Origin: Flectonema sp. DT1601 | Lineage: Eukaryota | Assembly: GCA_964019425.1 (NCBI GenBank) | Contig: OZ025781.1 | Span: 992,001-1,056,000 of the forward strand | Direction of reading: 5' to 3' | DNA: 64,000 bases | Shown here: positions 1 to 64,000 of the stretch, one piece after another | Layout of the letters: each line of letters opens with the position of its first letter | Numbering within the stretch: position 1 is the stretch's first letter | The notes under the pieces: generated by a model | What the model was told of the DNA's origin: nothing | What the model saw: the letters and a program-made list of their open reading frames with translations, nothing else | The model's database searches: none | Translations under genes and position numbers: made by a program

Positions 1-72
1 AAGTCAAACATTAAAGGTTAGGTATAGATGACTTCACTATGGATAAAAAAAAAACTCAAGAAAGGTAGAACA

Positions 73-951
73 TTAGTATCCATCACACATCCCTCCGGAA
101 TCAGCTACTTCTTGGACGAATTGTTCGTCATTTTTCAAATAATTTGATAAATGATTCCAACATCTTGGGTTCCTAACTAAACATTTAATAATAAGTGATC
201 TGAGTGTTGCATCTTCCAGAATTTCGCTCGTTGTAAAAACATTTACCACCGCAGGACATGAAGTGCAAGAGTTCAGTACAGCAGTGTGATCTGCCTTTAC
301 TAAATGGGCAACGCAGTTGGTAGACCTGGCGCTTTTTAAATACGCAGTTAGGATGTAAGTATCGGTTGGAAAACTAGCGTGACAAAACGGTCTCCAGGCT
401 TTCGTTGCTACGCTTTTCATGAATTTTCTATTCTTCTTGAGAGTGTCAGGAATAAGTTCCCAGTTATCTTCAAAACAATAACAAGCAGCTCTCAATGCAA
501 CAATCTTATTGGATTTCATCTGCGGACTCAACAGGTTATATTGTCCTGATGATGTGATCGTATAACTAAATTCAACATCACATTTAAGGCGATCGCTAAT
601 TCGTGAATAGTTTTCAGGACAGTTTCTGACTGCTATTATCGCAAACTGTTCGTTGTTTGCTGTAAAACTGTTCCAGTCAGATTCATGAACCGTTGGTGGA
701 CATCTTCTTAAAACATCACTAACTATTACTTCACCATTAGGTTTTAAAAATATTTCATCATTTGGTCCTATTCCGACTGATGTCAGAATCGTATTCTTTT
801 TTAGAACCAGTTGATCGAATTCAAGTTGCATCCTTATCGGATCCATGTCGAGCTCATCTGCAATTATTTCTATTAAACAATTACAAGTAGTCAATTCATT
901 GATTTCTTTTAATGTACAATCACCATTTGGAAGAATCACTTGAACGTCCAT
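73..951 (-). CDS. N-terminal ubiquitin-like domain + DUF4116-like helical repeat protein (292 aa)
   Basis: N-terminus has a Ubl-type pattern (VQVILPNG...MQLEFDQLVL...LTSVGIGPNDEIFL). Repeats such as ISDRLKCDVEF, LSPQMKSNKIVAL, IPDTLKKNRKF and LSNYLKNDEQFV resemble DUF4116. Confidence 0.65.
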   Translation of the reverse strand: MDVQVILPNGDCTLKEINELTTCNCLIEIIADELDMDPIRMQLEFDQLVLKKNTILTSVGIGPNDEIFLKPNGEVIVSDVLRRCPPTVHESDWNSFTANNEQFAIIAVRNCPENYSRISDRLKCDVEFSYTITSSGQYNLLSPQMKSNKIVALRAACYCFEDNWELIPDTLKKNRKFMKSVATKAWRPFCHASFPTDTYILTAYLKSARSTNCVAHLVKADHTAVLNSCTSCPAVVNVFTTSEILEDATLRSLIIKCLVRNPRCWNHLSNYLKNDEQFVQEVADSGGMCDGY

Positions 952-1400
952 ATTACTCTTTCGAAGATAATCTCCTTGAGATGATGAAAAAATGAAAAAA
1001 AAAAAGTTGAAAAAAAAACTGGGATTTCATAATATTTTATTACATTTTTTTTTTTTTTTTTTTTTTGCTTTTTACACACGCCGTCTGTTGAATGAGATAA
1101 TTTTATTTTTATTTTTTTTAAAAAAAAAAAATAAAAAAAAATAAACACGAACACCAATTGGTGTTATCCTTAACGAAAGTATAAATCGCCCTCCCAATAG
1201 CGGGGCTTCATGTAAATGCACTAATGGAGGTGGGGAGGGGAGGCCGCGGGTTGTAATACAATAATATTCGTATCATAAATTTAACGATAATTTAGCAATC
1301 TGTTGAGGATACAGTGAACTATAGTGATGATGGTTTTTTTAGCTTTTTTTTGAAGTAACTCTCTTAGAAATTATTGAGACTGAATCACCCCCCCCCCCTA

Positions 1401-3371
1401 GGGGGGGGTACAAGCTGTCGATAAAGTACTTTTTCCGAATTTTGGTAAATATAACCTTCCCGGGGGCAAAAAATACCCAGGACCCCATCAGAACCCCCAA
1501 AAATGTGATTTCGGGGCCGAAAAAACCTCGATTTGGCTGATTTCGGCAAAGGAATGAAAAATCTCAAAAAGTGTGGACCGTGTGGTACCTGGGGGTCCAA
1601 TTTTGAGGACTGTGAAATGCACCTTCAAATAAATTTTTTTTACAATGAGAAGAGGTGAGTCTTGGTGTGCCCCTGTATGCGCAGTTTGCTAATATACCGT
1701 TTCCGTATCAGTTTCCGCCTCAAGAACACGCCACGAAAAAGAACAGCGCTCTCGCTCGGCCATGCTTGAGGCCACGAGGCTCACGGGCAGGATATCGCAG
1801 CGGAAAACAACGTTCTGCAGGGCAGCTCACAAAGTCATTCTGCGGAGGAGAGCATTGATCCCGGAGTGCATGAAAACACCTCCCGAGGCATCCCTGAAGT
1901 CACTCAACAGCACTTGGACAGTCAGAAGCAAGATACGCGTGAGAAAGGGGTCCAAAAACGTCCAGTATCTGAATCGTGGTCACAGAAGGCTCACAGAATA
2001 GACAAAGCGCCACGTCTGTACCCCAAACAGGGATAAGCCTGAAGACAGCTGTAGTGGTAGTGCCTCAAATAGCAGTGCCATAGATAGCAACAGCGACATA
2101 GGGCAACATGCCCCGTCCAAAAAGCCGTTCAAGGCATCACTCAAGACCCAACCATACTCACCAGCAGGGCATACAAGACACTCCAGTACATGCGGCATAC
2201 AAAGAAGTACGGAAGACACATCCGCTTGCAACTGTACCCAAACGAGGGGGATATACTCCTAGAGTCTTGGAGTCTTAACTACACTGCAGATATTGCGGCA
2301 AGAAGGGATCGGCGCAGAGAGATCTAACTAAGTCCTGAGTGAGTGACATAGTTGAAGCTGTCGCAGGTGCACAGACAGAAGGGAAGCGGGTCGAAGTCAC
2401 CAATTATATCTCGAAGGACAGTCCGGCTTGTTGATGGATTCACAGGTGATCTGTCGGTGACCTGACTTCTTGAAGCAGCAGCTTCCTCCTCACCCTCCGT
2501 CACATCGCTGCAGCATGATACTTCCTCTGGTACCGTCGTGCTCGTGGGATGAAGCTAACAACCGTTGTGTTCGTTGTCATCCTGCACCCCTCAAGGGATG
2601 GGGAGGTTATTCAGTGTTGTTGATAGTTCTTAGTCAACTGATGGAACCAGTGGCGTGAATGTTGCCCTACTGATAACGTACAACATATTCCAGAGGCACA
2701 CGGGCTTCCAATGGCTACCACATCAACGCAGGACCACCGACCCTCTTCAGATTGGCAAGAACAAGCACAACAGGAGGCGCCACAGGGGCTGAAAGTACCA
2801 CTCCGTCCTCACAGGGAAGACCTCTAGACAGCAAGGCCTAATGCTAATCTGCCATCCGCATCCAAGGATTGGTCCTCTGTCTATCTTGTACAGAAAGAAG
2901 CACAGCTTCGGGCCGAATTTCGAAACCTGAGCACATGGGATGTTCAAGAGAAGGCCAGTAGCCTAAACATCGGACAAGGGGGAATTAGCACGCCGGGTCT
3001 CGTGTAGCATATAATTAAGGTTCAAATCAGGTCGATAAAAATAAAAATTGAGTTCCCATTTCATTCCCCACTCAACTTAGAGGGAAACCCCGGTTATGGA
3101 TTGCTCAATGCACGGAATTACTTGTAATTTTTGTGAGCCCTCCTAACACACCCCTTGTTTTCACCCCCCTCAGGTACCACACGGTCCACACTTTTTGAGA
3201 TTTTTCAAAGACTTGCTCTAAAGTGCCGAAGAACTGTTTCTTTGGATCGCAATCCCCATTTTTGGGGTATATGTTGCAGTTTTCATAATTTGGGTGCCCA
3301 AAAAACTTGTTCTCCGGAAAAAAATCGAAAGTGCCCAAAATCTCCGTAAAATCGATGCTTGTACCCCCCCC
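1401..3371. mobile_element. Non-autonomous TIR DNA transposon (~1.97 kb) with TA target duplication
   Basis: Perfect 15-bp TIR GGGGGGGGTACAAGC (1401-1415 / 3357-3371) with TA on both sides (1399-1400, 3372-3373). Perfect 37-bp subterminal inverted repeat (1555-1591 / 3171-3207). Interior is GC-richer than the flanks and has no long ORF. Confidence 0.85.
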
Positions 3372-3373
3372 TA

Positions 3374-3523
3374 CCCCCCCCCCCCCAGTTAATCAAAAAA
3401 AAAAAGCAAAATTTCGTAGGACAACAAACAAGTTGGTTTCGGGCTAAGATTAAAAACAATCTTTCTTCGGACCATTCCCCTTACCCAGCCCTCTTCAGCG
3501 AAGAGAGCCAGGGGGACATCTGA
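3374..3523 (-). mobile_element. Short 5'-truncated or non-autonomous PLE-type insertion carrying hammerhead A
   Basis: After removing the DNA transposon, it is flanked by the direct repeat ATTGAGACTGAATCA(C)nTA (1373-1400 and 3524-3547). Sequence is similar to 23995-24108. Confidence 0.65.
3434..3517 (-). ncRNA. Rearranged (A-C-B order) hammerhead ribozyme, copy A
   Basis: Minus strand reads CUCUCUUCG-CUGAAGA-GGGCU...AAUGGUC^CGAAGAAAG...AGCCC-GAAA-CCA. Stem I is CUUCG/CGAAG, stem II is GGGCU/AGCCC, stem III is ACCA/UGGU, and the cleavage triplet is GUC. Confidence 0.75.
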
Positions 3524-5259
3524 ATTGAGACTGAATCACCCCCCCTAGTTAGTAAGTCAGGTAGCATAGTTACGTTTTGTAATTATGAATAAATAAAAAA
3601 TACCTTTATTACAGCTACTAGGATTTTTTATTGTAAAAAAGAAATTGCATTTTAATAGGTAACTTATTACTGCAATTAAATATGGAGCATTGGGTTAGGC
3701 ATTCGGGCACACTTATAATAATATAAATATACCACACTGGATCAATGTTAACTAATATAATTAGTAATTTATGAGACAGCTGGCTAGTTATAGAAAAAAA
3801 TCTTTTTTCGTATTTTTGTCCCGAATTTAGTTGAACGTGAAGGGACTTCATAGTTCATCACTTGTTGTTGGGGCATCGTACGAGTTTTAGAGTAAGATTA
3901 ATTTTTTGGGCAAAGTCCAGAGCAGGGGTGTGTACAGTTCTCACAGACTGGTCCTTCATAGGATATCTACCTGTAACTTTTGGTACAGGAAGTGTATTTT
4001 TCTTTCGATAAAAAATAAACAGAACTATTTAAGACCCATAGCATAGAGTCATATTATCTGAATTTCTGAGTAATATTATTTTTTTTCCCTCCAAAAATGC
4101 CGTCTTAAACCAAAAGGTGGAAAGGTTCCCCTAAGTAAACCGACAAAGATATAAAAGAAACATAAATAACAAGCGCTAACAGCCTTTTGATAAAAGGGGT
4201 ACCTTGATACTCTTCTTTAGGTGTGAGAAAGACATTGCAATCACGGGAAAGAAGAACAATAAACAAAAACCGAACCGTCATTTTGCAGGTTCAGAAACAG
4301 ATAATATAAGTTTACATGTCTTTCCATACCAGGAAACGTTCAAACGATGGTCTCTTTTTTTCGCAAGACCATTCGTATTAGAGCAATAACACCTACCATG
4401 TGAGTACCAAGAGAAACAGGTATTATTCTTACCGCTTTATTTGTCGGTTTCAGAACAGGAAACGACAGCAGGAAAGATAAAAAGGGGGATGTAAAACTTG
4501 GGCTTATCAAAACTTCGCAATAGAAATAGCTGACCACGTTGTAAATCTAATGTGAGTTGTGTTTGGTTTGATAAAACAGTTTTATGCCAACAGTCTCACT
4601 CAAAGTTAAATACTGTGTAGTTATCTGAAAACACTTTTTTTTTTTTTTTTTTTTTTTTTGTGTGGGAGAGGGAGACGGCATGAAATAAATCCACAACTGC
4701 AAGCTCAACCTAATCTGCTGCTAAAAGGACCAGGTGGGTTTTTTGGATGAGAGGGTGTAAATGGCTTCGTGCGAAGCAGAGCAAAGTACTTCACCGACTG
4801 CTTTGAATACTGAGTAAGAAGGGAAAATAAAAAATAATTCGTACTGATGCAGCCGAACCAACAGTTTAAGTAACCCGCTCACCAAAAAAAAGATTTTTAC
4901 ATAAAATAAAAAAAAATTAAAAATCAGCAAACAAACCTTATAAAATTATTAGTGAAGGGAGAGGAAAAAGCGGGGGGAAAAAAGAAAAAAAACCAAAGAA
5001 GAAACATTTTCATTCCTGTATTCAATTTATTCATAACTGAAAAGTCAACGAAACAAATAATCACAGAAGAGCATTAACCAACCAAGAGATGCTATAATCG
5101 ATCAGAAGAGAGACGCTAGTCACTCTTTTTTTATCGACCCCAACTCGATGGTAAAGTTGTAATACACATGAAAAGAAGAACGTAACTAAAAGCAACTTAA
5201 TAACAAAGTTACTTTTTTTCTGTACTCGTCGGTGCAAGCTACCTGATGTTGTTAACTAA

Positions 5260-7750
5260 TTAGTGAATAACAAAAGCAATCCCAACAGCTATCACAACGA
5301 GGAGTATTACGATTATCACACTCAGAACGTAAACTGTTCTTCGACTCTGTGTAAGTTCCCGAAATGAATTCTTACACAGAGATGGTGATAACGGTTTCGT
5401 AGGGTTATCCCTAGGCAGGGTCACACGAGAAGGACTACGAGGCGACTTTGACATTCGAGTGCTAAAAGTACTTCCACTTGTCTTCTTTGACTGTATTGAA
5501 GAAGCAGGTCCTAAATATGCTGAAGGATTACTGTCAACTCTGCTAACGACCAGATCATCATTCAATTCAGTCATCGTACTTCTTATCCCGTACATGATAT
5601 CATTCTCTTCTGGATACCCTCCGAATATAGTCGATGCCTGCATACTACTTTGATAATCACTAACAACATCACTTACTTCAGGTTGTATATTTATAAGAGA
5701 CAAACAACTTCCGACTAAGTGTTTTTGAATCATGCTTCTCTCATCATCCATTGTAACATGTTCCACGACTGGGTGTTGACCTTGCTTTGAAGCAACTCGA
5801 CGGCTTGCCTGTGATTATTAATGTTATAAAGATGATTTATTATATGACATCAAGTGAAGCATATCGTAGCATACCTCAACACCTAATCCAGAACGTCTAC
5901 TGCTGGGAGTTGCTGAGATCCTTGAAGACATTGAGAGCTGTGTTGGTTTACTACATAAGAAAAAAGGAAAGCATTTTTATTAAATTGAAAATAAAAGAAC
6001 AATCGCATACCGTTCGTTCTTCACGTGATCTCCTTGGTTTTAGTTTAAAAGCATGACCAGGTTTAGAGTGACGAGAAGCTTTGCTATTGGGAGACGGCGT
6101 CGCACTTGCGAATACGTCCTCAGCAAGAACGTTATCTTCCAGTGCGAAAGAATGATTTGTGACAAAAGATTGAGGACAGGACTGTACTTCCATATCAGAT
6201 TCATTATCAGATTGTTCAGAAGGAGAGATAGAATCAATTTCTGTTGGCTGACACTTGGGTATGTTCCCAATGTTCTTTTGAAAAGTGAGTGGTGACCCAA
6301 CATTACCAGCTGACATTGCACTATTAGCACGAGGTCCTAAGTACAACACACCTGATGGATCAAAGCAGTCATGACCTCCAAGTGATGATTCGAAATCACA
6401 ATCTGTATCCGTTTCGTATTCATCCTCAGCTAGATATGAATCACTTATTAACTCAGCAGCTGTTCGTCTTAATCGAGGACACTTAACAAGACATAATTTC
6501 AAAAAGTTACCAGCTTCTGCAGAAGGAAGTGTTGGAAGAGAAGGAAGAGGATCATCACTTGCTAACACAGACATCAGCTGAAGACTATTTGTTGTTATGT
6601 GTGAGAATGGAGGCTGAGCTGTAAACATTTCAATCATCGTCGCTCCGAGTGACCAAACATCACATGGAAGCTGTCCAACTTTCTCTCTAATAACTTCGGG
6701 AGCCATCCAAGCTGGAGTACCAGTCATCTCTCCTGAAGTAGCTGACTTCAGCTCATCAAGAGTTGTTGCCGTACCAAAATCAGCGAGTTTGCATATACCG
6801 TGAACACTCACTAAGACATTCGCACCTTTCACATCTCTGTGAACCACACCATTATCATGCAGGTATTGAAGTGCACTTAGAATCTGACGAGTGTAATTCT
6901 TAACAGTCGCTTCTGATAGAGTTCCGAATTCTTTGATTAGAGATGCAATACTTCCACCAGGTACGAATTCCATGAATATATTAATCATTGCACCAACCCT
7001 CTCAGTACAGTAATAGGCTACAATATTATCGTGAGTCAGTTTCTTCATCATTCGAATTTCATGTTGTAAAGAAGTTAGTTTTCGAGCGACTGATGTATCC
7101 TTTAATGTGAATTCAATTGTTTTTACTGCCATCAGCTGACCAGTGTCTTGATTCAGTCCCAGACACACTTTACCCCATGCTCCTTGACCTAAGAACTTAC
7201 CTCGTTTCCATCGAAGTTTTGTAACTTCTTTTGTTTCCAGAGGATTCGATGGGGCTATTGGAGGTACCTTTCCGTGATTTGGTGATCCACAAAACGTACT
7301 CGGTTTTGGGGGAGGGCTGTTTTTGATTTGTTTCTTCTTCTTGTATAAACAAACAATTCTCAATAGAATTACACAACGGGTCATACCTTCCCAAATGATT
7401 TCTACGATTGGAACCGCTGCTGCTGCATCTTCTGTGTGTGAAGTCCGCAGATCCTATCGCTCTCGCGTTGTTGCGATACATCTCTGGGTTTGCTTTGGGA
7501 GATGATCTTTGTGATCTGTTTTAGTATTGAGTAGAAAGGTTTGTTCAAAGAATATATCAAAAGAAATAAACAAACTGCTGTCATACTTTACTTCTGGCAC
7601 AATACCGAAAGTGGTAGTCGTACCCTTGATGTGATTACAAGCATTACTAAAGCTTGTATTATGCGTAAAGCTTGATGCTTTTTCCAAAGTTCCATTGGTG
7701 GCAGCCCAATGCTCTTCGGAACACGGTATGCTTTTCCGCCGTTCGCCCAT
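5260..7750 (-). CDS. STE11/MAPKKK-family Ser/Thr kinase with C-terminal transmembrane anchor (5 exons)
   Basis: Motifs GQGAWG, MAVK, HRDVKGANVL, DFG, GTPAWMAPE. Frame-preserving GT-AG introns 7516-7586, 7317-7386, 5938-6010 and 5809-5874 join ORFs 7454..7750, 5951..7384 and 5260..5766. Protein ends VYVLSVIIVILLVVIAVGIAFVIH. Confidence 0.85.
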
Positions 7751-8028
7751 TTGCTGTGCGCCGCATTAATGAACCTGTTTGATAGAGAGCAATTAATATT
7801 TATGTATTGAAGGAATTGTTGCTGATTATGACACATAGTTAATCTGTTGTAACTGTAAGATAATAATTTATTATTAAAACAAAACAAGCAATAGCATTCG
7901 AAGGGGAAATTCCCAATCAAATTGGTTAAGACAGAAATAGAATTAATAACAAATGTTAACCTTTCAGCTGCATGGATTGTTAATCAGAATTAACTAAAGA
8001 TGACTAACGCTGTATATATTACATGGGC

Positions 8029-9613
8029 TCATCCATAGACAGCTCTGGCCTTTGGCGGACCCGACTTTGTAACAGAAGCGATTGTTTCTTTTTGCTTCTG
8101 CTTTTGCTCTGCAACTTCCGCGCGTTGTTCTTTTTTTTTCTTCTCAGTGAGTTGCTTTTCTTTGATTTCCTTATAAAGTGTTTCGAGAGGTTCGTTGTGT
8201 TTACGAACCTGACGTTGATGACTCGATTGTGGAATAACAAAAGAAGAGAGTTTGTGAGCAAGATATATAGCAAGATGATGAGGTAAGATTACTAGATTCT
8301 CTGAATGGTATCTGTCAGAGAAGTCTTTCTGAATTGGAAGGTTGAAACAAAGTCGAACTCCTAAACTGTTCTCCTTAAGAGATTTAACGCTTTCAGCATT
8401 GCGATGTCTTTTTGCCTTTTCAGTTTCATATAACTGAGTGTCTCTCCATCTTGATTCGTGTAGCTCAACCAACTGATCCGATATATGTAAATATTGAAAG
8501 ATATCCTCAACAGCAAGGAAATTAATAATCCCAAGTACCTGTGATGTGAATAGTCCATTTGATGGTTTTAAAGCTTCCGGACAATCACACAAAACATTTA
8601 ATGGATGTTTGAGGTGTTTCTTCCAATCAGAAAGAGACGCTGATGAATCCTGTATAATGTGATTACTTGCTGTTTTTGGTTGTGTTATAAACTGCTCAAA
8701 GTCAGTTCCAATGTCCTTCATTTCATCACAGCAGCTGCTTCCCTTTGCGAGTCCAAATACAAAGGGAGTAGTGGTGGTGTTATCTTTTAGTATCATTTCT
8801 ATAATTACTTTATCTGGTTTAACACCTGCATATGCTTCCCATAACATTTTAAATATATTTTGTCTTGCTCTCAGTTGTAATGTTATCGTACAATATTTAA
8901 CATTACTCATCCCAGTTGCGTGGAGGTAGAACCAACGAGCTCCATCCTTACTTAGGATGGGATCTTCACAATTCTCTTCTTGTAATTTTGGTTTTCCAAA
9001 ACCAACGTAATTAAAGTGTTCCTATTTTTTAATAATTTGACTTTTAAATTTTATCTTAAAAAAAAGTAACTATTGGTATATTTTTTTTTTAGAAAATAAA
9101 AAAACACACCATCAGATACTCAAACACTGTCGCTGCGTACATTTTCGCGATCTCTTCGTTTTGCTGTGAGCCGGTGTGCCTGTTTTTTTTTTATTAATGC
9201 CAATTCCGTTGTTTAGTAAGGGAGTGAAAGATAAATTGCAACCAGATAACAAACCATTGATAAGCAGCATATCCAACAATAATCAAACAAGGAATGCTCA
9301 GAATTATCCCTAAGACGTCTGTGGGTGGTGGAGGACGATTTTCCTTCTTTTTGGGTGTTGGAATTTCAGTAAAATCTTCTTCATCTCCATCCACTCCTTC
9401 ATCATCATCCTGAGTTGATCCGAATGGATTGTTGTCTTCATATTCTTCCTCCGTGTGATCTGTTCGTTCTACTGCTTCGCTGAAGAAATGATCGCTTTCT
9501 TCTTCATCATCGTCAATGTCTCCAAACTCATCGTCATCATCATCAGAACAAGAAGCTTGTTGGATAACCACAACAGCTAATAATAGAATTAATAAAACTT
9601 TTATTGAATTCAT
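8029..9613 (-). CDS. CCDC47: CCDC47 / DUF1682 ER membrane protein, PAT complex subunit (3 exons)
   Basis: Introns 9180-9254 and 9022-9109 join ORFs 9194..9613 and 8029..8910 in frame. Architecture is signal peptide, acidic lumenal segment, one TM, then WHTGSQQNEEIAK...EHFNYVG...FYLHATG...LQLRARQN...PFVFGL, then a basic coiled-coil tail. Confidence 0.8.
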
Positions 9614-9825
9614 ATTTTGTGTAGTCTGAATGGAGATAATATAAAAAACTGAGATTACGAACAGAAAATTTCGAAGTCAGTCAGATGGTTTGTACCAGCG
9701 GCAGCTGTAACACAATTCTAAATTACGACCGGTGGGACATCAATAAGCTAAAAAGAAAACAAGAGCTTTAAAAACTCTGTTGGTAGAGAAAAAACGTTCT
9801 CCATGAGACTGATGAGGTAAAATAA

Positions 9826-10569
9826 TCAATAATGACCCCCAATAGCTGCAAGCCGAAGATGTCCTCTGGCATCAGTACCGACTTTGTTTTGAAGAGTCTC
9901 GTCGCCTCCGTTATTCAATAACAATTCGTATATTTCATTTTTTCCTCCATTCCATGCTGCCCAAATTAGAGGTGTGTCACCATTTTTTGGAGACACGTGA
10001 TTAGGATCAGCACCCACTGAGAGTAACTGATTACATGCTTCAAAACGTTGATTTCTAGCAGCCCACATCAAAGGAGACCATCCCGACAAGGAAGAAAAAT
10101 CAACAGTTGCTTTTCTATCGAGGAGTAGCTCAAGGAGGGGGATGTCATTATTAGCAGCGGCCTCATGCAGAGCAGTTACTCTGTCGTTGTTCTCTCTTGT
10201 GTCGGTGTGGTCTACGTCAGTACCACAGTTTAAGTGAAGCTTAACTATGTCAATATTACCTGACTGAGCTGCTGTGATCATCTCATCACCGTGTCCTTCG
10301 TAGTTCAGATTCTTTAGTTCTTTAAAATAACGAAACTTATCATTGACGCTAATCATTACTTCTTCTTCTGCTACAATACCACAACTAACAAACAACTCAT
10401 CATCTGGTAGAACATCTCCTCCATAACTAAGTTGTTGATATCTAGCAGGAGCAACGTTATGAATATTGTGTGCAATTTGTTCCTTTACAATGAGAACCGT
10501 ATCATTTGGAGATATATCAATCACTTCTTTCCGACTGTCTTCGCATATTATTAATGTGATGGGGAGCAT
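9826..10569 (-). CDS. Ubiquitin-like + ankyrin repeat protein (247 aa)
   Basis: Ubl N-terminus (DISPNDTVLIVKEQI...QQLSYGGDVLPDD). Ankyrin motifs TALHEAA, SPLMWAA, TPLIWAA. Confidence 0.85.
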   Translation of the reverse strand: MLPITLIICEDSRKEVIDISPNDTVLIVKEQIAHNIHNVAPARYQQLSYGGDVLPDDELFVSCGIVAEEEVMISVNDKFRYFKELKNLNYEGHGDEMITAAQSGNIDIVKLHLNCGTDVDHTDTRENNDRVTALHEAAANNDIPLLELLLDRKATVDFSSLSGWSPLMWAARNQRFEACNQLLSVGADPNHVSPKNGDTPLIWAAWNGGKNEIYELLLNNGGDETLQNKVGTDARGHLRLAAIGGHY

Positions 10570-10871
10570 TCTCTCTGTGAAGCATAATTACAGCTTGGGG
10601 TTGCACAGCCTTCTCAGACTGAAAGGAAGTAATATATCTCATGCTCTGTCCTGTAAATATTAATTAAGGTTATTGTCTGTATAAACAGATTAAGAAAACA
10701 TTAAATAAAAATCCAAAACCATAAATAGGTTGCGAAGCGATTGATAAAAGGATCCCCTTTTAGACAGCTGACGGGATTGCTTCCTCATAAAGTGTAGCCA
10801 ATGCCACTCGCTGGTTTTTGTTTGCATAAATAACAGAGAGATGATGTCTCTACTTGCGACGGTGATTACTT

Positions 10872-12638
10872 TCATTCGAGAGCGGCGACAGCCTCTTGGC
10901 TATTAGAGGTAACTGTAGCTAAGATTGATAATATATTTTGAACTTCAGCCTCTTCAAAAGCAGAAGCTCTAAGCTGTAAGACCAGCCTAACAACATCACC
11001 AGTATCAACACCATGAGAACCACTATTGAGGGGGATCTCGAGCAGGTGTTGGAGCTCCTCCGCAATTTTTGGAGTCGAAGGAGTTGTCGCTAGCGATCGA
11101 ATAACTGCTATTACGTGCTGATCAGAAATTTTCATATTTGTGAATATCATTTTACGAAATAATAGTTTCGATACCCTAAATTGACCAGCTCTCGCACACA
11201 AATCAAATAACCTCACAAATGAACTCTCATTATAATTTCCTTTACGAGCACTATAATCATACGCAGCTAAACCTTTTCCAAGCAACTCAACAGGATGGTA
11301 ATTTGAGTTATCGATTGGCATCTCAATAAGAGCTTCGAGATACGTTTCGAGCGCAGCAATTGAAGGAACCTCTCTCGAATCTGTCATGAAATCCCAATAT
11401 CTGTCGAGGTGCTTAATCTGAGTGGTTTTATCTTCTTTACAGATTTTAAATAAATGACTAAAGGTTTCGATGTCGTTTTCGACAACTCGTTCCTTTAAGA
11501 TTGTGATAACTGCTTCAGCTTGTGTGTGTGTGTTTGATATCCTCAACGTGTTATTACACATTGCTAGTGTTGGTCTCTCATCACTTACTTCTAAGAATTC
11601 ATACAGGTGTTCAAATGCTTTGTCAGCAGTTCTACAGCAATTGATTAGCTTTGTGTAAGCAATTTCATTCTTTTCCGTTATAAAGTTAAATATTGAAAGA
11701 GCTTTTTCATAGTCTCTGTCTATCGCACAAGCATCCAACATGTGCTGACAACATCGAGCAGTTGGATATAACTTAAATTGATTGACAATCTCTTCCCATT
11801 CTTTCCAAGCAACGTCTGGTCTATTATTTTTAACTGCGGCTTCCAAAAGTCCCTCATACATTTGTGATGTTGTCGGAATAGATTTTTCCATAGCCTCAAA
11901 CTTTAGAGACAAAGCATCATCTAATTTTCCATACGCTCCACAAAGTCTTATTAGTTGTGAATAAGAGAATGATGATACGGTTGCTCGGTGACCTTGTTGG
12001 GACTCACGCATTTTTCGAAGAACTTCAAAAGCATCTTTATATAATGCAAGAGCACCATCCTTGTGCGGTGACACCAGTAGTTTTGCGAGAGAAAGACGAA
12101 AATAACGAAACAAATGACCACAACTGTAATCGTCTAGAACATGATGACGAGCATGCATCATTCCGAATAAAGTAACAGGAGGAGGAAGAGATTCAAGATC
12201 AGCATACTTTAAAAGTAATCCAAGATCTAAAGAACAAACATCACCATCTTGAACATGTTCATAGAACTTTATGGTCCCAACTCGCTGTAGTTCTTTTGAA
12301 ATTGTGTGTTCCATTGGCTTTGGGATACCTCCTCTGAATTCAAGATCAGTCGCGTAGTATCTCATTCTCATTCTCAGGTCTTGTTTTGTCTTTACTTCAA
12401 CAGATCTGTTTGTATTATTATACTCGACTATAGATTTATATCGAACCATTGATTCCAGATCCCATTCATTCCATTCAGCTGCTTGTCGTTTCTTTTCCAT
12501 CTCAGCAATCTGCGCCTTCGTTTTAAAAACAGAATGAATCGCTCCCTTTGTTTTTTGAAATCTCGTGTCTATCCGAAACTTTGACATCGTCCGTCGCTGC
12601 TGAACGAGGTTTCGGGGAGAGTTCATTATTGTAAACAT
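10872..12638 (-). CDS. Pentatricopeptide repeat (PPR) protein, probably mitochondrial
   Basis: PPR motifs YSQLIRLCGAYGKLDDAL, YEGLLEAAVKNNRPDVAW, QHMLDACAIDRDYEKAL. Start placed at 12638 (MFTIMNSPRNLVQQRRTMSK, transit-peptide-like), just after a TTATCTTACAG acceptor; the ORF track starts at 12683. Confidence 0.85.
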   Translation of the reverse strand: MFTIMNSPRNLVQQRRTMSKFRIDTRFQKTKGAIHSVFKTKAQIAEMEKKRQAAEWNEWDLESMVRYKSIVEYNNTNRSVEVKTKQDLRMRMRYYATDLEFRGGIPKPMEHTISKELQRVGTIKFYEHVQDGDVCSLDLGLLLKYADLESLPPPVTLFGMMHARHHVLDDYSCGHLFRYFRLSLAKLLVSPHKDGALALYKDAFEVLRKMRESQQGHRATVSSFSYSQLIRLCGAYGKLDDALSLKFEAMEKSIPTTSQMYEGLLEAAVKNNRPDVAWKEWEEIVNQFKLYPTARCCQHMLDACAIDRDYEKALSIFNFITEKNEIAYTKLINCCRTADKAFEHLYEFLEVSDERPTLAMCNNTLRISNTHTQAEAVITILKERVVENDIETFSHLFKICKEDKTTQIKHLDRYWDFMTDSREVPSIAALETYLEALIEMPIDNSNYHPVELLGKGLAAYDYSARKGNYNESSFVRLFDLCARAGQFRVSKLLFRKMIFTNMKISDQHVIAVIRSLATTPSTPKIAEELQHLLEIPLNSGSHGVDTGDVVRLVLQLRASAFEEAEVQNILSILATVTSNSQEAVAALE

Positions 12639-12683
12639 GATCTGTAAGATAATAAATAATATAACGATTCCCTTATCGGGCAT

Positions 12684-13840
12684 GGGGTTAAAATCAGTAA
12701 TAACTCATGTTAATATTTTTCCTTTAAAAAAAAAGAATTTTAAAATAAGAATATATCTAACGGCCCTGCAGTTAGTTCGCAATTAGCGTGGTAATTAAAA
12801 ATAATATTTGATATGGGCAGATTCCCTACAAAGTGTAACACCAATACAAAGACGATGTCCTTGGACAAGAATTAACTAAAAACCATTGCAGCAATTTCTG
12901 CACAAGGCGACAAAAAAGTCAATTAGACAAAACAGGAACAGAAACAAGTTAGTATATGAGATTATTTGAAAAAAAAAGAAAAAAAAATGCATTTAAGATA
13001 CTAAGATAAGTATGTTCTTGAGACTTTATTCTAAATTTATTATAAAATCAGTTTCAACAGTAATTCTTATCCAAAGAACTGATAATAACAAAACGGAACA
13101 TAAACAAGGTTGGGTTATTATGAATTTTGATAATTAAAACATAGATAGCTATCTAATCAAACGTTACTATATTATGAGTGCTCTACGAGGGTAATTCACA
13201 GTAACAGAAGACACAATCAGTAGCCGATTCCGAAGACCATTTAATTTAATTTATAAAAATATTAATGAACACGAATCTTCAGCTTTCCATCCTTTGCCTA
13301 CCTTATTAAACTATTGAGCTAATAAAAAAAATATAAAAATAAATAATGAAATAAATAATCAATTTTGAATTAAATTTATTGATACTCAATTCTGTAGAAG
13401 ACAGTAGGAGATAATACAATAAAAAAAAAAAATAAATAAAAAATGAAGAAAGGGGTTTATAATGTCAAGGAAATTTTACTTTCAACAAATATCAAAAGTA
13501 AAAAGGAAATTAATAATTCCGTTACTCCGATTAATAGGTCTGTCAGTCTTTCACAAATGTAAAACAAAAAATGCCTCACACACAAGGAAACACTCACAGC
13601 CATTAAAAAGGGAAGGTGGAAATGGTGTGTAAGTAATAAAAATAAAAAAAAACGAACGAAATTTCCATTCCATATAAAACCTTTCATTAAATAATTATTA
13701 ATATCCAAAGGGACTTACCGAAGGATTGAAGAAAGAGTACCACAAAACTTGGGCAATACGAATAACTATATCAAGAAACGGAATCAAAAGGAAGCTGAGG
13801 TGAGATAGTCAGTTTTGGTTCTTAGCCGTTACGGAACAAG
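12684..13840. repeat. Segmentally duplicated intergenic block (copies ~16910-18010 and, in part, ~32395-32731)
   Basis: Long near-identical stretches. Examples: GGGTTAAAATCAGTAATAACTCATG at ~12685 and ~16913; GGGACTTACCGAAGGATTGAAG at ~13709, ~17879 and ~32602. Confidence 0.9.
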
Positions 13841-14149
13841 TTATTTAGGCAAACTATCCTTTACTACACAAATAAGTTTCAAAAACGGGACGTTTATTCA
13901 AATCTAAAATAATAAAATCCCCAAACTTTACACGAGACGCGCAGCTATCTGTTGTGAAAGATGTGGTCTAATTATCCGTATTACCTCAAGGCTGACAGTC
14001 AAGATTGTCGGAGAAATTATTGTTCCTTTTGAGCTTCAGAATGCAGTATCAAATTATCCTCGACTTCCTATAACTGGACTGGTACTGTCGTCATGATTAA
14101 TGTCACAAATAACAAATGATCGATCCTCGATATGACAAACTCAAATATA

Positions 14150-16363
14150 TCAAATCGCAAGAAGCCTATCAGCTTCTTCCAGAGTCCATAAAAATTGATT
14201 CAGCGGAAGAGACATGTTGAGGACATCTCTTCTCCAACCACCACTTGAGAAATTTGTGATGTTGTAGTGTTCCGGAATCGAGTCTTCAGAAAACAACCAT
14301 CTGATAACATGAATATTCGATCCCATCGAAAGGAAGACATAAAAAGGATCTTCTTGCGATGCATGTTTCATTGTCGCTTCTATGATAACAGACCTTGAAC
14401 GCATCAGAAATCCTAACGTCAGGTCAGCCCCAAAGACCCCAAACATCACAGCAACGTTTTCTAACATGCTCGATAATTTCATAAAACTATATTTTGAAAA
14501 CTCCACAGTCATCGGCTTCCAACCAGCTGACTTCGCTCCCTTCATAAGTTCCCCAGAGTTCGGGAGAAATCTCGTCCCACCTGCTCTCCTGTTTATGAAT
14601 AGAAGCTGCTTTCTATCACCAAGTGGAAGAGGAGAGAAATTATAACCAAAGTTACCTGTTAGCCAATGTCTTACGAGCGGTAATATGCTGTAAGTATACT
14701 TCGATAAAGGGGATAATCGAGGTGGTGGACACGCAACAATTACTTTTCTAAAACAAACTGTCCCCTGATAACCATGAGTACCATTCCCTGAATAGGATGG
14801 AGCAGTTATCACTTTATCAAGAAATGGAATATTTAGTTTATCCGCATATTTAAACCACCAATCACCTCGAAGTACCGAAGATGCATAATGCGGCCTCGGC
14901 TCACTGTAATAAGAAAGTGTTGTTGGCCGACACTTATATTTCCATCCGTGGTCGAGATTCCACTTCTTCCCGCGTTTTGATTTCCGTTTAAAAGAGCAGA
15001 GAGGAATCATTGGAATTACTCGACTGATATTATGAAGACTCAATGCATGGATCACAACTCCCCATAATTCTCCCAACCAGTGGGCCCAATTTTCGATGCC
15101 GGTACTCCTTTGCAGGTAGCCATTCCTAACAACCAAAAGAGGACTTTCTTCCCAATGGTCACAAGTGTCTTTGCTAATGTTTTCCCCCATCTTTATCCCC
15201 GAGAGGTAAAGTTGATCTCCAGGTGCCCACTGGTCTTTAAACTTACGAAAAGTGCCGTCTACAAGTGCTCCTTGAAATTCTCTTTGCATCAGACCAGCCA
15301 TGGCACCAACATAAATTCTTGGTTTTGCATAAGTCGTAGGGCACAACATTAACCCATCACAGCAACTACACGTTAAGAGGCTATCATCTTGCAGCCAACA
15401 ACTGCTTGCTTCAATAGTATCATTGTGATAGTCTATGAGGATGTCCTTTATATCTGAGAGAGAAGTTCCATTTACTACCGCTGGATGGATATCAAAAGTA
15501 TCTTTAGATACTTGAGTTCTTAATGCAGGGAAACAACGGGGTGGCCAATCAAGTTGAGACGGCCACTTTTTAGAAAGAAATGCCGTTGTTTCTATAAGAT
15601 CGTCAGCTTGTGTTGTATTGTCAGCTTGTGTTGTATTGTCAGCTTGTGTTGTATTGTCAGCTTGTGTTGTATTGTCAGCTTGTGTTGTATTGTCAGCTTG
15701 TGTTGTATTGTCAGCTTGTGTTGTATTGTCAGCTTGTGTTGTATTGTCAGCTTGTGTTGTATTGTCAGCTTGTGTTGTATTGTCAGCTTGTGTTGTATTG
15801 TCAGTGTCAGTTGGTTCTTGTAGTTGGTCTGCTTCACCCAGTTGGGAGGTATCTGACGATCCATTGAAGTTACCCTGAAGTTGATCATCAGCTTGTGTTG
15901 TATTGTCAGCTTGTGTTGTATTGTCAGCTTGTGTTGTATTGTCAGTGTCAGTTAGTTCTTGTAGTCGGTTTGCTTCACCCAGTTGGGAGGTTTCCTTAAC
16001 TGACGATACGTTGAAGTTATTTTGAAGTTGCTCATTATGGTGTGTTAAATTCTCAATGTCGGGCATTGCTGTCGGCAGGTCTCCTTGAATCTGTTGCTCT
16101 GAAATGTCACTACTAATAAATCCTTTCCGAGTAGATACTTTGTTTGTGCCATACGATTGTAAGGTTTGCTCATTATTATTAGTGATGTATATTTCATCGT
16201 ATCTCTTTTTCTTTATCCTTTTGATATCAATTGTGATGTTTCTACGAACTAATACACTTGTCATAGCCTCGAGTGTCTTTGGCTGATAAGAAGTTGAGAA
16301 GATCATCAACAGTAGTGCGGCGCTAAATATTAGCACCAATCTGAACCTTATCTTGGATCCCAT
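14150..16363 (-). CDS. GT61/DUF563-like type II membrane glycosyltransferase, copy 1 (737 aa)
   Basis: N-terminal signal anchor and DNTTQA repeat stem. NWAHWLGE, LLFINRR...TRFLPNSGEL and VMFGVFGADLT...VIIE match the GT61 N..H, I.R..R.I.N and GVHGAGL motifs. Confidence 0.75.
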   Translation of the reverse strand: MGSKIRFRLVLIFSAALLLMIFSTSYQPKTLEAMTSVLVRRNITIDIKRIKKKRYDEIYITNNNEQTLQSYGTNKVSTRKGFISSDISEQQIQGDLPTAMPDIENLTHHNEQLQNNFNVSSVKETSQLGEANRLQELTDTDNTTQADNTTQADNTTQADDQLQGNFNGSSDTSQLGEADQLQEPTDTDNTTQADNTTQADNTTQADNTTQADNTTQADNTTQADNTTQADNTTQADNTTQADNTTQADNTTQADDLIETTAFLSKKWPSQLDWPPRCFPALRTQVSKDTFDIHPAVVNGTSLSDIKDILIDYHNDTIEASSCWLQDDSLLTCSCCDGLMLCPTTYAKPRIYVGAMAGLMQREFQGALVDGTFRKFKDQWAPGDQLYLSGIKMGENISKDTCDHWEESPLLVVRNGYLQRSTGIENWAHWLGELWGVVIHALSLHNISRVIPMIPLCSFKRKSKRGKKWNLDHGWKYKCRPTTLSYYSEPRPHYASSVLRGDWWFKYADKLNIPFLDKVITAPSYSGNGTHGYQGTVCFRKVIVACPPPRLSPLSKYTYSILPLVRHWLTGNFGYNFSPLPLGDRKQLLFINRRAGGTRFLPNSGELMKGAKSAGWKPMTVEFSKYSFMKLSSMLENVAVMFGVFGADLTLGFLMRSRSVIIEATMKHASQEDPFYVFLSMGSNIHVIRWLFSEDSIPEHYNITNFSSGGWRRDVLNMSLPLNQFLWTLEEADRLLAI
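15603..15804 (-). repeat. 18-bp coding minisatellite (GACAATACAACACAAGCT)x11 encoding DNTTQA
   Basis: Perfect tandem units. Further blocks at ~15890-15945, within 20065-20555 and at ~34622-34696. Confidence 0.95.
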
Positions 16364-16480
16364 TTTGATTTTTTAGTACATTTACAACTTTATAAAAGGA
16401 AATTATTTATCAAAATACATAACACAACTCAAAAAGGTGAATGAGTTTCAGACACTCCTGACGAATCAGCATATGTTTCA

Positions 16481-16575
16481 ACATTTTAAATATATTTTGT
16501 CTTGAAGTTGTAATATTTAACATTGCTCATCTCCCAGTTGCGTGGAGGTAGAACCAACGAGCTCAATCCTTACTT
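16481..16575 (-). pseudogene. Degraded fragment of CCDC47 exon 3
   Basis: Matches 8843-8955 (CCCAGTTGCGTGGAGGTAGAACCAACGAGCTC) with small internal deletions. Confidence 0.85.
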
Positions 16576-18610
16576 ACTCGAAAATTACTGATTTTGTCCC
16601 ATTTTACCGATTTTAACCCTTTCCTTATGTACTGAAGTTCCGTGCCGTTTCCACACCACAGCTGCTCATTAGACTCAGGAAGAGTACCTGACCCCGAAGA
16701 GTTTGTGAATGCAGTGCACAGATCAGCAAAGAAAACGACAGGTTTCTCACGCTCCAACGAAGGACGCCGGGTCTTGGATAAATAAATCAGGGTAAAGAAA
16801 AACTTACGTCTTGCTATTACTATGTAGAAGATCTGGAATCCTAAACTTCTCCAAAAATACAACGAGAAAAAGGGTTCAAAATCGGTAATTAACTTTCAGA
16901 CTGTAAGAAAAAGGGTTAAAATCAGTAATAACTCATGTTAATATTTTTTCCTTTAAAAAAAAAGAATTTTAAAATAAGAATATATCTAACGGCCCTGCAG
17001 TTAGTTCGCAATTAGCGCGGTAATTAAAAATAATATTTGATATGGGCAGATTCCCTACAAAGTGTAACACCAATACAAAGACGATGTCCTTGGACACAAA
17101 GTAAGACAAGAATTGACTTAGCGAACGCATTGCAGCAATTTCTGCACAAGGCGACAAAAAGTCAATAAAGATTAAAACAAAACCAGCAACAACAGAAACA
17201 AGTTAGTATATGAGATTATTTAAAAATAAGAAAGAAAGAAAAGAAAAAAATGCATTTAAGAAAATAAGATAAGTATGTTCTTGAGACTTTATTCTAAATT
17301 TATTATAAAATCAGTTTCAACAGTAATTCTTATCCAAAGAACTGATAATAACAAAACGGAACATAAACAAGGTTGGGTTATTATGAATTTTGATAATTAA
17401 AACATAGATAGCTATCTAATCAAACGTTACTATATTATGAGTGCTCTACGAGGGTAATTCACAGTAACAGAAGACACAATCCGCATTGATTGTTGAATTA
17501 GCTTCAACTGATGTAATTTAATTTATAAAAATAATAATGAACACTAATCTTCAGCTTTCCATCCTTGCCTACCTTATTAAACTATTTATGTGTGCGCAAA
17601 CCGAAAACAACCCAATAAAGTAAGGGTGTTAACGTTACCCTGCCACAATTCTATTTTCGCTCATGAAACATGTCTTCGAGATGAAAAAATAATAATAATA
17701 TTCCACTCTCCCCTAGCTGTCACAAATGTAAAACAAAAAATGCCTCACACACAAGGAAACACTCACAGCCATTAAAAAGGGAAGGTGGAAATGGTGTGTA
17801 AGTAATAAAAATAAAAAAAAACGAACGAAATTTCCATTCCATATAAAACCTTTCATTAAATAATTATTAATATCCAAAGGGACTTACCGAAGGATTGAAG
17901 AAAGAGTACCACAAAACTTGGGCAATACGAATAACTATATCAAGAAACGGAATCAAAAGGAAGTTGAAGTGAGATAGTCAGTTTTGGTTCTTAGCCGTTA
18001 CGGAACAAGGCCCAGCCTGACAAAACATCGAACTAGAATTTAAAAGGAAAATAAAACAACGAACACACGCTTGATTGACAACAGCCCACTCTAGACTCGA
18101 TCAGAGAAGGGTTATTTGAACGGAAGTATATCATAGCGTTGAGAGCAGGTTACAAGTAGATTACTACTAATTGCGAGAGCTTGTATTGTTTTGAAATTGA
18201 GCAAAGCTCATCTTGATGATCATTAATTAAGTCTTCTGTGTCACGAAAAGTCTGCTGTGGAGGGAAAGTAAAGCCTGGGTAGTCTACATAACGAATGTGT
18301 ATTAAAAATAAAAGAGAGTATTTAGGCAAACTATCCTTTACTACACAAATAAGTTTCAAAAACGGGCAAATCTAAAATAATAACATCTCCAAACTTTACA
18401 CGAGACTCAACGAGGCCTCAGCTAAAATTCTTTTTTTCCGAAAACCCAGGTTGGTTCTGAAACTATTTGTGTAGGAAAGGCCTCCCCTTACCCAAGTTAT
18501 TATTTCCGATGCGGTACTAAACTAAAGAAAACAACATTAAAGTCATCCCCTCGACTGACTATTTCACAAATAACAAATGATCGATCCTCGATATGACAAA
18601 CTCAAATATA

Positions 18611-21040
18611 TCAAATCGCAAGAAGCCTATCAGCTTCTTCCAGAGTCCATAAAAATTGATTCAGCGGAAGAGACATGTTGAAGACATCTCTTCTCCAACC
18701 ACCACTTGAGAAATTTGTGATGTTGTAGTGTTCCGGAATCGAGTCTTCAGAAAACAACCATCTGATAACATGAATATTCGATCCCATCGAAAGGAAGACA
18801 TAAAAAGGATCTTCTTGCGATGCATGTTTCATTGTCGCTTCTATGATAACAGACCTTGAACGCATCAGAAATCCTAACGTCAGGTCAGCCCCAAAGACCC
18901 CAAACATCACAGCAACGTTTTCTAACATGCTCGATAATTTCATAAAACTATATTTTGAAAACTCCACAGTCATCGGCTTCCAACCAGCTGACTTCGCTCC
19001 CTTCATAAGTTCCCCAGAGTTCGGGAGAAATCTCGTCCCACCTGCTCTCCTGTTTATGAATAGAAGCTGCTTTCTATCACCAAGTGGAAGAGGAGAGAAA
19101 TTATAACCAAAGTTACCTGTTAGCCAATGTCTTACGAGCGGTAATATGCTGTAAGTATACTTCGATATAGGGGATAATCGAGGTGGTGGACACGCAACAA
19201 TTACTTTTCTAAAACAAACTGTCCCCTGATAACCATGAGTACCATTCCCTGAATAGGATGGAGCAGTTATCACTTTATCAAGAAATGGAATATTTAGTTT
19301 ATCCGCATATTTAAACCACCAATCACCTCGAAGTACCGAAGATGCATAATGCGGCCTCGGCTCACTGTAATAAGAAAGTGTTGTTGGCCGACACTTATAT
19401 TTCCATCCGTGGTCGAGATTCCACATCTTCCCGCGTTTTGATTTCCGTTTAAAAGAGCAGAGAGGAATCATTGGAATTACTCGACTGATATTATGAAGAC
19501 TCAATGCATGGATCACAACTCCCCATAATTCTCCCAGCCAGTGGCCCAAATTGTTGATGCCGGTACTCCTTTGCAGGTAGCCATTCCTAACAACCAAAAG
19601 AGGACTTTCTTCCCAATGGTCACAAGTGTCTTTGCTAATGTTTTCCCCCATCTTTATCCCCGAGAGGTAAAGTTGATTTCCAGGTGCCCACTGATCTTCG
19701 AACTGACGAAAAGTGCCGTCTACAAGTGCTCCTTGAAATTCTCTTTGCATCAGACCAGCCATGGCACCGACATAAGTACTTGGGCTTGCATAAGTCGTAG
19801 GACACAACATTAACCCATCACAGCAACTACACGTTAAGAGGCTATCATCTTGTAGCCAACAACTGCTTGCTTCAATAGTATCATTGTGATAGTCTATGAG
19901 GATGTCCTTTATATCTGAGAGAGAAGTTCCATTTACTACCGCTGGATGGATATCAAAAGTATCTTTAGATACTTGAGTTCTTAATGCAGGGAAACAACGG
20001 GGTGGCCAATCAAGTTGAGACGGCCACTTTTTAGAAAGAAATGCCGTTGTTTCTATAAGATCGTCAGCTTGTGTTGTATTGTCAGTGTCAGTTGGTTCTT
20101 GTAGTTGGTTTGCTTCACCCAGTTGGGAGGTATTCGACGATCCATTGAAGTTTCCCTGAAGTTCATCATCAGCTTGTGTTGTATTGTCAGCTTGTGTTGT
20201 ATTGTCAGTTGGTTCTTGTAGTTGGTCTGCTTCACCTAATTGGGAGTTATCTGACGATCCATTGAAGTTACCCTGAAGTTGATCATCAGCTTGTGTTGTA
20301 TTGTCAGCTTGTGTTGAATTGTCAGCTTGTGTTGTATTGTCAGCTTGTGTTGTATTGTCAGCTTGTGTTGTATTGTCAGTGTCAGTTAGTTCTTGTAGTC
20401 GGTTTGCTTCACCTAATTGGGAGTTATCTGACGATCCATTGAAGTTACCCTGAAGTTGATCATCAGCTTGTGTTGTATTGTCAGCTTGTGTTGTATTGTC
20501 AGCTTGTGTTGTATTGTCAGCTTGTGTTGTATTGTCAGCTTGTGTTGTATTGTCAGTGTCAGGTTCTGTAAGTTCTTCAATTAAATCATTTTGTCCATTA
20601 CTTGAATCACTACTATCGATTGTTTCGTTTGATTCTCGTAGTCGGTTTGCTTCACCCAGTTGGGAGGTTGCCTTAACTGACGATACGTTGAAGTTACTTT
20701 GAAGTTGCTCATTATGGTGTGTTAAATTCTCAATGTCGGGCATTGCTGTCGGCAGGTCTCCTTGAATCTGTTGCTCTGAAATGTCACTACTAATAAATCC
20801 TTTCCGAGTAGATACTTTGTTTGTGCCATACGATTGTAAGGTTTGCTCATTATTATTAGTGATGTATATTTCATCGTATCTCTTTTTCTTTATCCTTTTG
20901 ATATCAATTGTGATGTTTCTACGAACTAATACACTTGTCATAGCCTCGAGTGTCTTTGGCTGATCAGAAGTTGAGAAGATCATCAACAGTAGTGTGGCGC
21001 TAATAATTAGCACCAATCTGATTCTTGTTCTGAAACCCAT
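18611..21040 (-). CDS. GT61/DUF563-like glycosyltransferase, copy 2 (809 aa)
   Basis: Near-identical paralogue of 14150..16363 with a longer repeat stem. Confidence 0.75.
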   Translation of the reverse strand: MGFRTRIRLVLIISATLLLMIFSTSDQPKTLEAMTSVLVRRNITIDIKRIKKKRYDEIYITNNNEQTLQSYGTNKVSTRKGFISSDISEQQIQGDLPTAMPDIENLTHHNEQLQSNFNVSSVKATSQLGEANRLRESNETIDSSDSSNGQNDLIEELTEPDTDNTTQADNTTQADNTTQADNTTQADNTTQADDQLQGNFNGSSDNSQLGEANRLQELTDTDNTTQADNTTQADNTTQADNSTQADNTTQADDQLQGNFNGSSDNSQLGEADQLQEPTDNTTQADNTTQADDELQGNFNGSSNTSQLGEANQLQEPTDTDNTTQADDLIETTAFLSKKWPSQLDWPPRCFPALRTQVSKDTFDIHPAVVNGTSLSDIKDILIDYHNDTIEASSCWLQDDSLLTCSCCDGLMLCPTTYASPSTYVGAMAGLMQREFQGALVDGTFRQFEDQWAPGNQLYLSGIKMGENISKDTCDHWEESPLLVVRNGYLQRSTGINNLGHWLGELWGVVIHALSLHNISRVIPMIPLCSFKRKSKRGKMWNLDHGWKYKCRPTTLSYYSEPRPHYASSVLRGDWWFKYADKLNIPFLDKVITAPSYSGNGTHGYQGTVCFRKVIVACPPPRLSPISKYTYSILPLVRHWLTGNFGYNFSPLPLGDRKQLLFINRRAGGTRFLPNSGELMKGAKSAGWKPMTVEFSKYSFMKLSSMLENVAVMFGVFGADLTLGFLMRSRSVIIEATMKHASQEDPFYVFLSMGSNIHVIRWLFSEDSIPEHYNITNFSSGGWRRDVFNMSLPLNQFLWTLEEADRLLAI

Positions 21041-21167
21041 TTGTTATGTTTAGTACATTTACAACTTTATAATAGAATTGAATTGAATTAGTTATCAAAA
21101 AAACACAACTTCCAAAAATAACATCTCCTAAAAAATCACCTTCGACCTTCGAACTTAAAGATTTTTC

Positions 21168-21842
21168 TTAGAACCCATCTAATACTTTCCATCTCTCAGT
21201 GAGATGGTACTGTAGGCTCTGTAGATGTTTTCTGAATGAGCGAAGATGCCGACTGAAGTGACTCCCCAGAAACCACACGCTGTGTGTCCTCTTAGCATAG
21301 CTGATGCTCCAACGTAAGTCATTCAACCAATGACACCAATTACTACGACTCCCCAGGGTTCGATTACAGCAAAACCAGCTGTGATGGCACCAAACCCCCA
21401 TCGCTGCTCCTAATGTAGTTGTGGCGGCAACCTTGGCTGATACAACACCAGCTCCTCCAGTGATAGCTAGAGTTGACACGCAGTTGAATCCATACCACCC
21501 AAACCAAAGAATGAATACACCTAAAGCTTGTTGTGGGATACTGTGAGGAGCTTCTGAAAACACCTGAAATTAAATTATTAAAATATTACAAAAACCTTTC
21601 TGCAATAATAAAAGATTACATGCCATTCTCAAATCGATAACCTGTTGCAAGAGCAGCTGGGTCTTCCTGTCCTGTAAGTCTTCCTCTTCTAGGTCCTAAC
21701 ATGACTGATCCAGCGAGAGCAGAAAACCCACCAGTCATGTGGACTACATAACACCGAGTTGACCGTATTTTAAAGTAGTCCTTTGATCCGTCGTTGAATG
21801 CTGATGCCCATCCACATGTAGACCAACCCCAGTAGACAACAA
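21168..21842 (-). pseudogene. Ammonium transporter (Amt/MEP) pseudogene fragment
   Basis: Contains VVYWGWSTCGWA, VVHMTGGFSALAGSVMLGPRRGR and [14 protein letters not shown]. The DFAG motif and N-terminus are missing, and the frame is lost after GAAMG. Confidence 0.85.
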
Positions 21843-22274
21843 CTTTATAACTTTATTAAAAAAGGTTTTTTGTTTGTGTCACGAAACCGTGAACCGACTT
21901 AAACTGATAAAGCTAAAGCAGGTTTACGTGTGCTGCCAACATTCTTTTTCGTTTTTACAATACTTGTTAAATGCAAAAAAAAGAACTCCACACCACAAAG
22001 CACTGTACAAAGAGATAAAAACCAGAAAACGAAGCGTTGCTATGATTGAAGCTTTATTCGTACACAAGCTACTGAACAAGTTTTTTTTTTTTTCTTTTTA
22101 AATGGCGTTTGAGTTATAAACATATCTCTCTGTTTGCTGCTACCTTAACCAATATTATCATTTGCTATAATTATAGTTTCTAGCTTTCAATTACTATTTA
22201 GAATATCAAATGAATAAACAAAGCATAACGAAACCTATAAAAAATATAATCACTACCTCACATCTAGTGAGCTA

Positions 22275-23276
22275 TTAATTACGGCTTACATAACACTGCT
22301 CGAAAACAGCGCTATTATTACTAGGCAGCTGAACAGACTCATGGGCGATGCTGTGTAAGAGGAATCTTTCTCCTATTTTAGTCACACTACTAAGACCTGA
22401 AAGGTTAAGAGAAGTGAGGCATGAACAGGAAGACAAGAAATTATTTCCAATAGTTACGAGACTACTAAAACCTGAAAGATCAAGAGAAGTGAGGCATGAA
22501 CAGGAAGACATGAAGCAAACTCCAATAGTGGTGAGACTACTAAGACTTGAAAGGTCAACAGCAGTGAGTTGTGAACAGGAATACAAGAAATTATTTCCAA
22601 TAGTTGTGAGACTACTAAGACCTGAAAGGTCAACAGTAGTGGGGCGTGAACAGGCCACGAAACAACGTCCAATAGTGGTGAGACAACTAAGACCTGAAAG
22701 GTCAACAGAAGTGAGTTGTGAACACTCACACAAGAAATAATTTCCAATAGTGGTGACACTACTAAGACCTGAAAGATCAAGAGAAGTGATTGAAGATCTC
22801 TGCATGAAATCTTGTGAGATGATTCTGATGTCGAAATTTGAATTGCGGAAAGAAATCCGTTTGGCAACAGAAGGCAGCATATTATTACTAACACGGAGGC
22901 AACCATCTTCTGAGAATGTAGGGGTGTCTAGGTTTAAGTATTCCTCATTGTGGTTTCCAAGCCATTGAAGCAGCTTCTCCCGCTTCGATTCATCAACAAA
23001 CCAGCATTTACCAAATAACTGAAACAACTTCTTCCGCATTTCCATCTCGCTGTCTGCACCCAATCCATGATCTGCCAGCCGCTCGGCTTCGTCAAGGGTG
23101 TCACCAGCTAACGAGAGTTCAACTTCCTCCGGATCGACATCCCACTCGTCAGCCGCTGCCGTCAACACGTCGCTCACAAGGGAATCAGCACCAACTGTGA
23201 CTGACACAGCAGCGAGTTCCAATTCCGGGAATGTCACAAAAACCTGCATTGTTTTGAGTGATCTGCCGAAAGACAA
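22275..23276 (-). CDS. Ubiquitin-like + 22-aa leucine-rich repeat (BspA/LRR_5-like) protein
   Basis: Ubl region (MQVFVTFPE...VELSLAGDTLDEAERLADHGL). About seven repeats of LTSxDLSGLSSLTTIGxxFLxxCS with a 66-nt period. Confidence 0.85.
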   Translation of the reverse strand: MSFGRSLKTMQVFVTFPELELAAVSVTVGADSLVSDVLTAAADEWDVDPEEVELSLAGDTLDEAERLADHGLGADSEMEMRKKLFQLFGKCWFVDESKREKLLQWLGNHNEEYLNLDTPTFSEDGCLRVSNNMLPSVAKRISFRNSNFDIRIISQDFMQRSSITSLDLSGLSSVTTIGNYFLCECSQLTSVDLSGLSCLTTIGRCFVACSRPTTVDLSGLSSLTTIGNNFLYSCSQLTAVDLSSLSSLTTIGVCFMSSCSCLTSLDLSGFSSLVTIGNNFLSSCSCLTSLNLSGLSSVTKIGERFLLHSIAHESVQLPSNNSAVFEQCYVSRN

Positions 23277-23969
23277 GAAAGAATGCGGTCATGCGGTAAC
23301 AACAGTGCACACACTTTCTCAAGAGAGTGCCCAAACTCAATGCGTTTAAGTTCTGCAGAGAAAAGAATACTCGCGTCACAATAATTAAATATACGGAGAA
23401 AATAGCGTTGGCTGCAGTGAATGTCTGTACTGCAATTCTGTTTTCTACTGAAAAAAAGTAGACGTGAAGTCAGGCTGATTACTTGCTTTCTTAAAATGTG
23501 AATATCACTATCCATCATCTCTGTCTCTGGGAACCGATCCCCCCAAATTAATCAATCTCTTTCTAGTTATGAATGTGTTTGATAATTGATAAGACTTCTA
23601 TTGATATTGTTATTATATCCGAACACTTTGAAACTAACGCGTTTATATAGAGAATGGGGAAGTTGAAACAAAAATTTAATATCAAAAGTACTTGACTGAA
23701 AGAAAATATTTGCATGTGAGAAAGAAACCGTTCGATTTTGTACGTAAAATACAAAAGTATTGTATCAAAAAAACAACATTAGTTAGTTAGTTAAACATTC
23801 GAATATAACGATTGAGTGAAAGCAAAAAAAATAGGCGTAGCGATACGACGATAAGGAGAGGACTTAATTCTAATGCAAACTAAATTGGAGAATTATAATT
23901 TCTTTTTTTGGATTTTATCCGGAGAGCTAGTTAGTATCATTAATTAGAGCTAGTTAGTATTAATGGTTA

Positions 23970-24285
23970 TCAGTCAAAAGGGGAGAGGGCGGGAAAATTT
24001 TCGTAGGACAACAAACGAATAATGGTTGGTTTCGGGATAAGATTAAAAAATCCTTCTTCAGACCATTCCCCTTACCCAGCCCTCTTCAGCGAAGAAAGCA
24101 AGGTAGACACTGCGGTGTCAGGCCTGTCCTACTCATCGCATTTGCCACGTCAACATGGTTATTTCTTTTACCATGTAACACAGTCCCCCTATATAATTAT
24201 CAGTGAACGCGGGATACCAACAAAATGAGTGGAGCTGAGTTATGTTTATGGGGATTGAATAATAAAAAAATAAAAAAAAGTTCCA
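23970..24285 (-). mobile_element. Truncated PLE-type insertion of the same family as 3374-3523
   Basis: Contains hammerhead B. Flanked by diverged ~45-bp direct repeats TTAGTATCATTAATT...AGAGCTAGTTAG.ATTAATG.TTATC (~23931-23971, ~24289-24336). Boundaries are approximate. Confidence 0.55.
24027..24108 (-). ncRNA. Rearranged (A-C-B) hammerhead ribozyme, copy B
   Basis: Minus strand reads CUUUCUUCG-CUGAAGA-GGGCU...AAUGGUC^UGAAGAAGG...AUCCC-GAAA-CCA. Stem I is retained through G-U pairs; stem II has one mismatch. Confidence 0.7.
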
Positions 24286-24468
24286 GAGTTAGTATCATTA
24301 ATTTTAGAACAGAGCTAGTTAGAATTAATGATTATCCATTAATTAGTTATATAATCCAACGTTACTTTATATTATGAGTGCTCTAGGGAGGGTAACTCAC
24401 AGTAACAGAGGACCCAATCCGTAGCCATATCCGAAGATTTGGCTACGGATTGTTGAATTGGCATTGAC

Positions 24469-24561
24469 TGAAAGATTAGTTAGTATCATTAATTTTAGAA
24501 CAGAAAAGTGAGAATAAGAAAAGTAGAGATCAATAAAAGAAAAGTATTCATTTCTGCAGTT
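24469..24561 (+). repeat. 93-bp direct repeat flanking the PLE (second copy 26462-26554)
   Basis: Identical TGAAAGATTAGTTAG...TTTCTGCAGTT on both sides of the RT element. Confidence 0.95.
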
Positions 24562-24588
24562 TCCTAACATCAAAGGGTAATAGAATAT

Positions 24589-24656
24589 GTAGTTTCAGGC
24601 CTTAATCTTATACTACTTGTCCCTTTTTAGGCCTTCATCAGTAAGTTCTAAGGGAC
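24589..24656 (-). ncRNA. Rearranged (A-C-B) hammerhead ribozyme, copy C, in the PLE 3' UTR
   Basis: Minus strand reads GUCCCUU.AGAACUUA-CUGAUGA-AGGCCU-AAAAAGGGACAA-GUAGUA^UAAG-AUUA-AGGCCU-GAAA-CUAC. Stem I is CUUA/UAAG, stem II is AGGCCU/AGGCCU, stem III is ACUAC/GUAGU, with an extra helix GUCCCUU/AAGGGAC. Confidence 0.8.
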
Positions 24657-24745
24657 TTCATTATATGTTGAAGTTGCTATCGTTCAAAGATAAAAATCCA
24701 TCGGAGCTCGCCAGGATAGGGCTAGCAATGTTTATTTGCTTTTGC

Positions 24746-25357
24746 TCAATTTGAATTTTTGACGTCTGGTCGTTTCACTATTACAGTCGAGTTAATGGAT
24801 GAGTCGTCATCCAATTTCCGTTTTACTTTATCCTCGCATACTATCAAAGGTCCTATATTCGCAGGTGTCATTGTAACATCCATATCAGTCTGAGCTTTTA
24901 ATGGTATCATATGGAAACTATATTCTGTAGTTTGGTACATCTTGTCAAAATGGTCGAAAGGGAGTCTTAAATCTTTTGTGCCTTTAAGAATGTCTCGGAT
25001 GATCATGGACTCAAATGAGACTAGCGCAACAATAAAGTGAGTCATCCTTGTTTTCGCTTTATGCAGAATAAGTGCTGCGGCTGTATCAGGATATTCGAAA
25101 TCTGCTGGGTTAACGAAGTACTCGATTCTCCTGTTGAATTTAGTCATGCAAGCCATGTTAAGTACTTGTAGCGAGAACCAACCATCTGGTGATGGTTTAT
25201 GCTCTGAGTTGTTCGGTTCTACTTTAAGGGATTCTTCATAAAATCGCTGTTGGTAGTTTTGCAGAAAACTGAAGTTAATTCTATCGATATATAAATGATC
25301 TGCAATGAAGTTGAGCGATGACCATCTGATGTTTGATGTAGGGATGGTGGAAATCGT
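24746..25357 (-). pseudogene. Josephin (ataxin-3/MJD)-like protease domain, frameshifted from the PLE RT
   Basis: The frame of ORF 24746..25156 stays open upstream to 25357 and reads SSLNFIA...SPDGWFSLQVLNMAC...ALILHK...THFIVAL...IIRDILKG. Ataxin-3 has HCLNNLL...DSGFFSIQVISNAL...FICN..EHWFTV...FNLNSLLTG. Confidence 0.6.
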
Positions 25358-26554
25358 TTATCCAAGGAATGGCTTGTAGAGCCCGTATGGTTAATTGTAT
25401 CCTTTTCGATGCTTAATGGGACTTTGTGACTAAACTTCTCAAAAGTAAGGTTGATACGTCGACGCATTGCAGCTGCTGTATTACCATCATCAATGTGAGA
25501 GCTAATGAAGCGGAGGCATGCTGCTCTGATATTGTCAGATTTATAGCCCCGGTTGAGTAATCTATAAGTTACCGCTTCAAGTTCCTGTAAAAAATCTGCC
25601 TGGTTGTTGCAGATTTTTAAAGCTCGTAAGATCATGGTGGTAAAGATACCTGAACCCATTGATTCTTGAGCTGCGGAATGCTGATGGGTAAACCTTGTTG
25701 GTGTAATATGCCAACCCCTGACTTTGTCATTAACACTTAAACGAATCCATCGTTTATTTGTGTTAGTGATCTCTATTCGGATACGAATTCCTATATAAGA
25801 GACATCATCAATATTATTCGAAGTATCAGTGTAATCCATTGAGTACAGGCTTGCTGGTGGAGGGTCACAACTCCAGGTGAGGAAGTCGTCGATGTATCTA
25901 CACGAGTGGTCATGTTGCCGAGCTAAGTCTAGATTTTTTGCTTCAATTAAAGAATCGATATATGCGGATTCAACTCTATAGCAGTAGAGATTTGCTATAT
26001 CGCTACTGGCGTTGCCACCCATTGGAATGCCTATTATTTGTCTCCAAATATAACCTCTTAATGCAATAAAGGAGGAGTCAATACAGAATTCAAGTAATTT
26101 TTGACATTCTGCAAGCGCAAGAGAAGGGAATCGTGTAGGGTCACTCGATTCAAGACGTAAGATATTTTTGAAACTAAAGGCTTCTTGCAGTGCTTCACTT
26201 ACTTTAGTTTTAATAGCGTTGTGTGGTAGGCGGGTGTACATTGTTGTAAAATCAAAAGTCTTAGGGGATAATTTTTTCAAAACCATCAAATTCTGTTTAA
26301 TCGAACTAGAGACTTCATCATCTGATTCCACAATCCAGTATCGTTTGAACCGTGAATGCATATCTTTCTCTTTTAATATAGTCATCGCATTTTTAAGGAT
26401 ACTAGAGAGATGTTGGTGCGCATATGTTGTTGCTGTTGCAGGTGCAAGATAGAATGAATGATGAAAGATTAGTTAGTATCATTAATTTTAGAACAGAAAA
26501 GTGAGAATAAGAAAAGTAGAGATCAATAAAAGAAAAGTATTCATTTCTGCAGTT

Positions 26555-29500
26555 ATTTATTTATTTATTTATTTACGAAGCCTTGGAAGCCAAAAGCCAG
26601 GAAAAGCTCACAGAGTAACAGTTATATCGCTACCAGCAACCGTGAGACTCTCACAGACGATAAGAGACGTAGAATAACCTGGAACAAATGACTACCTAAA
26701 CCCACCGTCCACGCGAGCAGACAGTGTTAGAGACGGCTGATAACGCCAATTTTCGCCAAAGAGAGGGAGAACACGCCACATTAGATCAGAAAATAAGAAA
26801 TAAAGTAATGATAAGAAAGAGAAATGATACTAATAAATAAAATAAGAAATTACACTAGAGGAAAGAGACGTTCATTATCTACCTCGGGGATTACTTCGCA
26901 GGAGGCGACTTAGGCGAGAGAGGAACTTAGAAAGCTTGGATTCCGACCAGCTAGGATTGACCAGCACATTAACCATAGAAAGGTCGTCAATAACAACATT
27001 TAAATCGGTAGCTTTATAAGCGTTATCAATAAGTTCCATAACATATTCCTTCACATCAGAACCCAGTAGCGAGAAACTTGTCTTCCTTTCGATGTGTGTG
27101 ATTAGTTTCTTCCTCACAAAAATACCCTGAAGCGGAAACTTCAACAACAACGGATTGTCAGATAACTCTTTAAGATGATTATCAAGCTTGCTGATCAATA
27201 ACAAAGTGAAAGGCTGCCATTCGGTTCGAAAGAACATATCCAGAGATAGCTCATCATCAGGTGTCGGAAATCTCATGGTTTGCTTTACTAATTCCCTGGT
27301 CTCAACGCATTCAAGCAGCAGATGCTCAGTTGAGGTATCCTGAAAGCCACAGAACAGACAACATTTAAAGCCCGCAGTGACCCTCGGCAGCTTTACAAGC
27401 CTGTGGTGAGAGGTTCGCAGACGAGACAATTCTACCTCCTGCCCCCTAGTGAGACAGGGAAGGAAACGTTGAGGGCCAGATCCTAGAGTCGCTTTGCCGT
27501 ATGAATGCGAAGAGTCCACAGTACCCATAGCCTTCCAATTTGCTTGTTTCTTAATACAACATTGAGCCATCCTGAAATCATACGGAGTTAGTCCAGGGTC
27601 AACTGATTGCAAGGCTGCCCTCTTTGCCAGTGTATCAGCCAGTTCATTCCCTGCAATGCCACAATGAGATGGGACATGCTGGAAAATCAACGGCCTATCA
27701 AGAAGCACTGAGCGTTCAAAAATCTCACGATTTGTTGATGATGACTGCCTGGATGGCCCCCTATGCAGGGAGGCAAGCGCCGACTGACAATCACTGAAAA
27801 TATGAATCACGCCATGCGAAACAACATGAAGATTCTCCTCTAGTAGTTCAAGGGCTGACAATAGTGCTAGTTGTTCTGCATTGTAAATCGTGAGGGACGG
27901 TTGGAACTTGGAGAGCTTCTCAATGACCTTGCCAGCAACTAGCAGAACAGCAGCCCCCCCACATAATAATCCCCGCTCCTCGTCATGGAAGACCGAGGCA
28001 TCAGTGTAGACTTCAGCAACACACGGGGGCAGTTCATTGAGGGTCGTCATCGCCACAGCATACTTCTCCTCAGGTGTGTCAGTCTTGTCATAACCGCAGG
28101 ACGTGTTTACAACCAAAGGAGGATGCTTCGACCACGGAGGATACTGATGTGGCAGAACTTTCTGGGACCTAAGCTCTGACAGAGAAAATTCCGAGGAACA
28201 GGCTTCAACTCTAGTCTGCCATGGTCTCTTCTTCTCACCACCGTTAAACAGCCTCCATGAAGGACATTCAGGTTGTCGCCTTAGCAGATCTTCATGAACT
28301 AGGGCAAGGAGCCTAGATATCGTTTGTTGCAGCGGTGGAATTCGCGACTCAACTGTGAGCACCACATCCTTCGTCGAGAACGAGCAACCAGTGAGTCTTA
28401 TCCGTAGATGACGCAAGCACGCTTCGATCCGCTTGATCTGAACATCAGACAAAAAGGGAGAAAAAGCCTTTAGTCCAAAGAACGCTCGAGATAACACTGC
28501 ACCATCTACAAGCTGACGAAGGGTATCAGTTTTGACCTCATAGGCAGAGAACATTTTGAGTAAACCGCAACCAGCTCGAATTGTTTTCACAATCTTATCC
28601 ACCTGTTCGTCGAAGCATAGCGAGTCATCAATGATAACTCCTAGGTATTTCGCGCTCCTGACACGTTTCAGTGGGATCGCTGCTTTCAGCCTGAACTCCT
28701 TGCTCTTACGAGCACAGGCCAGTCGGACAAAGTCAGAACGTCTCGTCACCGGGTAACCATCAATCTCCAGTGGCAGCAAAGCATCAGCGAGATCCAGAAC
28801 TGCCCCTATTGATGGAGAAAGCTTCTCAGTGAGAGCACCGGCAGAGCCTGTAGGCATGTGTAACTCTTCAACAGACGATGGGAAGTAAAAGCGAGGTGCC
28901 CTACTCCATTCGACATCGGATCCAGAGATGCGCTTACCAAAGGCAACGTACTCTGTTTTCTTCATGTTTACCTCCATCTTAGAGGAAACCATCCAACCTT
29001 CTATCTGAGAGATGACGGACAGGCCCTTCGCTTCGATCCCATCTATCTTCTCATGTTGCAGAAACACGGCAAGATCATCAGCAAACAGAACACTGAGATC
29101 AGCATCACTTATTAGACCTGGCAGGGAGTCGACAAAGATCCGAAATAAGAGAGGACCAAGCACAGATCCTTGAGGGACCCCCTTCGTACAGGATCTGGAT
29201 CCACTATCTAATCCCAGAGACAGACTCACATTTCTATCCGAAAGATAGTTCGCAAGCCATTTAACATGCGGAACCGGCAGGACAGCTACCAATCTATCAA
29301 CGAGTATTTGATGATCCACGTTATCGAATGCCCCAGAGATATCAAAGAGGATGATCGCTCCATAACCATCATAGAGTTTCTGCACACCGGAAGCCGCATC
29401 CACCAATAGCGAGATGTTCTCTTCTACATTTCTGCCCGGCGTAAAACCAGACTGCCTAGGGTCCAACTTCCCCTCCAACAAATGTTCACATCGATTACCC

Positions 29501-30524
29501 ACAAGCGACTCCAAGCACTTCGAAACAATTGACGTCAAAGAGATTGGTCTGTAAGAAGACGGAAGAAGCGGGTCACGATCCCCTCCCTTCGGAATTATAA
29601 TCACCTTGGCCTTTTTCATGCAAGAGGGAAAGATACCCCTCCTGAAAGATAGCGAGGCGAGTCTAAGCAATAGTAGGAGCATACGGGGACCCAAGTTAAG
29701 CAGCATATTATTAGAAACAGAATCTAAACCAGACCCGTGGGAGGGAGTCAATGACTTCAGTACCGTGTATAACTCATGAATCGAAAAAGAACCACAGCTT
29801 GAGTCATCATAATCAGCAGGCTTCGAATCAGGAACTAATAACGGTGAGGATTTTGAATCACCAAAGAAATGGTCGAGTAAATCATCAGCAGCTACCGGAA
29901 CTTCCTTTGAATTGGACCGACCGCCCCTGAGTTCCCGCAGCTTGTCGAAGGCCCAGGCCGCTCCTTTTGAAGAACCAATTTTCGCAATAAGATCAGGTCT
30001 CAGCTTAGGTAATTTCTTCCTCCGCTTCGTATCAGATTTGAACCATTTGTTTGGAAGCGTTTCAATAGCCACCTCCTCAATTAGACTAATAAATTCACAT
30101 CCAAGCTTGTTCACATTAGACATCCCCTCCAAACGATGAGCTCGCGCTTCAGTTAGCACGCGAAATGAGACCCAGTGCTCATCCTCGAACTTGTTGTAGA
30201 ACCAGCGGCGGTGAGCGGGAGTGGTAATTTGTGAGCAGCCCGGATATACCGAGATGTCAACCACTATTGGCGTGTGGTCGGACCCACTATCAGACGCACT
30301 GTACTGGTGTACATTCAACACCTCAATATTGCTGTCGACAAGAAACAAATCAGGTGAAGTCTCTGAACAAGGTCTTGTATCCAGCGGAACATCGCAAATC
30401 TGCAGTCCATTTCCGTTAATCCAATCAAGAACTGACAGACCTCGCGACGAACTACTTGTTGGAACCACCCTCGACCACGACCGATGGTGAGCATTGAAAT
30501 CTCCACATACTACTTCACCGAGTT
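26555..30524 (-). mobile_element. 5'-truncated non-LTR retrotransposon (ingi/I-group LINE): partial APE, RT, RNase H, zinc finger
   Basis: ORF 26875..30468 is open upstream through VCGDFNAHH. Motifs: SDH (APE); YRPISL, DISGAFD, GVPQGSVLGP, FADD, KYLGV (RT); YTDAS, AE, SD, HCGIAGNELAD (RNase H); CxxC...H...C. (TAAA)n 3' tail at ~26553-26575. Confidence 0.95.
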
Positions 30525-30565
30525 TCCTAAAGATTAGTTAGTTAGTATTAATAATTATCAGTCAA

Positions 30566-30624
30566 AAGAAGGGGAGAGGGCGGGAAAATTCAACCGAATG
30601 CAAAAGTTCGTAGGACAACAAACA
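30566..30624 (-). mobile_element. ~60-bp 3'-end remnant of the hammerhead A/B element family
   Basis: Shares GGGGAGAGGGCGGGAAAATT and TTCGTAGGACAACAAAC with 23980-24016. Flanked by the 16-bp direct repeat AATAATTATCAGTCAA (30550-30565, 30625-30640). Confidence 0.6.
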
Positions 30625-30904
30625 AATAATTATCAGTCAATCAAAGTCCGAAGATTAGTTAGCTAGCGAGTCCGACATACCATCGAGTACCGGTTAGATA
30701 GACACAACAGGGGTGGAACGGTTAACCATCTGTGAGTCCCCAATACTACGACCTTATGTCAAACCTAATCCCTGAGAGGATCACTTTTTTAGCTCCAGCG
30801 AGGAATTCTAATGTTCGAGAGACACGAATACCTCAATGCTTCGGCCTTGCTGGTTCGCTAGCAAATTAACAAGGTTTGGGGAGGGGAAAGGAAGATTAGA
30901 TCTT

Positions 30905-31520
30905 CAGAGAAATATATATAAAATTAAAAAAAAAAAAATGAAAAATTCAAAAATTCTCATTTTTGAAATCAATATAGAATATTCATAAATCACAATGCCA
31001 ACTAGAGAAAGGAAAAGGGAGAAAAAAACGGAGGGCAAATGGGAGAACGGAATTGTCTGTGATCTATCGGGTCAATCATATTTCCTACCATACAAAAAGT
31101 GTGGATGCAAAAATATAATTGAGCCTTTGATCGTGTTCGGTTAAACTTAGGAGGAAGTATAATGGGGGTTAAAGAATCACTTGCACAGGGCTCGGCGCTG
31201 CTAGTCGGAAATCAGAAAAGCTATACGAATACACACAAAACGTGTTTGCTTTTTTCACAGTCGCTAATTAGGGAAGCCGGATTCTTTATTCTGTGGTGCC
31301 GCAATAAAGAGCACACACTGGCGTCTGTAGCAAGACACGGAATAAAAAGGGAATACTGTCGCGGGATTGTCAAGCGTGGTAGCTGAATGCCGCACAGTTT
31401 TCTGGAAGTAAAGCGAAATAAATATTAAATATCAAAGGCCGAGAGGTCTAGGTTAAGTGTGCTCCCAAACTTATCGAAGACTGCGAAGTGCTGCCGTAGT
31501 AAGAGGCCCTCTGAGAAATA

Positions 31521-31551
<31 letters not shown>

Positions 31552-32071
31552 TGAAAAAATTTCTCATTTTTGAAATCAATATAGAATATTCATAAATCAC
31601 AATGCCAATTCAGAGATATGAACGGCAGCTGAAACACAAGTTTACAAAATATAATTGAGCCTTTGATCGTGTTCGGTAAAACATAGGGTGAAGTATAATG
31701 AGGCTAAAGCATCACTTGCACAGGGCTCGGCGCTGCTAGTCGGAAATCAGAAAAGCTATACGAATACACACAAAACGTGTTTGCTTTTTTCACAGTCGCT
31801 AATTAGGGAAGCCGGATTCTTTATTCTGTGGTGCCGCAATAAAGAGCACACACTGGCGTCTGTAGCAAGACACGGAATAAAAAGGGAATACTGTCGCGGG
31901 ATTGTCAAGCGTGGTAGCTGAATGCCGCACAGTTTTCTGGAAGTAAAGCGAAATAAATATTAAATATCAAAGGCCGAGAGGTCTGGGTTAAGGTTGTGAT
32001 GAAATCACTGTGCTCCCAAACTTATCGAAGACTGCGAAGTGCTGCCGTAGTAAGAGGCCCTCTGAGAAATA

Positions 32072-32116
<45 letters not shown>

Positions 32117-32330
32117 AAAAAATTTCTCATTTTTGAAATCAATATAGAATATTCATAAATCACAATGCCAATTCAGAGATATGAACGGCAGCTGAAACAC
32201 AAGTTTACAAAATATAATTGAGCCTTTGATCGTGTTCGGTAAAACATAGGGTGAAGTATAATGAGGCTAAAGCATCACTTGCACAGGGCTCGGCGCTGCT
32301 AGTCGGAAATCAGAAAACCCTATACGAATA
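30905..32330. repeat. Tandem array of ~550-600 bp non-coding units (2 full + 1 partial)
   Basis: Unit boundaries GAGAAATATAT(A)n near 30907, 31513 and 32064. Core 31177-31450 matches ~31712-31985. A fragment also occurs at ~35393-35450. Confidence 0.9.
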
Positions 32331-33168
32331 TAATCTTCTTTTCGCTCGCAAAAACATGTCTTCGAGATGAAAAATAATAATAATATTCCACTCTCCCCTA
32401 GCTGTCACAAATGTAAAACAAAAACGCCTCACACAAGGAGACACTCACAGCCATTAAAAAGGGAAGGTGGAGATGGTGTGTAAGTAATAAAAAATAAAAA
32501 TAAAAAAGAAGTTTACAATTATTTCATGAAAGGTTATTCTTATGGAAGAATGAATTCCATTCCATATAAAAACCTTTCATTAAATAATTATTAATATCCA
32601 AAGGGACTTACCGAAGGATTGAAGAAAGAGTACCACAAAACTTGGGCAATACGAATAACTATATCAAGAAACGGAATCAAAAGGAAGCTGAAGTGAGATA
32701 GTCAGTTTTGGTTCTTAGCCGTTACGGAACAAGGCCCAGCCTGACAAAACATCGAACTAGAATTTAAAAGGAAAATAAAACAACGAACACACGCTTGATT
32801 GACAACAGCCCACTCTAGACTCGATCAGAGAAGGGTTATTTGAGCTGAAGAATGTGTATTAAATAAAAAAGAGAGTATTTAGGCGAACTATCCTTTACTA
32901 CACAAATAAGTTTCAAAAACGGGCAAATCTAAAATAATAACATCTCCAAACTTTACACGAGACTCATCGAGGCCTCAGCTAAAATTCTTTTTTTTCGAAA
33001 ACCCAGGTTGGTTCTGAAACTATTTGTGTAGGAAAGGCCTCCCCCTTACCCAAGTTATTATTTCCGATGCGGTACTAAACTAAAGAAAACAACATTAAAG
33101 TCATCCCCTCGACTGACTATTTCACAAATAACAAATGATCGATCCTCGATATGACAAACTCAAATATA

Positions 33169-35115
33169 TCAAATCGCAAGAAGCCTATCAGCTTCTTCCA
33201 GAGTCCATAAAAATTGATTCAGCGGAAGAGACATGTTGAAGACATCTCTTCTCCAACCACCACTTGAGAAGTTTGTGATGTTGTAGTGTTCCGGAATCGA
33301 GTCTTCAGAAAACAACCATCTGATAACATGAATATTCGATCCCATCGAAAGGAAGACATAAAAAGGATCTTCTTGCGATGCATGTTTCATTGTCGCTTCT
33401 ATGATAACAGACCTTGAACGCATCAGAAATCCTAACGTCAGGTCAGCCCCAAAGACCCCAAACATCACAGCAACGTTTTCTAATATGCTCGATAATTTCA
33501 TAAAACTATATTTTGAAAACTCCACAGTCATCGGCTTCCAACCAGCTGACTTCGCTCCCTTCATAAGTTCCCCAGAGTTCGGGAGAAATCTCGTCCCACC
33601 TGCTCTCCTGTTTATGAATAGAAGCTGCCTTCTATCAGCAGGTGGAAGAGGAGAGAAATTATAACCAAAGTTATCTGTTAGCCAATGTCTTACGAGCGGT
33701 AATATGCTGTAAGTATACTTCGATAAAGGGGATAATCGAGGTGGTGGGCACGCAACAATTACTTTTCTAAAACAAACTGTCCCCTGATAACCATGAGTAC
33801 CATTCCCTGAATAGGATGGAGCAGTTATCACTTTATCAAGAAATGGAATACTTAGTTTATCCGCATATTTAAACCACCAATCACCTCGAAGTACCGAAGA
33901 TGCATAATGCGGCCTCGGCTCACTGTAATAAGAAAGTGTTGTTGGCCGACACTTATATTTCCATCCGTAGTCGATATTCCACATCTTCCCATGTCTTGTT
34001 TTCCGTTTAAAAGAGCAGAGAGGAATCATTGGAATTACTCGACTGATATTATGAAGACTCAATGCATGGATCACAACTCCCCATAATTCTCCCAACCAGT
34101 GGGCCCAATTTTCGATGCCGGTACTCCTTTGCAGGTAGCCATTCCTAACAACCAAAAGAGGACTTTCTTCCCAATGGTCACAAGTGTCTTTGCTAATGTT
34201 TTCCCCCATCTTTATCCCCGAGAGGTAAAGTTGATTCGCAGGTGCCCACTGATCTTCGAACTGACGAAAAGTGCCGTCTACAAGTGCTCCTTGAAATTCT
34301 CTTTGCATCAGACCAGCCATGGCACCAACATAAATTCTTGGTTTTGCATAAGTCGTAGGACACAACATTAACCCATCACAGCAACTACACGTTAAGAGGC
34401 TATCATCTTGTAGCCAACAACTGCTTGCTTCAATAGTATCATTGTGATAGTCTATGAGGATGTCCTTTATATCTGAGAGAGAAGTTCCATTTACTACCGC
34501 TGGATGGATATCAAAAGTATCTTTAGATACTTGAGTTCTTAATGCAGGGAAACAACGGGGTGGCCAATCAAGTTGAGACGGCCACTTTTTAGAAAGAAAT
34601 GCCGTTGTTTCTATAAGATCGTCAGCTTGTGTTGTATTGTCAGCTTGTGTTGTATTGTCAGCTTGTGTTGTATTGTCAGCTTGTGTTGTATTGTCAGTGT
34701 CAGTTGGTTCTTGTAGTCGGTTTGCTTCACCCAGTTGGGAGGTTTCCTTAACTGACGATACGTTGAAGTTACTTTGAAGTTGCTCATTATGGTGTGTTAA
34801 ATTCTCAATGTCGGGCATTGCTGTCGGCAGGTCTCCTTGAATCTGTTGCTCTGAAATGTCACTACTAATAAATCCTTTCCGAGTAGATACTTTGTTTGTG
34901 CCATACGATTGTAAGGTTTGCTCATTATTATTAGTGATGTATATTTCATCGTATCTCTTTTTCTTTATCCTTTTGATATCAATTGTGATGTTTCTACGAA
35001 CTAATACACTTGTCATAGCCTCGAGTGTCTTTGGCTGATAAGAAGTTGAGAAGATCATCAACAGTAGTGCGGCGCTAAATATTAGCACCAATCTGATTCT
35101 TGTTCTGAAACCCAT
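33169..35115 (-). CDS. GT61/DUF563-like glycosyltransferase, copy 3 (648 aa)
   Basis: Near-identical paralogue with the shortest stem (4 DNTTQA units). Confidence 0.75.
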   Translation of the reverse strand: MGFRTRIRLVLIFSAALLLMIFSTSYQPKTLEAMTSVLVRRNITIDIKRIKKKRYDEIYITNNNEQTLQSYGTNKVSTRKGFISSDISEQQIQGDLPTAMPDIENLTHHNEQLQSNFNVSSVKETSQLGEANRLQEPTDTDNTTQADNTTQADNTTQADNTTQADDLIETTAFLSKKWPSQLDWPPRCFPALRTQVSKDTFDIHPAVVNGTSLSDIKDILIDYHNDTIEASSCWLQDDSLLTCSCCDGLMLCPTTYAKPRIYVGAMAGLMQREFQGALVDGTFRQFEDQWAPANQLYLSGIKMGENISKDTCDHWEESPLLVVRNGYLQRSTGIENWAHWLGELWGVVIHALSLHNISRVIPMIPLCSFKRKTRHGKMWNIDYGWKYKCRPTTLSYYSEPRPHYASSVLRGDWWFKYADKLSIPFLDKVITAPSYSGNGTHGYQGTVCFRKVIVACPPPRLSPLSKYTYSILPLVRHWLTDNFGYNFSPLPPADRRQLLFINRRAGGTRFLPNSGELMKGAKSAGWKPMTVEFSKYSFMKLSSILENVAVMFGVFGADLTLGFLMRSRSVIIEATMKHASQEDPFYVFLSMGSNIHVIRWLFSEDSIPEHYNITNFSSGGWRRDVFNMSLPLNQFLWTLEEADRLLAI

Positions 35116-37302
35116 TTGTTATTATTGTTTAGTACATTTACAACTTTATAATAGAATTGAATTGAATTGAATTGAATTGAATTAGTTATCAAAAAAAAAG
35201 AAAAAACACAACTTTCAAAAAAAAAAAAAAACGCCTCCTAAAAATCACCTTCGACTTAATAGTGACTCGATTATAACGATTGAGTGAATCAAAAACCATT
35301 CAGATAAACCTTATTATATTTTGTTGATCGCAGCTAGTTTTACCGGCGGCACAGGGAGATAGATAACATGACATAATAAATAACGGCTCTTAATCAATAT
35401 AGAATATTCATAAATCACAATGCCAATTCAGAGATATGAACGGCAGCTGATTTTTTCTTTTTTTAAGCAAAATACCAACTGATGACTACGAGGGGTCTGG
35501 GTAGCCCGCATCAGTAAGGACCCAATCGCGAAGATTGTAGTGTCATAGAATCGGCTGGAAGTGATCGACTTCCAGCCTCCACCTTTCCCAGAGGCTAACA
35601 GGTTGTAAACAACTAAAGAAAATAAAAGAGAAATGATCCGGGAGTGGGGGGAAGGTGAAAAAAATGAAAACCCTTCTTTCTTTCATATACATCTTTCTTT
35701 ATAATACGACCACATGTGCCATATGCCCACACTCCACGAAAGAAAATAGAAAATCCCGGAACAGTACCGAGGATCGTTCACTTCCAGTTGTCGAAAGCAT
35801 TATAATTGTACTGCGGGCTTACCGAAAAGCTTTAGGAATGTACCACAAAAAATTGGGCAGCACATAGCCATATCACTCAGCAAGAAATGATGAAAACCAA
35901 AAGGATCAGGTAAGATGACAGTCAGTTTAAGGGTCATAACTGCGACGGACCAAAATACGAAATACTACTGCGAGATCAAGTTCACAAAAAAAAAAGAAGA
36001 AAAAAGCCCAACTCGAGGTCAATATTATAAATAATTTGGAGTAAAAGTATTGCTGCGGACGAGGTTTGTCTTCAGTTTAATCAGTCCGCAAACATAACAG
36101 TTATCCCCCGGTATTACTTTCTAAACAAACAATTGAAGGGGTTGAGTAATTGATTCCTCTACAAGCTCACCTTCCTTTAATTTCAGCAACAAAACTCCGC
36201 ATTTTACAAAAACAAGAACATCTCGTCACTTTGATAAGAAAAGAACTTTTGAAAAAAAAAAAAAAAAAGAAGGAAGAAGAAATTTGATACCAAAAAATAG
36301 GGGGGTAACTTGATACCAATATTAAATGGAGAGCAACTTAAAACTGGCTAAAACGAGAAGAGGGTTCAGCCAAACTTGGTTGCAATATAAGAAAATCAAC
36401 AATTGGTATCGATATGTGGCCCCCGAATCGCTGTCCAATATGGGAATTCGGGGGGCCACGTACTACAGGTTGAGCGCCCCATGTCCTGTAGCCCGTTACA
36501 GCTTAAAATAGTATTCCTTCACACTTTAAAAGCAAATAAATATATTAAAGGAAAATTAAAAAAGAAAATTTATTTTTAAAAATAAATCAAATAAAAAATA
36601 AATAAGGTGGGGGGTGAAATATTTCGACGATGTAAAAATACGGTTAACAACAGTAAGTATTTATACAAAATTAATATCAAGTACGACACCTGGGGGGTTT
36701 TTTTTTTTTTTTTCCTCCCGAAAGACAACAAACTGTTGTCATCATCAAAAAGAACAGCTTTCCAATTTCAAGAATTGGGGGAAAGAACGACGAAAAAAAA
36801 AAAGAAGAAAAAAAAAAAAAAAGTTACTCTATTATGTTTTTAAGTGCGAGTAAGTAAACAACACGATCAACTTAGGGGAGAGATTAAGAACAAAAACCAA
36901 ACTGACAGTAAGAGAAAGACAATAATAAGATCATCTTCCTTGCGGCTTCTGTGATCACCAAATCTAGATTCGTGATTGCGAATCTAAAACGAAATCATAT
37001 TTTGCCACACAAAATCGTAAGATAGTATAGAAACAATAATTTCTTCATAAGCTAATCTTTAAAATTGATTCTACTTCTTGCTGAACAACTCCACCATAAA
37101 GCAAACAATCAGCTGTCCAGTTCTAAGAGGGAAAGAGTTCGAAGAGAGCGTTAAATTTGAATCCAAACAAATAATATTTTGGAAGTCGGAGTGAGTAATT
37201 ACAATACTTTTTTTATATTTAAAATCTCTGTTTTTTTTATTATTAGCAGCATCTCCAACAGCTGCTTCATCCTCTCTATCTAACAACGCTAAGAACAGAG
37301 CA

Positions 37303-38436
37303 TTATGGACTGCTATAAAGGTTCCAGTTTTTACTATTTTTGCCATTTGACACCTGAGTGAGTTCAGGAATTTCCTTAAACTGATTTCTCACGTACATAA
37401 TAATTGCTAATGCTGCAAACAGAAAAGCAACAGCACTACAAGTATAAAGCAAACTGATACTCTCTTCATCAGAGAGATTATTACTACTGCAATAGCGTTC
37501 TTTTGTTTTGGAATTTGTATTGCAAGTTTCATCGAAAGAACAAATACTGATACCACAAGACACACTGCTCTTACACATAGGAGTCATTCCTTGATGTGAA
37601 CGATCAATACATACTTCACCTTCAGAGCAGATAATACCGGCACAACTTGCAATACAAAAACTAGTTCCTAATGTGTTAGTGTAACATGTTTCAGTAGAAT
37701 CACATGAGGCGCTACCACATAAAATAGAACTTTTACAGGTTGGAGGCATTCCCTCATGTGAACGATCAACACAGGTTTCACATTCAGAGCATTCCCAACC
37801 CTCACAATTAGGAACACAGAAAGCTGGACCCTCTCCGTAGAATGGAGGATCAAAGCACGTCTGGTTTCTACTACACCAAACAGAACCACAAGGTGTACCA
37901 AGGTTATTACATATTGGTGGGTAGCCTTCTTCTAGTCTTTCAACACAAATAGTGTTTTGTGGACACCAAGTATTTTTACATGTTGCTAAACATGTTTGCG
38001 TGTCAGTGTGGCATACTTCATGAACGTCACAAATACTTCCACCGCATTTCAATTTAGGTTCACAATTTGGGTGTTTTCCTTCATGAGAATGATCTACGCA
38101 CGTCTCATCATCAGAACACTTCCAATTACGGCAATTAGGAATACACGTCGGGGAGTTGTTACTTTCTATGTAGCAACCCTCATCGAAGTTGCATCTGGTG
38201 GTTCCACAAGTTGAGTAATCAAGACAACGAGGTCCCAAACCTTCATCAGACCTGTCTTCACAAACTTTATTTGAAGGGCAATATGAAACACAATTTCTTA
38301 CACAATATCCTTCATTGTCATTTGGTTTGTAACACGTTTCCTTCGATGTGCAATCTTGATCTCTGCATTGCGATACTATGTCTTTAGCATTGGCAACTAA
38401 CAAGAGCGATGAAATTTTCAGTACATAACTTAACAT
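37303..38436 (-). CDS. Cysteine-rich repeat type I membrane (surface) protein
   Basis: Signal peptide MLSYVLKISSLLLVANA follows a T-rich CACAG acceptor. Repeated C-x-C modules (CSxxETCVDRSHEGxxPxC) and one C-terminal TM. Confidence 0.8.
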   Translation of the reverse strand: MLSYVLKISSLLLVANAKDIVSQCRDQDCTSKETCYKPNDNEGYCVRNCVSYCPSNKVCEDRSDEGLGPRCLDYSTCGTTRCNFDEGCYIESNNSPTCIPNCRNWKCSDDETCVDHSHEGKHPNCEPKLKCGGSICDVHEVCHTDTQTCLATCKNTWCPQNTICVERLEEGYPPICNNLGTPCGSVWCSRNQTCFDPPFYGEGPAFCVPNCEGWECSECETCVDRSHEGMPPTCKSSILCGSASCDSTETCYTNTLGTSFCIASCAGIICSEGEVCIDRSHQGMTPMCKSSVSCGISICSFDETCNTNSKTKERYCSSNNLSDEESISLLYTCSAVAFLFAALAIIMYVRNQFKEIPELTQVSNGKNSKNWNLYSSP

Positions 38437-38638
38437 AACTGTGGGAAAAAGAAAAAAAAATTGATAACTTTTTAGAAAAAGCAACGTGGAACCAAACTAT
38501 TGTGAAATACCATTATCACGTTGAAGACCAAGGAACCGAACCAAAATAATAAAATACTTTTTTTTTTTTTTTTTTTAAATTTGTGTTTTGCCACTAGGAA
38601 TGTGCAAACAACAATAACAATAACAACAATAAAACAGA

Positions 38639-38670
<32 letters not shown>

Positions 38671-39231
38671 AATGGAAATTAATATTCTAGTGGCGGGTGG
38701 ACTCCCTTTTTTTTTTTTTTCCAAACCGACATAAGTCGGAGAAGAAACGATGCAGATTCAAAGCCGTTATTTATGATGGCTATGACTTACTTCCCTGTGC
38801 GACAGGATCCTATCTGCGTTCGACTAAAAATAAAAAGGCTCAATAAAAATTCGAATGTCTTTTTTTTTTTTTTTTTTGGAGGGAAAAGAAAAAAGAGGAA
38901 AAAAATATCCTGGGTCGTAGTGTATGTAATTTTATGCGCTTAAAAAAAAAAGGTTGCAAAACAAAAAAAAAAAAAAAAAAAAAAATTATAATAATAATAA
39001 ATAAAACATATTACAACTACAAGGCGAGTAAATCAGTTGTATGTTTCGATAAAAAATTATTCAAAAGACAATAGATACTAATTCGAATACATACAGATAA
39101 ACTCATTTCTGTAGAGTGTAGGTATGTAGTAAGTAGATAATCCACATGTTATTATTTCTGTTTTCATTATCGGGGGGTAATGACTATTCTACAGTCTGTA
39201 AAGACTGAACTCCCTGAAGATTTTAGTTTTC

Positions 39232-42200
39232 TCACATTCCACTTCTCCAAGCTTTTTGGATTATTACAGCGGCTTCAGCTTCGAGTAGCGTCTTTCTGTT
39301 TTTATCATGAGCTTGTTGTTTGTTGATCATTGCTGCGTGTGCTTGAAGCCTCCTAACCCAGCATTGAATCCTTACAGCAGCCTGATCGCGTTCCTTAGCG
39401 CTGTGCTTTTGACCAACTGTTGGACCTCCGAGATGAGAGAAGGTAGAGTTTGCTGGGTACAGTCGACGGTTTTGATCATCAGTTTCCGCTCGAGCCTTCT
39501 TCTCTCTGATGATTGCAACGCGAGAACGATCGCGGTATCCGCGATACATCTTTTGAATGAATGAAGCTGATTCTTGTTGTTTGTTTTCAGCTTTTAATTC
39601 CAACTTATCGCATAGGATCCCAGCAGTGTATCTTTTGGCGCATACCAATCTCCAGAAAGATTGAATTACTACGACAGCTGAGTCCATGTTTTCTTCCTTT
39701 TGTAACTCTTTGAGTACGGATTCTCTGTGTGTTGCTTTCATGTGTTTAATAATACGACGTCCTACTCTACCACGTTGTAATGATTGAATCTTAATAGTCG
39801 CGTCTTCTATTTTCTGAGACTTGTTTTTATGTAGACGAGATCTCTTTACGTACCAAGCTTGTTGAATTATTGTAGCTGCTTTGTTTCGTCCTCGGAGTAT
39901 TCTTACTCTTTTAACGCATTTTAAAGCTTGTAATTTTCTTACCCAAGATTGAATTTTGATCACAGCTGCGATTCGTTTGTTCTTCCTCGCTTCAGTTTCC
40001 AATATAACTGCTCTTCCTGTTCTGGCTTCCATTTCCCAAAAGAGTTGCTGTACTACTGAAGAAGGATCTTCTGTTGCTTCGTATTCGTGGATTTCTTTTT
40101 GCCTCTTTTCAAGTTTTTGTTTTCTTACAAAATTTGATTTTTTGATAGCAAAGAATCTTCTCACTGCCAACTGGATTGTCAAGACTGCGTCGTTTTGTTG
40201 TTTTGCATGTCTTTGTTCCTTTTCTTGTTTCTGACGGAGTTCGTAGCGGAGACCCTTTACATAGAGTCTATCGCTGTATCCGCGATACGATGCCTGAATA
40301 GTAATAGCTGCTCCAGATTGAATTGAAAGTCCGTATCGACGTTGTTCTTCAATTTCTCTTTCTAATGATTTAATTATGAATTGATTTCTCATCATTTGAG
40401 ATAGAATTGATCGAGCTGCAGCTTGAGCCAGTAACAGACAACGTTCAAAGGCTGCAGCTTCAAGCTTAGCCCTCATGTAACTTGCTTCTTTAATGGAACG
40501 CTTTTTATGAGCCTCATCAATGGAACAACGTTGTCTCCACCAACATTGAAGGTGAATGGCAGCATCAGTGTGAATAGCCTTCTCTTCGCGAAGCATTTGA
40601 GCGTATTCTTGAGCAAGGATTCCTCTCCAAAAGGTTTGTAACTTTACGATTGCTGTTTTCTTATCTCTTACAAGTTGTGCTCGAGTGCACAGTTCTTTTT
40701 CTATTTCTCTTCTGAACATTACCGTTCGTACATTTCTTTGAATTAAAAGAGCAGCAGCAGTTCGGGTATTAAATGTATCCCAACGACCTGTTGCGACTTT
40801 TCGTCCTTCATTACCTCTCCATAGAGATTGAATTTGGAGTGCAGCTTCCTCACGACGTTGTTGTTTTGCTTTTTCCAAGTGGATCTTACCGTAGTACTCT
40901 TCCAGACGTTGTAGCTCAGCTTTGCATAACATGTTGCGGACAGCTCTTTGAATTTTAATGGCGGCGTGACGTTGTTTCTTTTGTTGACGACATAGAAGCA
41001 GGTCTTCTTTCTTTGCAACTGCTACCACGACTTTAAGAAATCTTTGAAGGGTTCGCGTAGACTGGTCTCTGAGAAACCTTCTTGCAAGTTCATTTCGTGC
41101 GAGAAACCGTCTCGCTATAACTTGAATTTTAAGAGCAGCTTTACTGTGAGTTCGAAGTGTTTCCTCCTCCATTCTGACTCGTTCATCCAGCTTCTGCAGG
41201 ATTCGCAATTCCCGCCTTGCCAAATGACATCTTATTTGCCTTTGGATTGTACCAGCTGCAAGGTGCTTTTTATCTAATTTAGCCCTCTCTACAGCAGATT
41301 TTTTTCGACCCACGTTTCCTCTGCTCCATGCCTGGATAGTTATGGTTGCTTTGGTACGTCTTTCAGCTTCAAGCCTTTCGCGTTTCTTATTTTGATGATA
41401 GACTTCAGTCTCTCGCTTTCTTTTCTTGTCTAGATATTCGTACCAGGCTGATTGGATTATACGTGCTGAAGGTTCAAGTTTTACTTCCGCTCTCTTCACA
41501 ACTAACAACTTCTGGGCGAGGAACCTTCGGAAACAGTGTTGGATGGTTGTTGCGTGCTCGTGTACTCTTCGGTTTTGAAGTTTTAACGAAACACTTACCT
41601 GCCTCGCTTGGAAGCACTTGTAGAAGCGTTGGATTTGAGCTGCAGCTTTAGCAACCTGATTTTCGTGAGTCGTAAAGAGCATCTGTCTGCGGAGGCGGGT
41701 GACTTGTATTCTTGAAAGGCTACTTCTGATAAAGCGCTGCAATATAAATATAGCGTCACGTACTTTATTTTCTCTGCCGCGATCAAGTGTTCCCCTGAGC
41801 TTTCTTCGGTACCAGACTCTGGCAAGCATTCCACGTGCGCGCTTTTGAATAGAACACGCGGCGATGTGTTTAGACACTAAGTCATCTTGTTCTAATTTCC
41901 TTTGATTTCTATCTTTTTCAGAGACCCACCACTTCTGTAGTTTTCTAACTGCGCTATTTACGAGTCTTTTATGAATCTCATCACTTAGTCGTAGGTCCTG
42001 TTCCTTACGTAGCATGTCTTGCTCTATAGCCATTCGGTATCGTCGCCATGCTGTTTGGATGGTCTTGGCGCAACACTGTCGTCGCATTGCTTTAGAACGT
42101 TTGATTCGTTGAAGAGATTGCTGTGTAAAGTGATACTTCGCTCTTCGTTGAATTTTCGCTGCAGCTTTATTGCGTCTGGTTAGTTCAATAGCTTCAGCTC

Positions 42201-43692
42201 TATCGAATGCTAGTTGTGTACGCCTCTTATCTTGATGGACTCTACTGAGATATGATCTAATAACAGATTGAATTGTTAGAGCTGCACTCTCCCATCTGGA
42301 GATTGTTTCTCGTGCTATGTATCCCCTGTACACTTTTTGAATCTTTCTCGCTGCTATTCTATATCTCTTCATTTCGTCTGCCTTCAGTCCGGCACACATT
42401 CTTTCATACATCAACTTAGCCATCTCTTCTCGTCGTTTTCTTTCTTGTTCTTGTTCTCTTCGCAACTTTAGTTGCTTTTCATGTTGAAATATTCTTTTTG
42501 CGAGCATCTTTTGCCTCTCTTCTTTGCTATTGCGCATCTTTAGCTTATTTTGTCGTAAAAGCATTCTTTCTGTGTGTCGTTGAGTAGAACTTGCTAAACT
42601 ATTACCTTCTTTGGGCGGTTTTGGATGTACCGAACGAGGCGGAGCAGTTGCAGCAGCAGGTGAGGGAGCGAATGAATTCTTTCTTGGAAATTGCTTAAGT
42701 GATGAGACAGCAGGTAGAGTCGCATGAACCCGAGGTGCTCGTTTAACTGGTTTTATTGTAGACGGGGGAGCTGGTTGACCGCGAGGTGGATGTGTGCTCG
42801 CTTTTGGAGTAATGTGGATATCAGAATGACCTTGACTACCAATATCGTCAAGTAATGATGAAATATCTATTCCTCTTTTAAAAACTGTGTGAGTCTTGTA
42901 TCGGACTAAGCTATCCTGAACCGCATGAGTCGTTGGGTGATCTGGACCAAGCTCAGTCATCGCTGTTTGTAAGGCTTGTGAGAAGGTAGTGTAAGCTTTG
43001 CGAACATTATTTTTATCATCTGAAAATTCTTGAGCAACACCAAGGTTGTGTTGAGCAACGACTAACATATGATTTTGATCAGTTGGACCAGATTGAATGC
43101 GAGGCATCGATAATCGTAATCTGACTATTGATCTCACGGCATTCTCTGCTGCAGTAAGAGCTTCTGAATTACGACCAACTTTTATTAATACGGAGCATAA
43201 GTTCATTGCTGTAGCTGGTGCAACACCGCCCATACTTTCCTCCATGTGCATTGCTGTTTCTAATTGTGCCAGAGATTCTTCAAAGTTGCCACGTCGTTTC
43301 TCCATACAGCCGATATTGTTAAATGTTGCTGACCGTAGTTTCATCCGAGCTGGTTCATTTTCTGGAGAGAAACAATTTCTGTCTGGTGTCGCAGCCCCTT
43401 CTGTTAGAGCCAAGGCCTTTCTAAATACTAACTGAGCAATTTGATATTTGTCTTCCTTGAAACTATTAACACCGCAGTGATTATAATCAGCTACCAACCT
43501 TTCAACTATATCCTGCACGTCTTGTCCTTCTTCCCTTCTGAGAATCATCGCCGTTTCACGTGCCTTAAGATGCTCCATGTGATCACCTTCTGCAAGTAAT
43601 CTGCTCGCAATTTCTTCTAAAAACGCGATTTTATCGCTACTCATATCAAATACATTAACGGCACCGCCTGCATCCTCAGCAGATGCCTCCAT
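39232..43692 (-). CDS. TPR + multi-IQ calmodulin-binding coiled-coil protein (1486 aa)
   Basis: N-terminal TPRs (ATFNNIGC, AMNLCSVL, QHNLGVA, ELGPDHP) and roughly two dozen IQxxxRGxxxR-type motifs. Confidence 0.85.
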   Translation of the reverse strand: MEASAEDAGGAVNVFDMSSDKIAFLEEIASRLLAEGDHMEHLKARETAMILRREEGQDVQDIVERLVADYNHCGVNSFKEDKYQIAQLVFRKALALTEGAATPDRNCFSPENEPARMKLRSATFNNIGCMEKRRGNFEESLAQLETAMHMEESMGGVAPATAMNLCSVLIKVGRNSEALTAAENAVRSIVRLRLSMPRIQSGPTDQNHMLVVAQHNLGVAQEFSDDKNNVRKAYTTFSQALQTAMTELGPDHPTTHAVQDSLVRYKTHTVFKRGIDISSLLDDIGSQGHSDIHITPKASTHPPRGQPAPPSTIKPVKRAPRVHATLPAVSSLKQFPRKNSFAPSPAAATAPPRSVHPKPPKEGNSLASSTQRHTERMLLRQNKLKMRNSKEERQKMLAKRIFQHEKQLKLRREQEQERKRREEMAKLMYERMCAGLKADEMKRYRIAARKIQKVYRGYIARETISRWESAALTIQSVIRSYLSRVHQDKRRTQLAFDRAEAIELTRRNKAAAKIQRRAKYHFTQQSLQRIKRSKAMRRQCCAKTIQTAWRRYRMAIEQDMLRKEQDLRLSDEIHKRLVNSAVRKLQKWWVSEKDRNQRKLEQDDLVSKHIAACSIQKRARGMLARVWYRRKLRGTLDRGRENKVRDAIFILQRFIRSSLSRIQVTRLRRQMLFTTHENQVAKAAAQIQRFYKCFQARQVSVSLKLQNRRVHEHATTIQHCFRRFLAQKLLVVKRAEVKLEPSARIIQSAWYEYLDKKRKRETEVYHQNKKRERLEAERRTKATITIQAWSRGNVGRKKSAVERAKLDKKHLAAGTIQRQIRCHLARRELRILQKLDERVRMEEETLRTHSKAALKIQVIARRFLARNELARRFLRDQSTRTLQRFLKVVVAVAKKEDLLLCRQQKKQRHAAIKIQRAVRNMLCKAELQRLEEYYGKIHLEKAKQQRREEAALQIQSLWRGNEGRKVATGRWDTFNTRTAAALLIQRNVRTVMFRREIEKELCTRAQLVRDKKTAIVKLQTFWRGILAQEYAQMLREEKAIHTDAAIHLQCWWRQRCSIDEAHKKRSIKEASYMRAKLEAAAFERCLLLAQAAARSILSQMMRNQFIIKSLEREIEEQRRYGLSIQSGAAITIQASYRGYSDRLYVKGLRYELRQKQEKEQRHAKQQNDAVLTIQLAVRRFFAIKKSNFVRKQKLEKRQKEIHEYEATEDPSSVVQQLFWEMEARTGRAVILETEARKNKRIAAVIKIQSWVRKLQALKCVKRVRILRGRNKAATIIQQAWYVKRSRLHKNKSQKIEDATIKIQSLQRGRVGRRIIKHMKATHRESVLKELQKEENMDSAVVVIQSFWRLVCAKRYTAGILCDKLELKAENKQQESASFIQKMYRGYRDRSRVAIIREKKARAETDDQNRRLYPANSTFSHLGGPTVGQKHSAKERDQAAVRIQCWVRRLQAHAAMINKQQAHDKNRKTLLEAEAAVIIQKAWRSGM

Positions 43693-44703
43693 AGTTTCTT
43701 AACTTGATTCCCCTTTGCAGGGCCTTTTGATGAGGATAACATTAAAATATTTAAAACAACAAGTGGCTTTGTGGAACAGCTGTTTTCTTTCTTACCTTTT
43801 ATGTACCTGAGGAAGAAAGGAAGCGAGTGTAATATACGTGTTAATGAATCCCAATTCATTACTAATGATAGCAAAAGAAGATAAAAATTGGGGGTTTTCG
43901 GGAAAATGGAAAACGAGGGACAGCTGAAACAAAAAAAAAACAAAAAAAAACAATAATCGATTGATGGCTCACAAGGAGGAGGTTTTTTTGTATTTCAGAA
44001 CAAGAAGAAGATAGCAGGTAACATTACAGAAAAATCGCATTGCTTGCCGACCCACATTCTCAGCATGCGTGTGATTGGGGGAAATAAGGGCATCACGCAA
44101 TTATACACCACAAGGGTGCTTTTTTTTTTTTTTTTTTTTTTTTTTTCACCTAAGGTCGTGTGTCGCGCAATTAACAAAGTCTGTTTTTTTTCTGTTGTGT
44201 TTTTATTCTTTTTTTTTTTTTTTTTTTCAATTCCTCCGTTAGTTGTAATATTTTTCGAAGGTGAGAAAAAAAAAAAGAAAAAAAAAGAAAAGAAAAATCC
44301 GCAGGAAGTCGAGCGGAACTCCTCCTTGAGTGAGAGAACTAAACATGTCTCTCAAAAATGCCATTTTATCCCTTAAAAAAGCTGTTGTTTGGTTACTCAC
44401 TAAGTTTACAGCTTTGATTCGAACAAACTAGCGCCGTAGTATTCGCAGGTGCTCTACGCATCTATCGTCAACTAGTCACTTTAATAAATTGGGTGCGGGA
44501 TGCTGGAAAAGTACAAATAAAGGCACAATAAACACAAACGATTTTTCTTATTTTGGGAGCAGGGGAAGCGGAAGGGGAGTGAACAACGGGATGGGAAGGG
44601 TTTGGGAAACATATAAACTACGGAGAATCAGCAATAAGTACTTTAAAAACAAGGCTGAATATACATTAGTAGGAAATCAATCAGATGTCACAGACGAAGA
44701 GGT

Positions 44704-45477
44704 CTACTTCTCTTCAACAGCCTCAACAGCCTTAAGTTCATCACCATCACCATCGATGGTTCTGATGTATGGGAACTCACAAAGAGCATCCGATACCAAC
44801 AAACAAACAATCGCCACCAATGAGATCCCAAGTGCGACTCCGTAGAAAGCAACAGCGTATCCGTAAGAGAAGATGAAGTTAATCTGAATGGTGTCATCCC
44901 ATCCTCTCAATAATCTGGTGAACTCTCTACAGTTCAAGTTCTGGTTGTAAAAGAAGGCAGTCGCAATGACAGCGATGAAGTAGAAGATCGCTGCGAATCC
45001 GTGAGTAACAACACAGGCCAATCCGTATTTACGGCCTCCAACGTTACCACCGACAACTGAGAAACCAAGAGCGAAGGCTGCACTGAAAGCAGCAATGATG
45101 GTGGCTCCACAGACGAGCTCACCAACGTGCTGGATCTCACAGTCGTAAAGGTGCATAAAGTGAGCTGGACGGCTGTTGTATCCCAAAAGGTTGTTGCTGG
45201 TCAAGTTAAGGAATTCACTGTAACGCTTACCATGAGTCCATTGGTTTCCGTAGATGTCATAGTAAGCACCAATTCCGTATGGGAATCCAATTAATGGAAT
45301 GTCTTTAATAAATACTGGCTCAGCAGCCTCTGGGTTTCCAATCGTCTTAACGTCATTTCTCAACTCGAATAAACTCTTTCCATCAATCAGAGTCATTATC
45401 ATGAAGAGGAGGCCAACAGCTGCCACGAAGGCACTGATGATGAATGCCTTCGATGGGGTGGTCATTTTCTTTGCCAT
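44704..45477 (-). CDS. Amastin/claudin-like 4-TM surface protein, copy 1
   Basis: Four hydrophobic helices, Cys before TM2, FYNQNLNC and FSYGYAVAF before TM4, as in amastins. Confidence 0.7.
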   Translation of the reverse strand: MAKKMTTPSKAFIISAFVAAVGLLFMIMTLIDGKSLFELRNDVKTIGNPEAAEPVFIKDIPLIGFPYGIGAYYDIYGNQWTHGKRYSEFLNLTSNNLLGYNSRPAHFMHLYDCEIQHVGELVCGATIIAAFSAAFALGFSVVGGNVGGRKYGLACVVTHGFAAIFYFIAVIATAFFYNQNLNCREFTRLLRGWDDTIQINFIFSYGYAVAFYGVALGISLVAIVCLLVSDALCEFPYIRTIDGDGDELKAVEAVEEK

Positions 45478-46096
45478 CTTACTTGTGATAAGAGAGATCT
45501 GTTTTTTATGAAATAGAGTTAGAGAGAAGTAACAAAAACAATGAAGAAACAGAATCAGAGATGTAACCTCTCACCCCAGTACATCACACACAGAAACCCT
45601 GATGAAAAGAATAATAATAAAACATTAGTAATATAAAGAACAGCATTAACATAAAAAGAAATTGATGGCAAACTAACCACATGACTTGAATAAGAAAAGA
45701 GGGAACGGGGCACACATCCGATCCACGATAGGTGTTTCGGAGGTTGCGGGTTTTTTTTTTTTTTTTTTTCGACATCCACTGCAATATAAAATCACCTTCA
45801 AGGGAACACACAGTAACAATGTGTTGTCATCCATGCAGAAAGAAAACCCAATTGGTAAAGTCACACGCAAACACAGACTCTCGAATTCACTTTATTTTTT
45901 CCTTCTAGCATCGTGGGTGGGTTGGAAGGGACGGGTACATATTGGGCATTTTAACAAAGCTAATGCAAGGCTACAAAGAAGCGATCGTTCAGACACCATT
46001 CTGATGTCTTAATTGGGAAGCAATTGAAAACGACCACAACAATTACGGTTTCCCTTTTGAACATTGAAATCAATCAGATGTCACAGACGAAGAGGT

Positions 46097-46873
46097 CTAC
46101 TTCTCTTCTTCAACAGCCTCAACAGCCTTAAGTTCATCACCATCACCATCGATGGTTCTGATGTATGGGAACTCACAAAGAGCATCCGATACCAACAAAC
46201 AAACAATCGCCACCAATGAGATCCCAAGTGCGACTCCGTAGAAAGCAACAGCGTATCCGTAAGAGAAGATGAAGTTAATCTGAATGGTGTCATCCCATCC
46301 TCTCAATAATCTGGTGAACTCTCTACAGTTCAAGTTCTGGTTGTAAAAGAAGGCAGTCGCAATGACAGCGATGAAGTAGAAGATCGCTGCGAATCCGTGA
46401 GTAACAACACAAGCCAATCCGTATTTACGGCCTCCAACGTTACCACCGACAACTGAGAAACCAAGAGCGAAGGCTGCGCTGAAAGCAGCAATGATGGTGG
46501 CTCCACAGACGAGCTCACCAACGTGCTGGATCTCACAGTCGTAAAGGTGCATAAAGTGAGCTGGACGGCTGTTGTATCCCAAAAGGTTGTTGCTGGTCAA
46601 GTTAAGGAATTCACTGTAACGCTTACCATGAGTCCATTGGTTTCCGTAGATGTCATAGTAAGCACCAATTCCGTATGGGAATCCAATTAATGGAATGTCT
46701 TTAATAAATACTGGCTCAGCAGCCTCTGGGTTTCCAATCGTCTTAACGTCATTTCTCAACTCGAATAAACTCTTTCCATCAATCAGAGTCATTATCATGA
46801 AGAGGAGGCCAACAGCTGCCACGAAGGCACTGATGATGAATGCCTTCGATGGGGTGGTCATTTTCTTTGCCAT
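46097..46873 (-). CDS. Amastin/claudin-like 4-TM surface protein, copy 2
   Basis: Protein identical to copy 1 except for one extra Glu at the C-terminus. Confidence 0.7.
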   Translation of the reverse strand: MAKKMTTPSKAFIISAFVAAVGLLFMIMTLIDGKSLFELRNDVKTIGNPEAAEPVFIKDIPLIGFPYGIGAYYDIYGNQWTHGKRYSEFLNLTSNNLLGYNSRPAHFMHLYDCEIQHVGELVCGATIIAAFSAAFALGFSVVGGNVGGRKYGLACVVTHGFAAIFYFIAVIATAFFYNQNLNCREFTRLLRGWDDTIQINFIFSYGYAVAFYGVALGISLVAIVCLLVSDALCEFPYIRTIDGDGDELKAVEAVEEEK

Positions 46874-47124
46874 TTTTGATACGATGCGAAATGCTACAGG
46901 TGAAGTGAATATTATACCATAAAACTATTCATTTATAATAACAACACAGAGAAGTGAATACAACACAATGCCTTCTCTAGATGGTCGCAACATATTTCTG
47001 TTATGTTCAAAAAGAAAAAATAATAATAACTACTTTTTCACTAGGACTCCTTACTTTACTGCTTGATGATAAAAATGATACGTAACTGTGGCTACTCAAA
47101 AATGACGTCGCCATCTTTTTCTTC

Positions 47125-47156
<32 letters not shown>

Positions 47157-47316
47157 GTCTTCGTTCTTTCCCCCTCAACGCTTATGGCCCTCACTGCATT
47201 CTAGTTGAACCATTGTGGTTCAACTTATGAAAGAACTACTGCTGGGATGAGACCACGTAATTAAGTAAAAGATCAACAAACAAGAATTATAAAACAACTG
47301 AGATTAGATTGATTTC

Positions 47317-49764
47317 CTACTGAGCAATCATATTTAGAATCGCATCTTCTTGAGATTCAGTTTTGGACTTCTTCTTCCCGGAGATGACTCGTTTTTTCCT
47401 CTTTACGATTTGTTTCTTAATTGCAGGCTGTTCATCAGAGTCAACAGAGGAATCAGCGTTTCCAAGACTGTCAACACTTCTGAGATCCGCATCAAAAGAG
47501 ACTTCAGAACGGCTGTCACTTTCATACTCCGCATCAAGAACCGCAATATCATTATCTCCTGTCTTTTGACGACCTTCTCCACGCAGTTCCTTTCTCTTTT
47601 CCTTTTTCAAACGATGCCTTTCTTGGATTCTTTTCTTCTGCCTCTCTAAATCTTCCGGATCAGCATCAGCAACTTTCTGAGCTTGTTCCCGTTGAAATGC
47701 TTCCTGCGCCTGGTTGTTTTTTTCAAAGTCGTTTTCCCAATCCTCTTTGAGGGTTGGAACTGTCCTTTGAGATTCTACATTTGATTTCTCTTTACTACGC
47801 AAGTCTCGTACAGCTCGTTCAAAAGCAGTGAGTTCGACTCCTTCGTCATCGCTGTCACTACCGTATACTACTTTAGTACCACGGGCGTTTTCAGGGAGGG
47901 AGAGAGGATTGGAACGAAGCTTCTTTAGATTACGACGAGACATTTTAATCGCAGGCATGTCTGCTCCTGTGTCTGTTTTTTCTTCGTGTTCAACATCATC
48001 TGGGATATCCATTGCTTCTGTTGATCTTTTTACTAAAATATCATCCGAGTCTGATGACTCATCATCCGACTTATCGACTAACCTCTCTCTGTGTTCTTGG
48101 ATTGTTGTTGCGTGACGTGATGTCTTCTTTCGTTCCTTTTTAGTCATAGCATTCGATTCCTTCTTTGCTTCTTGCATGTTACGAATATCCCATGAAGTAT
48201 TCTTAAGGTTCTTCGTTCCCTGTGAGATGAATCTCATAGTGGGTGGTGCAGCAAGTCCAAAACTAGTACTCAATTCTACAGTATCAATTTTGTTAACATT
48301 AAAGACTTCTTTGTCAGATTCGAAATATATACTTCTCAGGTATGAGATTACAGCTTTTTGAGCATTTGCTTTCAACTCTGGATCCTGAACAAGTAAGGCA
48401 ACCAGAAGTGGAGTAACAGAGTGAAGATGCTTTGGGTTGACGTCAATCTCACGAAGTCTGACTTTCTTCTCCGCAAGTCTCTTTAAAAATAACTGTTCAG
48501 CTTCAGTTACAACTAACAAGGATGCTCCATTAGCACCTGCTCTAGCTGTTCTACCGACTCTATGAATGTAAGTATCAGTGTCAGTTGGACAGTCCATCTG
48601 AACAACCCATTTAATTGCTCTAAAATCAAGTCCTCTGGCAGCAATATCTGTACAGAGAAGAACAGCTGCTGACTTTTGATTAAACGCTTCAAAGACTTCA
48701 TTTCTTTGAGAAGGTCTCATCTTACCAGTTAAACACATTGCACAGATACCGTCTTTCTTCATTATTCTAGTGAGGGACAGGTATGCGTACTTGACTTGAT
48801 TACAAGTAGCAAAGAATATTATTGTCTTTTCTCTTGTAAACTTTTTCATAAAACTATAAAGTACTGAAAGTTTATCAGAAGCTTCCACGACTGTGAAATT
48901 TTGACAAAGTTTTTTTGGAGTAACTAATTTACTGTTTAAATGAACTTGTGCGTAGTAAGGGTTCTTAACGCTTAATCTAGCTAGAGACTCAAGTGACTTT
49001 GTTTGTGTTGCTGAGAACAGAAGTGTCTGCATACCATTTGGTAGTATTTGAAGTATGTTGTCAATCGTTTCTTGAAATCCCATATCAAGAAGTCTATCGG
49101 CCTCATCAAGAATCAACATCTTACAGTTCGTAGTATCGAAGTTGTAGGTGCTGTCTAAATGATGAATAAGTCTTCCTGGAGTTGCAACGATAATATTTAT
49201 GTTTATAATATCAGATTCATCACCAATATCTGTTCCTCCAATTACGATTCCTCCTGTTAGGTTATGCCATTTACCAATCATTTTTACTACTTGAAATATT
49301 TGTGTGGCAAGTTCTCTTGTTGGAGCGATGATGATACCTCCGAGACCGTCTTCAGCACACCAATTGTTTCGGTAGAGAAGTTCAATCATTGGAACTACGA
49401 AGGAAAGAGTTTTACCACTTCCAGTCTTTGCTGCTCCGAGGACATCTCTTCCTTTTAGAGCTGCTGGGATGGTTAGTTTTTGAACTTCAGTTGGAACCGT
49501 GAAATTAAATTTCTCGAGTCCCCTCTTCGTGATGTCCGAAATTGGCATGTCGGAAAAACTTTCAAACTTTGCTTCTTCATCCATCTTTTCAAGAGTTTCT
49601 ATTATATTCTTCATTTCCACTACTTCTGCTTCCCTCTTTCTGATCTTAGCGTCCTTCTTAGTACTTCCTGAATCTTTACTTCCTTTGTTACCGCCTTTGC
49701 TTCCTTTACCACCTTTCTTTCCACCTTTCTTCCCACCCTTTTTCCCGCCATTCTTCCCACCCAT
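47317..49764 (-). CDS. DBP4: DEAD-box RNA helicase DDX10/DBP4
   Basis: Motifs GAAKTGSGKTL, DGLGGIIIAPTRELA, DEAD, SAT, ARGLDF, HRVGRTAR, plus a DBP4-type C-terminal extension. Confidence 0.9.
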   Translation of the reverse strand: MGGKNGGKKGGKKGGKKGGKGSKGGNKGSKDSGSTKKDAKIRKREAEVVEMKNIIETLEKMDEEAKFESFSDMPISDITKRGLEKFNFTVPTEVQKLTIPAALKGRDVLGAAKTGSGKTLSFVVPMIELLYRNNWCAEDGLGGIIIAPTRELATQIFQVVKMIGKWHNLTGGIVIGGTDIGDESDIININIIVATPGRLIHHLDSTYNFDTTNCKMLILDEADRLLDMGFQETIDNILQILPNGMQTLLFSATQTKSLESLARLSVKNPYYAQVHLNSKLVTPKKLCQNFTVVEASDKLSVLYSFMKKFTREKTIIFFATCNQVKYAYLSLTRIMKKDGICAMCLTGKMRPSQRNEVFEAFNQKSAAVLLCTDIAARGLDFRAIKWVVQMDCPTDTDTYIHRVGRTARAGANGASLLVVTEAEQLFLKRLAEKKVRLREIDVNPKHLHSVTPLLVALLVQDPELKANAQKAVISYLRSIYFESDKEVFNVNKIDTVELSTSFGLAAPPTMRFISQGTKNLKNTSWDIRNMQEAKKESNAMTKKERKKTSRHATTIQEHRERLVDKSDDESSDSDDILVKRSTEAMDIPDDVEHEEKTDTGADMPAIKMSRRNLKKLRSNPLSLPENARGTKVVYGSDSDDEGVELTAFERAVRDLRSKEKSNVESQRTVPTLKEDWENDFEKNNQAQEAFQREQAQKVADADPEDLERQKKRIQERHRLKKEKRKELRGEGRQKTGDNDIAVLDAEYESDSRSEVSFDADLRSVDSLGNADSSVDSDEQPAIKKQIVKRKKRVISGKKKSKTESQEDAILNMIAQ

Positions 49765-49982
49765 TGTTATGTTGGAAAGCTGTGAGATGGATTTTTATAA
49801 TAATTTCTAGGCAACTGACCCTGTCAAGAAACTGAATAAGAAGATGGACAACATTTTAATTACGAACTAATTAATTCGAATTGGATTGTAAAGACCCCCC
49901 ACGTGACGGTCGTGTAACAGAATGAATTTTAAAACATTAAAAAAAAAAAAGTTAAATAATATCGTTGAGTGAGAACAGCTGA

Positions 49983-50249
49983 TTATGATACAGAACAACC
50001 AACCCCAGGTAGTATACTGCTACCTTTACAAACTGAATTTGGTTTATCCCACGAACAGTATCTACTGCCATCAGGATACATCGCTCCTATACATTCAGCG
50101 TCACTGTGTAGTGTTCCACATGGTGGTTCAGTATCTACTTGAGCTTGCTTCTTGTGTGCTCGTACAACAGTTTTTCCACCTGCTTGTTTTGATGTGTCTT
50201 TTACACTCATTCCTCCAGAGGATCCTAGTGATAGCTTTACTCCACCCAT
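49983..50249 (-). CDS. Small hypothetical protein (88 aa) with Cys-rich C-terminus
   Basis: ATG-initiated ORF on the gene strand in a GC-richer island between AT tracts; five Cys in the last ~45 aa. No recognised family. Confidence 0.45.
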   Translation of the reverse strand: MGGVKLSLGSSGGMSVKDTSKQAGGKTVVRAHKKQAQVDTEPPCGTLHSDAECIGAMYPDGSRYCSWDKPNSVCKGSSILPGVGCSVS

Positions 50250-50813
50250 TGAAACTTTTGTTTTTATTCCAACAACATTTTTTTTTTTTTTTTTTTTAAT
50301 AAAATTTGATGCGGTTCTATAGAAAGGGGAAATAACATGTATTTCATTAAAAAAAGAGATTTTTTTTTTTTTTTTGTAGTGTCTTCAAATTTGATTTCAT
50401 TGAAATAAATCTCGCTGGTGATGCCATATTAAGCCCCCCCCAACAAAAAGAAATAATCATTCTTTAAAAAAAAAAAAAAAAAAAATGAAATGAAATGAAA
50501 TTTTAAAAAAAAAAAAGTGAGTATGACTCTTTTCTCGCTATTGCTCTTATAATTAATTCTAATTAAGCTATTTTAAATATTATCGTTGGGACAAGTTGAG
50601 TTAGAGTGCCACATAAAAATGGAAGCAAGAAGAGCTCTCTTTTCTTATATTATTTTTTTAAAAAATAGGAACAGAACGCAAAAAGAAAAAAAAAACAGTG
50701 CGTGTGACATTCAGGTGTAAGAATTAACTTTATTAGTACCACAAGACAATTAGCTACCCCACAGTGACATACAATAACATAAGGTTCCGAATACGAACAT
50801 GCCATAAGTTAAC

Positions 50814-52163
50814 TTACGCACCGCGAGATGATCCTTTAAGTTCCTGGTCACGAAATCGCATGTCTTTGTCGAGCTTTTCAGCCACTGTAAACTTGTGGCA
50901 ACAGAACACCCCAAGCAGGTGTGTCACAAACAGTATGAAGAAGGCAGTGTCTATAGATCGTTGTGCCCCAGCATATAACAACAAACAGACGAAAAGATTC
51001 ATCGGAACTCTGAAAAAGTTCGATATCGCAGCGCGCGTTTCCTCAGGTAGATGAGCAGCGCGAAGTGTTGCATAGCAAGGGAAGAACATTCCACAAGACA
51101 TTTCAAACAATAAGAACGATGATAATACAGCAGCGTACGATTTGGTTACCAATGGAACCAACGCACATAAACACGGTATGATATGAAGTACGTATAGTAC
51201 CCTACTTGAGAATCTTTTAAACAGAGAAGAAAGTTCATAAAGTAAAGAACCAATCATTGTACACGCCATAAAGGCTGAGAATATCCTTCCATAAGGTAGA
51301 TTTGTATCACCCGCAGATTGGTTAAGTGCTGGAGTCCACAGAAACACCCACAGGAATAATCCCGTGTCAAAACACGACTGTGCGGCTCCTAAGCAAAGAA
51401 GTTTAAAATCACTCTTGAGGGCTTCAATGGCAGGTGCAAACGGTGCAGCTTCTCGATCCCCGTAGTTTTCACTCCAGGTAACTGCAAGAAGAAGAAGAAC
51501 CATACTTAAAGGTGCGATTGCGAGTACAAATGGAGCAGCGTATCCATACAAGTCTGCAACAGTACTGGCGGAAATACCAGCAGCTACAGCCATAATCCCA
51601 TTGAGTTGTGTTGCCCATGCGAATGTATTAGTTAGAAGGTGTTGAGGATAACCTCTTGATAAGTGTTCCGACACCATCCATGATTCGAACGTAGTCGATA
51701 ACAGTGATGTCGCAATACCTGCTAAGAATCTCCCTAACATTAGAACGTAATAGTCATTCACAAGTTTTGTTATTGCGGATAAAGCGTACACAATACAAAA
51801 TACATAACATAGTTTACGTCTACCAAACCTATCAGCGATAGCACCGCAGTATGTTCCACAGATAAGTGAAGACATGAATCCGGTTATGTAAAGGTTCGCT
51901 ATTTCTGTTTTATCATATCCATAGCTGTGGTACAGTGCGTAGACGTACGGACCTTTCAACCAATCACTGAACATTACAAGACTGTAGACAGCAAGATAGT
52001 TCATTTGAAAATTTCGAAAACCATCTCCACCAGCGCCTGCCACAGATGAATCGCTTTCACTCTGAACAGTCTTTTGTGGTTGAGCAATTCGTCTTATAAG
52101 AAACCAACCAACAGCATAAAGAAATAGTAACGCGTACAGTATTTCATCTGTGCTATTAATCAT
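50814..52163 (-). CDS. MFSD5: MFS molybdate-anion transporter (MFSD5/MOT2 family)
   Basis: Motifs DWLKGPYVYALY, GRFLAGIATSLL..TFESWMV, FLWTPAL, FRVPMN. Confidence 0.9.
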   Translation of the reverse strand: MINSTDEILYALLFLYAVGWFLIRRIAQPQKTVQSESDSSVAGAGGDGFRNFQMNYLAVYSLVMFSDWLKGPYVYALYHSYGYDKTEIANLYITGFMSSLICGTYCGAIADRFGRRKLCYVFCIVYALSAITKLVNDYYVLMLGRFLAGIATSLLSTTFESWMVSEHLSRGYPQHLLTNTFAWATQLNGIMAVAAGISASTVADLYGYAAPFVLAIAPLSMVLLLLAVTWSENYGDREAAPFAPAIEALKSDFKLLCLGAAQSCFDTGLFLWVFLWTPALNQSAGDTNLPYGRIFSAFMACTMIGSLLYELSSLFKRFSSRVLYVLHIIPCLCALVPLVTKSYAAVLSSFLLFEMSCGMFFPCYATLRAAHLPEETRAAISNFFRVPMNLFVCLLLYAGAQRSIDTAFFILFVTHLLGVFCCHKFTVAEKLDKDMRFRDQELKGSSRGA

Positions 52164-53462
52164 TTATGTTACTAACAGACTCTGGTATAGTAAATGTAAT
52201 AATAAATGTTAAGTATTTTTAAAATCCTCCTCTTTTTTTTTATTAAAACTCCTAATGACGAGAATGGGTTGGAAGAGGGATTTGAGATAATTTCTTTTTC
52301 TTTTATGTTTTATAATTTTTTTTTTAGCAGTCTGGTTACCTAGGTTAGGAGGCTGTACTATATAATCTATTCGTTTACTTTGTTATAAGTTGTTATTATT
52401 ATTTACTTCTCCTTTTTTTTTTTTTTTTTTTTTCTTTTTTGTATTCAAACAGGTCACTAAAAACGGCAGCATAAGTGTTACTAAGTGCCTTCTTTTTTTT
52501 TTTTTTTTTTTTTTTTCCCTCCCAATCCCGGAACTGCAATCGTCATCCAAAAAAAAAAAAAATTGAAAAATAATAACAAAAGGAAGACAGTACCACTGCA
52601 ATGCGGGAATGGCGGTTTTTTTTTGATAAATCAATCCAAAAAAAGTGGGATTGTTATTATATCATCAGTAGCCTTTCGAAGTTTCTAATTATTAATCATC
52701 CCGGGATATATGTGAGAAAAAAGAAAAAGGAAAAATCTCCAAGGGGGGTAGGGATTTAAAAAATCAAAAAAAAAAAAAAAAAAAAAAAAAAACCGCTTCA
52801 CTCTTTATGTGCCTTAAATAATAAGGCTCTCAGAAATTGGTGAGAAGCTTAACTTAACAAATATGACAATCGTAACTACCATTTGTCAACCCATTCTCTC
52901 AATCCAATTTACTGAGCTAAACAACTTACTATTTAACAATACACGGGCAAGTAGACAGATTGAAAAAAAAAAGAAAAAAAAAGAGACGAAGCAAGAAACG
53001 TACAGCGACAACAAAAAAACACAATATACAAACACACGCGACCCGTATGGAAAAAGAAAGCCGATCTACAAGGAAATAAAGATTCCCGCAAGGGCAATAA
53101 TAATTCCCACATTTACTCTGCTACGGTTCGGTAACAGGGTCTTCCAGCGATTCGACTCATGATTCTTTCGAAGGAGAAAGCCAAGGAGGTTATTATACTC
53201 CACAGACTTGTGAATTCTTATGGAAGGAGAGTAAGGAAGTCAGAAGTTCCGAAACGCACACAAGACTACTAAAAACCTTTAAACAGGTTGTTAAAGAATT
53301 GCAAAGAAGACCGTACCCGAAAAATTGAAAAGTTGTGAAAACCAACATAACATGTAGATATGGTTATCAACAAACAATGAGCGAATTAGGTAGGAGTACA
53401 ATGCACTCCTCTCAGTCATCAACTCAGAATAGTAATTTCTAACAAATTGATATCTCGTAATC

Positions 53463-54173
<711 letters not shown>

Positions 54174-55724
54174 TTAGTAGTTTTCGTCTCTGAAGATTAA
54201 AAAAAAATAAAAAACTAATTTTTTTTTAAAAAAAAAAAAAAAAAAATCCTAAACCTAAGCTATGTCCCACAATAGTGTGAAAAATTTTTAAACTTTCGTA
54301 TATAAAAGCCATTTAGGTAAAACATGAAGAGGAGAAACGAAAAACAGATTCTCAACTAATTAATGTCTGATACGCCAAATATGACGACCTATACCTAAAA
54401 ACACGAACCTATGCAGCAGACCTTCCTTTGTAAGTTAACATAACATAAGAATCGTGTGGTTAAAACAATTATCATGAGCTTTCAAAAAGTTTTTGTTGAG
54501 GACTTTTTATTTCTTTATTAAGTATTAAATATATCTACGTGGACAAACAACATGGTGTACCACTTTTTTTTTTTTTTTTTTTTTAATCACAATTTTGTCA
54601 TGAGTTTGGAAGGATGCGGCAGCAGACTGTATTCTGTTGGAATATCCATGACATGTGTGTTTTTTTTTTTTTTAAAAAACAAAACAAAAAAAAAAAAAAA
54701 AAAAAATAGATGGGGAAATTATAATTGAAGCAAATGGGAAAAAAAAAGTGAAAGTCTTTTTTTTTTATTTTTTATTAATTATTCTTATTTTGCGTCTATT
54801 TTCTTAAAATGTTTTTTTTTTTTTTTTTTTTTTTTCTTGAAAAGGGGAATGTATAATAATAATCTCAAAAAAAGAACAACAAAAAAAGGCATCTATTACG
54901 CAGTAAGAGTAAATTGACTCGAACCTGTTTGGAATTAAAAAAAACACCAAAAAACAACAACAAAGGCAACACTATTGGTGTGTGTTGATTCCTCATTTGG
55001 TTGTCGCTAAGATTCTCAGCGTGTGAATGAGGAGCGCATGTATTTAAAAAAGATGGTCGTTGTTTATTTTAAGTATCGTAAAAATGAAAGAGAATATAAG
55101 GAGTAGCACACATAAATCTCCTTTAGCTTTATCAGTTTAAGTCGATTCACCGTTTTGTGCGCAAACAAAACATCAACAAGGTTATATAACTATTTCCTGT
55201 GCAGGTTAAGTTTAAGCCCATTATCTATTTTTTTCTTTTTTTTTTTTTTTTTTTTTGTTCAGTTTTTTTGCTGCCGAAAAGCAAGATCCTATCTGTGAGT
55301 TAATGTGAGACTGCATTCTTAAAGCTCAGGGAGGGACAGGTATTTCGGAAAGTTGATATTCGCCGAAACAGAAAACTGGTTCTGCTAGTCTTTCTGACTT
55401 TCTCCCACCACTGTAACAATACAGCTTCTTCATATCAAGCAACAAAACAAAATCGAATAATAAAAATAATAAAACAAAATACGAGAAAGCATTTGGTTGA
55501 AGTAAATAAGTTAAAAGGCTACCCAATTCGGGAATTCCTTAACCGGATCTACGGAGTGGGTGGACAGGTGCTTTTGACAGACTTGTTGTGAATGAGTATT
55601 ACGAGACCACGTGTCTCGCAATATAAAGTAATTAATCTCTAAAGTTTTTTAGTATTTCATTCAAACTGCAGTAACCGTTTTTTTTTTTAATCTGAAGACT
55701 GACAATGGAATAATTGCAGCTACT

Positions 55725-58700
55725 TCACGACACGCAACACGCGCATTGACTGTTGGCATCTTTCGAAGCAAACTTAACGCCAGCAGAGTTTGGATTCTTT
55801 TTCACGGATGATTTGTTTCCAGATTTTTTTGTTCCATTCATGCCGTTATTATTCTGACTAACTTCAGCCTTGCGTAGCTCACGACGAAGGTCTTCAGCAC
55901 GAGCCTCATATGATGGATCGTGTTGAGATTCAGGCCAAAGACTTGATAGAGGAGTAGCATCAAGATTTCTACGAGTATAAAATAATAAATAAGCCTTTGA
56001 TGTTTGAATGTCTGACTCTTGTAGTGGGAGTAGTTGAGAATCGTTGAGGTGAAGCCAACGACCAGATTCTCTAACAAAACAATCATAATGACCCCAAGTT
56101 GTTCTCGCACCCTCATGATTAACTACTGCCGTTAGGTCATAAATAGTATCAGATCTCGATAGTTGTGGAGCATACTTCAATAAGTTATCGTCATCACCAA
56201 CTATTTCAGACATCACTTCTTTAAAGTCAAGTCCTGTTATGGGAAACTCAACTGGTGTTTGAACTTTTTGACCTCCATTCTCAGCACTCCAGGTAAACCT
56301 TTTCAACTGAATAACTAAGACTGGTGGTAATGCCCATGCTGCAACAGATTGACTGTGAATGGTTAGACCTTTGCATGGCTTACACTCAATTGGTGTTTCA
56401 AGTAAGGTGTTCTTCTCAAAGTATGTTGAGATACAGCTGCGTAATTGTAATTGTTGTTCACTAACACGATCTTCAGTACACTCTGATACAGTGCAATGAT
56501 CAATCGGTTGTAAAGTAATATAATCAGTTTCTAGTACAGCAGGATCCCAATCTATACCAATAGTGTCTCGGTGTTGGACGTTGTGAGCCTTTTGATCATT
56601 TTCAATTTTGCAGCCGATACATCCACGAAGCCAACCACAATCACTGCATGTCATTCCGTCAATCGTAACTCTAGTGAGAACAAATGGATAGTTTCCTTCT
56701 TTTATTTCATCTTTAGAGTATCCTCCAACTAGCTGGTTCATATGTTCCCAAACTGCTTCATAAAGTTGTTTTCCCGTCCCTTCAGTTGTACATAACAGTG
56801 AAGGGTATCCGAGTAACTGTGGTTTCCAAGGTGCTGCGAATAGCTTATCCTCTCTACTTAGTCGTCGTTGAACCATCTGAGCGAGAATTTTAGTACCTTC
56901 GACTTGATGGTAGCCAGCGGCTTCGAATACGTGAATTCTTTCATCTCTCATTGCTGATACTTTCTGAGCTACGTTATCTTTAGCCTTCCAAATAGGAAGT
57001 TCAAAACAGGAACCACTCGGAGCTAACTCCATTGTTATCATGTTGCTTGCTATTATTGGATGTCCGATATCAATCTTTGATGCGACTTCCTGAACCAGTT
57101 GAATTGTTGTTGCCGATAGCGGTAGTTTTACTGTCAAGTTCAATACCCTGTCTGATAGCCTGTGAAATGCAACATTCACATAATGGTAATCAGTTGCTGG
57201 CAGAGCTAAACTCAGAGTTGGAACTACCGTTTCAATAGATCGAGACTGTCTTCGGCAGACTGTGCAGACTCTCGTTGTTTTATGTTGCCAAGCAAATAGT
57301 GCGGTAAAAAATGATTTTACCCATTTTGTGTGTAATCTCCAAGCTTCTTCTGCAAGTACCTGGTCACTTTTTTTTGCTGTTTCTGCGGAGTCCCTACGTT
57401 CTCTCCTCTCACTGGGTTGGCCAGCAATATTTAAATCGTCATTAAGTATTTCCAACAAGGCTAACAAGAAGTCCTGTTGTGGTTGTGTTGGTTGTTAATT
57501 CGAATCATCTAAACAGAGAACAGAAATAATAATAATAATAAAATGTCTAACACACATTAGCATCCTGCTGGTGATTAGTTGAGAATTCAGACCTGCAATT
57601 TCCAATAAGAGATCTGAAGTTACGTGGAGCCAGGTACTTTTTATCGCAGGTCCAGAGCTTTTCAAGCTGTTGTTATTATTGAGTTTTTTTATTTATTTTA
57701 TCAAAAAAATTGAAGACTAATAAAACAAATTGAAAATAGCAAATCATACCAACTCAGACAGTGACATGGTGATTTTACCACCGCTGGATGTGTCATGTTT
57801 TGCAGAGCGATTCAAATCAGAGAGAAACCTTCCCGACATGAGGTAATCTCGTATAGGTTTTGTGTGACTGAATACTTGAACTATAGAGTTCATGTAGCAG
57901 GTGTTTGTTAGGTTTTGCAGACCTACTCGTCCGAGAGAGACTGGATCTTCTTTACCTGATATTATTCTGAGTATCGATTTTTTTGGAATTGTTATCGCTG
58001 TACTATTATGATAAGGAAGCACCTTTACTGTTTGACGTTGAGCTGATAAAACTGTCGCTTTAACTTTTCGTGAAGTAGAATCCGACATATGGCATTCAAC
58101 ACGAATCCCACAGGTTAAATTTTCTAAATCAGCAGCTAGTAATGAAATCGTATCATTCGTATCTGACGGAATGACCGTATCAACTCCGCAGAGTTCAAGC
58201 AGCTTATGCAAATCTCCAACTAATTCCTGTGCCACATCACCACTAGCTATTAGCTTAACGACATAAGTTGAATTAAATTTAATAATATGAGTTCCTGAGT
58301 TAGTCCTAAGAATATCAGCGCTATTTACGATGGTTGAAACACCGTCGACTCTGAGAAGGGCTCCAGTTGGTAGGTTGATAGTCAGGGAACACTTGCCATC
58401 AGTACTCTCGAATAATATAACTTTAACATCCTCAACTGGACAAATTATAAATTGATTCCCATCAGCGATGTCAGCTTCGAGTAAGGTTCTTGATAAATCA
58501 GTTATTCGTTGCCATCGAGTACTTCTACCCAAACCAGTAAGTGATTTTTCCCAAAGAACTGCATCTTTTTCATCTAATCCATAAAGAGTAGATGCCTCTC
58601 TGACTATCATATTTAGAGTATTCAACGCACTAAATGCCATCTCAGATGATGGAACAGACGACGACTCAAGCCGAGCAGTTGGTACATTTGAGTTATCGTT

Positions 58701-60398
58701 GAAAGGAGACCCTTGTAAGACTTTTATACATGGAGGGTGTAGCTCTAACTCACTGTGATCACATATCTCTATCACTGTTCGAGCTATCGCCGAGTGTGAT
58801 CCTCCATACCAACTGGCGATAGCTTTCCATGCTGAAGGACTGATTACTTCAAAAGCATTTGCTCCTTCAGAATTTGTTGCTTTTTGTGGAGATGTTAGTT
58901 CAGAATCTAAAAGACCAGCCCAATTAATATTCCTATGAAGATAACCATAACCATCTAAGAGACGTTGACTTGTTAATTGTGGTAATGTTCTAGTTCCAAC
59001 CCAAGTTTCAGTACCTCTGTCTCCGTTTGGTGAGACAGCAGAGCGTGGTTCCAAAGAGACGATTGATTGCCTCCATTCACTCCACCATTTTTGATCAATC
59101 AAGTACCAAACAGTACCTGCTGGACCTGTGTAGTCAGTCGGATGATATTGAGGAGAATTGAGAAGTGATATTACTGATTCCTCTTCATCTCTGTCAGGAC
59201 GGATACGAAGATCTAACGAAACGACAGTCCATAAGACGGATAAAAACTCAGCAGCAATCGGCTCACGTACTGACTTTGATACTTGACTTATACCAATCAT
59301 AGTACTGCAATCTGTGTGTTCAATTATCCTCGTAGCTTCTTCTGGAACTTCGACTTCAGTCTTCACACCGTTAGCTTCGTTTATTAGTCTTTGTGGAGTT
59401 AGTAATACATTTATCATTTCCTCAAACTCTTTTTGATCCAGTTCGAATCCTGCCTCATCCAATTTTTTTTCTGATTTAATTTTACCAAACATTTTCAAAC
59501 AGAATAATAGCTTCTCGTGTTGGGTTCCTTCAGAACAGAGAGCGACTGCGTTAAGAAGTTCAGTGCGAGAGAGAGAACCAGTTTGGGAAGTATCGACAGC
59601 GTGGAATAGTCTTTCCTTGATGTCTGAAGAGATAGAAGGGAGAGAGTCGCAGAAGGCTTTCTTATCAAGAAGTCCATTAGTTGAGCTTGATTGCATTCCA
59701 TTAAATGATTCTGTGAGATCAGATACTTTACTGTCAGAGAGTCCTGTTTGAAGAACAAGAGATCCTTGAGTTGGGAAATATGAATCAGTCAGAAGGTCAT
59801 GATGATGTGATCGAATTCCTTTTCTTTGAAGTAAATCTTCAAACTCATACACCCAAACAATAACATCGACGTTAGCATCAGCATTACCAACCTGCTTTGA
59901 AACCCATTCAGTAAACTGTGGAAATGTAAAATGAGTTTGCTTTGATGAATTACCAGAAGCAGACAACAATGTCTCCGCTCGTTTAATCTCCGCTTTGAGT
60001 TCTCTCGTTAGAACTGAGTCAGCAGCACTGATAGTGGCGTAGTGAAGGATATCTTCTTTACTAAGATGACCAGTTCGTGATCGATCATAAGCGTTGAATA
60101 TTAATCTCATGCGTTCCTCTGCAGTACCTAAACGAAGAATAGCTAATCCACATATAAATGAATCCAAATCAATAGCTCCAGTGTTGTGAGTATCGAATGC
60201 TCTGAATAGTGCCTTAGCTAACTCTTCAGGTACTTTAGGTAACACAGATCCCATAAACTTTTTTTTGAATGTTTCAAAAGCCATTCTCTCACTTCCACTA
60301 CCACCCGACGCAACGATTCTGGTGTAGTCATCAACGACTTCTGGAAGCATCTTACCAAGACGCTCCTGGGCGTCATCTGCTGAGATAATTCGCGTCAT
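55725..60398 (-). CDS. USP32: USP32-like deubiquitinase (EF-hands, DUSP, Ubl, USP catalytic domain, CAAX-like end; 3 exons)
   Basis: EF-hands; DUSP (WYLIDQKWWSEW); GLQNLTNTCYMNS; QQDA; LKRF; His box GHY; ends CCVS. In-frame introns 57667-57749 and 57474-57555. Confidence 0.88.
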
Positions 60399-60982
60399 CT
60401 TTTTGTTTTATATCATTAGAAAGTTGATAATAAGAGAGGGGGAAAGATCTGATAAAGGAATATAAAGTAAAAGCCAGTGCAGACAAACAACACGAAAGAT
60501 ACAACAACTGAACACTATCTGGTATTGATGTGTCATTGTGTAGTAGATTACACCTGTTTAGATACGAGACGTACCAACGTACTATAAGTAAGCATCACAG
60601 AGACAAATCACTTCCTGCTGCTGTACTTTAGGCAACAAATTAATTTTGAATTTGACTTCACATTCATGTCAAAACGCTCACCGACGACACAGAGAAGTCT
60701 GCCAGTGAGGATATAACAGCGAGAGAAATAAAAAACCAAAAAAAAAACGATAATATTGTTTGGAAAAGAACAAGACGGCGTAACCAGCTGATTTTACAGA
60801 ACAATCTGACAATGCGGACTTGTCCACCTGAAAAGGTGGACAAGGATGATTTAATTTCAAATAGACTACTCTGTCTCTCTATTGTATTCATGAGTCTCAA
60901 AGATTGGTATCTGACTAACGAACAGGTAGCTGAATGGGTAATCAGATTTACTTCAACAGACAGGTAAAGAATTTCTGATTTA

Positions 60983-61303
60983 TCATATTTTTGATTTTTG
61001 AAGAAATCCTTTAAAGAATTGCGCTGGTAAACTGTCCATCACACAAGGATGATGTTGTGTAAGAAACTGCTCCGTCGCATCACCTCCAGCGTTGTTGAAT
61101 ATCACATCATCTCCTCCAACGTGTTGGTTCATAAATTGAGAAACATCATAAACTTTACCTTCAACGATAATCCAGCAGTCATCACGTTTATTGTGAAGGG
61201 ATACTTCCGATTTAGTTATCTTCTTCTTACGTAGGGTCGATACAGCACCAGATCTTCCTTCAGAATTTGCCTCGTCAATCATAAATGCGTATGCATTTGA
61301 CAT
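60983..61303 (-). CDS. Soluble cytochrome b5-domain protein (106 aa)
   Basis: HNKRDDCWIIVEGKVYDVS, HVGG (HPGG variant), GDATEQF...H. No TM tail. Confidence 0.9.
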   Translation of the reverse strand: MSNAYAFMIDEANSEGRSGAVSTLRKKKITKSEVSLHNKRDDCWIIVEGKVYDVSQFMNQHVGGDDVIFNNAGGDATEQFLTQHHPCVMDSLPAQFFKGFLQKSKI

Positions 61304-61602
61304 TTTATTAATAATAGTTCTGTTTATGTGTTGTTATAAAGAGAGGAAGGTATTGACTCGTATCTCTCACGCATTCAATTCATTGCTACTGTTGTTTGAG
61401 AATACATTTATAGAAATATCTGTAAAAAGATTATTGCAATCAACAAAACAGATGTTTTGATCAGAATAAAGTAATGCTTTGGCCTTGAAAGATGTGTTTC
61501 GCTACGATAGAACACAATAAGAAGTACTCATTCAGTACAATTACAGGTACGAAAGTTGCATTGGGTTTTAACCACTACCAGAAAACGTTAGAACGCTACC
61601 TC

Positions 61603-62423
61603 TCACTCATCATAGTCGCCCTTGGGTTTCCTTTTCAGGTATTCATCATTCTCATACCATTCCTCATAAAAAGTAAATCTAAACATCCGAGGTTTAGGAC
61701 CCTCATCTGGAGGCTCACCATCCAATAGTATATCAGGACTGTTGAAAGGTGGGTAACCAGAGCCGTTTATAAGCAATCCTTGTCCGTAATCTGTACCAAA
61801 CCAAAAATTAAAACCTGGAATATAATAAAAGGGATGAAATCTATCTTTCATATCTTCAATGTTCACACCAGCTTCAGGATCAAGCTGTTTTATGATTATT
61901 ATTTTGTTTGATTCGAAAAAAAAAAATATTAAAAAAAAAAAAAAAAAAAAGAAAGAAAGAATAAGGTACGTACCGTAAAATAATATGCCACGGAAAGACC
62001 AAATAAAATAGATAAGCTGTTTGATACTCCACGAGCAGCTCTTGATCGGAAAGTTCGATGTCGTTTCGGTGCTCGAATATCCTGCATTAGACCTTGCCAA
62101 CGATGGTCTTTGTTGATAGGAGAGAGTAACGAACTTCCATAAATACCGTACTCGACAGTTCTACGAGCGAGTTCTGCTTTAGGTAATTGGTCTCTCAAAG
62201 TCTTTCTTCGAGAGCTTCGTTCCGGAACGAAGACTTCCCTCATGTGCTTTTGATACATGTCATACTTTTCAGTAATATGCGCATGTGCTGTTTCTGGATT
62301 TACAGTAAGTGGTGGTTTCGTAGTTGGAATCGCTTCGGTTATCTCTTTTGAACTTTCATTGCAGTACCTTCTCTGCGTTCGAATACCCACCGCGGTGATT
62401 CGTGAGATGACCCCGCTTCTCAT
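61603..62423 (-). CDS. Hypothetical single-TM protein with mitochondrial-type presequence (2 exons)
   Basis: Intron 61885-61973 joins ORFs 61929..62423 and 61603..62100 in frame. N-terminus MRSGVISRITAVGIRTQRRYC. Confidence 0.7.
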
Positions 62424-63085
62424 ATTTTGAAACCTGCTTTAGGAATTTAAAACTTAAATTATTAAACAAGACCTAAATCGTAAAAATTATTTTTTGCCCT
62501 GAACTGAAAATCAAGCATCAATCTAACAAGTAGCCAAAGTCTGACTAAATAGAGGCCACGTTTTAGTTGACAAGAGATCATAAAATAACAAATCAGGCTC
62601 AAGAGAGATAAGAAGAATATCAGCAAAAACAGCAGCTGTAAAGTCCGAATGATTGCTTTTAAAGAGGAACGATTTTTTTTTTTTTTTTCTTTCTTCAAAA
62701 CACAACTAAAATAATAAACGAGAGTCCCATTGCGAGATCCTCATCAACGTGACTGGCGGGTTTTTTCTTTTTTTTTTCCCGAACGAACGTTAACAGTAAG
62801 TTTTATCACGTTTAAAATCTTAAGAACGAATAATGAAAATGAAAACATCATCAGCAGCGATAAGGACAAGAAGAATATCAGCAAACAGTAGCTGTAAAGA
62901 CTGCTATTTGTGATGAGGACACGGTCTCTTTTTTCTAAACACAACTAAAATTAAGAAAGTAGCTACCCATACTTCCTGATAACAAGAGTACGAACAACAC
63001 CATTCACACAGTACGCAGACTACTTATTCTTAAAACAGATTAGAGAGCTCCCGAATGCCAATTTTCTTGGCACAACAGATAGTCT

Positions 63086-64000
63086 TCACGAAGGCGCATC
63101 TAAGTTAGAAAGTATTTTCTGACAAGTACTTCCCATTGACGGATGATGTCGGGATGCAAATTCAACAAACGCGATTCCCTTGTTATGTCGAATAAGACGA
63201 GCAGCAGAGAAGTGAGATGACAAGTTAGCTAACGCAGTGAGCCCAGGAGATACAATTACTGAAGATACCTTCAATTCCCACAAAGCATCAATAATGTATT
63301 GCACGGCGTTGTAATCACTGCAAAGTTGTTTATTGACTTCAGACTCCGATAGAACTGATAACAATATTAAGAGCTGCTTGTGAAGTTCAAAACAGGGTCG
63401 TTTGTTTTCCGAATTCGTCAGATTTTGTTTCCCAACCAAAACAATAACAGGGATACAGCTTCCTAACTTGTCAACGTTGCAAACTGCAGCGAGGCTGTTT
63501 TTTTTTTTTTTTTCTTCTTCTTCTTTTGATAACTCTACCACGAAAACTCAATAACAAAGTAACAGAAAGAGAGAGACATACCTGACTAAAACTTTTGTAG
63601 TATCAGTGATGGTTGGAAACAGTCGGAGAGAACGTGCGATACCCTCGAGAAATTTGAGCTCCAGAAGCTCACACATTGCTGAAGGGATGACAGATATTTG
63701 GAGTATCAACTCCATTACTTTTATATGAACAGATTGTTGTGTATTACGACGAAGAACTTCTTTAATAGAGGAATACCCTCCATAATCTGATATTATTGAT
63801 GGGTCAGGTGTGAGGAGGAGTGCGAGTGCTGCAAGACAGGTTTCCGCTACTTCTGATGAGGATGGATAATATCGAAGAGCAGCGAATAGACTTGTGACAC
63901 ATCCAACAGCTATCAAGTCAGGTACTCTACTCTCGTCTTTTGCAAGTTCCCAAATTAACTTTGAGCTGGTTGTAAATACAAATTCTGTTACGCTATCTGT
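63086..64000 (-). CDS. Armadillo/HEAT-repeat protein, 3' part (5' end beyond window)
   Basis: ARM-like helices (VAETCLAALALL, GLTALANLS). In-frame intron 63495-63581. Confidence 0.7.

Follow-up and report, generated by a model that had tools for sequence, protein, structure and literature searches.

A 64,000-nucleotide stretch of the genome of the eukaryote Flectonema sp. DT1601, hereafter the window, carries on its minus strand two genuine type-CSG hammerhead motifs, copies A and B, which are predicted from their sequences to self-cleave. A third motif of this type, copy C, belongs to another sequence family and sits at the 3' end of a Penelope-like element in this diplonemid-like host. We favor the reading, with a probability of about 60%, that A and B represent one short family in which a complete CSG motif marks the decaying 3' ends of a Chlamys/Naiad-type Penelope-like element, or of its short parasite, and that RNA of this family would cut itself slowly after GUC.

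Copies A, B and C share block order, core and a fourth helix

In copies A (3434..3514) and B (24027..24105), a CUGAAGA block on the minus strand is followed by a block containing the GUC site and then by a GAAA block. In A, CUGAAGA runs from 3498 and GAAA from 3440, and cleavage is predicted at 3470/3469, the corresponding cut in B falling at 24061/24060. Positions, block order, and cuts agree with an initial annotation of this DNA. The type-CSG core is complete in both copies (CUGAAGA, GAAA, and GUC as the NUH site), and a relaxed scan of the whole window in all six block orders returned three motifs in total, A, B, and C, each in the order CUGAnGA, site, GAAA. Copy C (24589..24656, minus strand; core match 24589-24645) has a GUA site with a predicted cut at 24611/24610 and, as annotated before, shares the block order of A and B while its helices are unrelated to theirs.

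Stems I, II, and III contain 6, 6, and 4 pairs in A and 9, 5 of 6, and 4 pairs in B. Stem I of B opens with a G·U pair, and the stem II pairing first proposed, GGGCU/AGCCC, is found in A; in B, AUCCC gives a C·U mismatch. All three copies have the fourth helix of type CSG (9 of 10 pairs in A, 9 of 10 in B, and 7 bp in C), and AA follows it each time. In A, it joins 3514-3505 with 3486-3477, and a single register serves both copies: CCCCUGGCUC/GGGUAAGGGG in A and UACCUUGCUU/GGGUAAGGGG in B. The initial annotation was right that such a helix exists, but its UCCCC/GGGGA pairing in A is one step off this register and is part of a competing hairpin.

On 3,782 shuffled windows, a three-helix descriptor produced 58 matches in the order of A, B, and C and 448 in any order. 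Requiring in addition that a fourth helix with 7 or more pairs end 2 nt ahead of stem III (the four-helix descriptor) left one match in 3,883 shuffled windows, against three in the real window. We find it barely credible that the motif is chance pairing within a purine-rich inverted repeat. The three-helix descriptor does give false matches, among them two loci elsewhere (L019 and L048) that are bacterial 23S rRNA, but the shuffled rate for four helices stands against two independent families, one of them located exactly at a retroelement end. Rfam returned no match at A, B, or C, as expected given the crossed helix topology. The original proposal of a genuine hammerhead-type fold that includes a conserved fourth helix is well supported, its order and helix matching type CSG.

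The fold matches published type-CSG hammerheads

Type CSG was described from two similar soil-metagenome sequences, designated CSG-1 and CSG-2, which cleave in vitro at 0.004 and 0.03 per min, respectively (Eckert et al. 2023, PMC10085705). Its authors rated the evidence for this type weaker than that for type SGC and, in the portion of the paper available to us, found none of their examples in genomes of known organisms, bar one GCS candidate. CSG-1, CSG-2, A, B, and C alike have the C-S-G order, a complete core, and crossing stems I-III, and in each the first linker pairs with the 5' flank in a fourth helix, which is followed by AA and then stem III. Because this order and fourth helix match a type validated in vitro (PMC10085705), the fold itself is not new. 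CSG-1 and CSG-2 are metagenome DNA, whereas the motifs here come from a eukaryote genome, where they fall into two families unrelated to each other, one of them located at the end of a retroelement; A and B further differ from the published pair in possessing a second-linker hairpin, an outer helix, and a competing hairpin that buries the core.

A DNA pattern spanning A/B and the published CSG pair matched 8 viral loci and at least 120 metagenome loci. Among the matches listed, three of the 168 loci obtained in DNA-pattern scans passed a CSG filter. One of these, L012, is an independent metagenome locus with the same four helices and was kept; it matched none of the stored reverse transcriptases and nothing in Rfam. 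The other two, L019 and L048, were rejected as CSG hammerheads, being the rRNA loci mentioned above. The published CSG contigs were not among the matches listed from the DNA-pattern scan, an A/B-specific pattern had no match in prokaryote genomes, and the fold was absent from all loci matched by a C-type stem I pattern (11 viral, 29 prokaryote). Protein-based scans for relatives of C's element gave 67 pattern matches in metagenome contigs and 113 in viral contigs, with none confirmed in either set.

Divergence between A and B and a competing hairpin

A and B are 85% identical across 117 nt and form one family; their 86 aligned columns contain 8 substitutions and a single 2-nt indel. Changes that preserve a pair through G·U, noted before for stem I, make up three of the seven helix substitutions; three others break a pair in one copy, one is register-dependent, and none is compensatory in this comparison of two copies. 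About 15 core positions are unchanged, an outcome that we estimate would arise by chance roughly one time in five at such divergence. A/B and C are not significantly similar in sequence (best blastn E 0.056), so their agreement reflects a common architecture and is not, strictly speaking, the cross-family covariation previously claimed.

The competing hairpin of A has 13 uninterrupted pairs, and the first 47 nt fold at -24.4 kcal/mol. In pseudoknot-free folding, the hairpin that buries CUGAAGA reaches a pair probability of 0.99 in A and B, with 0.00 for stems I and II, a calculation biased against the CSG fold since the program is unable to form crossed helices. The strength of this hairpin lends some weight to a reading in which the A/B motif descends from a CSG ribozyme and no longer cuts, the long hairpin being the working structure (for example, a reverse transcriptase signal) and the core being kept by recent descent. 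The hammerhead of one Poseidon element, dispensable for insertion in vitro and cutting only with protein in the part of that report available (PMC11167929), points the same way. Yet the site, the second strand of stem II, GAAA, and stem III are intact in both copies and are unneeded by the hairpin, and at the four variable 5' positions two changes per copy favor each fold, so that neither is clearly preferred. We consider such a loss of function quite unlikely to explain the family.

A, B and a third fragment resemble 5'-truncated insertions

The similarity of A to B reaches from 3408 to 3518 (minus strand), leaving A 5'-truncated relative to B and followed by a T run. Beside it, a 22-bp repeat (3524..3545, partner 1373-1394) encloses A plus a later inverted-repeat element and is likely the target-site duplication of A. 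The likely whole extent of B is ~215 nt (23978..24192, minus strand), with boundaries that we infer and near-identical 15-nt flanks (3 mismatches). Two hairpins lie in its 5' part, and GAUGA and GAA flank an outer helix of 8 bp (24132-24125 with 24010-24003, minus strand). Fragment D (30566..30624, minus strand) is a 3' end of the same family without the ribozyme, enclosed by perfect 16-bp direct repeats (30625-30640 and 30550-30565); its 5' junction shows 6 nt of microhomology. Neither D, the outer helix of B, nor the competing hairpin was part of the initial annotation.

A and D begin at separate internal points of B; B and D have a common 3' end, and A stops earlier, in the T run, without the shared tail. 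Judged by these junctions, the three copies look like 5'-truncated retro-insertions. An nhmmer search over the window found no further members of the family. Within the window, a search with stored Penelope-type proteins found no reverse transcriptase remnant next to A, B, or D, and none of the three 3' ends there is continuous with a reverse transcriptase frame or belongs to a pseudo-LTR tandem.

Fragment D lies ~30 nt upstream of an Ingi/L1Tc-like frame on the same strand, as it would if A/B were the 5' signature of that element (26875-30537) with a hammerhead in place of an HDV-like ribozyme; trypanosome elements use the latter at the Ingi/L1Tc-type 5' signature. We dropped this very improbable reading: D has no ribozyme and is enclosed by a 16-bp direct repeat of its own, the frame of the Ingi-like element is 5'-truncated too, within the endonuclease domain, and no Ingi sequence follows A or B.

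A weightier alternative, though still an unlikely one, is that A/B is a free-standing ~215-nt retrozyme-like element with its own CSG ribozyme and a small, possibly circular RNA, which borrowed reverse transcriptase in trans and was never the tail of a coding element. B is compact and structured, with its near-identical flanks, pairable ends, and no upstream coding remnant, and non-LTR retrozymes are reported to derive from Penelope-like elements as non-autonomous forms (bioRxiv 10.64898/2026.07.22.740005). According to the portion of that report available, non-LTR retrozymes, like A/B, are short, non-coding, hammerhead-bearing, and tied to Penelope-like elements, and monomers exist; they differ in having type-I hammerheads, a tandem arrangement, and animal hosts, whereas A/B are type CSG, dispersed, and in a protist. 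Tandem repeats with a type-I hammerhead in each, which define retrozymes, are not a feature of A/B, and the window has no tandem array of the family. The folding z-score of B is just -1.87, and plain 5' truncation fits A, B, and D equally well. This alternative differs from the Penelope-tail reading mainly in origin, not chemistry.

Copy C lies at the end of a Penelope-like element

C's element occupies 24562..26461 on the minus strand and stops 27 nt past C. It is probably of Chlamys/Naiad type, is 5'-truncated and frame-broken, and is enclosed by perfect 93-bp direct repeats (24469-24561 and 26462-26554). The reverse transcriptase upstream of C is of Penelope type, with 99% identity to P0001 (cluster of 59 members), and its motifs, compared by eye, resemble the Chlamys consensus in the supplement of PMC8557442. 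A second subfamily, P0002 (24 members), shares 71% identity with the protein in the window and is a candidate for the partner of A/B. Stored Penelope-type proteins match the window at ~24.7-26.4 kb only. A GIY-YIG match precedes the reverse transcriptase in 4 of the 16 relatives of this element that were scanned (above the Pfam cut-off in P0011 and below it in P0016, P0022, and P0028), C's own copy being 5'-truncated; a UCH-type peptidase match occurs in 6 of the 16. The initial suggestion of two retroelement families using this fold holds for C, which has its place at a Penelope-like 3' end; for A/B, to which no reverse transcriptase is attached, the retroelement is one that we infer.

CSG folds in published Naiad consensus sequences

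No canonical hammerhead has been reported in Naiads and most Chlamys elements, just 'core' or 'half-core' matches (Craig et al. 2021, PMC8557442). Read by eye in portions of that supplement picked for their matches, six published Naiad consensus sequences, nematode examples among them, contain the CSG fold, and two of these were labelled HHR_half_core by the authors. The fourth helix spans ~9-16 bp in all five complete Naiad 3' ends examined and in the sixth sequence; the CSG motif was absent from the one Chlamys 3' end read. The parts of the text and supplement consulted contain no mention of diplonemids or euglenids. Naiad/Chlamys elements resemble C's element in carrying GIY-YIG ahead of the reverse transcriptase (seen in relatives of the latter) and a short tail past the 3' motif, and unlike A/B they have a coding part.

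Type-I or minimal hammerheads at the ends of Penelope-like elements show low activity in vitro and have been proposed to serve excision from a precursor RNA (Cervera and de la Pena 2014, PMC4209133). These hammerheads, which belong to canonical Penelope-like elements, resemble C in their placement at the element's end. As described in the available portion of PMC4209133, they are type I (C-G-S) and often dimer-dependent, whereas A, B, and C are non-circularly permuted, possess a complete stem III, and could fold in monomeric form. In a literature search thin on subscription journals, no paper described CSG hammerheads in diplonemids or retroelements or connected Naiads with this fold; type CSG is known as a fold, and its retroelement home appears to be new.

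Discussion

A and B are likely Penelope tails because the same wiring ends the nearby Penelope-like element and several published nematode ones. Given the crossing of stems I-III, the fourth helix probably ties stems I and II together; it would join their outer ends and replace the usual loop-loop contact, as in the published CSG ribozymes. With all host genes and all described insertions on the minus strand, the element RNA would be made by read-through, without a promoter of its own. RNA cutting would free it from the read-through transcript or from copies joined head to tail. An autonomous element would supply the reverse transcriptase and GIY-YIG nuclease that insert it starting at the 3' end, and the outcome would be 5'-truncated copies with repeats on either side, such as A, B, and D. 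RNA that stayed uncut or was religated would be the source of copies with the whole ribozyme. With the competing hairpin, cutting is likely slow or delayed, and today's genomic copies, B especially, may be weak or dead.

We advance a broader proposal only tentatively: that CSG is the missing ribozyme of a whole branch of N-terminal-endonuclease Penelope-like elements, from diplonemids to nematodes, and that A/B is a regulated form, a CSG ribozyme restrained by a hairpin that forms co-transcriptionally and nested in a second, degenerate hammerhead core (GAUGA, 8-bp helix, GAAA), within the loop of its stem II, which would offer a snapshot of one ribozyme topology giving way to another in a single element.

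Until now, type CSG consisted of two similar sequences without biological context. The window adds two unrelated CSG families in a eukaryote genome, one of them ending a recent Penelope-like insertion, together with specific predicted cut sites. If the reading is true, CSG wiring would explain why hammerheads in Naiad/Chlamys elements were missed by descriptor searches, and its presence there would undercut the argument that those elements spread hammerhead-free.

Type CSG hammerhead motifs in two sequence families

Copies A (3434-3514) and B (24027-24105) of one short minus-strand repeat family share 85% identity over 117 nt. Both read, 5' to 3', stem I strand, CUGAAGA, stem II strand, linker, stem III strand, GUC, stem I strand, linker, stem II strand, GAAA and stem III strand, and these motif positions bear out the cuts predicted in the initial annotation at 3470/3469 (A) and 24061/24060 (B). 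Scanning the 64 kb in all six block orders yielded three motifs of one common order: A, B and C (24589-24656, minus strand). A three-helix descriptor of this order gave 58 matches in 3,782 shuffled windows; with a fourth helix positioned as in published CSG examples, there was 1 in 3,883. An Rfam search of the window returned no match at the three motifs.

The fourth helix stands, although not in the register first assigned: a single register common to A and B forms 9 of 10 pairs in each and is followed by AA and stem III. The proposed stem II pairing is interrupted in B by a C·U mismatch. Between A and B there are 8 substitutions and a single 2-nt indel; seven substitutions lie within helices, where pairing through G·U, claimed initially for the stem I differences, is kept at three, broken at three and ambiguous at one, and compensatory change is seen at none (0/7). 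Judged from sequence, these differences would look like decay of copies from an intact parent and would not be evidence for selection on A and B. Nor does the proposed covariation between families hold in the strict sense, since A/B and C have no significant sequence similarity and their agreement is thus limited to architecture.

This block order is type CSG, named in Eckert et al. 2023 (PMC10085705); the available portions of that paper describe two similar sequences from soil metagenome DNA and report the type from no genome of any known organism. Because the published, tested type has the same order, the fold of A, B and C is, by block order, of a known, tested and very rare kind, and their cleavage is predicted. 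The metagenome locus L012 bears an independent CSG hammerhead (904-980) with a perfect 10-bp fourth helix, close to the end of a 1,074-nt contig. A retroelement setting for CSG hammerheads appears unreported so far, going unmentioned in the accessible portions of the literature searched, including PMC13725137 and bioRxiv 10.64898/2026.07.22.740005.

A rival hairpin is available to A and B alike, formed by the 5' flank plus stem I strand on one side and the CUGAAGA core with downstream bases on the other (13 consecutive pairs in A), and pseudoknot-free folding, a model outside which crossed helices fall, gives this hairpin a probability of 0.99 in both. Stacking sums in A of about -10, -12 and -16 kcal/mol for stems I, II and the fourth helix suggest that the crossed fold could rival the core-burying hairpin energetically. 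During transcription the hairpin would form ahead of the ribozyme fold, and we read it as a putative brake on the ribozyme; alternatively, it may be a sign that the A/B family is inactive. L012 also has a short core-burying hairpin.

Probable insertion marks of the A/B family

B seems to span ~215 nt between near-identical 15-nt flanks, its apparent boundaries, and A starts within the second 5' hairpin of B. A 22-bp repeat encloses A, and its downstream copy was later hit by an inverted-repeat element. That element (~1399-3373) has ~200-bp imperfect terminal inverted repeats and seems to have gone into TA inside G runs, with no transposase recognised for it. D (30566-30624, minus strand), a 3' piece of the family without the ribozyme, has perfect 16-bp flanking repeats and a 5' junction with microhomology. 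The variable 5' ends and flanking repeats of A, B and D point to target-primed reverse transcription. Comparing Penelope-type database proteins with the window revealed no reverse transcriptase beside A, B or D, and we therefore infer a partner element for this family. Use of the fold by two retroelement families, as first proposed, holds for C, at a Penelope-like 3' end, and is likely for A/B.

In B, an outer 8-bp helix (24137-24125 with 24010-24000, including flanking GAUGA and GAA) encloses the whole ribozyme, and its 3' strand is kept in A and D. Its 5' strand occurs once on the minus strand of the window, with a chance roughly estimated at ~1 in 1,000. With its GAUGA and GAA flanks, the helix resembles stem II of a second hammerhead; the core there is GCGAUGA, with no valid site downstream. 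The outer junction could be the remnant of a minimal hammerhead, comparable to those described in PMC4209133, or else a tandem G·A junction.

Seven of the 10 minus-strand TACTAAC motifs in the window lie at or near the insertions of A, B, D and the Penelope-like element (3554, 23936-23959, 24294, 24485, 26478, 30547), and both 5'-truncated retroelements start directly after TACTAAC...TAATCTTT. The motifs may mark a preferred target or belong to an older repeat.

Copy C and its Penelope-like element

A 1.9-kb insertion, placed by sequence comparison between perfect 93-bp direct repeats (24469-24561 and 26462-26554), has its 3' end 27 nt beyond copy C. For a target-site duplication, repeats of this length are unusual. 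The insertion codes for a reverse transcriptase of Penelope type that shares 99% identity with P0001, which stands for 59 clustered sequences; the element is 5'-truncated, its frame broken through a short deletion. Among 16 relatives scanned, GIY-YIG precedes the reverse transcriptase in four (one above the Pfam cut-off) and a UCH-type peptidase is found in six. In P0008, P0012, P0014, P0015, P0018 and P0019, a single protein joins a Penelope-like reverse transcriptase and a UCH-type cysteine peptidase domain. The predicted domain order of the relatives is the Chlamys/Naiad layout, the assignment being by layout. The (AAAT)n tail of a 5'-truncated Ingi/L1Tc-like element (26555-30537, minus strand; endonuclease, reverse transcriptase, RNase H) abuts the 93-bp repeat.

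CSG folds read by eye in published Naiads

According to the available parts of Craig et al. 2021 (PMC8557442), canonical hammerheads were undetected in Naiads and most Chlamys, and 8 families were flagged with two core halves 35-50 nt apart. In supplement parts 14 and 15, picked through a word-search match, all five complete 3' ends displayed have, by eye, a CSG fold with the fourth helix: Naiad-2_Nbra, Naiad-3_Nbra, Naiad_Hcon, Naiad_Hpol (stem I CUUCA/UGAAG, stem II GCCAC/GUGGC, 16-bp fourth helix) and the consensus preceding Naiad-2_Nbra. A passage of part 13 holds a sixth. Across these six consensi, read by hand out of some 50 Naiad families, helix sequences all differ and, by eye, pairing is kept in each. 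C's stem I (CUUA/UAAG) is found again in the three Nbra-block consensi, and A/B have a stem I like Naiad_Hpol's. Further Naiads in the word search have GAAAC ahead of CUGAUGA, a different block order, and the CSG motif is absent from the one Chlamys 3' end read (consensus preceding Chlamys-2_cBra).

Host setting and proposed mechanism

The window is eukaryotic, with all its long host-gene frames on the minus strand. Where close relatives of the retroelement protein carry a species name, it is Diplonema papillatum. The closest matches to a Rab14 gene are at 85-89%, and two at 81% carry labels that we take to be diplonemid species; we take the host to be a diplonemid. Three near-identical paralogues with 18-bp repeats (14150-16372, 18611-21043, 33169-35118), a tandem non-coding repeat of ~535 bp (30.9-32.3 kb) and a tandem gene pair (44704-46924) are also present.

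Euglenozoa use read-through transcription and trans-splicing. Element RNA likely arises through read-through and adopts the crossed hammerhead, which the fourth helix braces; slow self-cutting would free unit RNA, which the autonomous element's protein would insert starting at the RNA 3' end. Genomic copies with a whole ribozyme imply uncut or religated templates; the accessible part of PMC11167929 reports such templates for a Poseidon element, whose hammerhead was dispensable and protein-assisted in vitro.

Follow-up and report, generated by a model that had tools for sequence, protein, structure and literature searches.

Diplonemids are intron-rich and polycistronic and trans-splice essentially all of their mRNAs (PMC10161547, in the sections cited), so they face the sorting of cis from spliced-leader acceptors at scale. 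The closest described introns are those of Diplonema japonicum, which have A-rich 'polypyrimidine' tracts and GTATG donors (Thakur 2025, PMC12621601). The sections of that paper cited here report a full U2 spliceosome with U2AF in this species and still class introns with the A-rich tract as canonical. The introns described below are like the canonical introns that it gives for Diplonemidae, which have GT-AG ends, a (G)GTATG donor, a CAG acceptor, A replacing the pyrimidines before the AG, a weak branch motif, CA-rich motifs and unpaired ends. Median intron length there is 41 nt in D. japonicum and 74 nt in R. humris, against 66-89 nt here, and the A bias of R. humris introns is merely weak.

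Partial likenesses exist in other groups. In Trypanosoma brucei trans acceptors the tract starts a median of 43 nt upstream (Kolev 2010, PMC2936537), and kinetoplastid cis introns have tracts without a fixed position (Kostygov 2024, PMC11613528). With these systems our introns have in common the GTATG donor, a variable and often long distance between tract and AG, and a branch motif that is not fixed. However, with a total of about three cis introns, kinetoplastids hardly face the sorting problem, and an A-rich 3' end is not described in the cited parts of those two papers. Fungal introns can have pyrimidine tracts in a 5' location, between the donor and the branch site (PMC5677156, on Fusarium, citing Kupfer 2004). 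Short fungal introns thus resemble ours in tract position and in their intron-definition logic; they keep a recognisable branch motif, whereas none was detected in ours, and fungi have no spliced leader (PMC5677156, as excerpted).

The window analyzed here is a 64,000-nt stretch of DNA from Flectonema sp. DT1601, a marine flagellate of the diplonemids, and is a gene cluster on one strand. Its USP protein (an EF-hand/DUSP/UCH ubiquitin protease) is 78% identical to that of Flectonema neradi, and its kinase is just 56-59% identical to D. japonicum protein P0032, which makes a species other than D. japonicum likely. Poly-A and poly-T runs and retroelements are abundant. Judging from the sequence, eleven short GT-AG elements of 66-89 nt, all on the minus strand and within 5809..63581, are likely introns.

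63495..63581, minus strand: intron 1, 87 nt, GTATG...A15-CAG, in a gene that is 5'-partial and lacks a Pfam match; frame and consensus only
61885..61973, minus strand: intron 2, 89 nt, GTACG...TAAAACAG, in a 243-aa gene; frame and consensus only
57667..57749, minus strand: intron 3, 83 nt, GTATG...AACAACAG, in the EF-hand/DUSP/UCH ubiquitin protease
57474..57555, minus strand: intron 4, 82 nt, GTGTG...CACAACAG, in the same protease
53559..53624, minus strand: intron 5, 66 nt, GTATG...TAAAACAG, in a Rab GTPase; fixed by homologues
9180..9254, minus strand: intron 6, 75 nt, GTTTG...A10-CAG, in CCDC47; fixed by F. neradi P0179
9022..9109, minus strand: intron 7, 88 nt, GTGTG...AAAAATAG, in CCDC47; fixed by P0179
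7516..7586, minus strand: intron 8, 71 nt, GTATG...TAAAACAG, in a protein kinase with a C-terminal membrane anchor; frame and consensus
7317..7386, minus strand: intron 9, 70 nt, GTATG...AAAAACAG, in the same kinase; frame and consensus
5938..6010, minus strand: intron 10, 73 nt, GTATG...CAACACAG, in the same kinase; homologues join the exons, exact sites from frame and consensus
5809..5874, minus strand: intron 11, 66 nt, GTATG...AATCACAG, in the same kinase; basis as for intron 10

This inventory agrees with the original prediction. All 11 introns and every acceptor sequence quoted for them were found, the donors are GTATG (seven), GTGTG (two), GTTTG and GTACG (one each), and removal restores open frames, with a length divisible by three in just 4 of the 11. 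GTATG is the extended consensus of the lineage. Every intron runs from GT to AG; ends other than GT-AG, a euglenozoan non-conventional trait, do not occur among them. For five of them, homologues that align without gaps fix the boundaries to the codon (two in USP, two in CCDC47, one in Rab). Introns 3 and 4 are fixed in this way by F. neradi P0001 and Sulcionema specki P0002, and the spliced Rab aligns without gaps to its four closest Rab loci (L001-L004) and gains a C-terminal Cys. Five alternative site pairs were tried for intron 6, and each opens gaps. The sites of the other six introns were placed by frame and consensus. In the kinase, homologues join the last exon to the kinase exon, and its four intron sites come from frame and consensus; those of the ARM-like gene and the mitochondrial-type gene come from frame and consensus alone. 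A donor for intron 2 at 61969 was rejected because an early stop results. In intron 1 the A-rich CAG is the first frame-keeping AG downstream of the GTATG donor, and the same is true for all seven GTATG donors; therefore the choice of site, given the donor, is independent of the A-rich end.

When the 3829 AGs of the window were scanned with a donor/acceptor matrix, 124 were flagged, with no additional convincing coding intron. An Rfam search of the window gave no matches and no snRNA gene. Scanning metagenomes with the USP alignment turned up no relative in 113 stretches. The Rab scan yielded 80 loci, the highest identity being 73% and none looking diplonemid-like; they served solely to fix the Rab junction (8 of the 80 were aligned). 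The sole match to the kinase C-terminus was the window's own ORF.

All statistics come from this one window, with n = 11 introns and 18 independent genes (20 genes less two near-identical GT61 paralogues; retroelement and pseudogene ORFs were masked). The predicted A-rich 3' ends are plainly present. At -20..-4 the A fraction is 0.65, compared with 0.28 at 460 non-coding YAGs (p = 1.4e-7) and 0.31 at 857 coding YAGs (p = 4.5e-8), and A exceeds T there in all 11 introns; with just the five homology-fixed introns, p = 2e-4. From -9 to -4, A rises to 0.76 and G is 0.00, G being nearly absent from the last 15 nt, and ten introns end in ACAG. Two introns end in pure A runs. The A-rich tract is thus real, yet it is already published for the related diplonemid D. 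japonicum (PMC12621601).

As was also foreseen, no pyrimidine tract adjoins the acceptors (pyrimidine 0.33 at -20..-4), in a place where most organisms have U or C; the tract, a common though not universal neighbor of the AG in U2-type introns, sits upstream. The longest tract has a median length of 21 nt and ends a median of 43 nt upstream of the intron 3' end, and farther than -34 from that end T is 0.44-0.59. The 5' halves, described beforehand as mostly U-rich, have more T than the 3' halves in 10 of 11 introns. At +6..+40, T is 0.53 versus 0.37 in 671 non-coding 35-mers, and in the 30 nt past GTATG it is 0.50 (7 donors) versus 0.24 (24 coding GTATG; p = 2e-4). This U-to-A polarity exceeds that of 649 pseudo-introns (p = 4e-5). 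The point at which U gives way to A varies in distance from both ends, with an SD of 13-14 nt each way. No branch motif was found in the 11 introns: YTRAY occurs in 8 versus 5.6 in shuffles (P = 0.11) and CTRAY in none. For D. japonicum, the consulted text of PMC12621601 describes neither a U-rich 5' half nor a comparison of cis with trans acceptors. Our literature search found no paper making that comparison in a diplonemid, and the supplements of Valach 2023 and Thakur 2025 may hold such logos.

We think it improbable that the bias is a functionless by-product, whether of descent from a single mobile element whose tail was A-rich or of local mutation bias and homopolymer slippage. The plentiful homopolymer runs and retroelements of the window, the introns ending in pure A, and the top intron-pair similarities (z of 3.8 and 3.3) would suit such an origin. 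However, polarity is 0.51 in the introns and 0.04 in non-coding GT..YAG stretches of the same length, mean similarity over the 55 intron pairs is z = 0.25, boundary repeats are at most 3 nt at all 11 boundaries, and other Diplonemidae are reported to have the same A bias (PMC12621601, where treated). With no shared sequence and no target-site duplication longer than 3 nt, an introner or transposon-derived family was rejected.

Complementary halves might instead pair as a hairpin that joins the intron ends, as in the non-conventional introns of euglenids and hemistasiids. This was raised in the original prediction and found no support; we regard it as very improbable. Long AU stems do appear in folded introns 3 and 8, and cross-half pairs slightly outnumber those left after full shuffling (mean z 0.5, Stouffer 1.66), an excess for which complementary composition accounts. 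However, with 150 shuffles of each of the 11 introns, ensemble energy equaled that of the shuffles (mean z of -0.05 for full, 0.03 for within-half and 0.11 for dinucleotide shuffling). Native 5' and 3' halves pair at -81.0 kcal/mol and swapped halves at -80.9 (P = 0.48), the terminal 9-mers have 4.45 nt paired in native and swapped combinations alike, and most minimum-energy structures leave the final 10-20 nt unpaired. Stable end-joining pairing, a euglenozoan non-conventional trait, was rejected after these tests.

The explanation that we favor, with a probability of roughly 0.55, is that these are ordinary U2 introns in which the U tract is displaced and the spacer is A-rich, with definition spanning the short length of the intron. 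An ordinary U2-type spliceosome likely removes them, recognizing each across that length. U1 would bind the GTATG donor, and the tract in the 5' half would be bound by either U2AF65 or a TIA-1/Nam8-like protein as the U-binding factor. The branch A, loosely specified, would lie within the A-rich part, and an ACAG would serve as the 3' site once a minimum distance separates it from the donor. Between the upstream tract and the 3' end, the A-rich spacer would be left unpaired. The homology-fixed boundaries, the displaced tract and the likenesses in D. japonicum, T. brucei, kinetoplastid cis introns and fungi speak for this explanation; the failure to find a branch motif, the placing of six introns by frame and consensus, and the variable point of the U-to-A switch speak against it.

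Sites upstream of start codons bear on whether spliced-leader acceptors differ from these cis acceptors. Five were considered.

54190..54209, minus strand: candidate trans-splice acceptor of Rab, pyrimidine 0.82, TCAG, 34 nt before the ATG
38439..38458, minus strand: candidate trans-splice acceptor of a Cys-rich gene, pyrimidine 0.94, ACAG, 2 nt before the ATG
12642..12661, minus strand: candidate acceptor of a PPR gene, TTATCTTACAG, preceding the second in-frame ATG, not the first
45499..45618, minus strand: ambiguous 5' region with a pyrimidine-rich CAG at 45599, GTGTGT at 45591 and an A-rich CAG at 45499
61320..61339, minus strand: ACAG, A-rich, 16 nt upstream of the cytochrome b5 start codon, its upstream donor only weak; candidate counter-example

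The first three had been put forward as pyrimidine-rich trans acceptors. All are present as candidate sites, but the one at 12642 falls within the longest ORF, 41 nt past the first in-frame ATG at 12683. An A-rich upstream AG had also been noted near 45500, and we find it as the CAG at 45499; on sequence, the region could be a 93-nt 5'-UTR intron or contain an A-rich trans acceptor at 45499.

A possible but doubtful alternative to ordinary introns with a displaced tract is that there are two acceptor codes. An A-rich end would single out an AG for cis joining and keep the spliced leader away from it, and leader addition would be marked by a pyrimidine tract adjoining the AG. Two codes would keep genes with introns from being fragmented within polycistronic transcripts. 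A exceeds T in 11 of 11 cis acceptors and in 6 of the 18 nearest YAGs before ATGs, and A content is 0.65 in cis acceptors versus 0.31 in AGs before start codons (p = 2e-4). The expectation of pyrimidine-rich acceptors before ATGs was borne out in part. Pyrimidine-rich CAGs are enriched: 7 of 18 genes have one no more than 60 nt from the ATG, against a 9% background (P = 0.002), and 9 of 18 have one within 130 nt, against 20% (P = 0.001-0.002 for both distances). However, when the fixed rule of taking the nearest YAG is applied to the 18 genes, the pyrimidine fraction comes to 0.59, against 0.53 in the non-coding background (p = 0.22). A-rich CAGs are likewise enriched before ATGs (8 of 18 genes versus 13%, P = 0.008), and since several window sizes and motifs were tried in these tests, P values near 0.01 are soft. 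These A-rich CAGs have no better upstream donors than the pyrimidine-rich ones (12 versus 13 sites, p = 0.38), so that their use as acceptors of 5'-UTR introns is overall unsupported. CTRAY precedes 5 of 18 candidate trans sites versus an 18% background, giving no signal of a branch motif.

The ACAG ending itself is not peculiar to cis sites. Two of the three trans examples in the original prediction share it, and before start codons no NNAG is more enriched than ACAG (18 versus 7.2 expected, P = 0.0005 by window resampling), although these are clustered in few genes (9 of 18 versus a 33% background, P = 0.11). Seven of the 18 upstream ACAGs match the weakest cis acceptor in A-richness. Their mean A-richness is nonetheless 0.33 versus 0.62 for cis ACAGs (p = 2e-4), a difference that fits a sharper cis/trans code as well.

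Inside introns, pyrimidine-rich TAGs are passed over at 57509 (intron 4, homology-fixed) and 5951 (intron 10), as two codes would have it. However, they lie 47 and 60 nt from their donors, below the observed minimum of 66 nt, and intron 7 likewise skips an A-rich TAG at 9070, 40 nt from its donor; therefore distance may explain the skipping. The sites at 45599, 45591 and 45499 can be read in order as a U-rich trans site, a donor and an A-rich cis site. In Siegel's T. brucei reporters of 2005, trans-splicing was reportedly lowered by purines in the tract and by AC at -4/-3. Schistosoma mansoni goes in the same direction, more mildly (PMC5832876). In that species and in Ciona, trans acceptors are U-richer with longer tracts, to which our candidate sites may be likened; U1 competes with the leader snRNP and donor strength counts, tracking the cis/trans choice in Ciona (PMC5832876, PMC11155486, in the parts cited). 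The difference there is one of degree among pyrimidine-rich acceptors, whereas here the cis acceptors are purine (A)-rich and the trans sites are candidates.

For ordinary introns with a displaced tract, cis versus spliced-leader joining would be decided mainly by the presence of a donor 66-89 nt upstream. Cis and trans acceptors would have the CAG core in common and would differ by degree, in how close the U tract comes to the AG.

How a spliceosome sorts cis from spliced-leader acceptors is usually answered with 'no donor upstream'. Purine-rich cis acceptors offer an unusually sharp, testable contrast with leader acceptors, and the acceptor-code idea is cheaply testable. They also bear on what U2AF targets when the tract adjoining the AG is A-rich, and annotation of this genome would go wrong with gene finders trained on pyrimidine-tract acceptors. 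Should cis and trans acceptors turn out to be alike, this is one more species with the published diplonemid trait. If, as we suggest only tentatively, one spliceosome used two opposite 3' splice-site codes, A-rich for cis joining and U-rich for the leader, these would spare thousands of introns in polycistronic, fully trans-spliced transcripts from decapitation.

All 11 GT-AG introns of the original prediction (66–89 nt) were recovered with the quoted donors and acceptors. Five are fixed to the codon by homologs: two in the ubiquitin protease (60398-55725; 78% identity with its Flectonema neradi counterpart, 44% with that of Sulcionema specki), two in CCDC47 (62–64% identity to F. neradi) and one in Rab. 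The tblastn alignment is broken at both protease introns, and the spliced protein is gap-free against the F. neradi (P0001) and S. specki (P0002) proteins. Spliced CCDC47 is likewise gap-free against its F. neradi counterpart (P0179), and five alternative site pairs gave gaps of 4–18 residues. Homologs show that a single protein spans the kinase exon and the final exon; the four kinase intron sites, like those in two other genes, were placed by frame and consensus. The kinase has 56–59% identity to a Diplonema japonicum protein. Together, the protease, CCDC47 and kinase identities place the organism within the diplonemid family Diplonemidae, probably as a species other than D. japonicum. Each junction offers 2–21 frame-keeping GT..AG pairs, and for GTATG donors the A-rich CAG was the first frame-keeping AG in 7 of 7 cases. 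Seven introns are in phase 0, four in phase 2 and none in phase 1.

Both A-rich acceptors and U-rich 5' halves had been proposed for these introns. Positions -20 to -4 are 65% A and 33% pyrimidine across the 11, compared with 28% A at 460 non-coding YAGs (p = 1.4e-7) and 31% at 857 coding YAGs (p = 4.5e-8); the five homology-fixed introns alone gave p = 2e-4. Position -4 is A in all 11, ten end in ACAG, and G makes up 0–2% of the last 15 nt. T is higher in the 5' than in the 3' half of 10 of 11 introns (0.53 in the 5' half vs 0.37 in non-coding DNA), and U-to-A polarity was 0.51, compared with 0.04 in 649 GT..YAG pseudo-introns (p = 4e-5). The longest pyrimidine tract has a median length of 21 nt and ends a median of 43 nt before the 3' end. 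No branch motif rose above shuffles in the 11 introns. The composition and polarity results therefore make the first half of the earlier observation, on cis-intron composition, solid. Set beside the pseudo-intron values, an origin of the bias as a by-product of a mobile element or of mutation seems a weak and improbable explanation.

Pairing between the U-rich and A-rich halves had also been suggested as a way to define short introns. Folding at 25 °C did not bear this out: energies equaled those of introns shuffled in full (mean z -0.05), within halves (0.03) or by dinucleotide (0.11), and native pairs of halves had no advantage over swapped pairs (P = 0.48). Terminal 9-mers also paired equally in native and swapped combinations. 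Some AU stems arise from composition alone (cross-half pairs z 0.5 against full shuffles). Specific pairing within the introns is not supported, and as an explanation it is very unlikely.

For the comparison with candidate acceptors before start codons, 18 independent genes out of 20 were used, two of three near-identical glycosyltransferase-61 (GT61) paralogs being dropped:
35118-33169, minus strand, GT61 paralog
21043-18611, minus strand, GT61 paralog (copy b)
16372-14150, minus strand, GT61 paralog (copy c)

The nearest YAG before the ATG is far less A-rich than the cis acceptors (0.31 vs 0.65, p = 2e-4). The claim that such AGs are pyrimidine-rich fared unevenly: the nearest YAG matched non-coding background (0.59 vs 0.53 pyrimidine, p = 0.22), and 7/18 genes had a pyrimidine-rich CAG no more than 60 nt from the ATG, vs 9% of background windows (P = 0.002). 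A-rich CAGs within 130 nt were likewise enriched (8/18 genes vs 13%, P = 0.008). Among NNAGs upstream of start codons, ACAG showed the strongest enrichment (18 vs 7.2 expected, P = 0.0005), with only 9/18 genes having one (P = 0.11); seven of the 18 ACAGs reached the A content of the weakest cis acceptor. A-rich sites before the ATG had no better upstream donor (p = 0.38). At one locus, 45599 fits well as a candidate trans site, 45591 as a donor and 45499 as an A-rich cis acceptor, and 61320 reads as an A-rich candidate acceptor without a good donor. Pyrimidine-rich intronic TAGs at 57509 and 5951 are skipped, as is an A-rich one at 9070; all three lie closer than 66 nt to the donor. The evidence for a cis/trans contrast is mixed, coming from several tests on a small gene set. 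Two acceptor codes, an A-rich end for cis joining and a pyrimidine tract for leader addition, are a tentative possibility that partly overlaps with recognition as ordinary U2 introns.

The 15 nt before the 18 start codons are 46% A vs 28% in non-coding DNA. A 3' site of textbook appearance, with TACTAAC, a long pyrimidine tract and CAG, lies at 12954-12898 (minus), 214 nt before the PPR ATG, with a duplicate at 17208-17142 (minus); they resemble none of the 11 cis acceptors. Duplicated pieces of the PPR upstream region occupy 16945-17481, near a degenerate CCDC47 fragment (16577-16479, minus; tblastn 49% identity) just upstream of GT61 copy c. A broken ammonium-transporter fragment (21760-21168, minus; Pfam Ammonium_transp) directly precedes copy b. 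The GT61 paralogs differ in an 18-nt (DNTTQA) repeat array and lack a YAG near the ATG; each carries TTATAAAG 24–28 nt upstream, which may be an AAG acceptor preceding a tiny upstream ORF. Two ATG-less retroelement-like ORFs, 30537-26875 (minus; endonuclease-RT-RNase H by Pfam) and 26472-25219 (minus; RT-like by eye, no Pfam match), differ from each other and start directly after the same TACTAACTAATCTTT motif (30547-30527 and 26478-26462, minus). Further positions noted with these are 24485, 24294, 23959 and 23936. Six of ten sense-strand TACTAACs fall within 23.9-30.6 kb; this clustering, and the motif before the ORFs, possibly reflect insertion-site preference. Upstream of the retroelement, a non-coding unit of roughly 550 nt that contains poly-T runs is repeated in tandem about three times (32317-30910). 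Another duplication is a tandem pair of near-identical genes with unrelated 5' regions and no Pfam match, presumably amastin-like by their look:
46924-46097, minus strand, membrane-protein gene
45570-44704, minus strand, membrane-protein gene

We favor, at a probability of roughly 0.55, ordinary U2 introns recognized across their short length, with a displaced U tract and an open A-rich spacer. Intron definition would combine the GTATG donor with a U tract displaced from the acceptor; the branch would be loosely specified within the spacer, and the 3' site would be an ACAG at a minimum distance. The presence of a donor would be what favors cis over trans joining, and tract position would add a secondary bias. 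We infer the splicing factors assigned to these elements. All results draw on one window, homologous proteins and published papers.

All long ORFs of the 64-kb window lie on the minus strand, like euglenozoan polycistronic clusters; unidirectional clusters, with a leader on essentially all mRNAs, are described in the sections consulted of Valach et al. 2023 (PMC10161547). Diplonemidae have GTATG donors and CAG acceptors; in D. japonicum U2AF is present and A is the commonest tract base, while A is weak in L. lanifica and R. humris (sections of Thakur et al. 2025, PMC12621601). Excerpts of other papers report tracts starting a median of 43 nt before the trans site in T. brucei (PMC2936537), GTATG and tracts without fixed position in kinetoplastid cis introns (PMC11613528), tracts near the 5' end of short fungal introns (PMC5677156), U-richer trans acceptors in S. 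mansoni (PMC5832876) and trans-splicing favored by weak donors in Ciona (PMC11155486); those of PMC6221363 and PMC5601477 hold nothing decisive on these questions. The literature searched yielded no diplonemid cis/trans acceptor comparison, and supplements may contain one. The intron feature is real and its headline trait is already published in a relative; the U-to-A polarity, here in a further species, is a modest addition.

What the first reader, a model, noticed from the sequence alone, without database searches (positions are those of the whole stretch)
24589..24656. Non-circularly permuted (A-C-B) hammerhead ribozyme at the 3' end of a Penelope-like element
Seen: both hammerhead core segments (CUGAUGA, GAAA) frame a 6-bp stem II. 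The cleavage strand (stem III partner GUAG, GUA triplet, stem I partner UAAG) lies inside loop II instead of after GAAA. An extra 7-bp helix (GUCCCUU/AAGGGAC) ties the 5' flank to the linker. Known: types I-III are circular permutations, and PLEs carry hammerheads. I recall natural non-circular hammerhead permutations being reported (Eckert, Weinberg and colleagues, 2023), so the topology may not be new, but standard motif searches miss it. Inference: a self-cleaving site (between 24611 and 24610) processes PLE RNA out of polycistronic read-through transcripts.
Basis: partly seen in the sequence, partly recalled or inferred. Interest (0 to 1): 0.9.

Follow-up and report, generated by a model that had tools for sequence, protein, structure and literature searches.

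The report
Type-CSG hammerhead in Penelope-like retroelement
The tail of a Penelope-like jumping gene holds every part of a hammerhead self-cutting RNA in a rare scrambled order, previously reported from only two soil DNA fragments, and it likely cuts the element's own transcript; this group of elements was reported to lack standard hammerheads, and cutting has not been tested.

Summary
Confirmed. Minus strand 24656-24589 is a complete hammerhead in block order C-S-G, the 'type CSG' of Eckert 2023 (two soil-DNA sequences, both cleaved). Stems are 4/6/5 bp, with a 7-bp I-II helix (p=0.002) and a predicted cut at 24611|24610. No equally strong hit arose in 150 shuffled windows, and Rfam misses it. 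It lies in the 3' UTR of a 5'-truncated Naiad/Chlamys-type Penelope-like element, a clade reported to lack canonical hammerheads. A second CSG hammerhead of unrelated sequence sits at 3516-3434, with a worn copy at 24105-24027. By eye, eight published Naiad consensus entries (five among nematode families) carry CSG hammerheads. Among 80 metagenomic relatives, none has CSG, but 18 carry a related form opened between A9 and stem II (0.07 expected). The topology is therefore known. I found no paper (8 searches) giving it a genomic home or linking it to these elements. This scan has noted permuted, mostly split-core, hammerheads in Naiad/Chlamys elements of other genomes. Cleavage and biological role are untested, and the polycistronic-processing idea is unsupported as a specific explanation.

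The parts
24589..24656 (-). Type-CSG hammerhead ribozyme motif (whole)
24650..24656 (-). I-II interaction helix, 5' strand GUCCCUU (pairs with 24625-24619)
   Evidence: 7 WC pairs, p=0.002 against shuffled linker; not part of the search descriptor
24629..24645 (-). Block C: stem I strand CUUA, core CUGAUGA (24641-24635), stem II strand AGGCCU
24619..24625 (-). I-II interaction helix, 3' strand AAGGGAC
24607..24616 (-). Block S: stem III strand GUAGU, H17 = A24611, stem I strand UAAG; predicted cut between 24611 and 24610
   Evidence: the cut site is predicted by analogy to hammerhead numbering, as validated for CSG-1 and CSG-2
24589..24602 (-). Block G: stem II strand AGGCCU, GAAA (24596-24593), stem III strand CUAC
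25327..26448 (-). Reverse-transcriptase part of a 5'-truncated Naiad/Chlamys-type Penelope-like ORF (99.5% identical to residues 775-1148 of full-length P0033)
24746..25324 (-). C-terminal part of the same ORF (96% to P0033 residues 1159-1350), out of frame in this copy because of a 28-nt deletion at 25325; looks Josephin-like by eye only
   Evidence: the Josephin label was not confirmed
24469..24588 (-). 3' tail of the element downstream of the ribozyme; contigs of both runs stop at about 24476-24480
26462..26554 (-). Exact 93-nt upstream copy of the element's 3' end (24469-24561): partial-tandem, pseudo-LTR-like remnant that stops 27 nt short of the ribozyme
3434..3516 (-). Second type-CSG hammerhead of unrelated sequence (stems 6/5-8/4 bp, GUC triplet, predicted cut 3470|3469, 5-bp I-II helix that is not significant alone)
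24027..24105 (-). Worn paralogue (85% identical) of the 3516-3434 hammerhead, with a stem II mismatch and a weakened I-II helix

Best explanation
The minus strand at 24656-24589 carries a complete hammerhead core in the type-CSG order, within the 3' UTR of a Naiad/Chlamys-type Penelope-like retrotransposon, and it likely self-cleaves after the GUA at 24611 to cut the element's long precursor RNA once per repeat unit. Shown: the sequence, all four helices, the position 90 nt after the stop codon, the element type, and the partial-tandem arrangement. Inferred: the I-II helix and stem III form as nested helices, stems I and II dock as pseudoknots once the final GAAA block is transcribed, and the standard hammerhead reaction leaves a 2',3'-cyclic phosphate on the ORF-bearing piece (135 nt after the stop) and a 5'-OH on the 142-nt tail. 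In tandem copies this would release unit-length RNA that starts with one copy's tail and ends inside the next ribozyme, which could serve as the reverse-transcription template, possibly after religation into a circle. In the CSG order the two cut pieces stay joined by stems I, II and III (15 bp), whereas in type I only stem I holds them, so slow release and religation are predicted. My odds: about 0.9 that the fold is real and selected, 0.8 that it cleaves at that site, and 0.55 for the precursor-processing role.
For: All core nucleotides and 22 WC pairs are present; 0 hits of this strength in 150 shuffled windows. The 7-bp I-II helix (p=0.002) matches the helix of the validated CSG-1 and CSG-2, which cleaved at the predicted site. 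A second family in the same window keeps the same topology with entirely different stems. A marine-metatranscriptome contig carries 45 substitutions over about 703 aligned bases but none listed in the 68-nt motif (Fisher p=0.016). The full-length relative P0033 has an N-terminal GIY-YIG-like region, CxC and DKG motifs, then RT. Craig 2021 reported Naiad cores with the second half 35-50 nt away that fit no descriptor; the spacer here is 38 nt. By eye, 8 entries of that paper's consensus file have full CSG hammerheads with different stems and 9-16-bp I-II helices. Of 80 metagenomic relatives, 18 carry the same ring opened between A9 and stem II, all on the sense strand, against 0.07 per shuffled set. 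Precursor cleavage and circularisation is the model Cervera and de la Pena proposed for PLE hammerheads.
Against: No cleavage was measured, and no raw reads were available to show RNA ends; an RNA-library contig runs uncut across the site. There is no covariation within this element's own family, because the relatives seen are identical or nearly so over the motif. Against non-coding neighbours only, the conservation is not significant (p=0.26). Stem I is weak (4 bp, duplex about +0.3 kcal/mol), the 10.1-11.1 pair is A-U, and the nested MFE fold uses the stem I and II strands in other hairpins, though ViennaRNA cannot model pseudoknots. Published CSG rates are slow, 0.004 and 0.026 per min. 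In the anole element, hammerhead mutants still inserted in vitro, no RNA-seq reads ended at the site, and cleavage needed the protein. None of the 80 metagenomic relatives has intact CSG, and many with long tails have no hammerhead core. The eight published CSG cases were read by eye, not computed.
Confidence: 0.7

Rival explanations
1. The ribozyme cleaves, but its job is to restrain or time the element: the cut separates the ORF from the tail and poly(A) and destabilises the mRNA, and uncut RNA is the real template.
For: In the anole element, unprocessed RNA was the dominant substrate and cleavage was dispensable. The element's 3' end lies about 140 nt downstream of the cut, so a singly cut RNA lacks it. 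CSG ribozymes are slow.
Against: Partial-tandem structure is present and fits unit-release models. It cannot be excluded with these tools.
Confidence: 0.15
2. The motif is active only as a dimer or with protein help: the self-complementary stem II strand AGGCCU pairs between two copies, or the element's protein chaperones the pseudoknotted fold.
For: Stem II is palindromic (self-duplex -9.1 kcal/mol) and stem I is weak. Metazoan PLE hammerheads are thought to act as dimers, and the anole one needs protein.
Against: The second family's stem II strands (GGGCU/AGCCC) are not palindromic. CSG-1 and CSG-2 cleaved during transcription without element protein. Stem III is full-length here.
Confidence: 0.08
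3. One reading: the ribozyme is an adaptation that excises element RNA from host polycistronic read-through transcripts.
For: Of the 34 ORFs of 120 aa or more, 31 lie on the minus strand, the same strand as the element. The nearest named RT homologues are from diplonemids.
Against: The same ring occurs, read by eye, in Naiad elements of cnidarians and cephalopods and, computed, across many metagenomic RT lineages. A single 3'-UTR cut does not free the 5' end of a solitary copy.
Confidence: 0.05
4. The arrangement is chance, or a non-catalytic structure such as a protein-binding or priming element.
For: No activity data. The nested MFE fold differs from the active fold.
Against: Shuffle controls, two unrelated families in one window, invariant core nucleotides, and the validated precedent.
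Confidence: 0.02

Closest known systems
Type-CSG hammerhead ribozymes CSG-1 and CSG-2 (Eckert, Friedrich, Weinberg, Weinberg 2023, PMC10085705; read: abstract, methods, results sections 15 and 16, part 3 of 8 of the whole text, first part of the discussion, supplement passages and part 2 of 42)
   Same: Block order C-S-G, intact core, a helix joining the 5' flank of stem I to the 3' side of stem II, similar size (66 nt against 68 nt here), cut in the middle of the motif.
   Different: No sequence similarity in the stems, GUA rather than GUC triplet, shorter stem I, palindromic stem II. The published ones are two unique sequences from soil metagenome DNA with no gene context given in the parts read; this one is chromosomal, in a retrotransposon 3' UTR, in a multi-copy family.
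Hammerheads of canonical Penelope-like elements (Cervera and de la Pena 2014, PMC4209133, passages; Frangieh 2024, PMC11167929, passages)
   Same: A hammerhead in the terminal repeat region of a PLE, on the sense strand, in partial-tandem arrangements.
   Different: Those are type I (CGS), often minimal with a tiny stem III and thought to act as dimers. This one is non-circularly permuted, with a full stem III and a helical I-II contact.
Naiad/Chlamys N-terminal-endonuclease PLEs (Craig 2021, PMC8557442; passages, and supplement passages)
   Same: N-terminal GIY-YIG-like region, CxC, DK(G), RT, 5' truncation, partial tandem; a C-terminal extension that looks Josephin-like by eye, as reported for Chlamys-1_cBra.
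   Different: Described as lacking canonical hammerheads apart from two subclades; no euglenozoan member was mentioned ('euglenoz' 0 occurrences in the main text). Here the 3' UTR holds a full permuted hammerhead, which accounts for at least some of that paper's unexplained 'HHR_core' and 'HHR_half_core' flags.
Type-SGC hammerheads (HRIMA-1; Eckert 2023)
   Same: Same non-circular ring of blocks and an I-II helix.
   Different: The chain opens at a different point (S first); found next to hairpin ribozymes, which the paper places in virus-like circular RNAs.

Membership tests
Hammerhead ribozyme | Core CUGANGA, GAAA and NUH with stems I-III in register | tested here: met
Hammerhead ribozyme | Site-specific self-cleavage after H17, lost with a core mutation | not testable with these tools
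   Only assembled contigs were available; needs a bench assay
Hammerhead types I-III (CGS, GSC, SCG) | Circularly permuted block order, three-way junction without pseudoknots | tested here: not met
   The order is C-S-G; Rfam hammerhead models give no hit
Type-CSG hammerhead (Eckert 2023) | 5'-to-3' block order C, S, G with uninterrupted blocks | tested here: met
Type-CSG hammerhead (Eckert 2023) | Helix bringing stems I and II together | tested here: met
   7 WC pairs, p=0.002; same placement as in the published alignment
Type-CSG hammerhead (Eckert 2023) | Covariation of the helices among homologues | tested here: inconclusive
   None within the element's own family (relatives identical over the motif). 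Same topology with different stems in a second window family and, by eye only, in 8 published Naiad entries. No R-scape test was run.
Naiad/Chlamys PLE clade | GIY-YIG endonuclease N-terminal to the RT | tested here: met
   Absent from the truncated window copy. In full-length relatives, Pfam GIY-YIG scores below the curated cut-off for P0033 (residues 237-286, E 0.15) and P0037 (E 0.007) and above it for the more distant P0002 (E 5.7e-5), always upstream of the RT
Naiad/Chlamys PLE clade | CxC motif and DK(G/A) motif between endonuclease and RT | tested here: met
   Read by eye in P0033 (CNC, DKG) and P0037 (CPC, DKG) (definition)
Naiad/Chlamys PLE clade | 5' truncation and partial-tandem pseudo-LTR | tested here: met
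   The ORF starts at residue 775 of 1350; 93-nt exact terminal repeat
Naiad/Chlamys PLE clade | Insertion-in-fingers domain; phylogenetic placement among curated Naiad and Chlamys families | not tested
   Curated reference proteins were not available as tool sequences. The quick tree only places the RT with diplonemid proteins beside metagenomic relatives
Chlamys (as distinct from Naiad) | Endonuclease lacks the CCHH and CX2-5CxxC zinc fingers | tested here: inconclusive
   No such motifs visible by eye around the GIY-YIG region of P0033 or P0037; not aligned to references

The most novel reading that the evidence does not exclude
The hammerheads said to be missing from Naiad/Chlamys retrotransposons are present in many of them, but wired non-circularly: as type CSG in this diplonemid-like genome (two independent families) and in nematode Naiads, and as a further form opened between A9 and G10.1, with an extra closing helix and hairpin, in many other lineages. 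These elements would be the main natural home of non-circular hammerheads. The CSG wiring, which keeps both cut pieces joined by all three core stems, would be selected to favour religation into circular templates.
Probability: 0.6. Interest if true: 0.85.

Novelty: new member of a known kind. Interest (0 to 1): 0.72.

Why it matters
Type CSG was the weakly supported class in the paper that defined non-circular RNA permutations: two near-identical sequences with no known context. This window supplies two unrelated chromosomal families and a biological setting. It also bears on an open question in transposon biology. Craig 2021 took the absence of canonical hammerheads from the very abundant Naiad/Chlamys elements to suggest that hammerheads are dispensable or parasitic. 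If the ribozymes were missed because of their strand order, that inference fails, and a hammerhead becomes a much more general feature of Penelope-like elements. The 68-nt motif can be tested in a single in vitro transcription, and the Chlamys elements of Chlamydomonas (one is described as active by Craig 2021) could offer an in vivo system, if they prove to carry such a motif.

Tried and rejected
No genome was held for this window, so no genome-wide copy count or covariation test was possible. Rfam found no hammerhead in the window, no family at gathering threshold in 19 of the 80 loci, and only microRNA and snoRNA matches below gathering score in 10 loci. The viral collection gave no relatives in two scans. 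The six three-block orders gave 0 hits in the 80 metagenomic loci at stems 4/4/3, and two weak non-CSG hits at 3/3/2. The two sequencing runs are contigs only and cannot show RNA ends; the RNA run holds a small share of the stretch, so I draw no habitat or expression conclusion. The Josephin-like label for the C-terminal domain was not confirmed: no Pfam or PDB sequence match, and the single-sequence model had mean pLDDT 42 and was not searched. The careful tree did not finish, so only the quick, midpoint-rooted tree was read; it cannot say which form is ancestral. I considered the 93-nt repeat as a target-site duplication and disfavour that reading, because a diverged relative in run X2 carries the same tail next to the ribozyme. 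One X1 contig leaves the sequence at 24583, so some copies end or differ just after the ribozyme. Literature: 8 searches found 'type-CSG' only in Eckert 2023, and no paper linking permuted hammerheads to Naiad, Chlamys or diplonemids. The library lacks most subscription papers. The 2026 retrozyme preprint (10.64898/2026.07.22.740005; passages) used canonical and minimal type I models; its supplements were not seen.

Full report
Observation. The minus strand of 24656-24589 reads, in order: a 7-nt strand GUCCCUU, stem I strand CUUA, the core CUGAUGA, stem II strand AGGCCU, the partner AAGGGAC, the cleavage strand GUAGU-A-UAAG, the second AGGCCU, GAAA and CUAC. All 22 predicted pairs are Watson-Crick, and the triplet GUA puts the cut between 24611 and 24610. 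My descriptor allowed the three hammerhead blocks in any of six orders. It found 2 hits in the 64-kb window at stems of at least 3/3/3, both in the order C-S-G and both on the minus strand. In 150 shuffled windows it found 3 hits at that level, none C-S-G, and none at 4/4/4. The 7-bp helix was not in the descriptor and has p=0.002 against shuffled linkers. Rfam reports no hammerhead here.

What the RNA is. Eckert et al. 2023 (PMC10085705; I read the abstract, methods, results sections 15 and 16, part 3 of 8, the first part of the discussion, and supplement passages) divide the hammerhead into blocks C, G and S. Types I-III are CGS, GSC and SCG; the non-circular orders are SGC, CSG and GCS. Type CSG rested on two similar sequences from soil DNA, both of which cleaved at the predicted site at 0.004 and 0.026 per min; the authors called the evidence weaker than for SGC. 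Their alignment has the same four helices in the same order as the window motif. The topology is therefore known, and this is a new member.

Where it sits. The upstream ORF is a 5'-truncated copy of a multi-copy family. It is 99.5% and 96% identical to residues 775-1148 and 1159-1350 of the 1350-residue P0033, whose cluster has 59 members. The frameshift between the two parts corresponds to a 28-nt stretch present in a contig of run X1. Full-length relatives have a GIY-YIG-like region before the RT (Pfam E 0.15 and 0.007, below cut-off; 5.7e-5 in a more distant one) and CxC and DKG motifs read by eye. These are the diagnostics of the Naiad/Chlamys clade. The nearest named proteins are from the diplonemids Flectonema neradi (52%) and Diplonema papillatum (about 40%), and 31 of 34 long ORFs share one strand, so the host is likely a diplonemid (inference). 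The ribozyme starts 90 nt after the stop codon. The element's tail runs to about 24469-24480, and its last 93 nt are repeated exactly at 26462-26554, where a LINE with a short (AAAT)n tail abuts. This is the partial-tandem pattern typical of these elements.

Independent support. First, the window holds a second CSG hammerhead at 3516-3434 with unrelated stems (6, 5-8 and 4 bp; GUC triplet), plus an 85%-identical worn copy at 24105-24027. Its 5-bp I-II helix is not significant alone (p 0.05-0.4), and no PLE ORF lies next to either copy. Second, a contig from a marine metatranscriptome differs at 45 of about 703 aligned bases but at none listed within the 68-nt motif (Fisher p=0.016; only p=0.26 against the neighbouring non-coding stretch). 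Third, Craig et al. 2021 (PMC8557442; passages and supplement passages) state that Naiad and most Chlamys elements lack canonical hammerheads. They flagged cases with a core that fits no descriptor, eight of them with the second half 35-50 nt away; the spacer here is 38 nt. I read their consensus file by eye around 60 of 81 CGAAAC and 30 of 62 CTGATGA places. Eight entries have complete CSG hammerheads with different stems and I-II helices of 9-16 bp, one with an extra U after the core and one with a GUU triplet. Five of the eight lie among entries headed by nematode family names; the headers of the other three were not shown. This was not computed.

A related form in relatives. I fetched 80 metagenomic loci with related RTs (23-38% identity; the best 80 of 480 confirmed). 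None has any of the six three-block orders at stems 4/4/3. When the chain is allowed to open between A9 and the first base of stem II, 18 of 80 show one order: stem II strand, block S, block G, then stem I strand with CUGANGA last. All 18 are on the sense strand, against 0.07 per shuffled set of 80 over both strands; 7 hits of other split orders were also seen. Seventeen lie downstream of the RT and one upstream. Three more were seen by eye. Helices outside the descriptor recur: the I-II helix has p<0.05 in 9 of 18, and a helix closing just after A9 has p<0.05 in 12 of 18. The hits fall on many branches of a quick RT tree, several being near-copies. Eight entries of the Craig file show the same form by eye. 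It is the CSG ring opened at a point that Eckert et al. assumed could not be broken. Many other loci are truncated or carry no hammerhead core. After reaching this reading I found that earlier agents of this scan had noted the split-core form, and a permuted form in a moss, in other genomes. Those notes are unchecked and are not evidence; none was on this genome.

Mechanism. Shown: anatomy, position and element type. Inferred: the I-II helix and stem III are the nested, stable part (pair probabilities near 1 for most pairs in ViennaRNA); stems I and II dock as pseudoknots after the last block is made; and cleavage follows standard hammerhead chemistry. In tandem copies one cut per unit would release unit-length RNA, the role proposed for PLE hammerheads by Cervera and de la Pena 2014 (PMC4209133, passages). 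A consequence of the CSG order is that stems I, II and III all bridge the two products, so slow release and religation are predicted. Against this: stem I is weak, the nested MFE fold competes, an RNA-library contig spans the site, and for the anole element cleavage was dispensable in vitro, needed protein, and left no read ends (Frangieh 2024, PMC11167929, passages). The polycistronic explanation is possible for this host but does not account for the animal cases.

Novelty and verdict. Eight literature searches found type CSG only in Eckert 2023, and nothing joining permuted hammerheads to Naiad, Chlamys or diplonemid elements. The library omits most subscription journals, and unread parts of the supplements could bear on this. 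The RNA is a new member of a known but barely populated class. Its setting gives that class a genomic home and offers a direct test of whether a major retrotransposon clade really lacks hammerheads. Interest 0.72.

Noticed in passing
L003, L004, L006, L007, L008, L010, L011, L023, L024, L032, L033, L037, L040, L045, L046, L053, L054, L077 (core positions): Hammerhead opened between A9 and stem II, usually with a helix closing after A9 and a hairpin before stem II; not among the six published block orders; 18 of 80 loci, sense strand.
   Followed up: partly
window 3434-3516 and 24027-24105, minus strand: Second CSG hammerhead family with no adjacent ORF, probably short 3'-end copies of another PLE family or a non-autonomous partner. 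Its tail recurs at 30536-30630, next to the LINE's 5' end.
   Followed up: partly
window 24344-24437, 13146-13236, 17409-17483 and about 35470-35545, minus strand: Repeat family directly downstream of the element, with a long hairpin and a short conserved motif that resembles motif M1 of metagenomic relatives; no Rfam match.
   Followed up: partly
L041-L043, L047, L048, L052, L066-L068, L075 (3' UTRs): Conserved structured 3'-UTR motif M1 in relatives without a detected hammerhead; 8 of 24 predicted pairs show compensatory change in 6 sequences; no Rfam family. A candidate for another ribozyme or an RT-binding element.
   Followed up: partly
L019-L021, L027, L028, L044, L063, L035 (3' UTRs): A different conserved 3'-UTR motif M2 with apparent hairpins, followed in most by (TACA)n repeats, in relatives without a hammerhead core.
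   Followed up: no
window 24746-25324; P0033 about residues 1140-1300; P0001, P0010, P0012: These PLE proteins carry C-terminal deubiquitinase-like domains: USP/UCH in D. papillatum and metagenomic relatives (Pfam PF00443), and a Josephin-like domain by eye in the window's family (unconfirmed).
   Followed up: partly
window 23923-24561, 26462-26554, 30536-30560: Several nested element ends finish in the same motif (minus strand ...ATACTAACTAA...). It looks like a branch point plus splice acceptor, or a shared microsatellite-like insertion target; both truncated ORFs begin just after it.
   Followed up: no
window 26555-30537, minus strand: Non-LTR retrotransposon (endonuclease fragment, RT, RNase H) with an uninterrupted 1220-codon frame and an (AAAT)n tail, directly abutting the PLE.
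   Followed up: partly
window 14150-16372, 18611-21043, 33169-35118: Three paralogous glycosyltransferase-61-like genes with variable internal tandem repeats.
   Followed up: no
window about 30960-32300: Near-tandem repeats of several hundred bases with poly(A) runs, partly repeated at 35392-35450; not identified.
   Followed up: no

Follow-up and report, generated by a model that had tools for sequence, protein, structure and literature searches.

A dead Penelope-like element whose intact relatives carry a likely Josephin-related protease domain behind the reverse transcriptase, with a predicted type-CSG hammerhead in its 3' UTR

The window, the whole stretch of 64,000 nucleotides analysed here, contains a retroelement copy whose parts are collected in Table 1. 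In the open-reading-frame list it appears as two overlapping minus-strand frames, one of 417 codons (25219-26472) with the reverse transcriptase (RT) motifs TFDFT, GIPMGG and YIDD, and one of 203 codons (24746-25357) with the peptides DGWFSLQVL (first base 25186), THFIV (His at 25039) and IRDIL (Asp at 24994). The preliminary description had reported these overlapping frames and likened the three peptides to Josephin motifs such as GxFSxQVI; frames and peptides were found as described, and a Pfam scan named neither frame at a useful level. The RT part corresponds to residues 775-1148 of P0065, a full-length copy of 1350 amino acids, and is identical to it at 372 of 374 positions; the tail agrees at 185 of 192. 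The longer frame continues out of register beyond the break, the switch falling between a Ser (25329-25327) and a Trp (25324-25322) on the minus strand. Where sister copies have the ten codons GEGLLGGECG at this joint, the window copy has two bases, a net loss of 28 nt that takes the Cys with it, so that a single small deletion, as had been proposed, accounts for the frameshift as well as for the absence of the Cys. Judged from its sequence, the window copy is a dead, 5'-truncated and frameshifted Penelope-like element (PLE) of the N-terminal-endonuclease (Chlamys) type.

Table 1. Parts of the PLE copy and its terminal repeats, in positions of the window
Feature	Position	Strand	Basis or remarks
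First 10 bases of the upstream terminal repeat	30521..30530	-	split off by a later LINE insertion; adjoins the TAACTAACTAATCT run
Terminal repeat, upstream copy, 93 bp	26462..26554	-	100% identical to the downstream copy; pseudo-LTR/partial tandem or long target duplication
5'-truncated PLE reverse transcriptase	25327..26448	-	late fingers/IFD, palm with GIPMGG and YIDD, thumb
Break	25325..25326	-	2 bases against 10 codons (including the catalytic Cys) in intact copies; frameshift
Remainder of papain-type, Josephin-like protease domain	24901..25324	-	helix after Cys, DGWFS 25186, His 25039, Asp 24994
C-terminal tail, 50 residues and stop codon	24746..24900	-	poorly conserved between sister families (42% identity)
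Predicted type-CSG, non-circularly permuted hammerhead ribozyme	24589..24656	-	motif and stem scan
3' terminal repeat, downstream copy, 99 bp	24469..24567	-	direct-repeat comparison

The upstream repeat is likewise 99 bp long once an inserted LINE is taken out, and this flanking repeat may be a partial tandem (pseudo-LTR), with a long target duplication as the alternative. The LINE (26555-30520, minus strand), which we take to be Ingi-like, is itself 5'-truncated, has APE, RT and RNase H in one open frame of 1220 codons (26875-30537), and was inserted into the upstream repeat; a (TAAA)n tail and a duplication of 4 bp (AACT), both its own, rule it out as a part of the PLE. Directly 3' of the PLE lies a short dispersed repeat with a 17-bp hairpin (24344-24452), found also at 13146-13236 and 17409-17483. 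Elsewhere the window holds three glycosyltransferase-61-like paralogues that have a stalk of variable TQADNT repeats (14150-16372, 18611-21043 and 33169-35118, minus strand), a ubiquitin-like domain fused to BspA-type leucine-rich repeats (22275-23288, minus strand), further ubiquitin-like fusions seen by eye at 73-1026 and 9826-10587, and a tandem array of units of about 535 bp with a poly-T tract, 89-99% alike (30920-32170).

Sister copies, compared as proteins, preserve what the window copy has lost. Both P0044 (610 amino acids, 99% identical, from a cluster of 59) and P0065 run from the RT into the tail in one open reading frame (ORF) through HQTSGEGLLGGECGWAALNF, and this single RT-protease ORF contains the Cys, His and Asp expected of intact copies by the preliminary description. 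Among the 15 of the 59 cluster members listed, 11 span the joint, and ten of these keep the Cys motif; the eleventh, P0061, lacks it and is identical to the end of the window RT frame. In a sister family, 10 of the 27 proteins listed span the joint and all 10 keep the motif, which also stands behind the RT in a transcript protein of Flectonema neradi. It had been asked whether other copies of this RT are without the downstream segment; of the joint-spanning copies listed, all but P0061 carry RT and tail in one ORF. Because the sister copies are in frame, a programmed frameshift or a separate ORF2 is ruled out.

Upstream of the RT, P0065 and P0069 share the order of a basic N-terminus, a GIY-YIG endonuclease (237), CxC (560), GQKF and DKG, and behind it follow the thumb, the protease-like domain and a 50-residue tail. 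The endonuclease, N-terminal to the RT in the same ORF, reads GVIYALF...YVGQT at 237 and has R, H, E and N residues; Pfam matches to GIY-YIG are weak (E 0.15 and 0.007 in P0065/P0069, 6e-5 in P0002). In P0065, CNC at 560, GQKF at 596 and DKG at 679 represent the motifs CxC, GxKF and DK(G/A). Neither CCHH nor CX2-5CxxC zinc fingers accompany the endonuclease, there being no Cys in or just before the GIY-YIG core of P0065 and P0069, and RT motifs A and B lie 76 residues apart. GIY-YIG is missing from the window copy owing to its 5' truncation; its presence in intact copies rules out an endonuclease-less, telomere-bound PLE. That intact copies encode a single protein with a GIY-YIG endonuclease, an RT and a C-terminal Cys-His-Asp domain we regard as nearly certain. 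The host is probably a diplonemid, given that the nearest named relatives of the RT belong to F. neradi (52% identity), Diplonema papillatum (38-40%) and Rhynchopus humris (37%).

The C-terminal domain is as conserved as the RT: between the two sister families, identity is 64% in the protease (102/160), 66% in the RT core (231/350) and 42% in the tail (21/50). Its triad in P0065 consists of Cys1157, His1254 and Asp1269, with gaps of 97 and 15 residues against about 101 and 15 in Josephin-2, as read from an alignment; order and spacing are of the Josephin type in intact copies, and the Cys is lost in the window copy. The Cys motif had been predicted as Q-x4-C-x2-H-x-LN, with Gln and His in the wrong positions; the real motif is G-E-C-G-W-A-A-L-N. 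Cys-5 is Leu, a Gln stands at Cys-11 (Thr in Flectonema), and Cys+3 is Ala, so there is no His of the CxxH(A)LN kind. In Josephin, the Gln five residues before the Cys is the oxyanion Gln; a Gln at Cys-5 is also missing in most PLE Josephins that pass the Pfam cut-off. Our domain differs from the Josephin/MJD deubiquitinases (DUBs) in lacking both of these residues, in falling below the Pfam cut-off (26 bits for Josephin, PF02099, MJD) and in an identity of 9-16% in structural alignments.

Searches by sequence and profile bear on the same point. At E<=10, Pfam Josephin matched neither the window tail nor any of the intact P0044, P0045, P0065 and P0069; a PDB sequence search with the broken and the intact domain gave no match, nor did an HMM of the domain among the metagenome loci; and phmmer with the broken tail against 1.84 billion representatives found 5 matches, none of them outside these two families. 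The intact domain scored 1.7 bits with an HMM of 24 PLE Josephins and -0.1 bits with one of 12 viral Josephins, both within shuffle range. Comparison by hhalign gave 25.5 over 74 columns against the PLE Josephin relatives (0 of 150 column shuffles as high) and 21.3 against the 12 viral Josephins (0 of 120 shuffles as high, the top shuffle reaching 21.0); USP alignments scored 26.3 and 37.7 against these two profiles, as high as our domain or higher, and the profile signal may therefore reflect the clan only. MAFFT aligns the Josephin-group motifs CGxxA[LVI]N, G[NY]Y and HW onto our domain. By Atlas features, the broken tail has Josephin first (0.83) and the intact domain YopQ (0.91), Peptidase_C39 (0.90) and DUF261 (0.89).

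An unseeded AlphaFold model (8 rows) had a pLDDT of 42, and its two fold searches gave no informative match. A second model was seeded with 25 Josephin-group rows, is misregistered after the His strand and has a pLDDT of about 55 in the strands. In a VIA-wide comparison of this Josephin-seeded model, all top-50 rows confined to residues 171-311 were papain-clan proteases, with Z below 8. Ataxin-3-like (3o65; Z 6.5, rmsd 4.5, 121 aligned) and JOSD2 (6pgv; Z 6.4, rmsd 4.0, 111 aligned) were the best matches of the seeded model, within a range of Z 5.2-6.5 for Josephins, with C39 at Z 5.0 and UfSP at 4.8 and 4.7. Foldseek with the same model found nothing at E<=0.001, OTU and PcJOS appearing as weak rows only, and a further PDB fold search added nothing new; in its thumb region, the model can be aligned with telomerase RT chains. 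Because the model was seeded with Josephin rows, the fold match to Josephin is partly circular. A helix bearing the Cys, followed by His and Asp on strands, would be common to our domain and to JOSD2, ataxin-3-like and the bacterial PaJOS, PcJOS and BpJOS, as far as the available part of bioRxiv 10.1101/2024.07.24.604956 describes them.

We conclude that the domain is very probably a papain-clan protease and that a relationship to Josephin is probable; membership of the Josephin family is unproven. The triad and its spacing speak for the Josephin-like domain originally suggested; against it are the empty Pfam search, HMMs at shuffle level, marginal profile scores and a fold match that was seeded. 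In the alternative that survives best, unlikely in our view, the protease would belong to a different family of the papain clan (C39-like or UfSP-like), cut a ubiquitin-like modifier or its own protein, and resemble Josephin at the level of motifs only. This would account for YopQ and C39, not Josephin, heading the Atlas features of the intact domain, for C39 and UfSP ranking close behind the Josephins in the seeded model, and for the missing oxyanion Gln and CxxH His and the HMMs that miss the domain. However, the domain shares its slot with the Pfam-grade Josephin, USP and OTU domains of relatives, its G[WY]F/YS motif and the distance from His to Asp agree with Josephin, and no folded part follows that would need release. 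The role in polyprotein processing put forward earlier is unlikely as well, since only the 50-residue tail follows the domain.

Whatever the domain is, the frameshift could be an assembly or consensus error over a joint that is really intact, an independent possibility that we consider distinctly unlikely; the copy is 5'-truncated either way. No protein other than the one identical to the window copy shows the loss, and two Ala-to-Ser changes lie directly beside it. Against an error, the remainder of the RT is nearly free of differences (372/374), the 93-bp repeats are 100% identical, and other copies have deletions of their own (P0015, P0047).

The strongest reason to consider ubiquitin comes from relatives of the element. 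A search with an alignment of RT plus domain found 38 proteins, 37 of them new. Among these 37 further RT relatives, Pfam Josephin matched 12 at E<=0.1, 5 of them above the curated cut-off, at a position directly behind the thumb, and a profile of the Josephin-bearing PLE relatives matches the 12 viral Josephins at 96.8%. The same post-thumb position holds USP/UCH above the cut-off in 4 of 13 long RT relatives and in P0093, and OTU in P0051 and P0088; USP was also above the cut-off in 5 of 17 ORFs scanned from 28 metagenome loci. In many related RTs the slot is empty, with no such domain.

Several observations accompany this survey. The giant-virus and other viral contigs with Josephin-like genes (L035-L051) served the comparison profile only, and an RT scan of the viral contigs found no relatives. 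A separate group of PLE RTs has a C-terminal USP (L008, L011, L012, L015, L018, L019 and L030), and several of its members show, by eye, a differently wired hammerhead-like motif in the 3' UTR, with GAAA before CUGANGA and a split stem II. An OTU-like GDGNCFF was seen by eye in a frame downstream of another PLE RT (L023:748-1293). Josephin-like domains without the catalytic Cys (L004, L005, P0102, P0103, P0110) hint at a non-catalytic role in some lineages. The D. papillatum models P0001-P0009, P0048 and P0049 are retroelement ORFs that bear the annotation ubiquitin hydrolase 26 or have been spliced into host models, among the latter dynein intermediate chain, UNC93 and STIP1. The PLE retroelements L029-L034 lie in bacterial MAG records and are probably eukaryotic contamination.

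The RT tree comprises 26 of the 48 rows of a larger tree and includes no named Chlamys or Naiad reference, so the Chlamys name rests on anatomy. From one open fork (80/91) arise our family (100/100), the OTU-bearing RTs (100/100), the diplonemid USP group (97/94), a Rhynchopus USP element and the Josephin clade (100/100), and our family and the Josephin clade are not united in the tree. A second USP group lies beyond a 98/95 branch, and USP needs two changes. USP, OTU and Josephin are DUB classes that share ubiquitin cleavage, and this common activity is what chiefly leads us to expect a DUB in our element. That the same slot is filled by USP, OTU or Pfam-grade Josephin suggests selection for ubiquitin removal, and by analogy ubiquitin is the likely substrate of our domain. 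Because the slot is interchangeable, holding any of the three or nothing, the activity would be helpful rather than essential.

The 3' UTR of the PLE is predicted to contain a self-cleaving hammerhead. Its blocks follow the C-S-G order, namely P0, stem I, CUGAUGA (24641), stem II, P0', stem III', a GUA site with the predicted cut after 24611, stem I', stem II', GAAA (24596) and stem III, with stems of 4, 6 and 4 bp. A scan for all six block orders, covering the window plus 34 loci (176,134 bases in all), found 8 matches, 7 of type CSG and 1 antisense SGC, against 4 in 1.76 Mb of Markov copies. Six of the 7 CSG matches lie downstream of a PLE RT on the same strand (window, L009, L010, L020, L031, L032); the seventh, at window 3498, stands alone. 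No CSG match was found in 29 of the 34 loci, all five Josephin-group loci among them; several loci have no 3' flank. The extra helix P0, which joins stems I and II, was not demanded by the scan; in the window hammerhead it has 7 Watson-Crick pairs, and 1 of 5000 shuffles was as long. Across the seven CSG matches it has 5-12 pairs, with 1, 1362, 212, 7, 48, 91 and 0 of 5000 shuffles as long, and its sequence varies while pairing is kept. An Rfam search did not detect the hammerhead in this segment, and it was also absent from a nested minimum-energy fold (z -1.6). A second repeat family with the same type-CSG hammerhead is represented by tail pieces on the minus strand at 3432-3522, 24025-24112 and 30536-30660, the hammerhead being complete at 3498, decayed near 24090 and a downstream remnant near 30600, with no RT adjoining; our PLE inserted directly after one such tail.

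How much of this is new can be gauged against known systems. In Chara braunii, Chlamys-1_cBra and Chlamys-4_cBra extend at the C-terminus into a region weakly homologous to Josephin (Craig et al. 2021, PMC8557442, in the part available), so a Josephin-like PLE tail is already in print, contrary to the earlier remark that Josephin was not known as a standard PLE domain. According to the same part of that paper, these elements share with ours an N-terminal GIY-YIG without CCHH, CxC, the RT and the weakly Josephin-like extension, together with 5' truncation, pseudo-LTRs and a microsatellite-like target. They differ in length (about 1800 amino acids against 1350 in ours) and in a second Cys/His-rich domain that ours lacks; ours has a permuted hammerhead, its host is probably a diplonemid and its relatives carry USP or OTU. 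Diplonemids, USP and OTU are unnamed in the available portions of the text and supplement of PMC8557442, which also report that the canonical hammerhead was not found in most Naiad/Chlamys elements and quote Kojima and Fujiwara's idea, for Dualen, of a DUB-like domain against protein degradation. Josephin and OTU domains on LINE ORF2p are described in the accessible part of bioRxiv 10.64898/2026.06.17.732966, and OTU domains occur, in the source as far as available, in Helentrons. Within the available portions of these two sources (PMC8557442 and bioRxiv 10.64898/2026.06.17.732966), Dualen/RandI and other LINE ORF2p share with our element a DUB-like domain fused to the RT protein and the same proposed role; Dualen/RandI LINEs have a LINE-type RT and an N-terminal DUB, whereas in ours the RT is of the telomerase-related PLE type and the domain follows the thumb on its C-terminal side.

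For type-CSG hammerheads, the available part of Eckert et al. 2023 (PMC10085705) reports two validated RNAs, finds the type only in metagenomes and describes an extra helix. C-S-G block order, an intact core and the extra helix joining stems I and II are common to those RNAs and ours; the sequences in that part of PMC10085705 have no known organism's genome and no retroelement link, whereas ours lie in a PLE 3' UTR and downstream of five further PLE RTs. Our literature search, with subscription journals and Repbase outside its scope, found no publication that treats PLEs of diplonemids and none that reports USP, OTU or a CSG hammerhead from a PLE; the paper on the D. papillatum genome, in the part available, names no PLE, and the portions available of PMC12278014, PMC3482391 and bioRxiv 10.64898/2026.07.22.740005 hold nothing bearing on the PLE question. 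In the sources as far as available, the exchange of USP, OTU and Josephin in one slot and a CSG hammerhead in a PLE were not found in print.

The best explanation, to which we give somewhat better than an even chance, is that the window holds a dead Chlamys-type PLE copy whose intact counterparts carry a likely papain-fold, Josephin-related DUB guarding the complex. We envision that the endonuclease would nick an AT-rich target, the insertion adjoining TAACTAACTAATCT, and that the RT would copy the RNA from its 3' end, often stopping early and leaving truncated tandems. By removing ubiquitin from the RT/ribonucleoprotein or neighbouring proteins, the tethered protease would spare the complex from degradation long enough for target nicking and reverse transcription. 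In the tandem transcript, the type-CSG hammerhead would cleave about 45 nt upstream of the terminal repeat. A DUB might instead act where the element inserts, on the ubiquitin of chromatin or repair factors (histones or PCNA), and not guard its own protein. Ubiquitin on histones and PCNA is linked to repair signalling, the domain is part of one polypeptide with a nicking endonuclease and an RT acting on chromosomal DNA, and three DUB classes would suit this role equally well; our family, however, has no chromatin-reader domain, and we give the idea little chance. The chance is slimmer still that the domain is a non-catalytic or passenger module, such as a scaffold that binds ubiquitin or an exon captured from the host, without an enzymatic role, for although P0102, P0103, P0110, L004 and L005 keep it without the Cys, many related RTs are without any such domain and P0057 has His changed to Arg, two families that are 64% alike share the Cys, His and Asp, the Cys motif recurs in Flectonema, and the Cys of the Cys helix is kept in 21 of 24 relatives and missing in 3.

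Returning to a DUB that guards its own complex, we are evenly divided over a broader proposal: that a swappable DUB slot behind the RT thumb of permuted PLEs, filled repeatedly by USP, OTU, Josephin or a divergent diplonemid Josephin-like domain, reflects ubiquitin removal from the retrotransposition complex as a recurrent counter-defence, and that these elements give type-CSG hammerheads their first cellular host and job. The presence of three DUB classes at one position of one RT lineage suggests that ubiquitin-based control restricts PLEs. It also explains D. papillatum gene models named 'ubiquitin carboxyl-terminal hydrolase', several of which are retroelement ORFs. Finally, the predicted type-CSG hammerhead would tie a ribozyme topology without a known host to elements that have been reported to lack canonical hammerheads.
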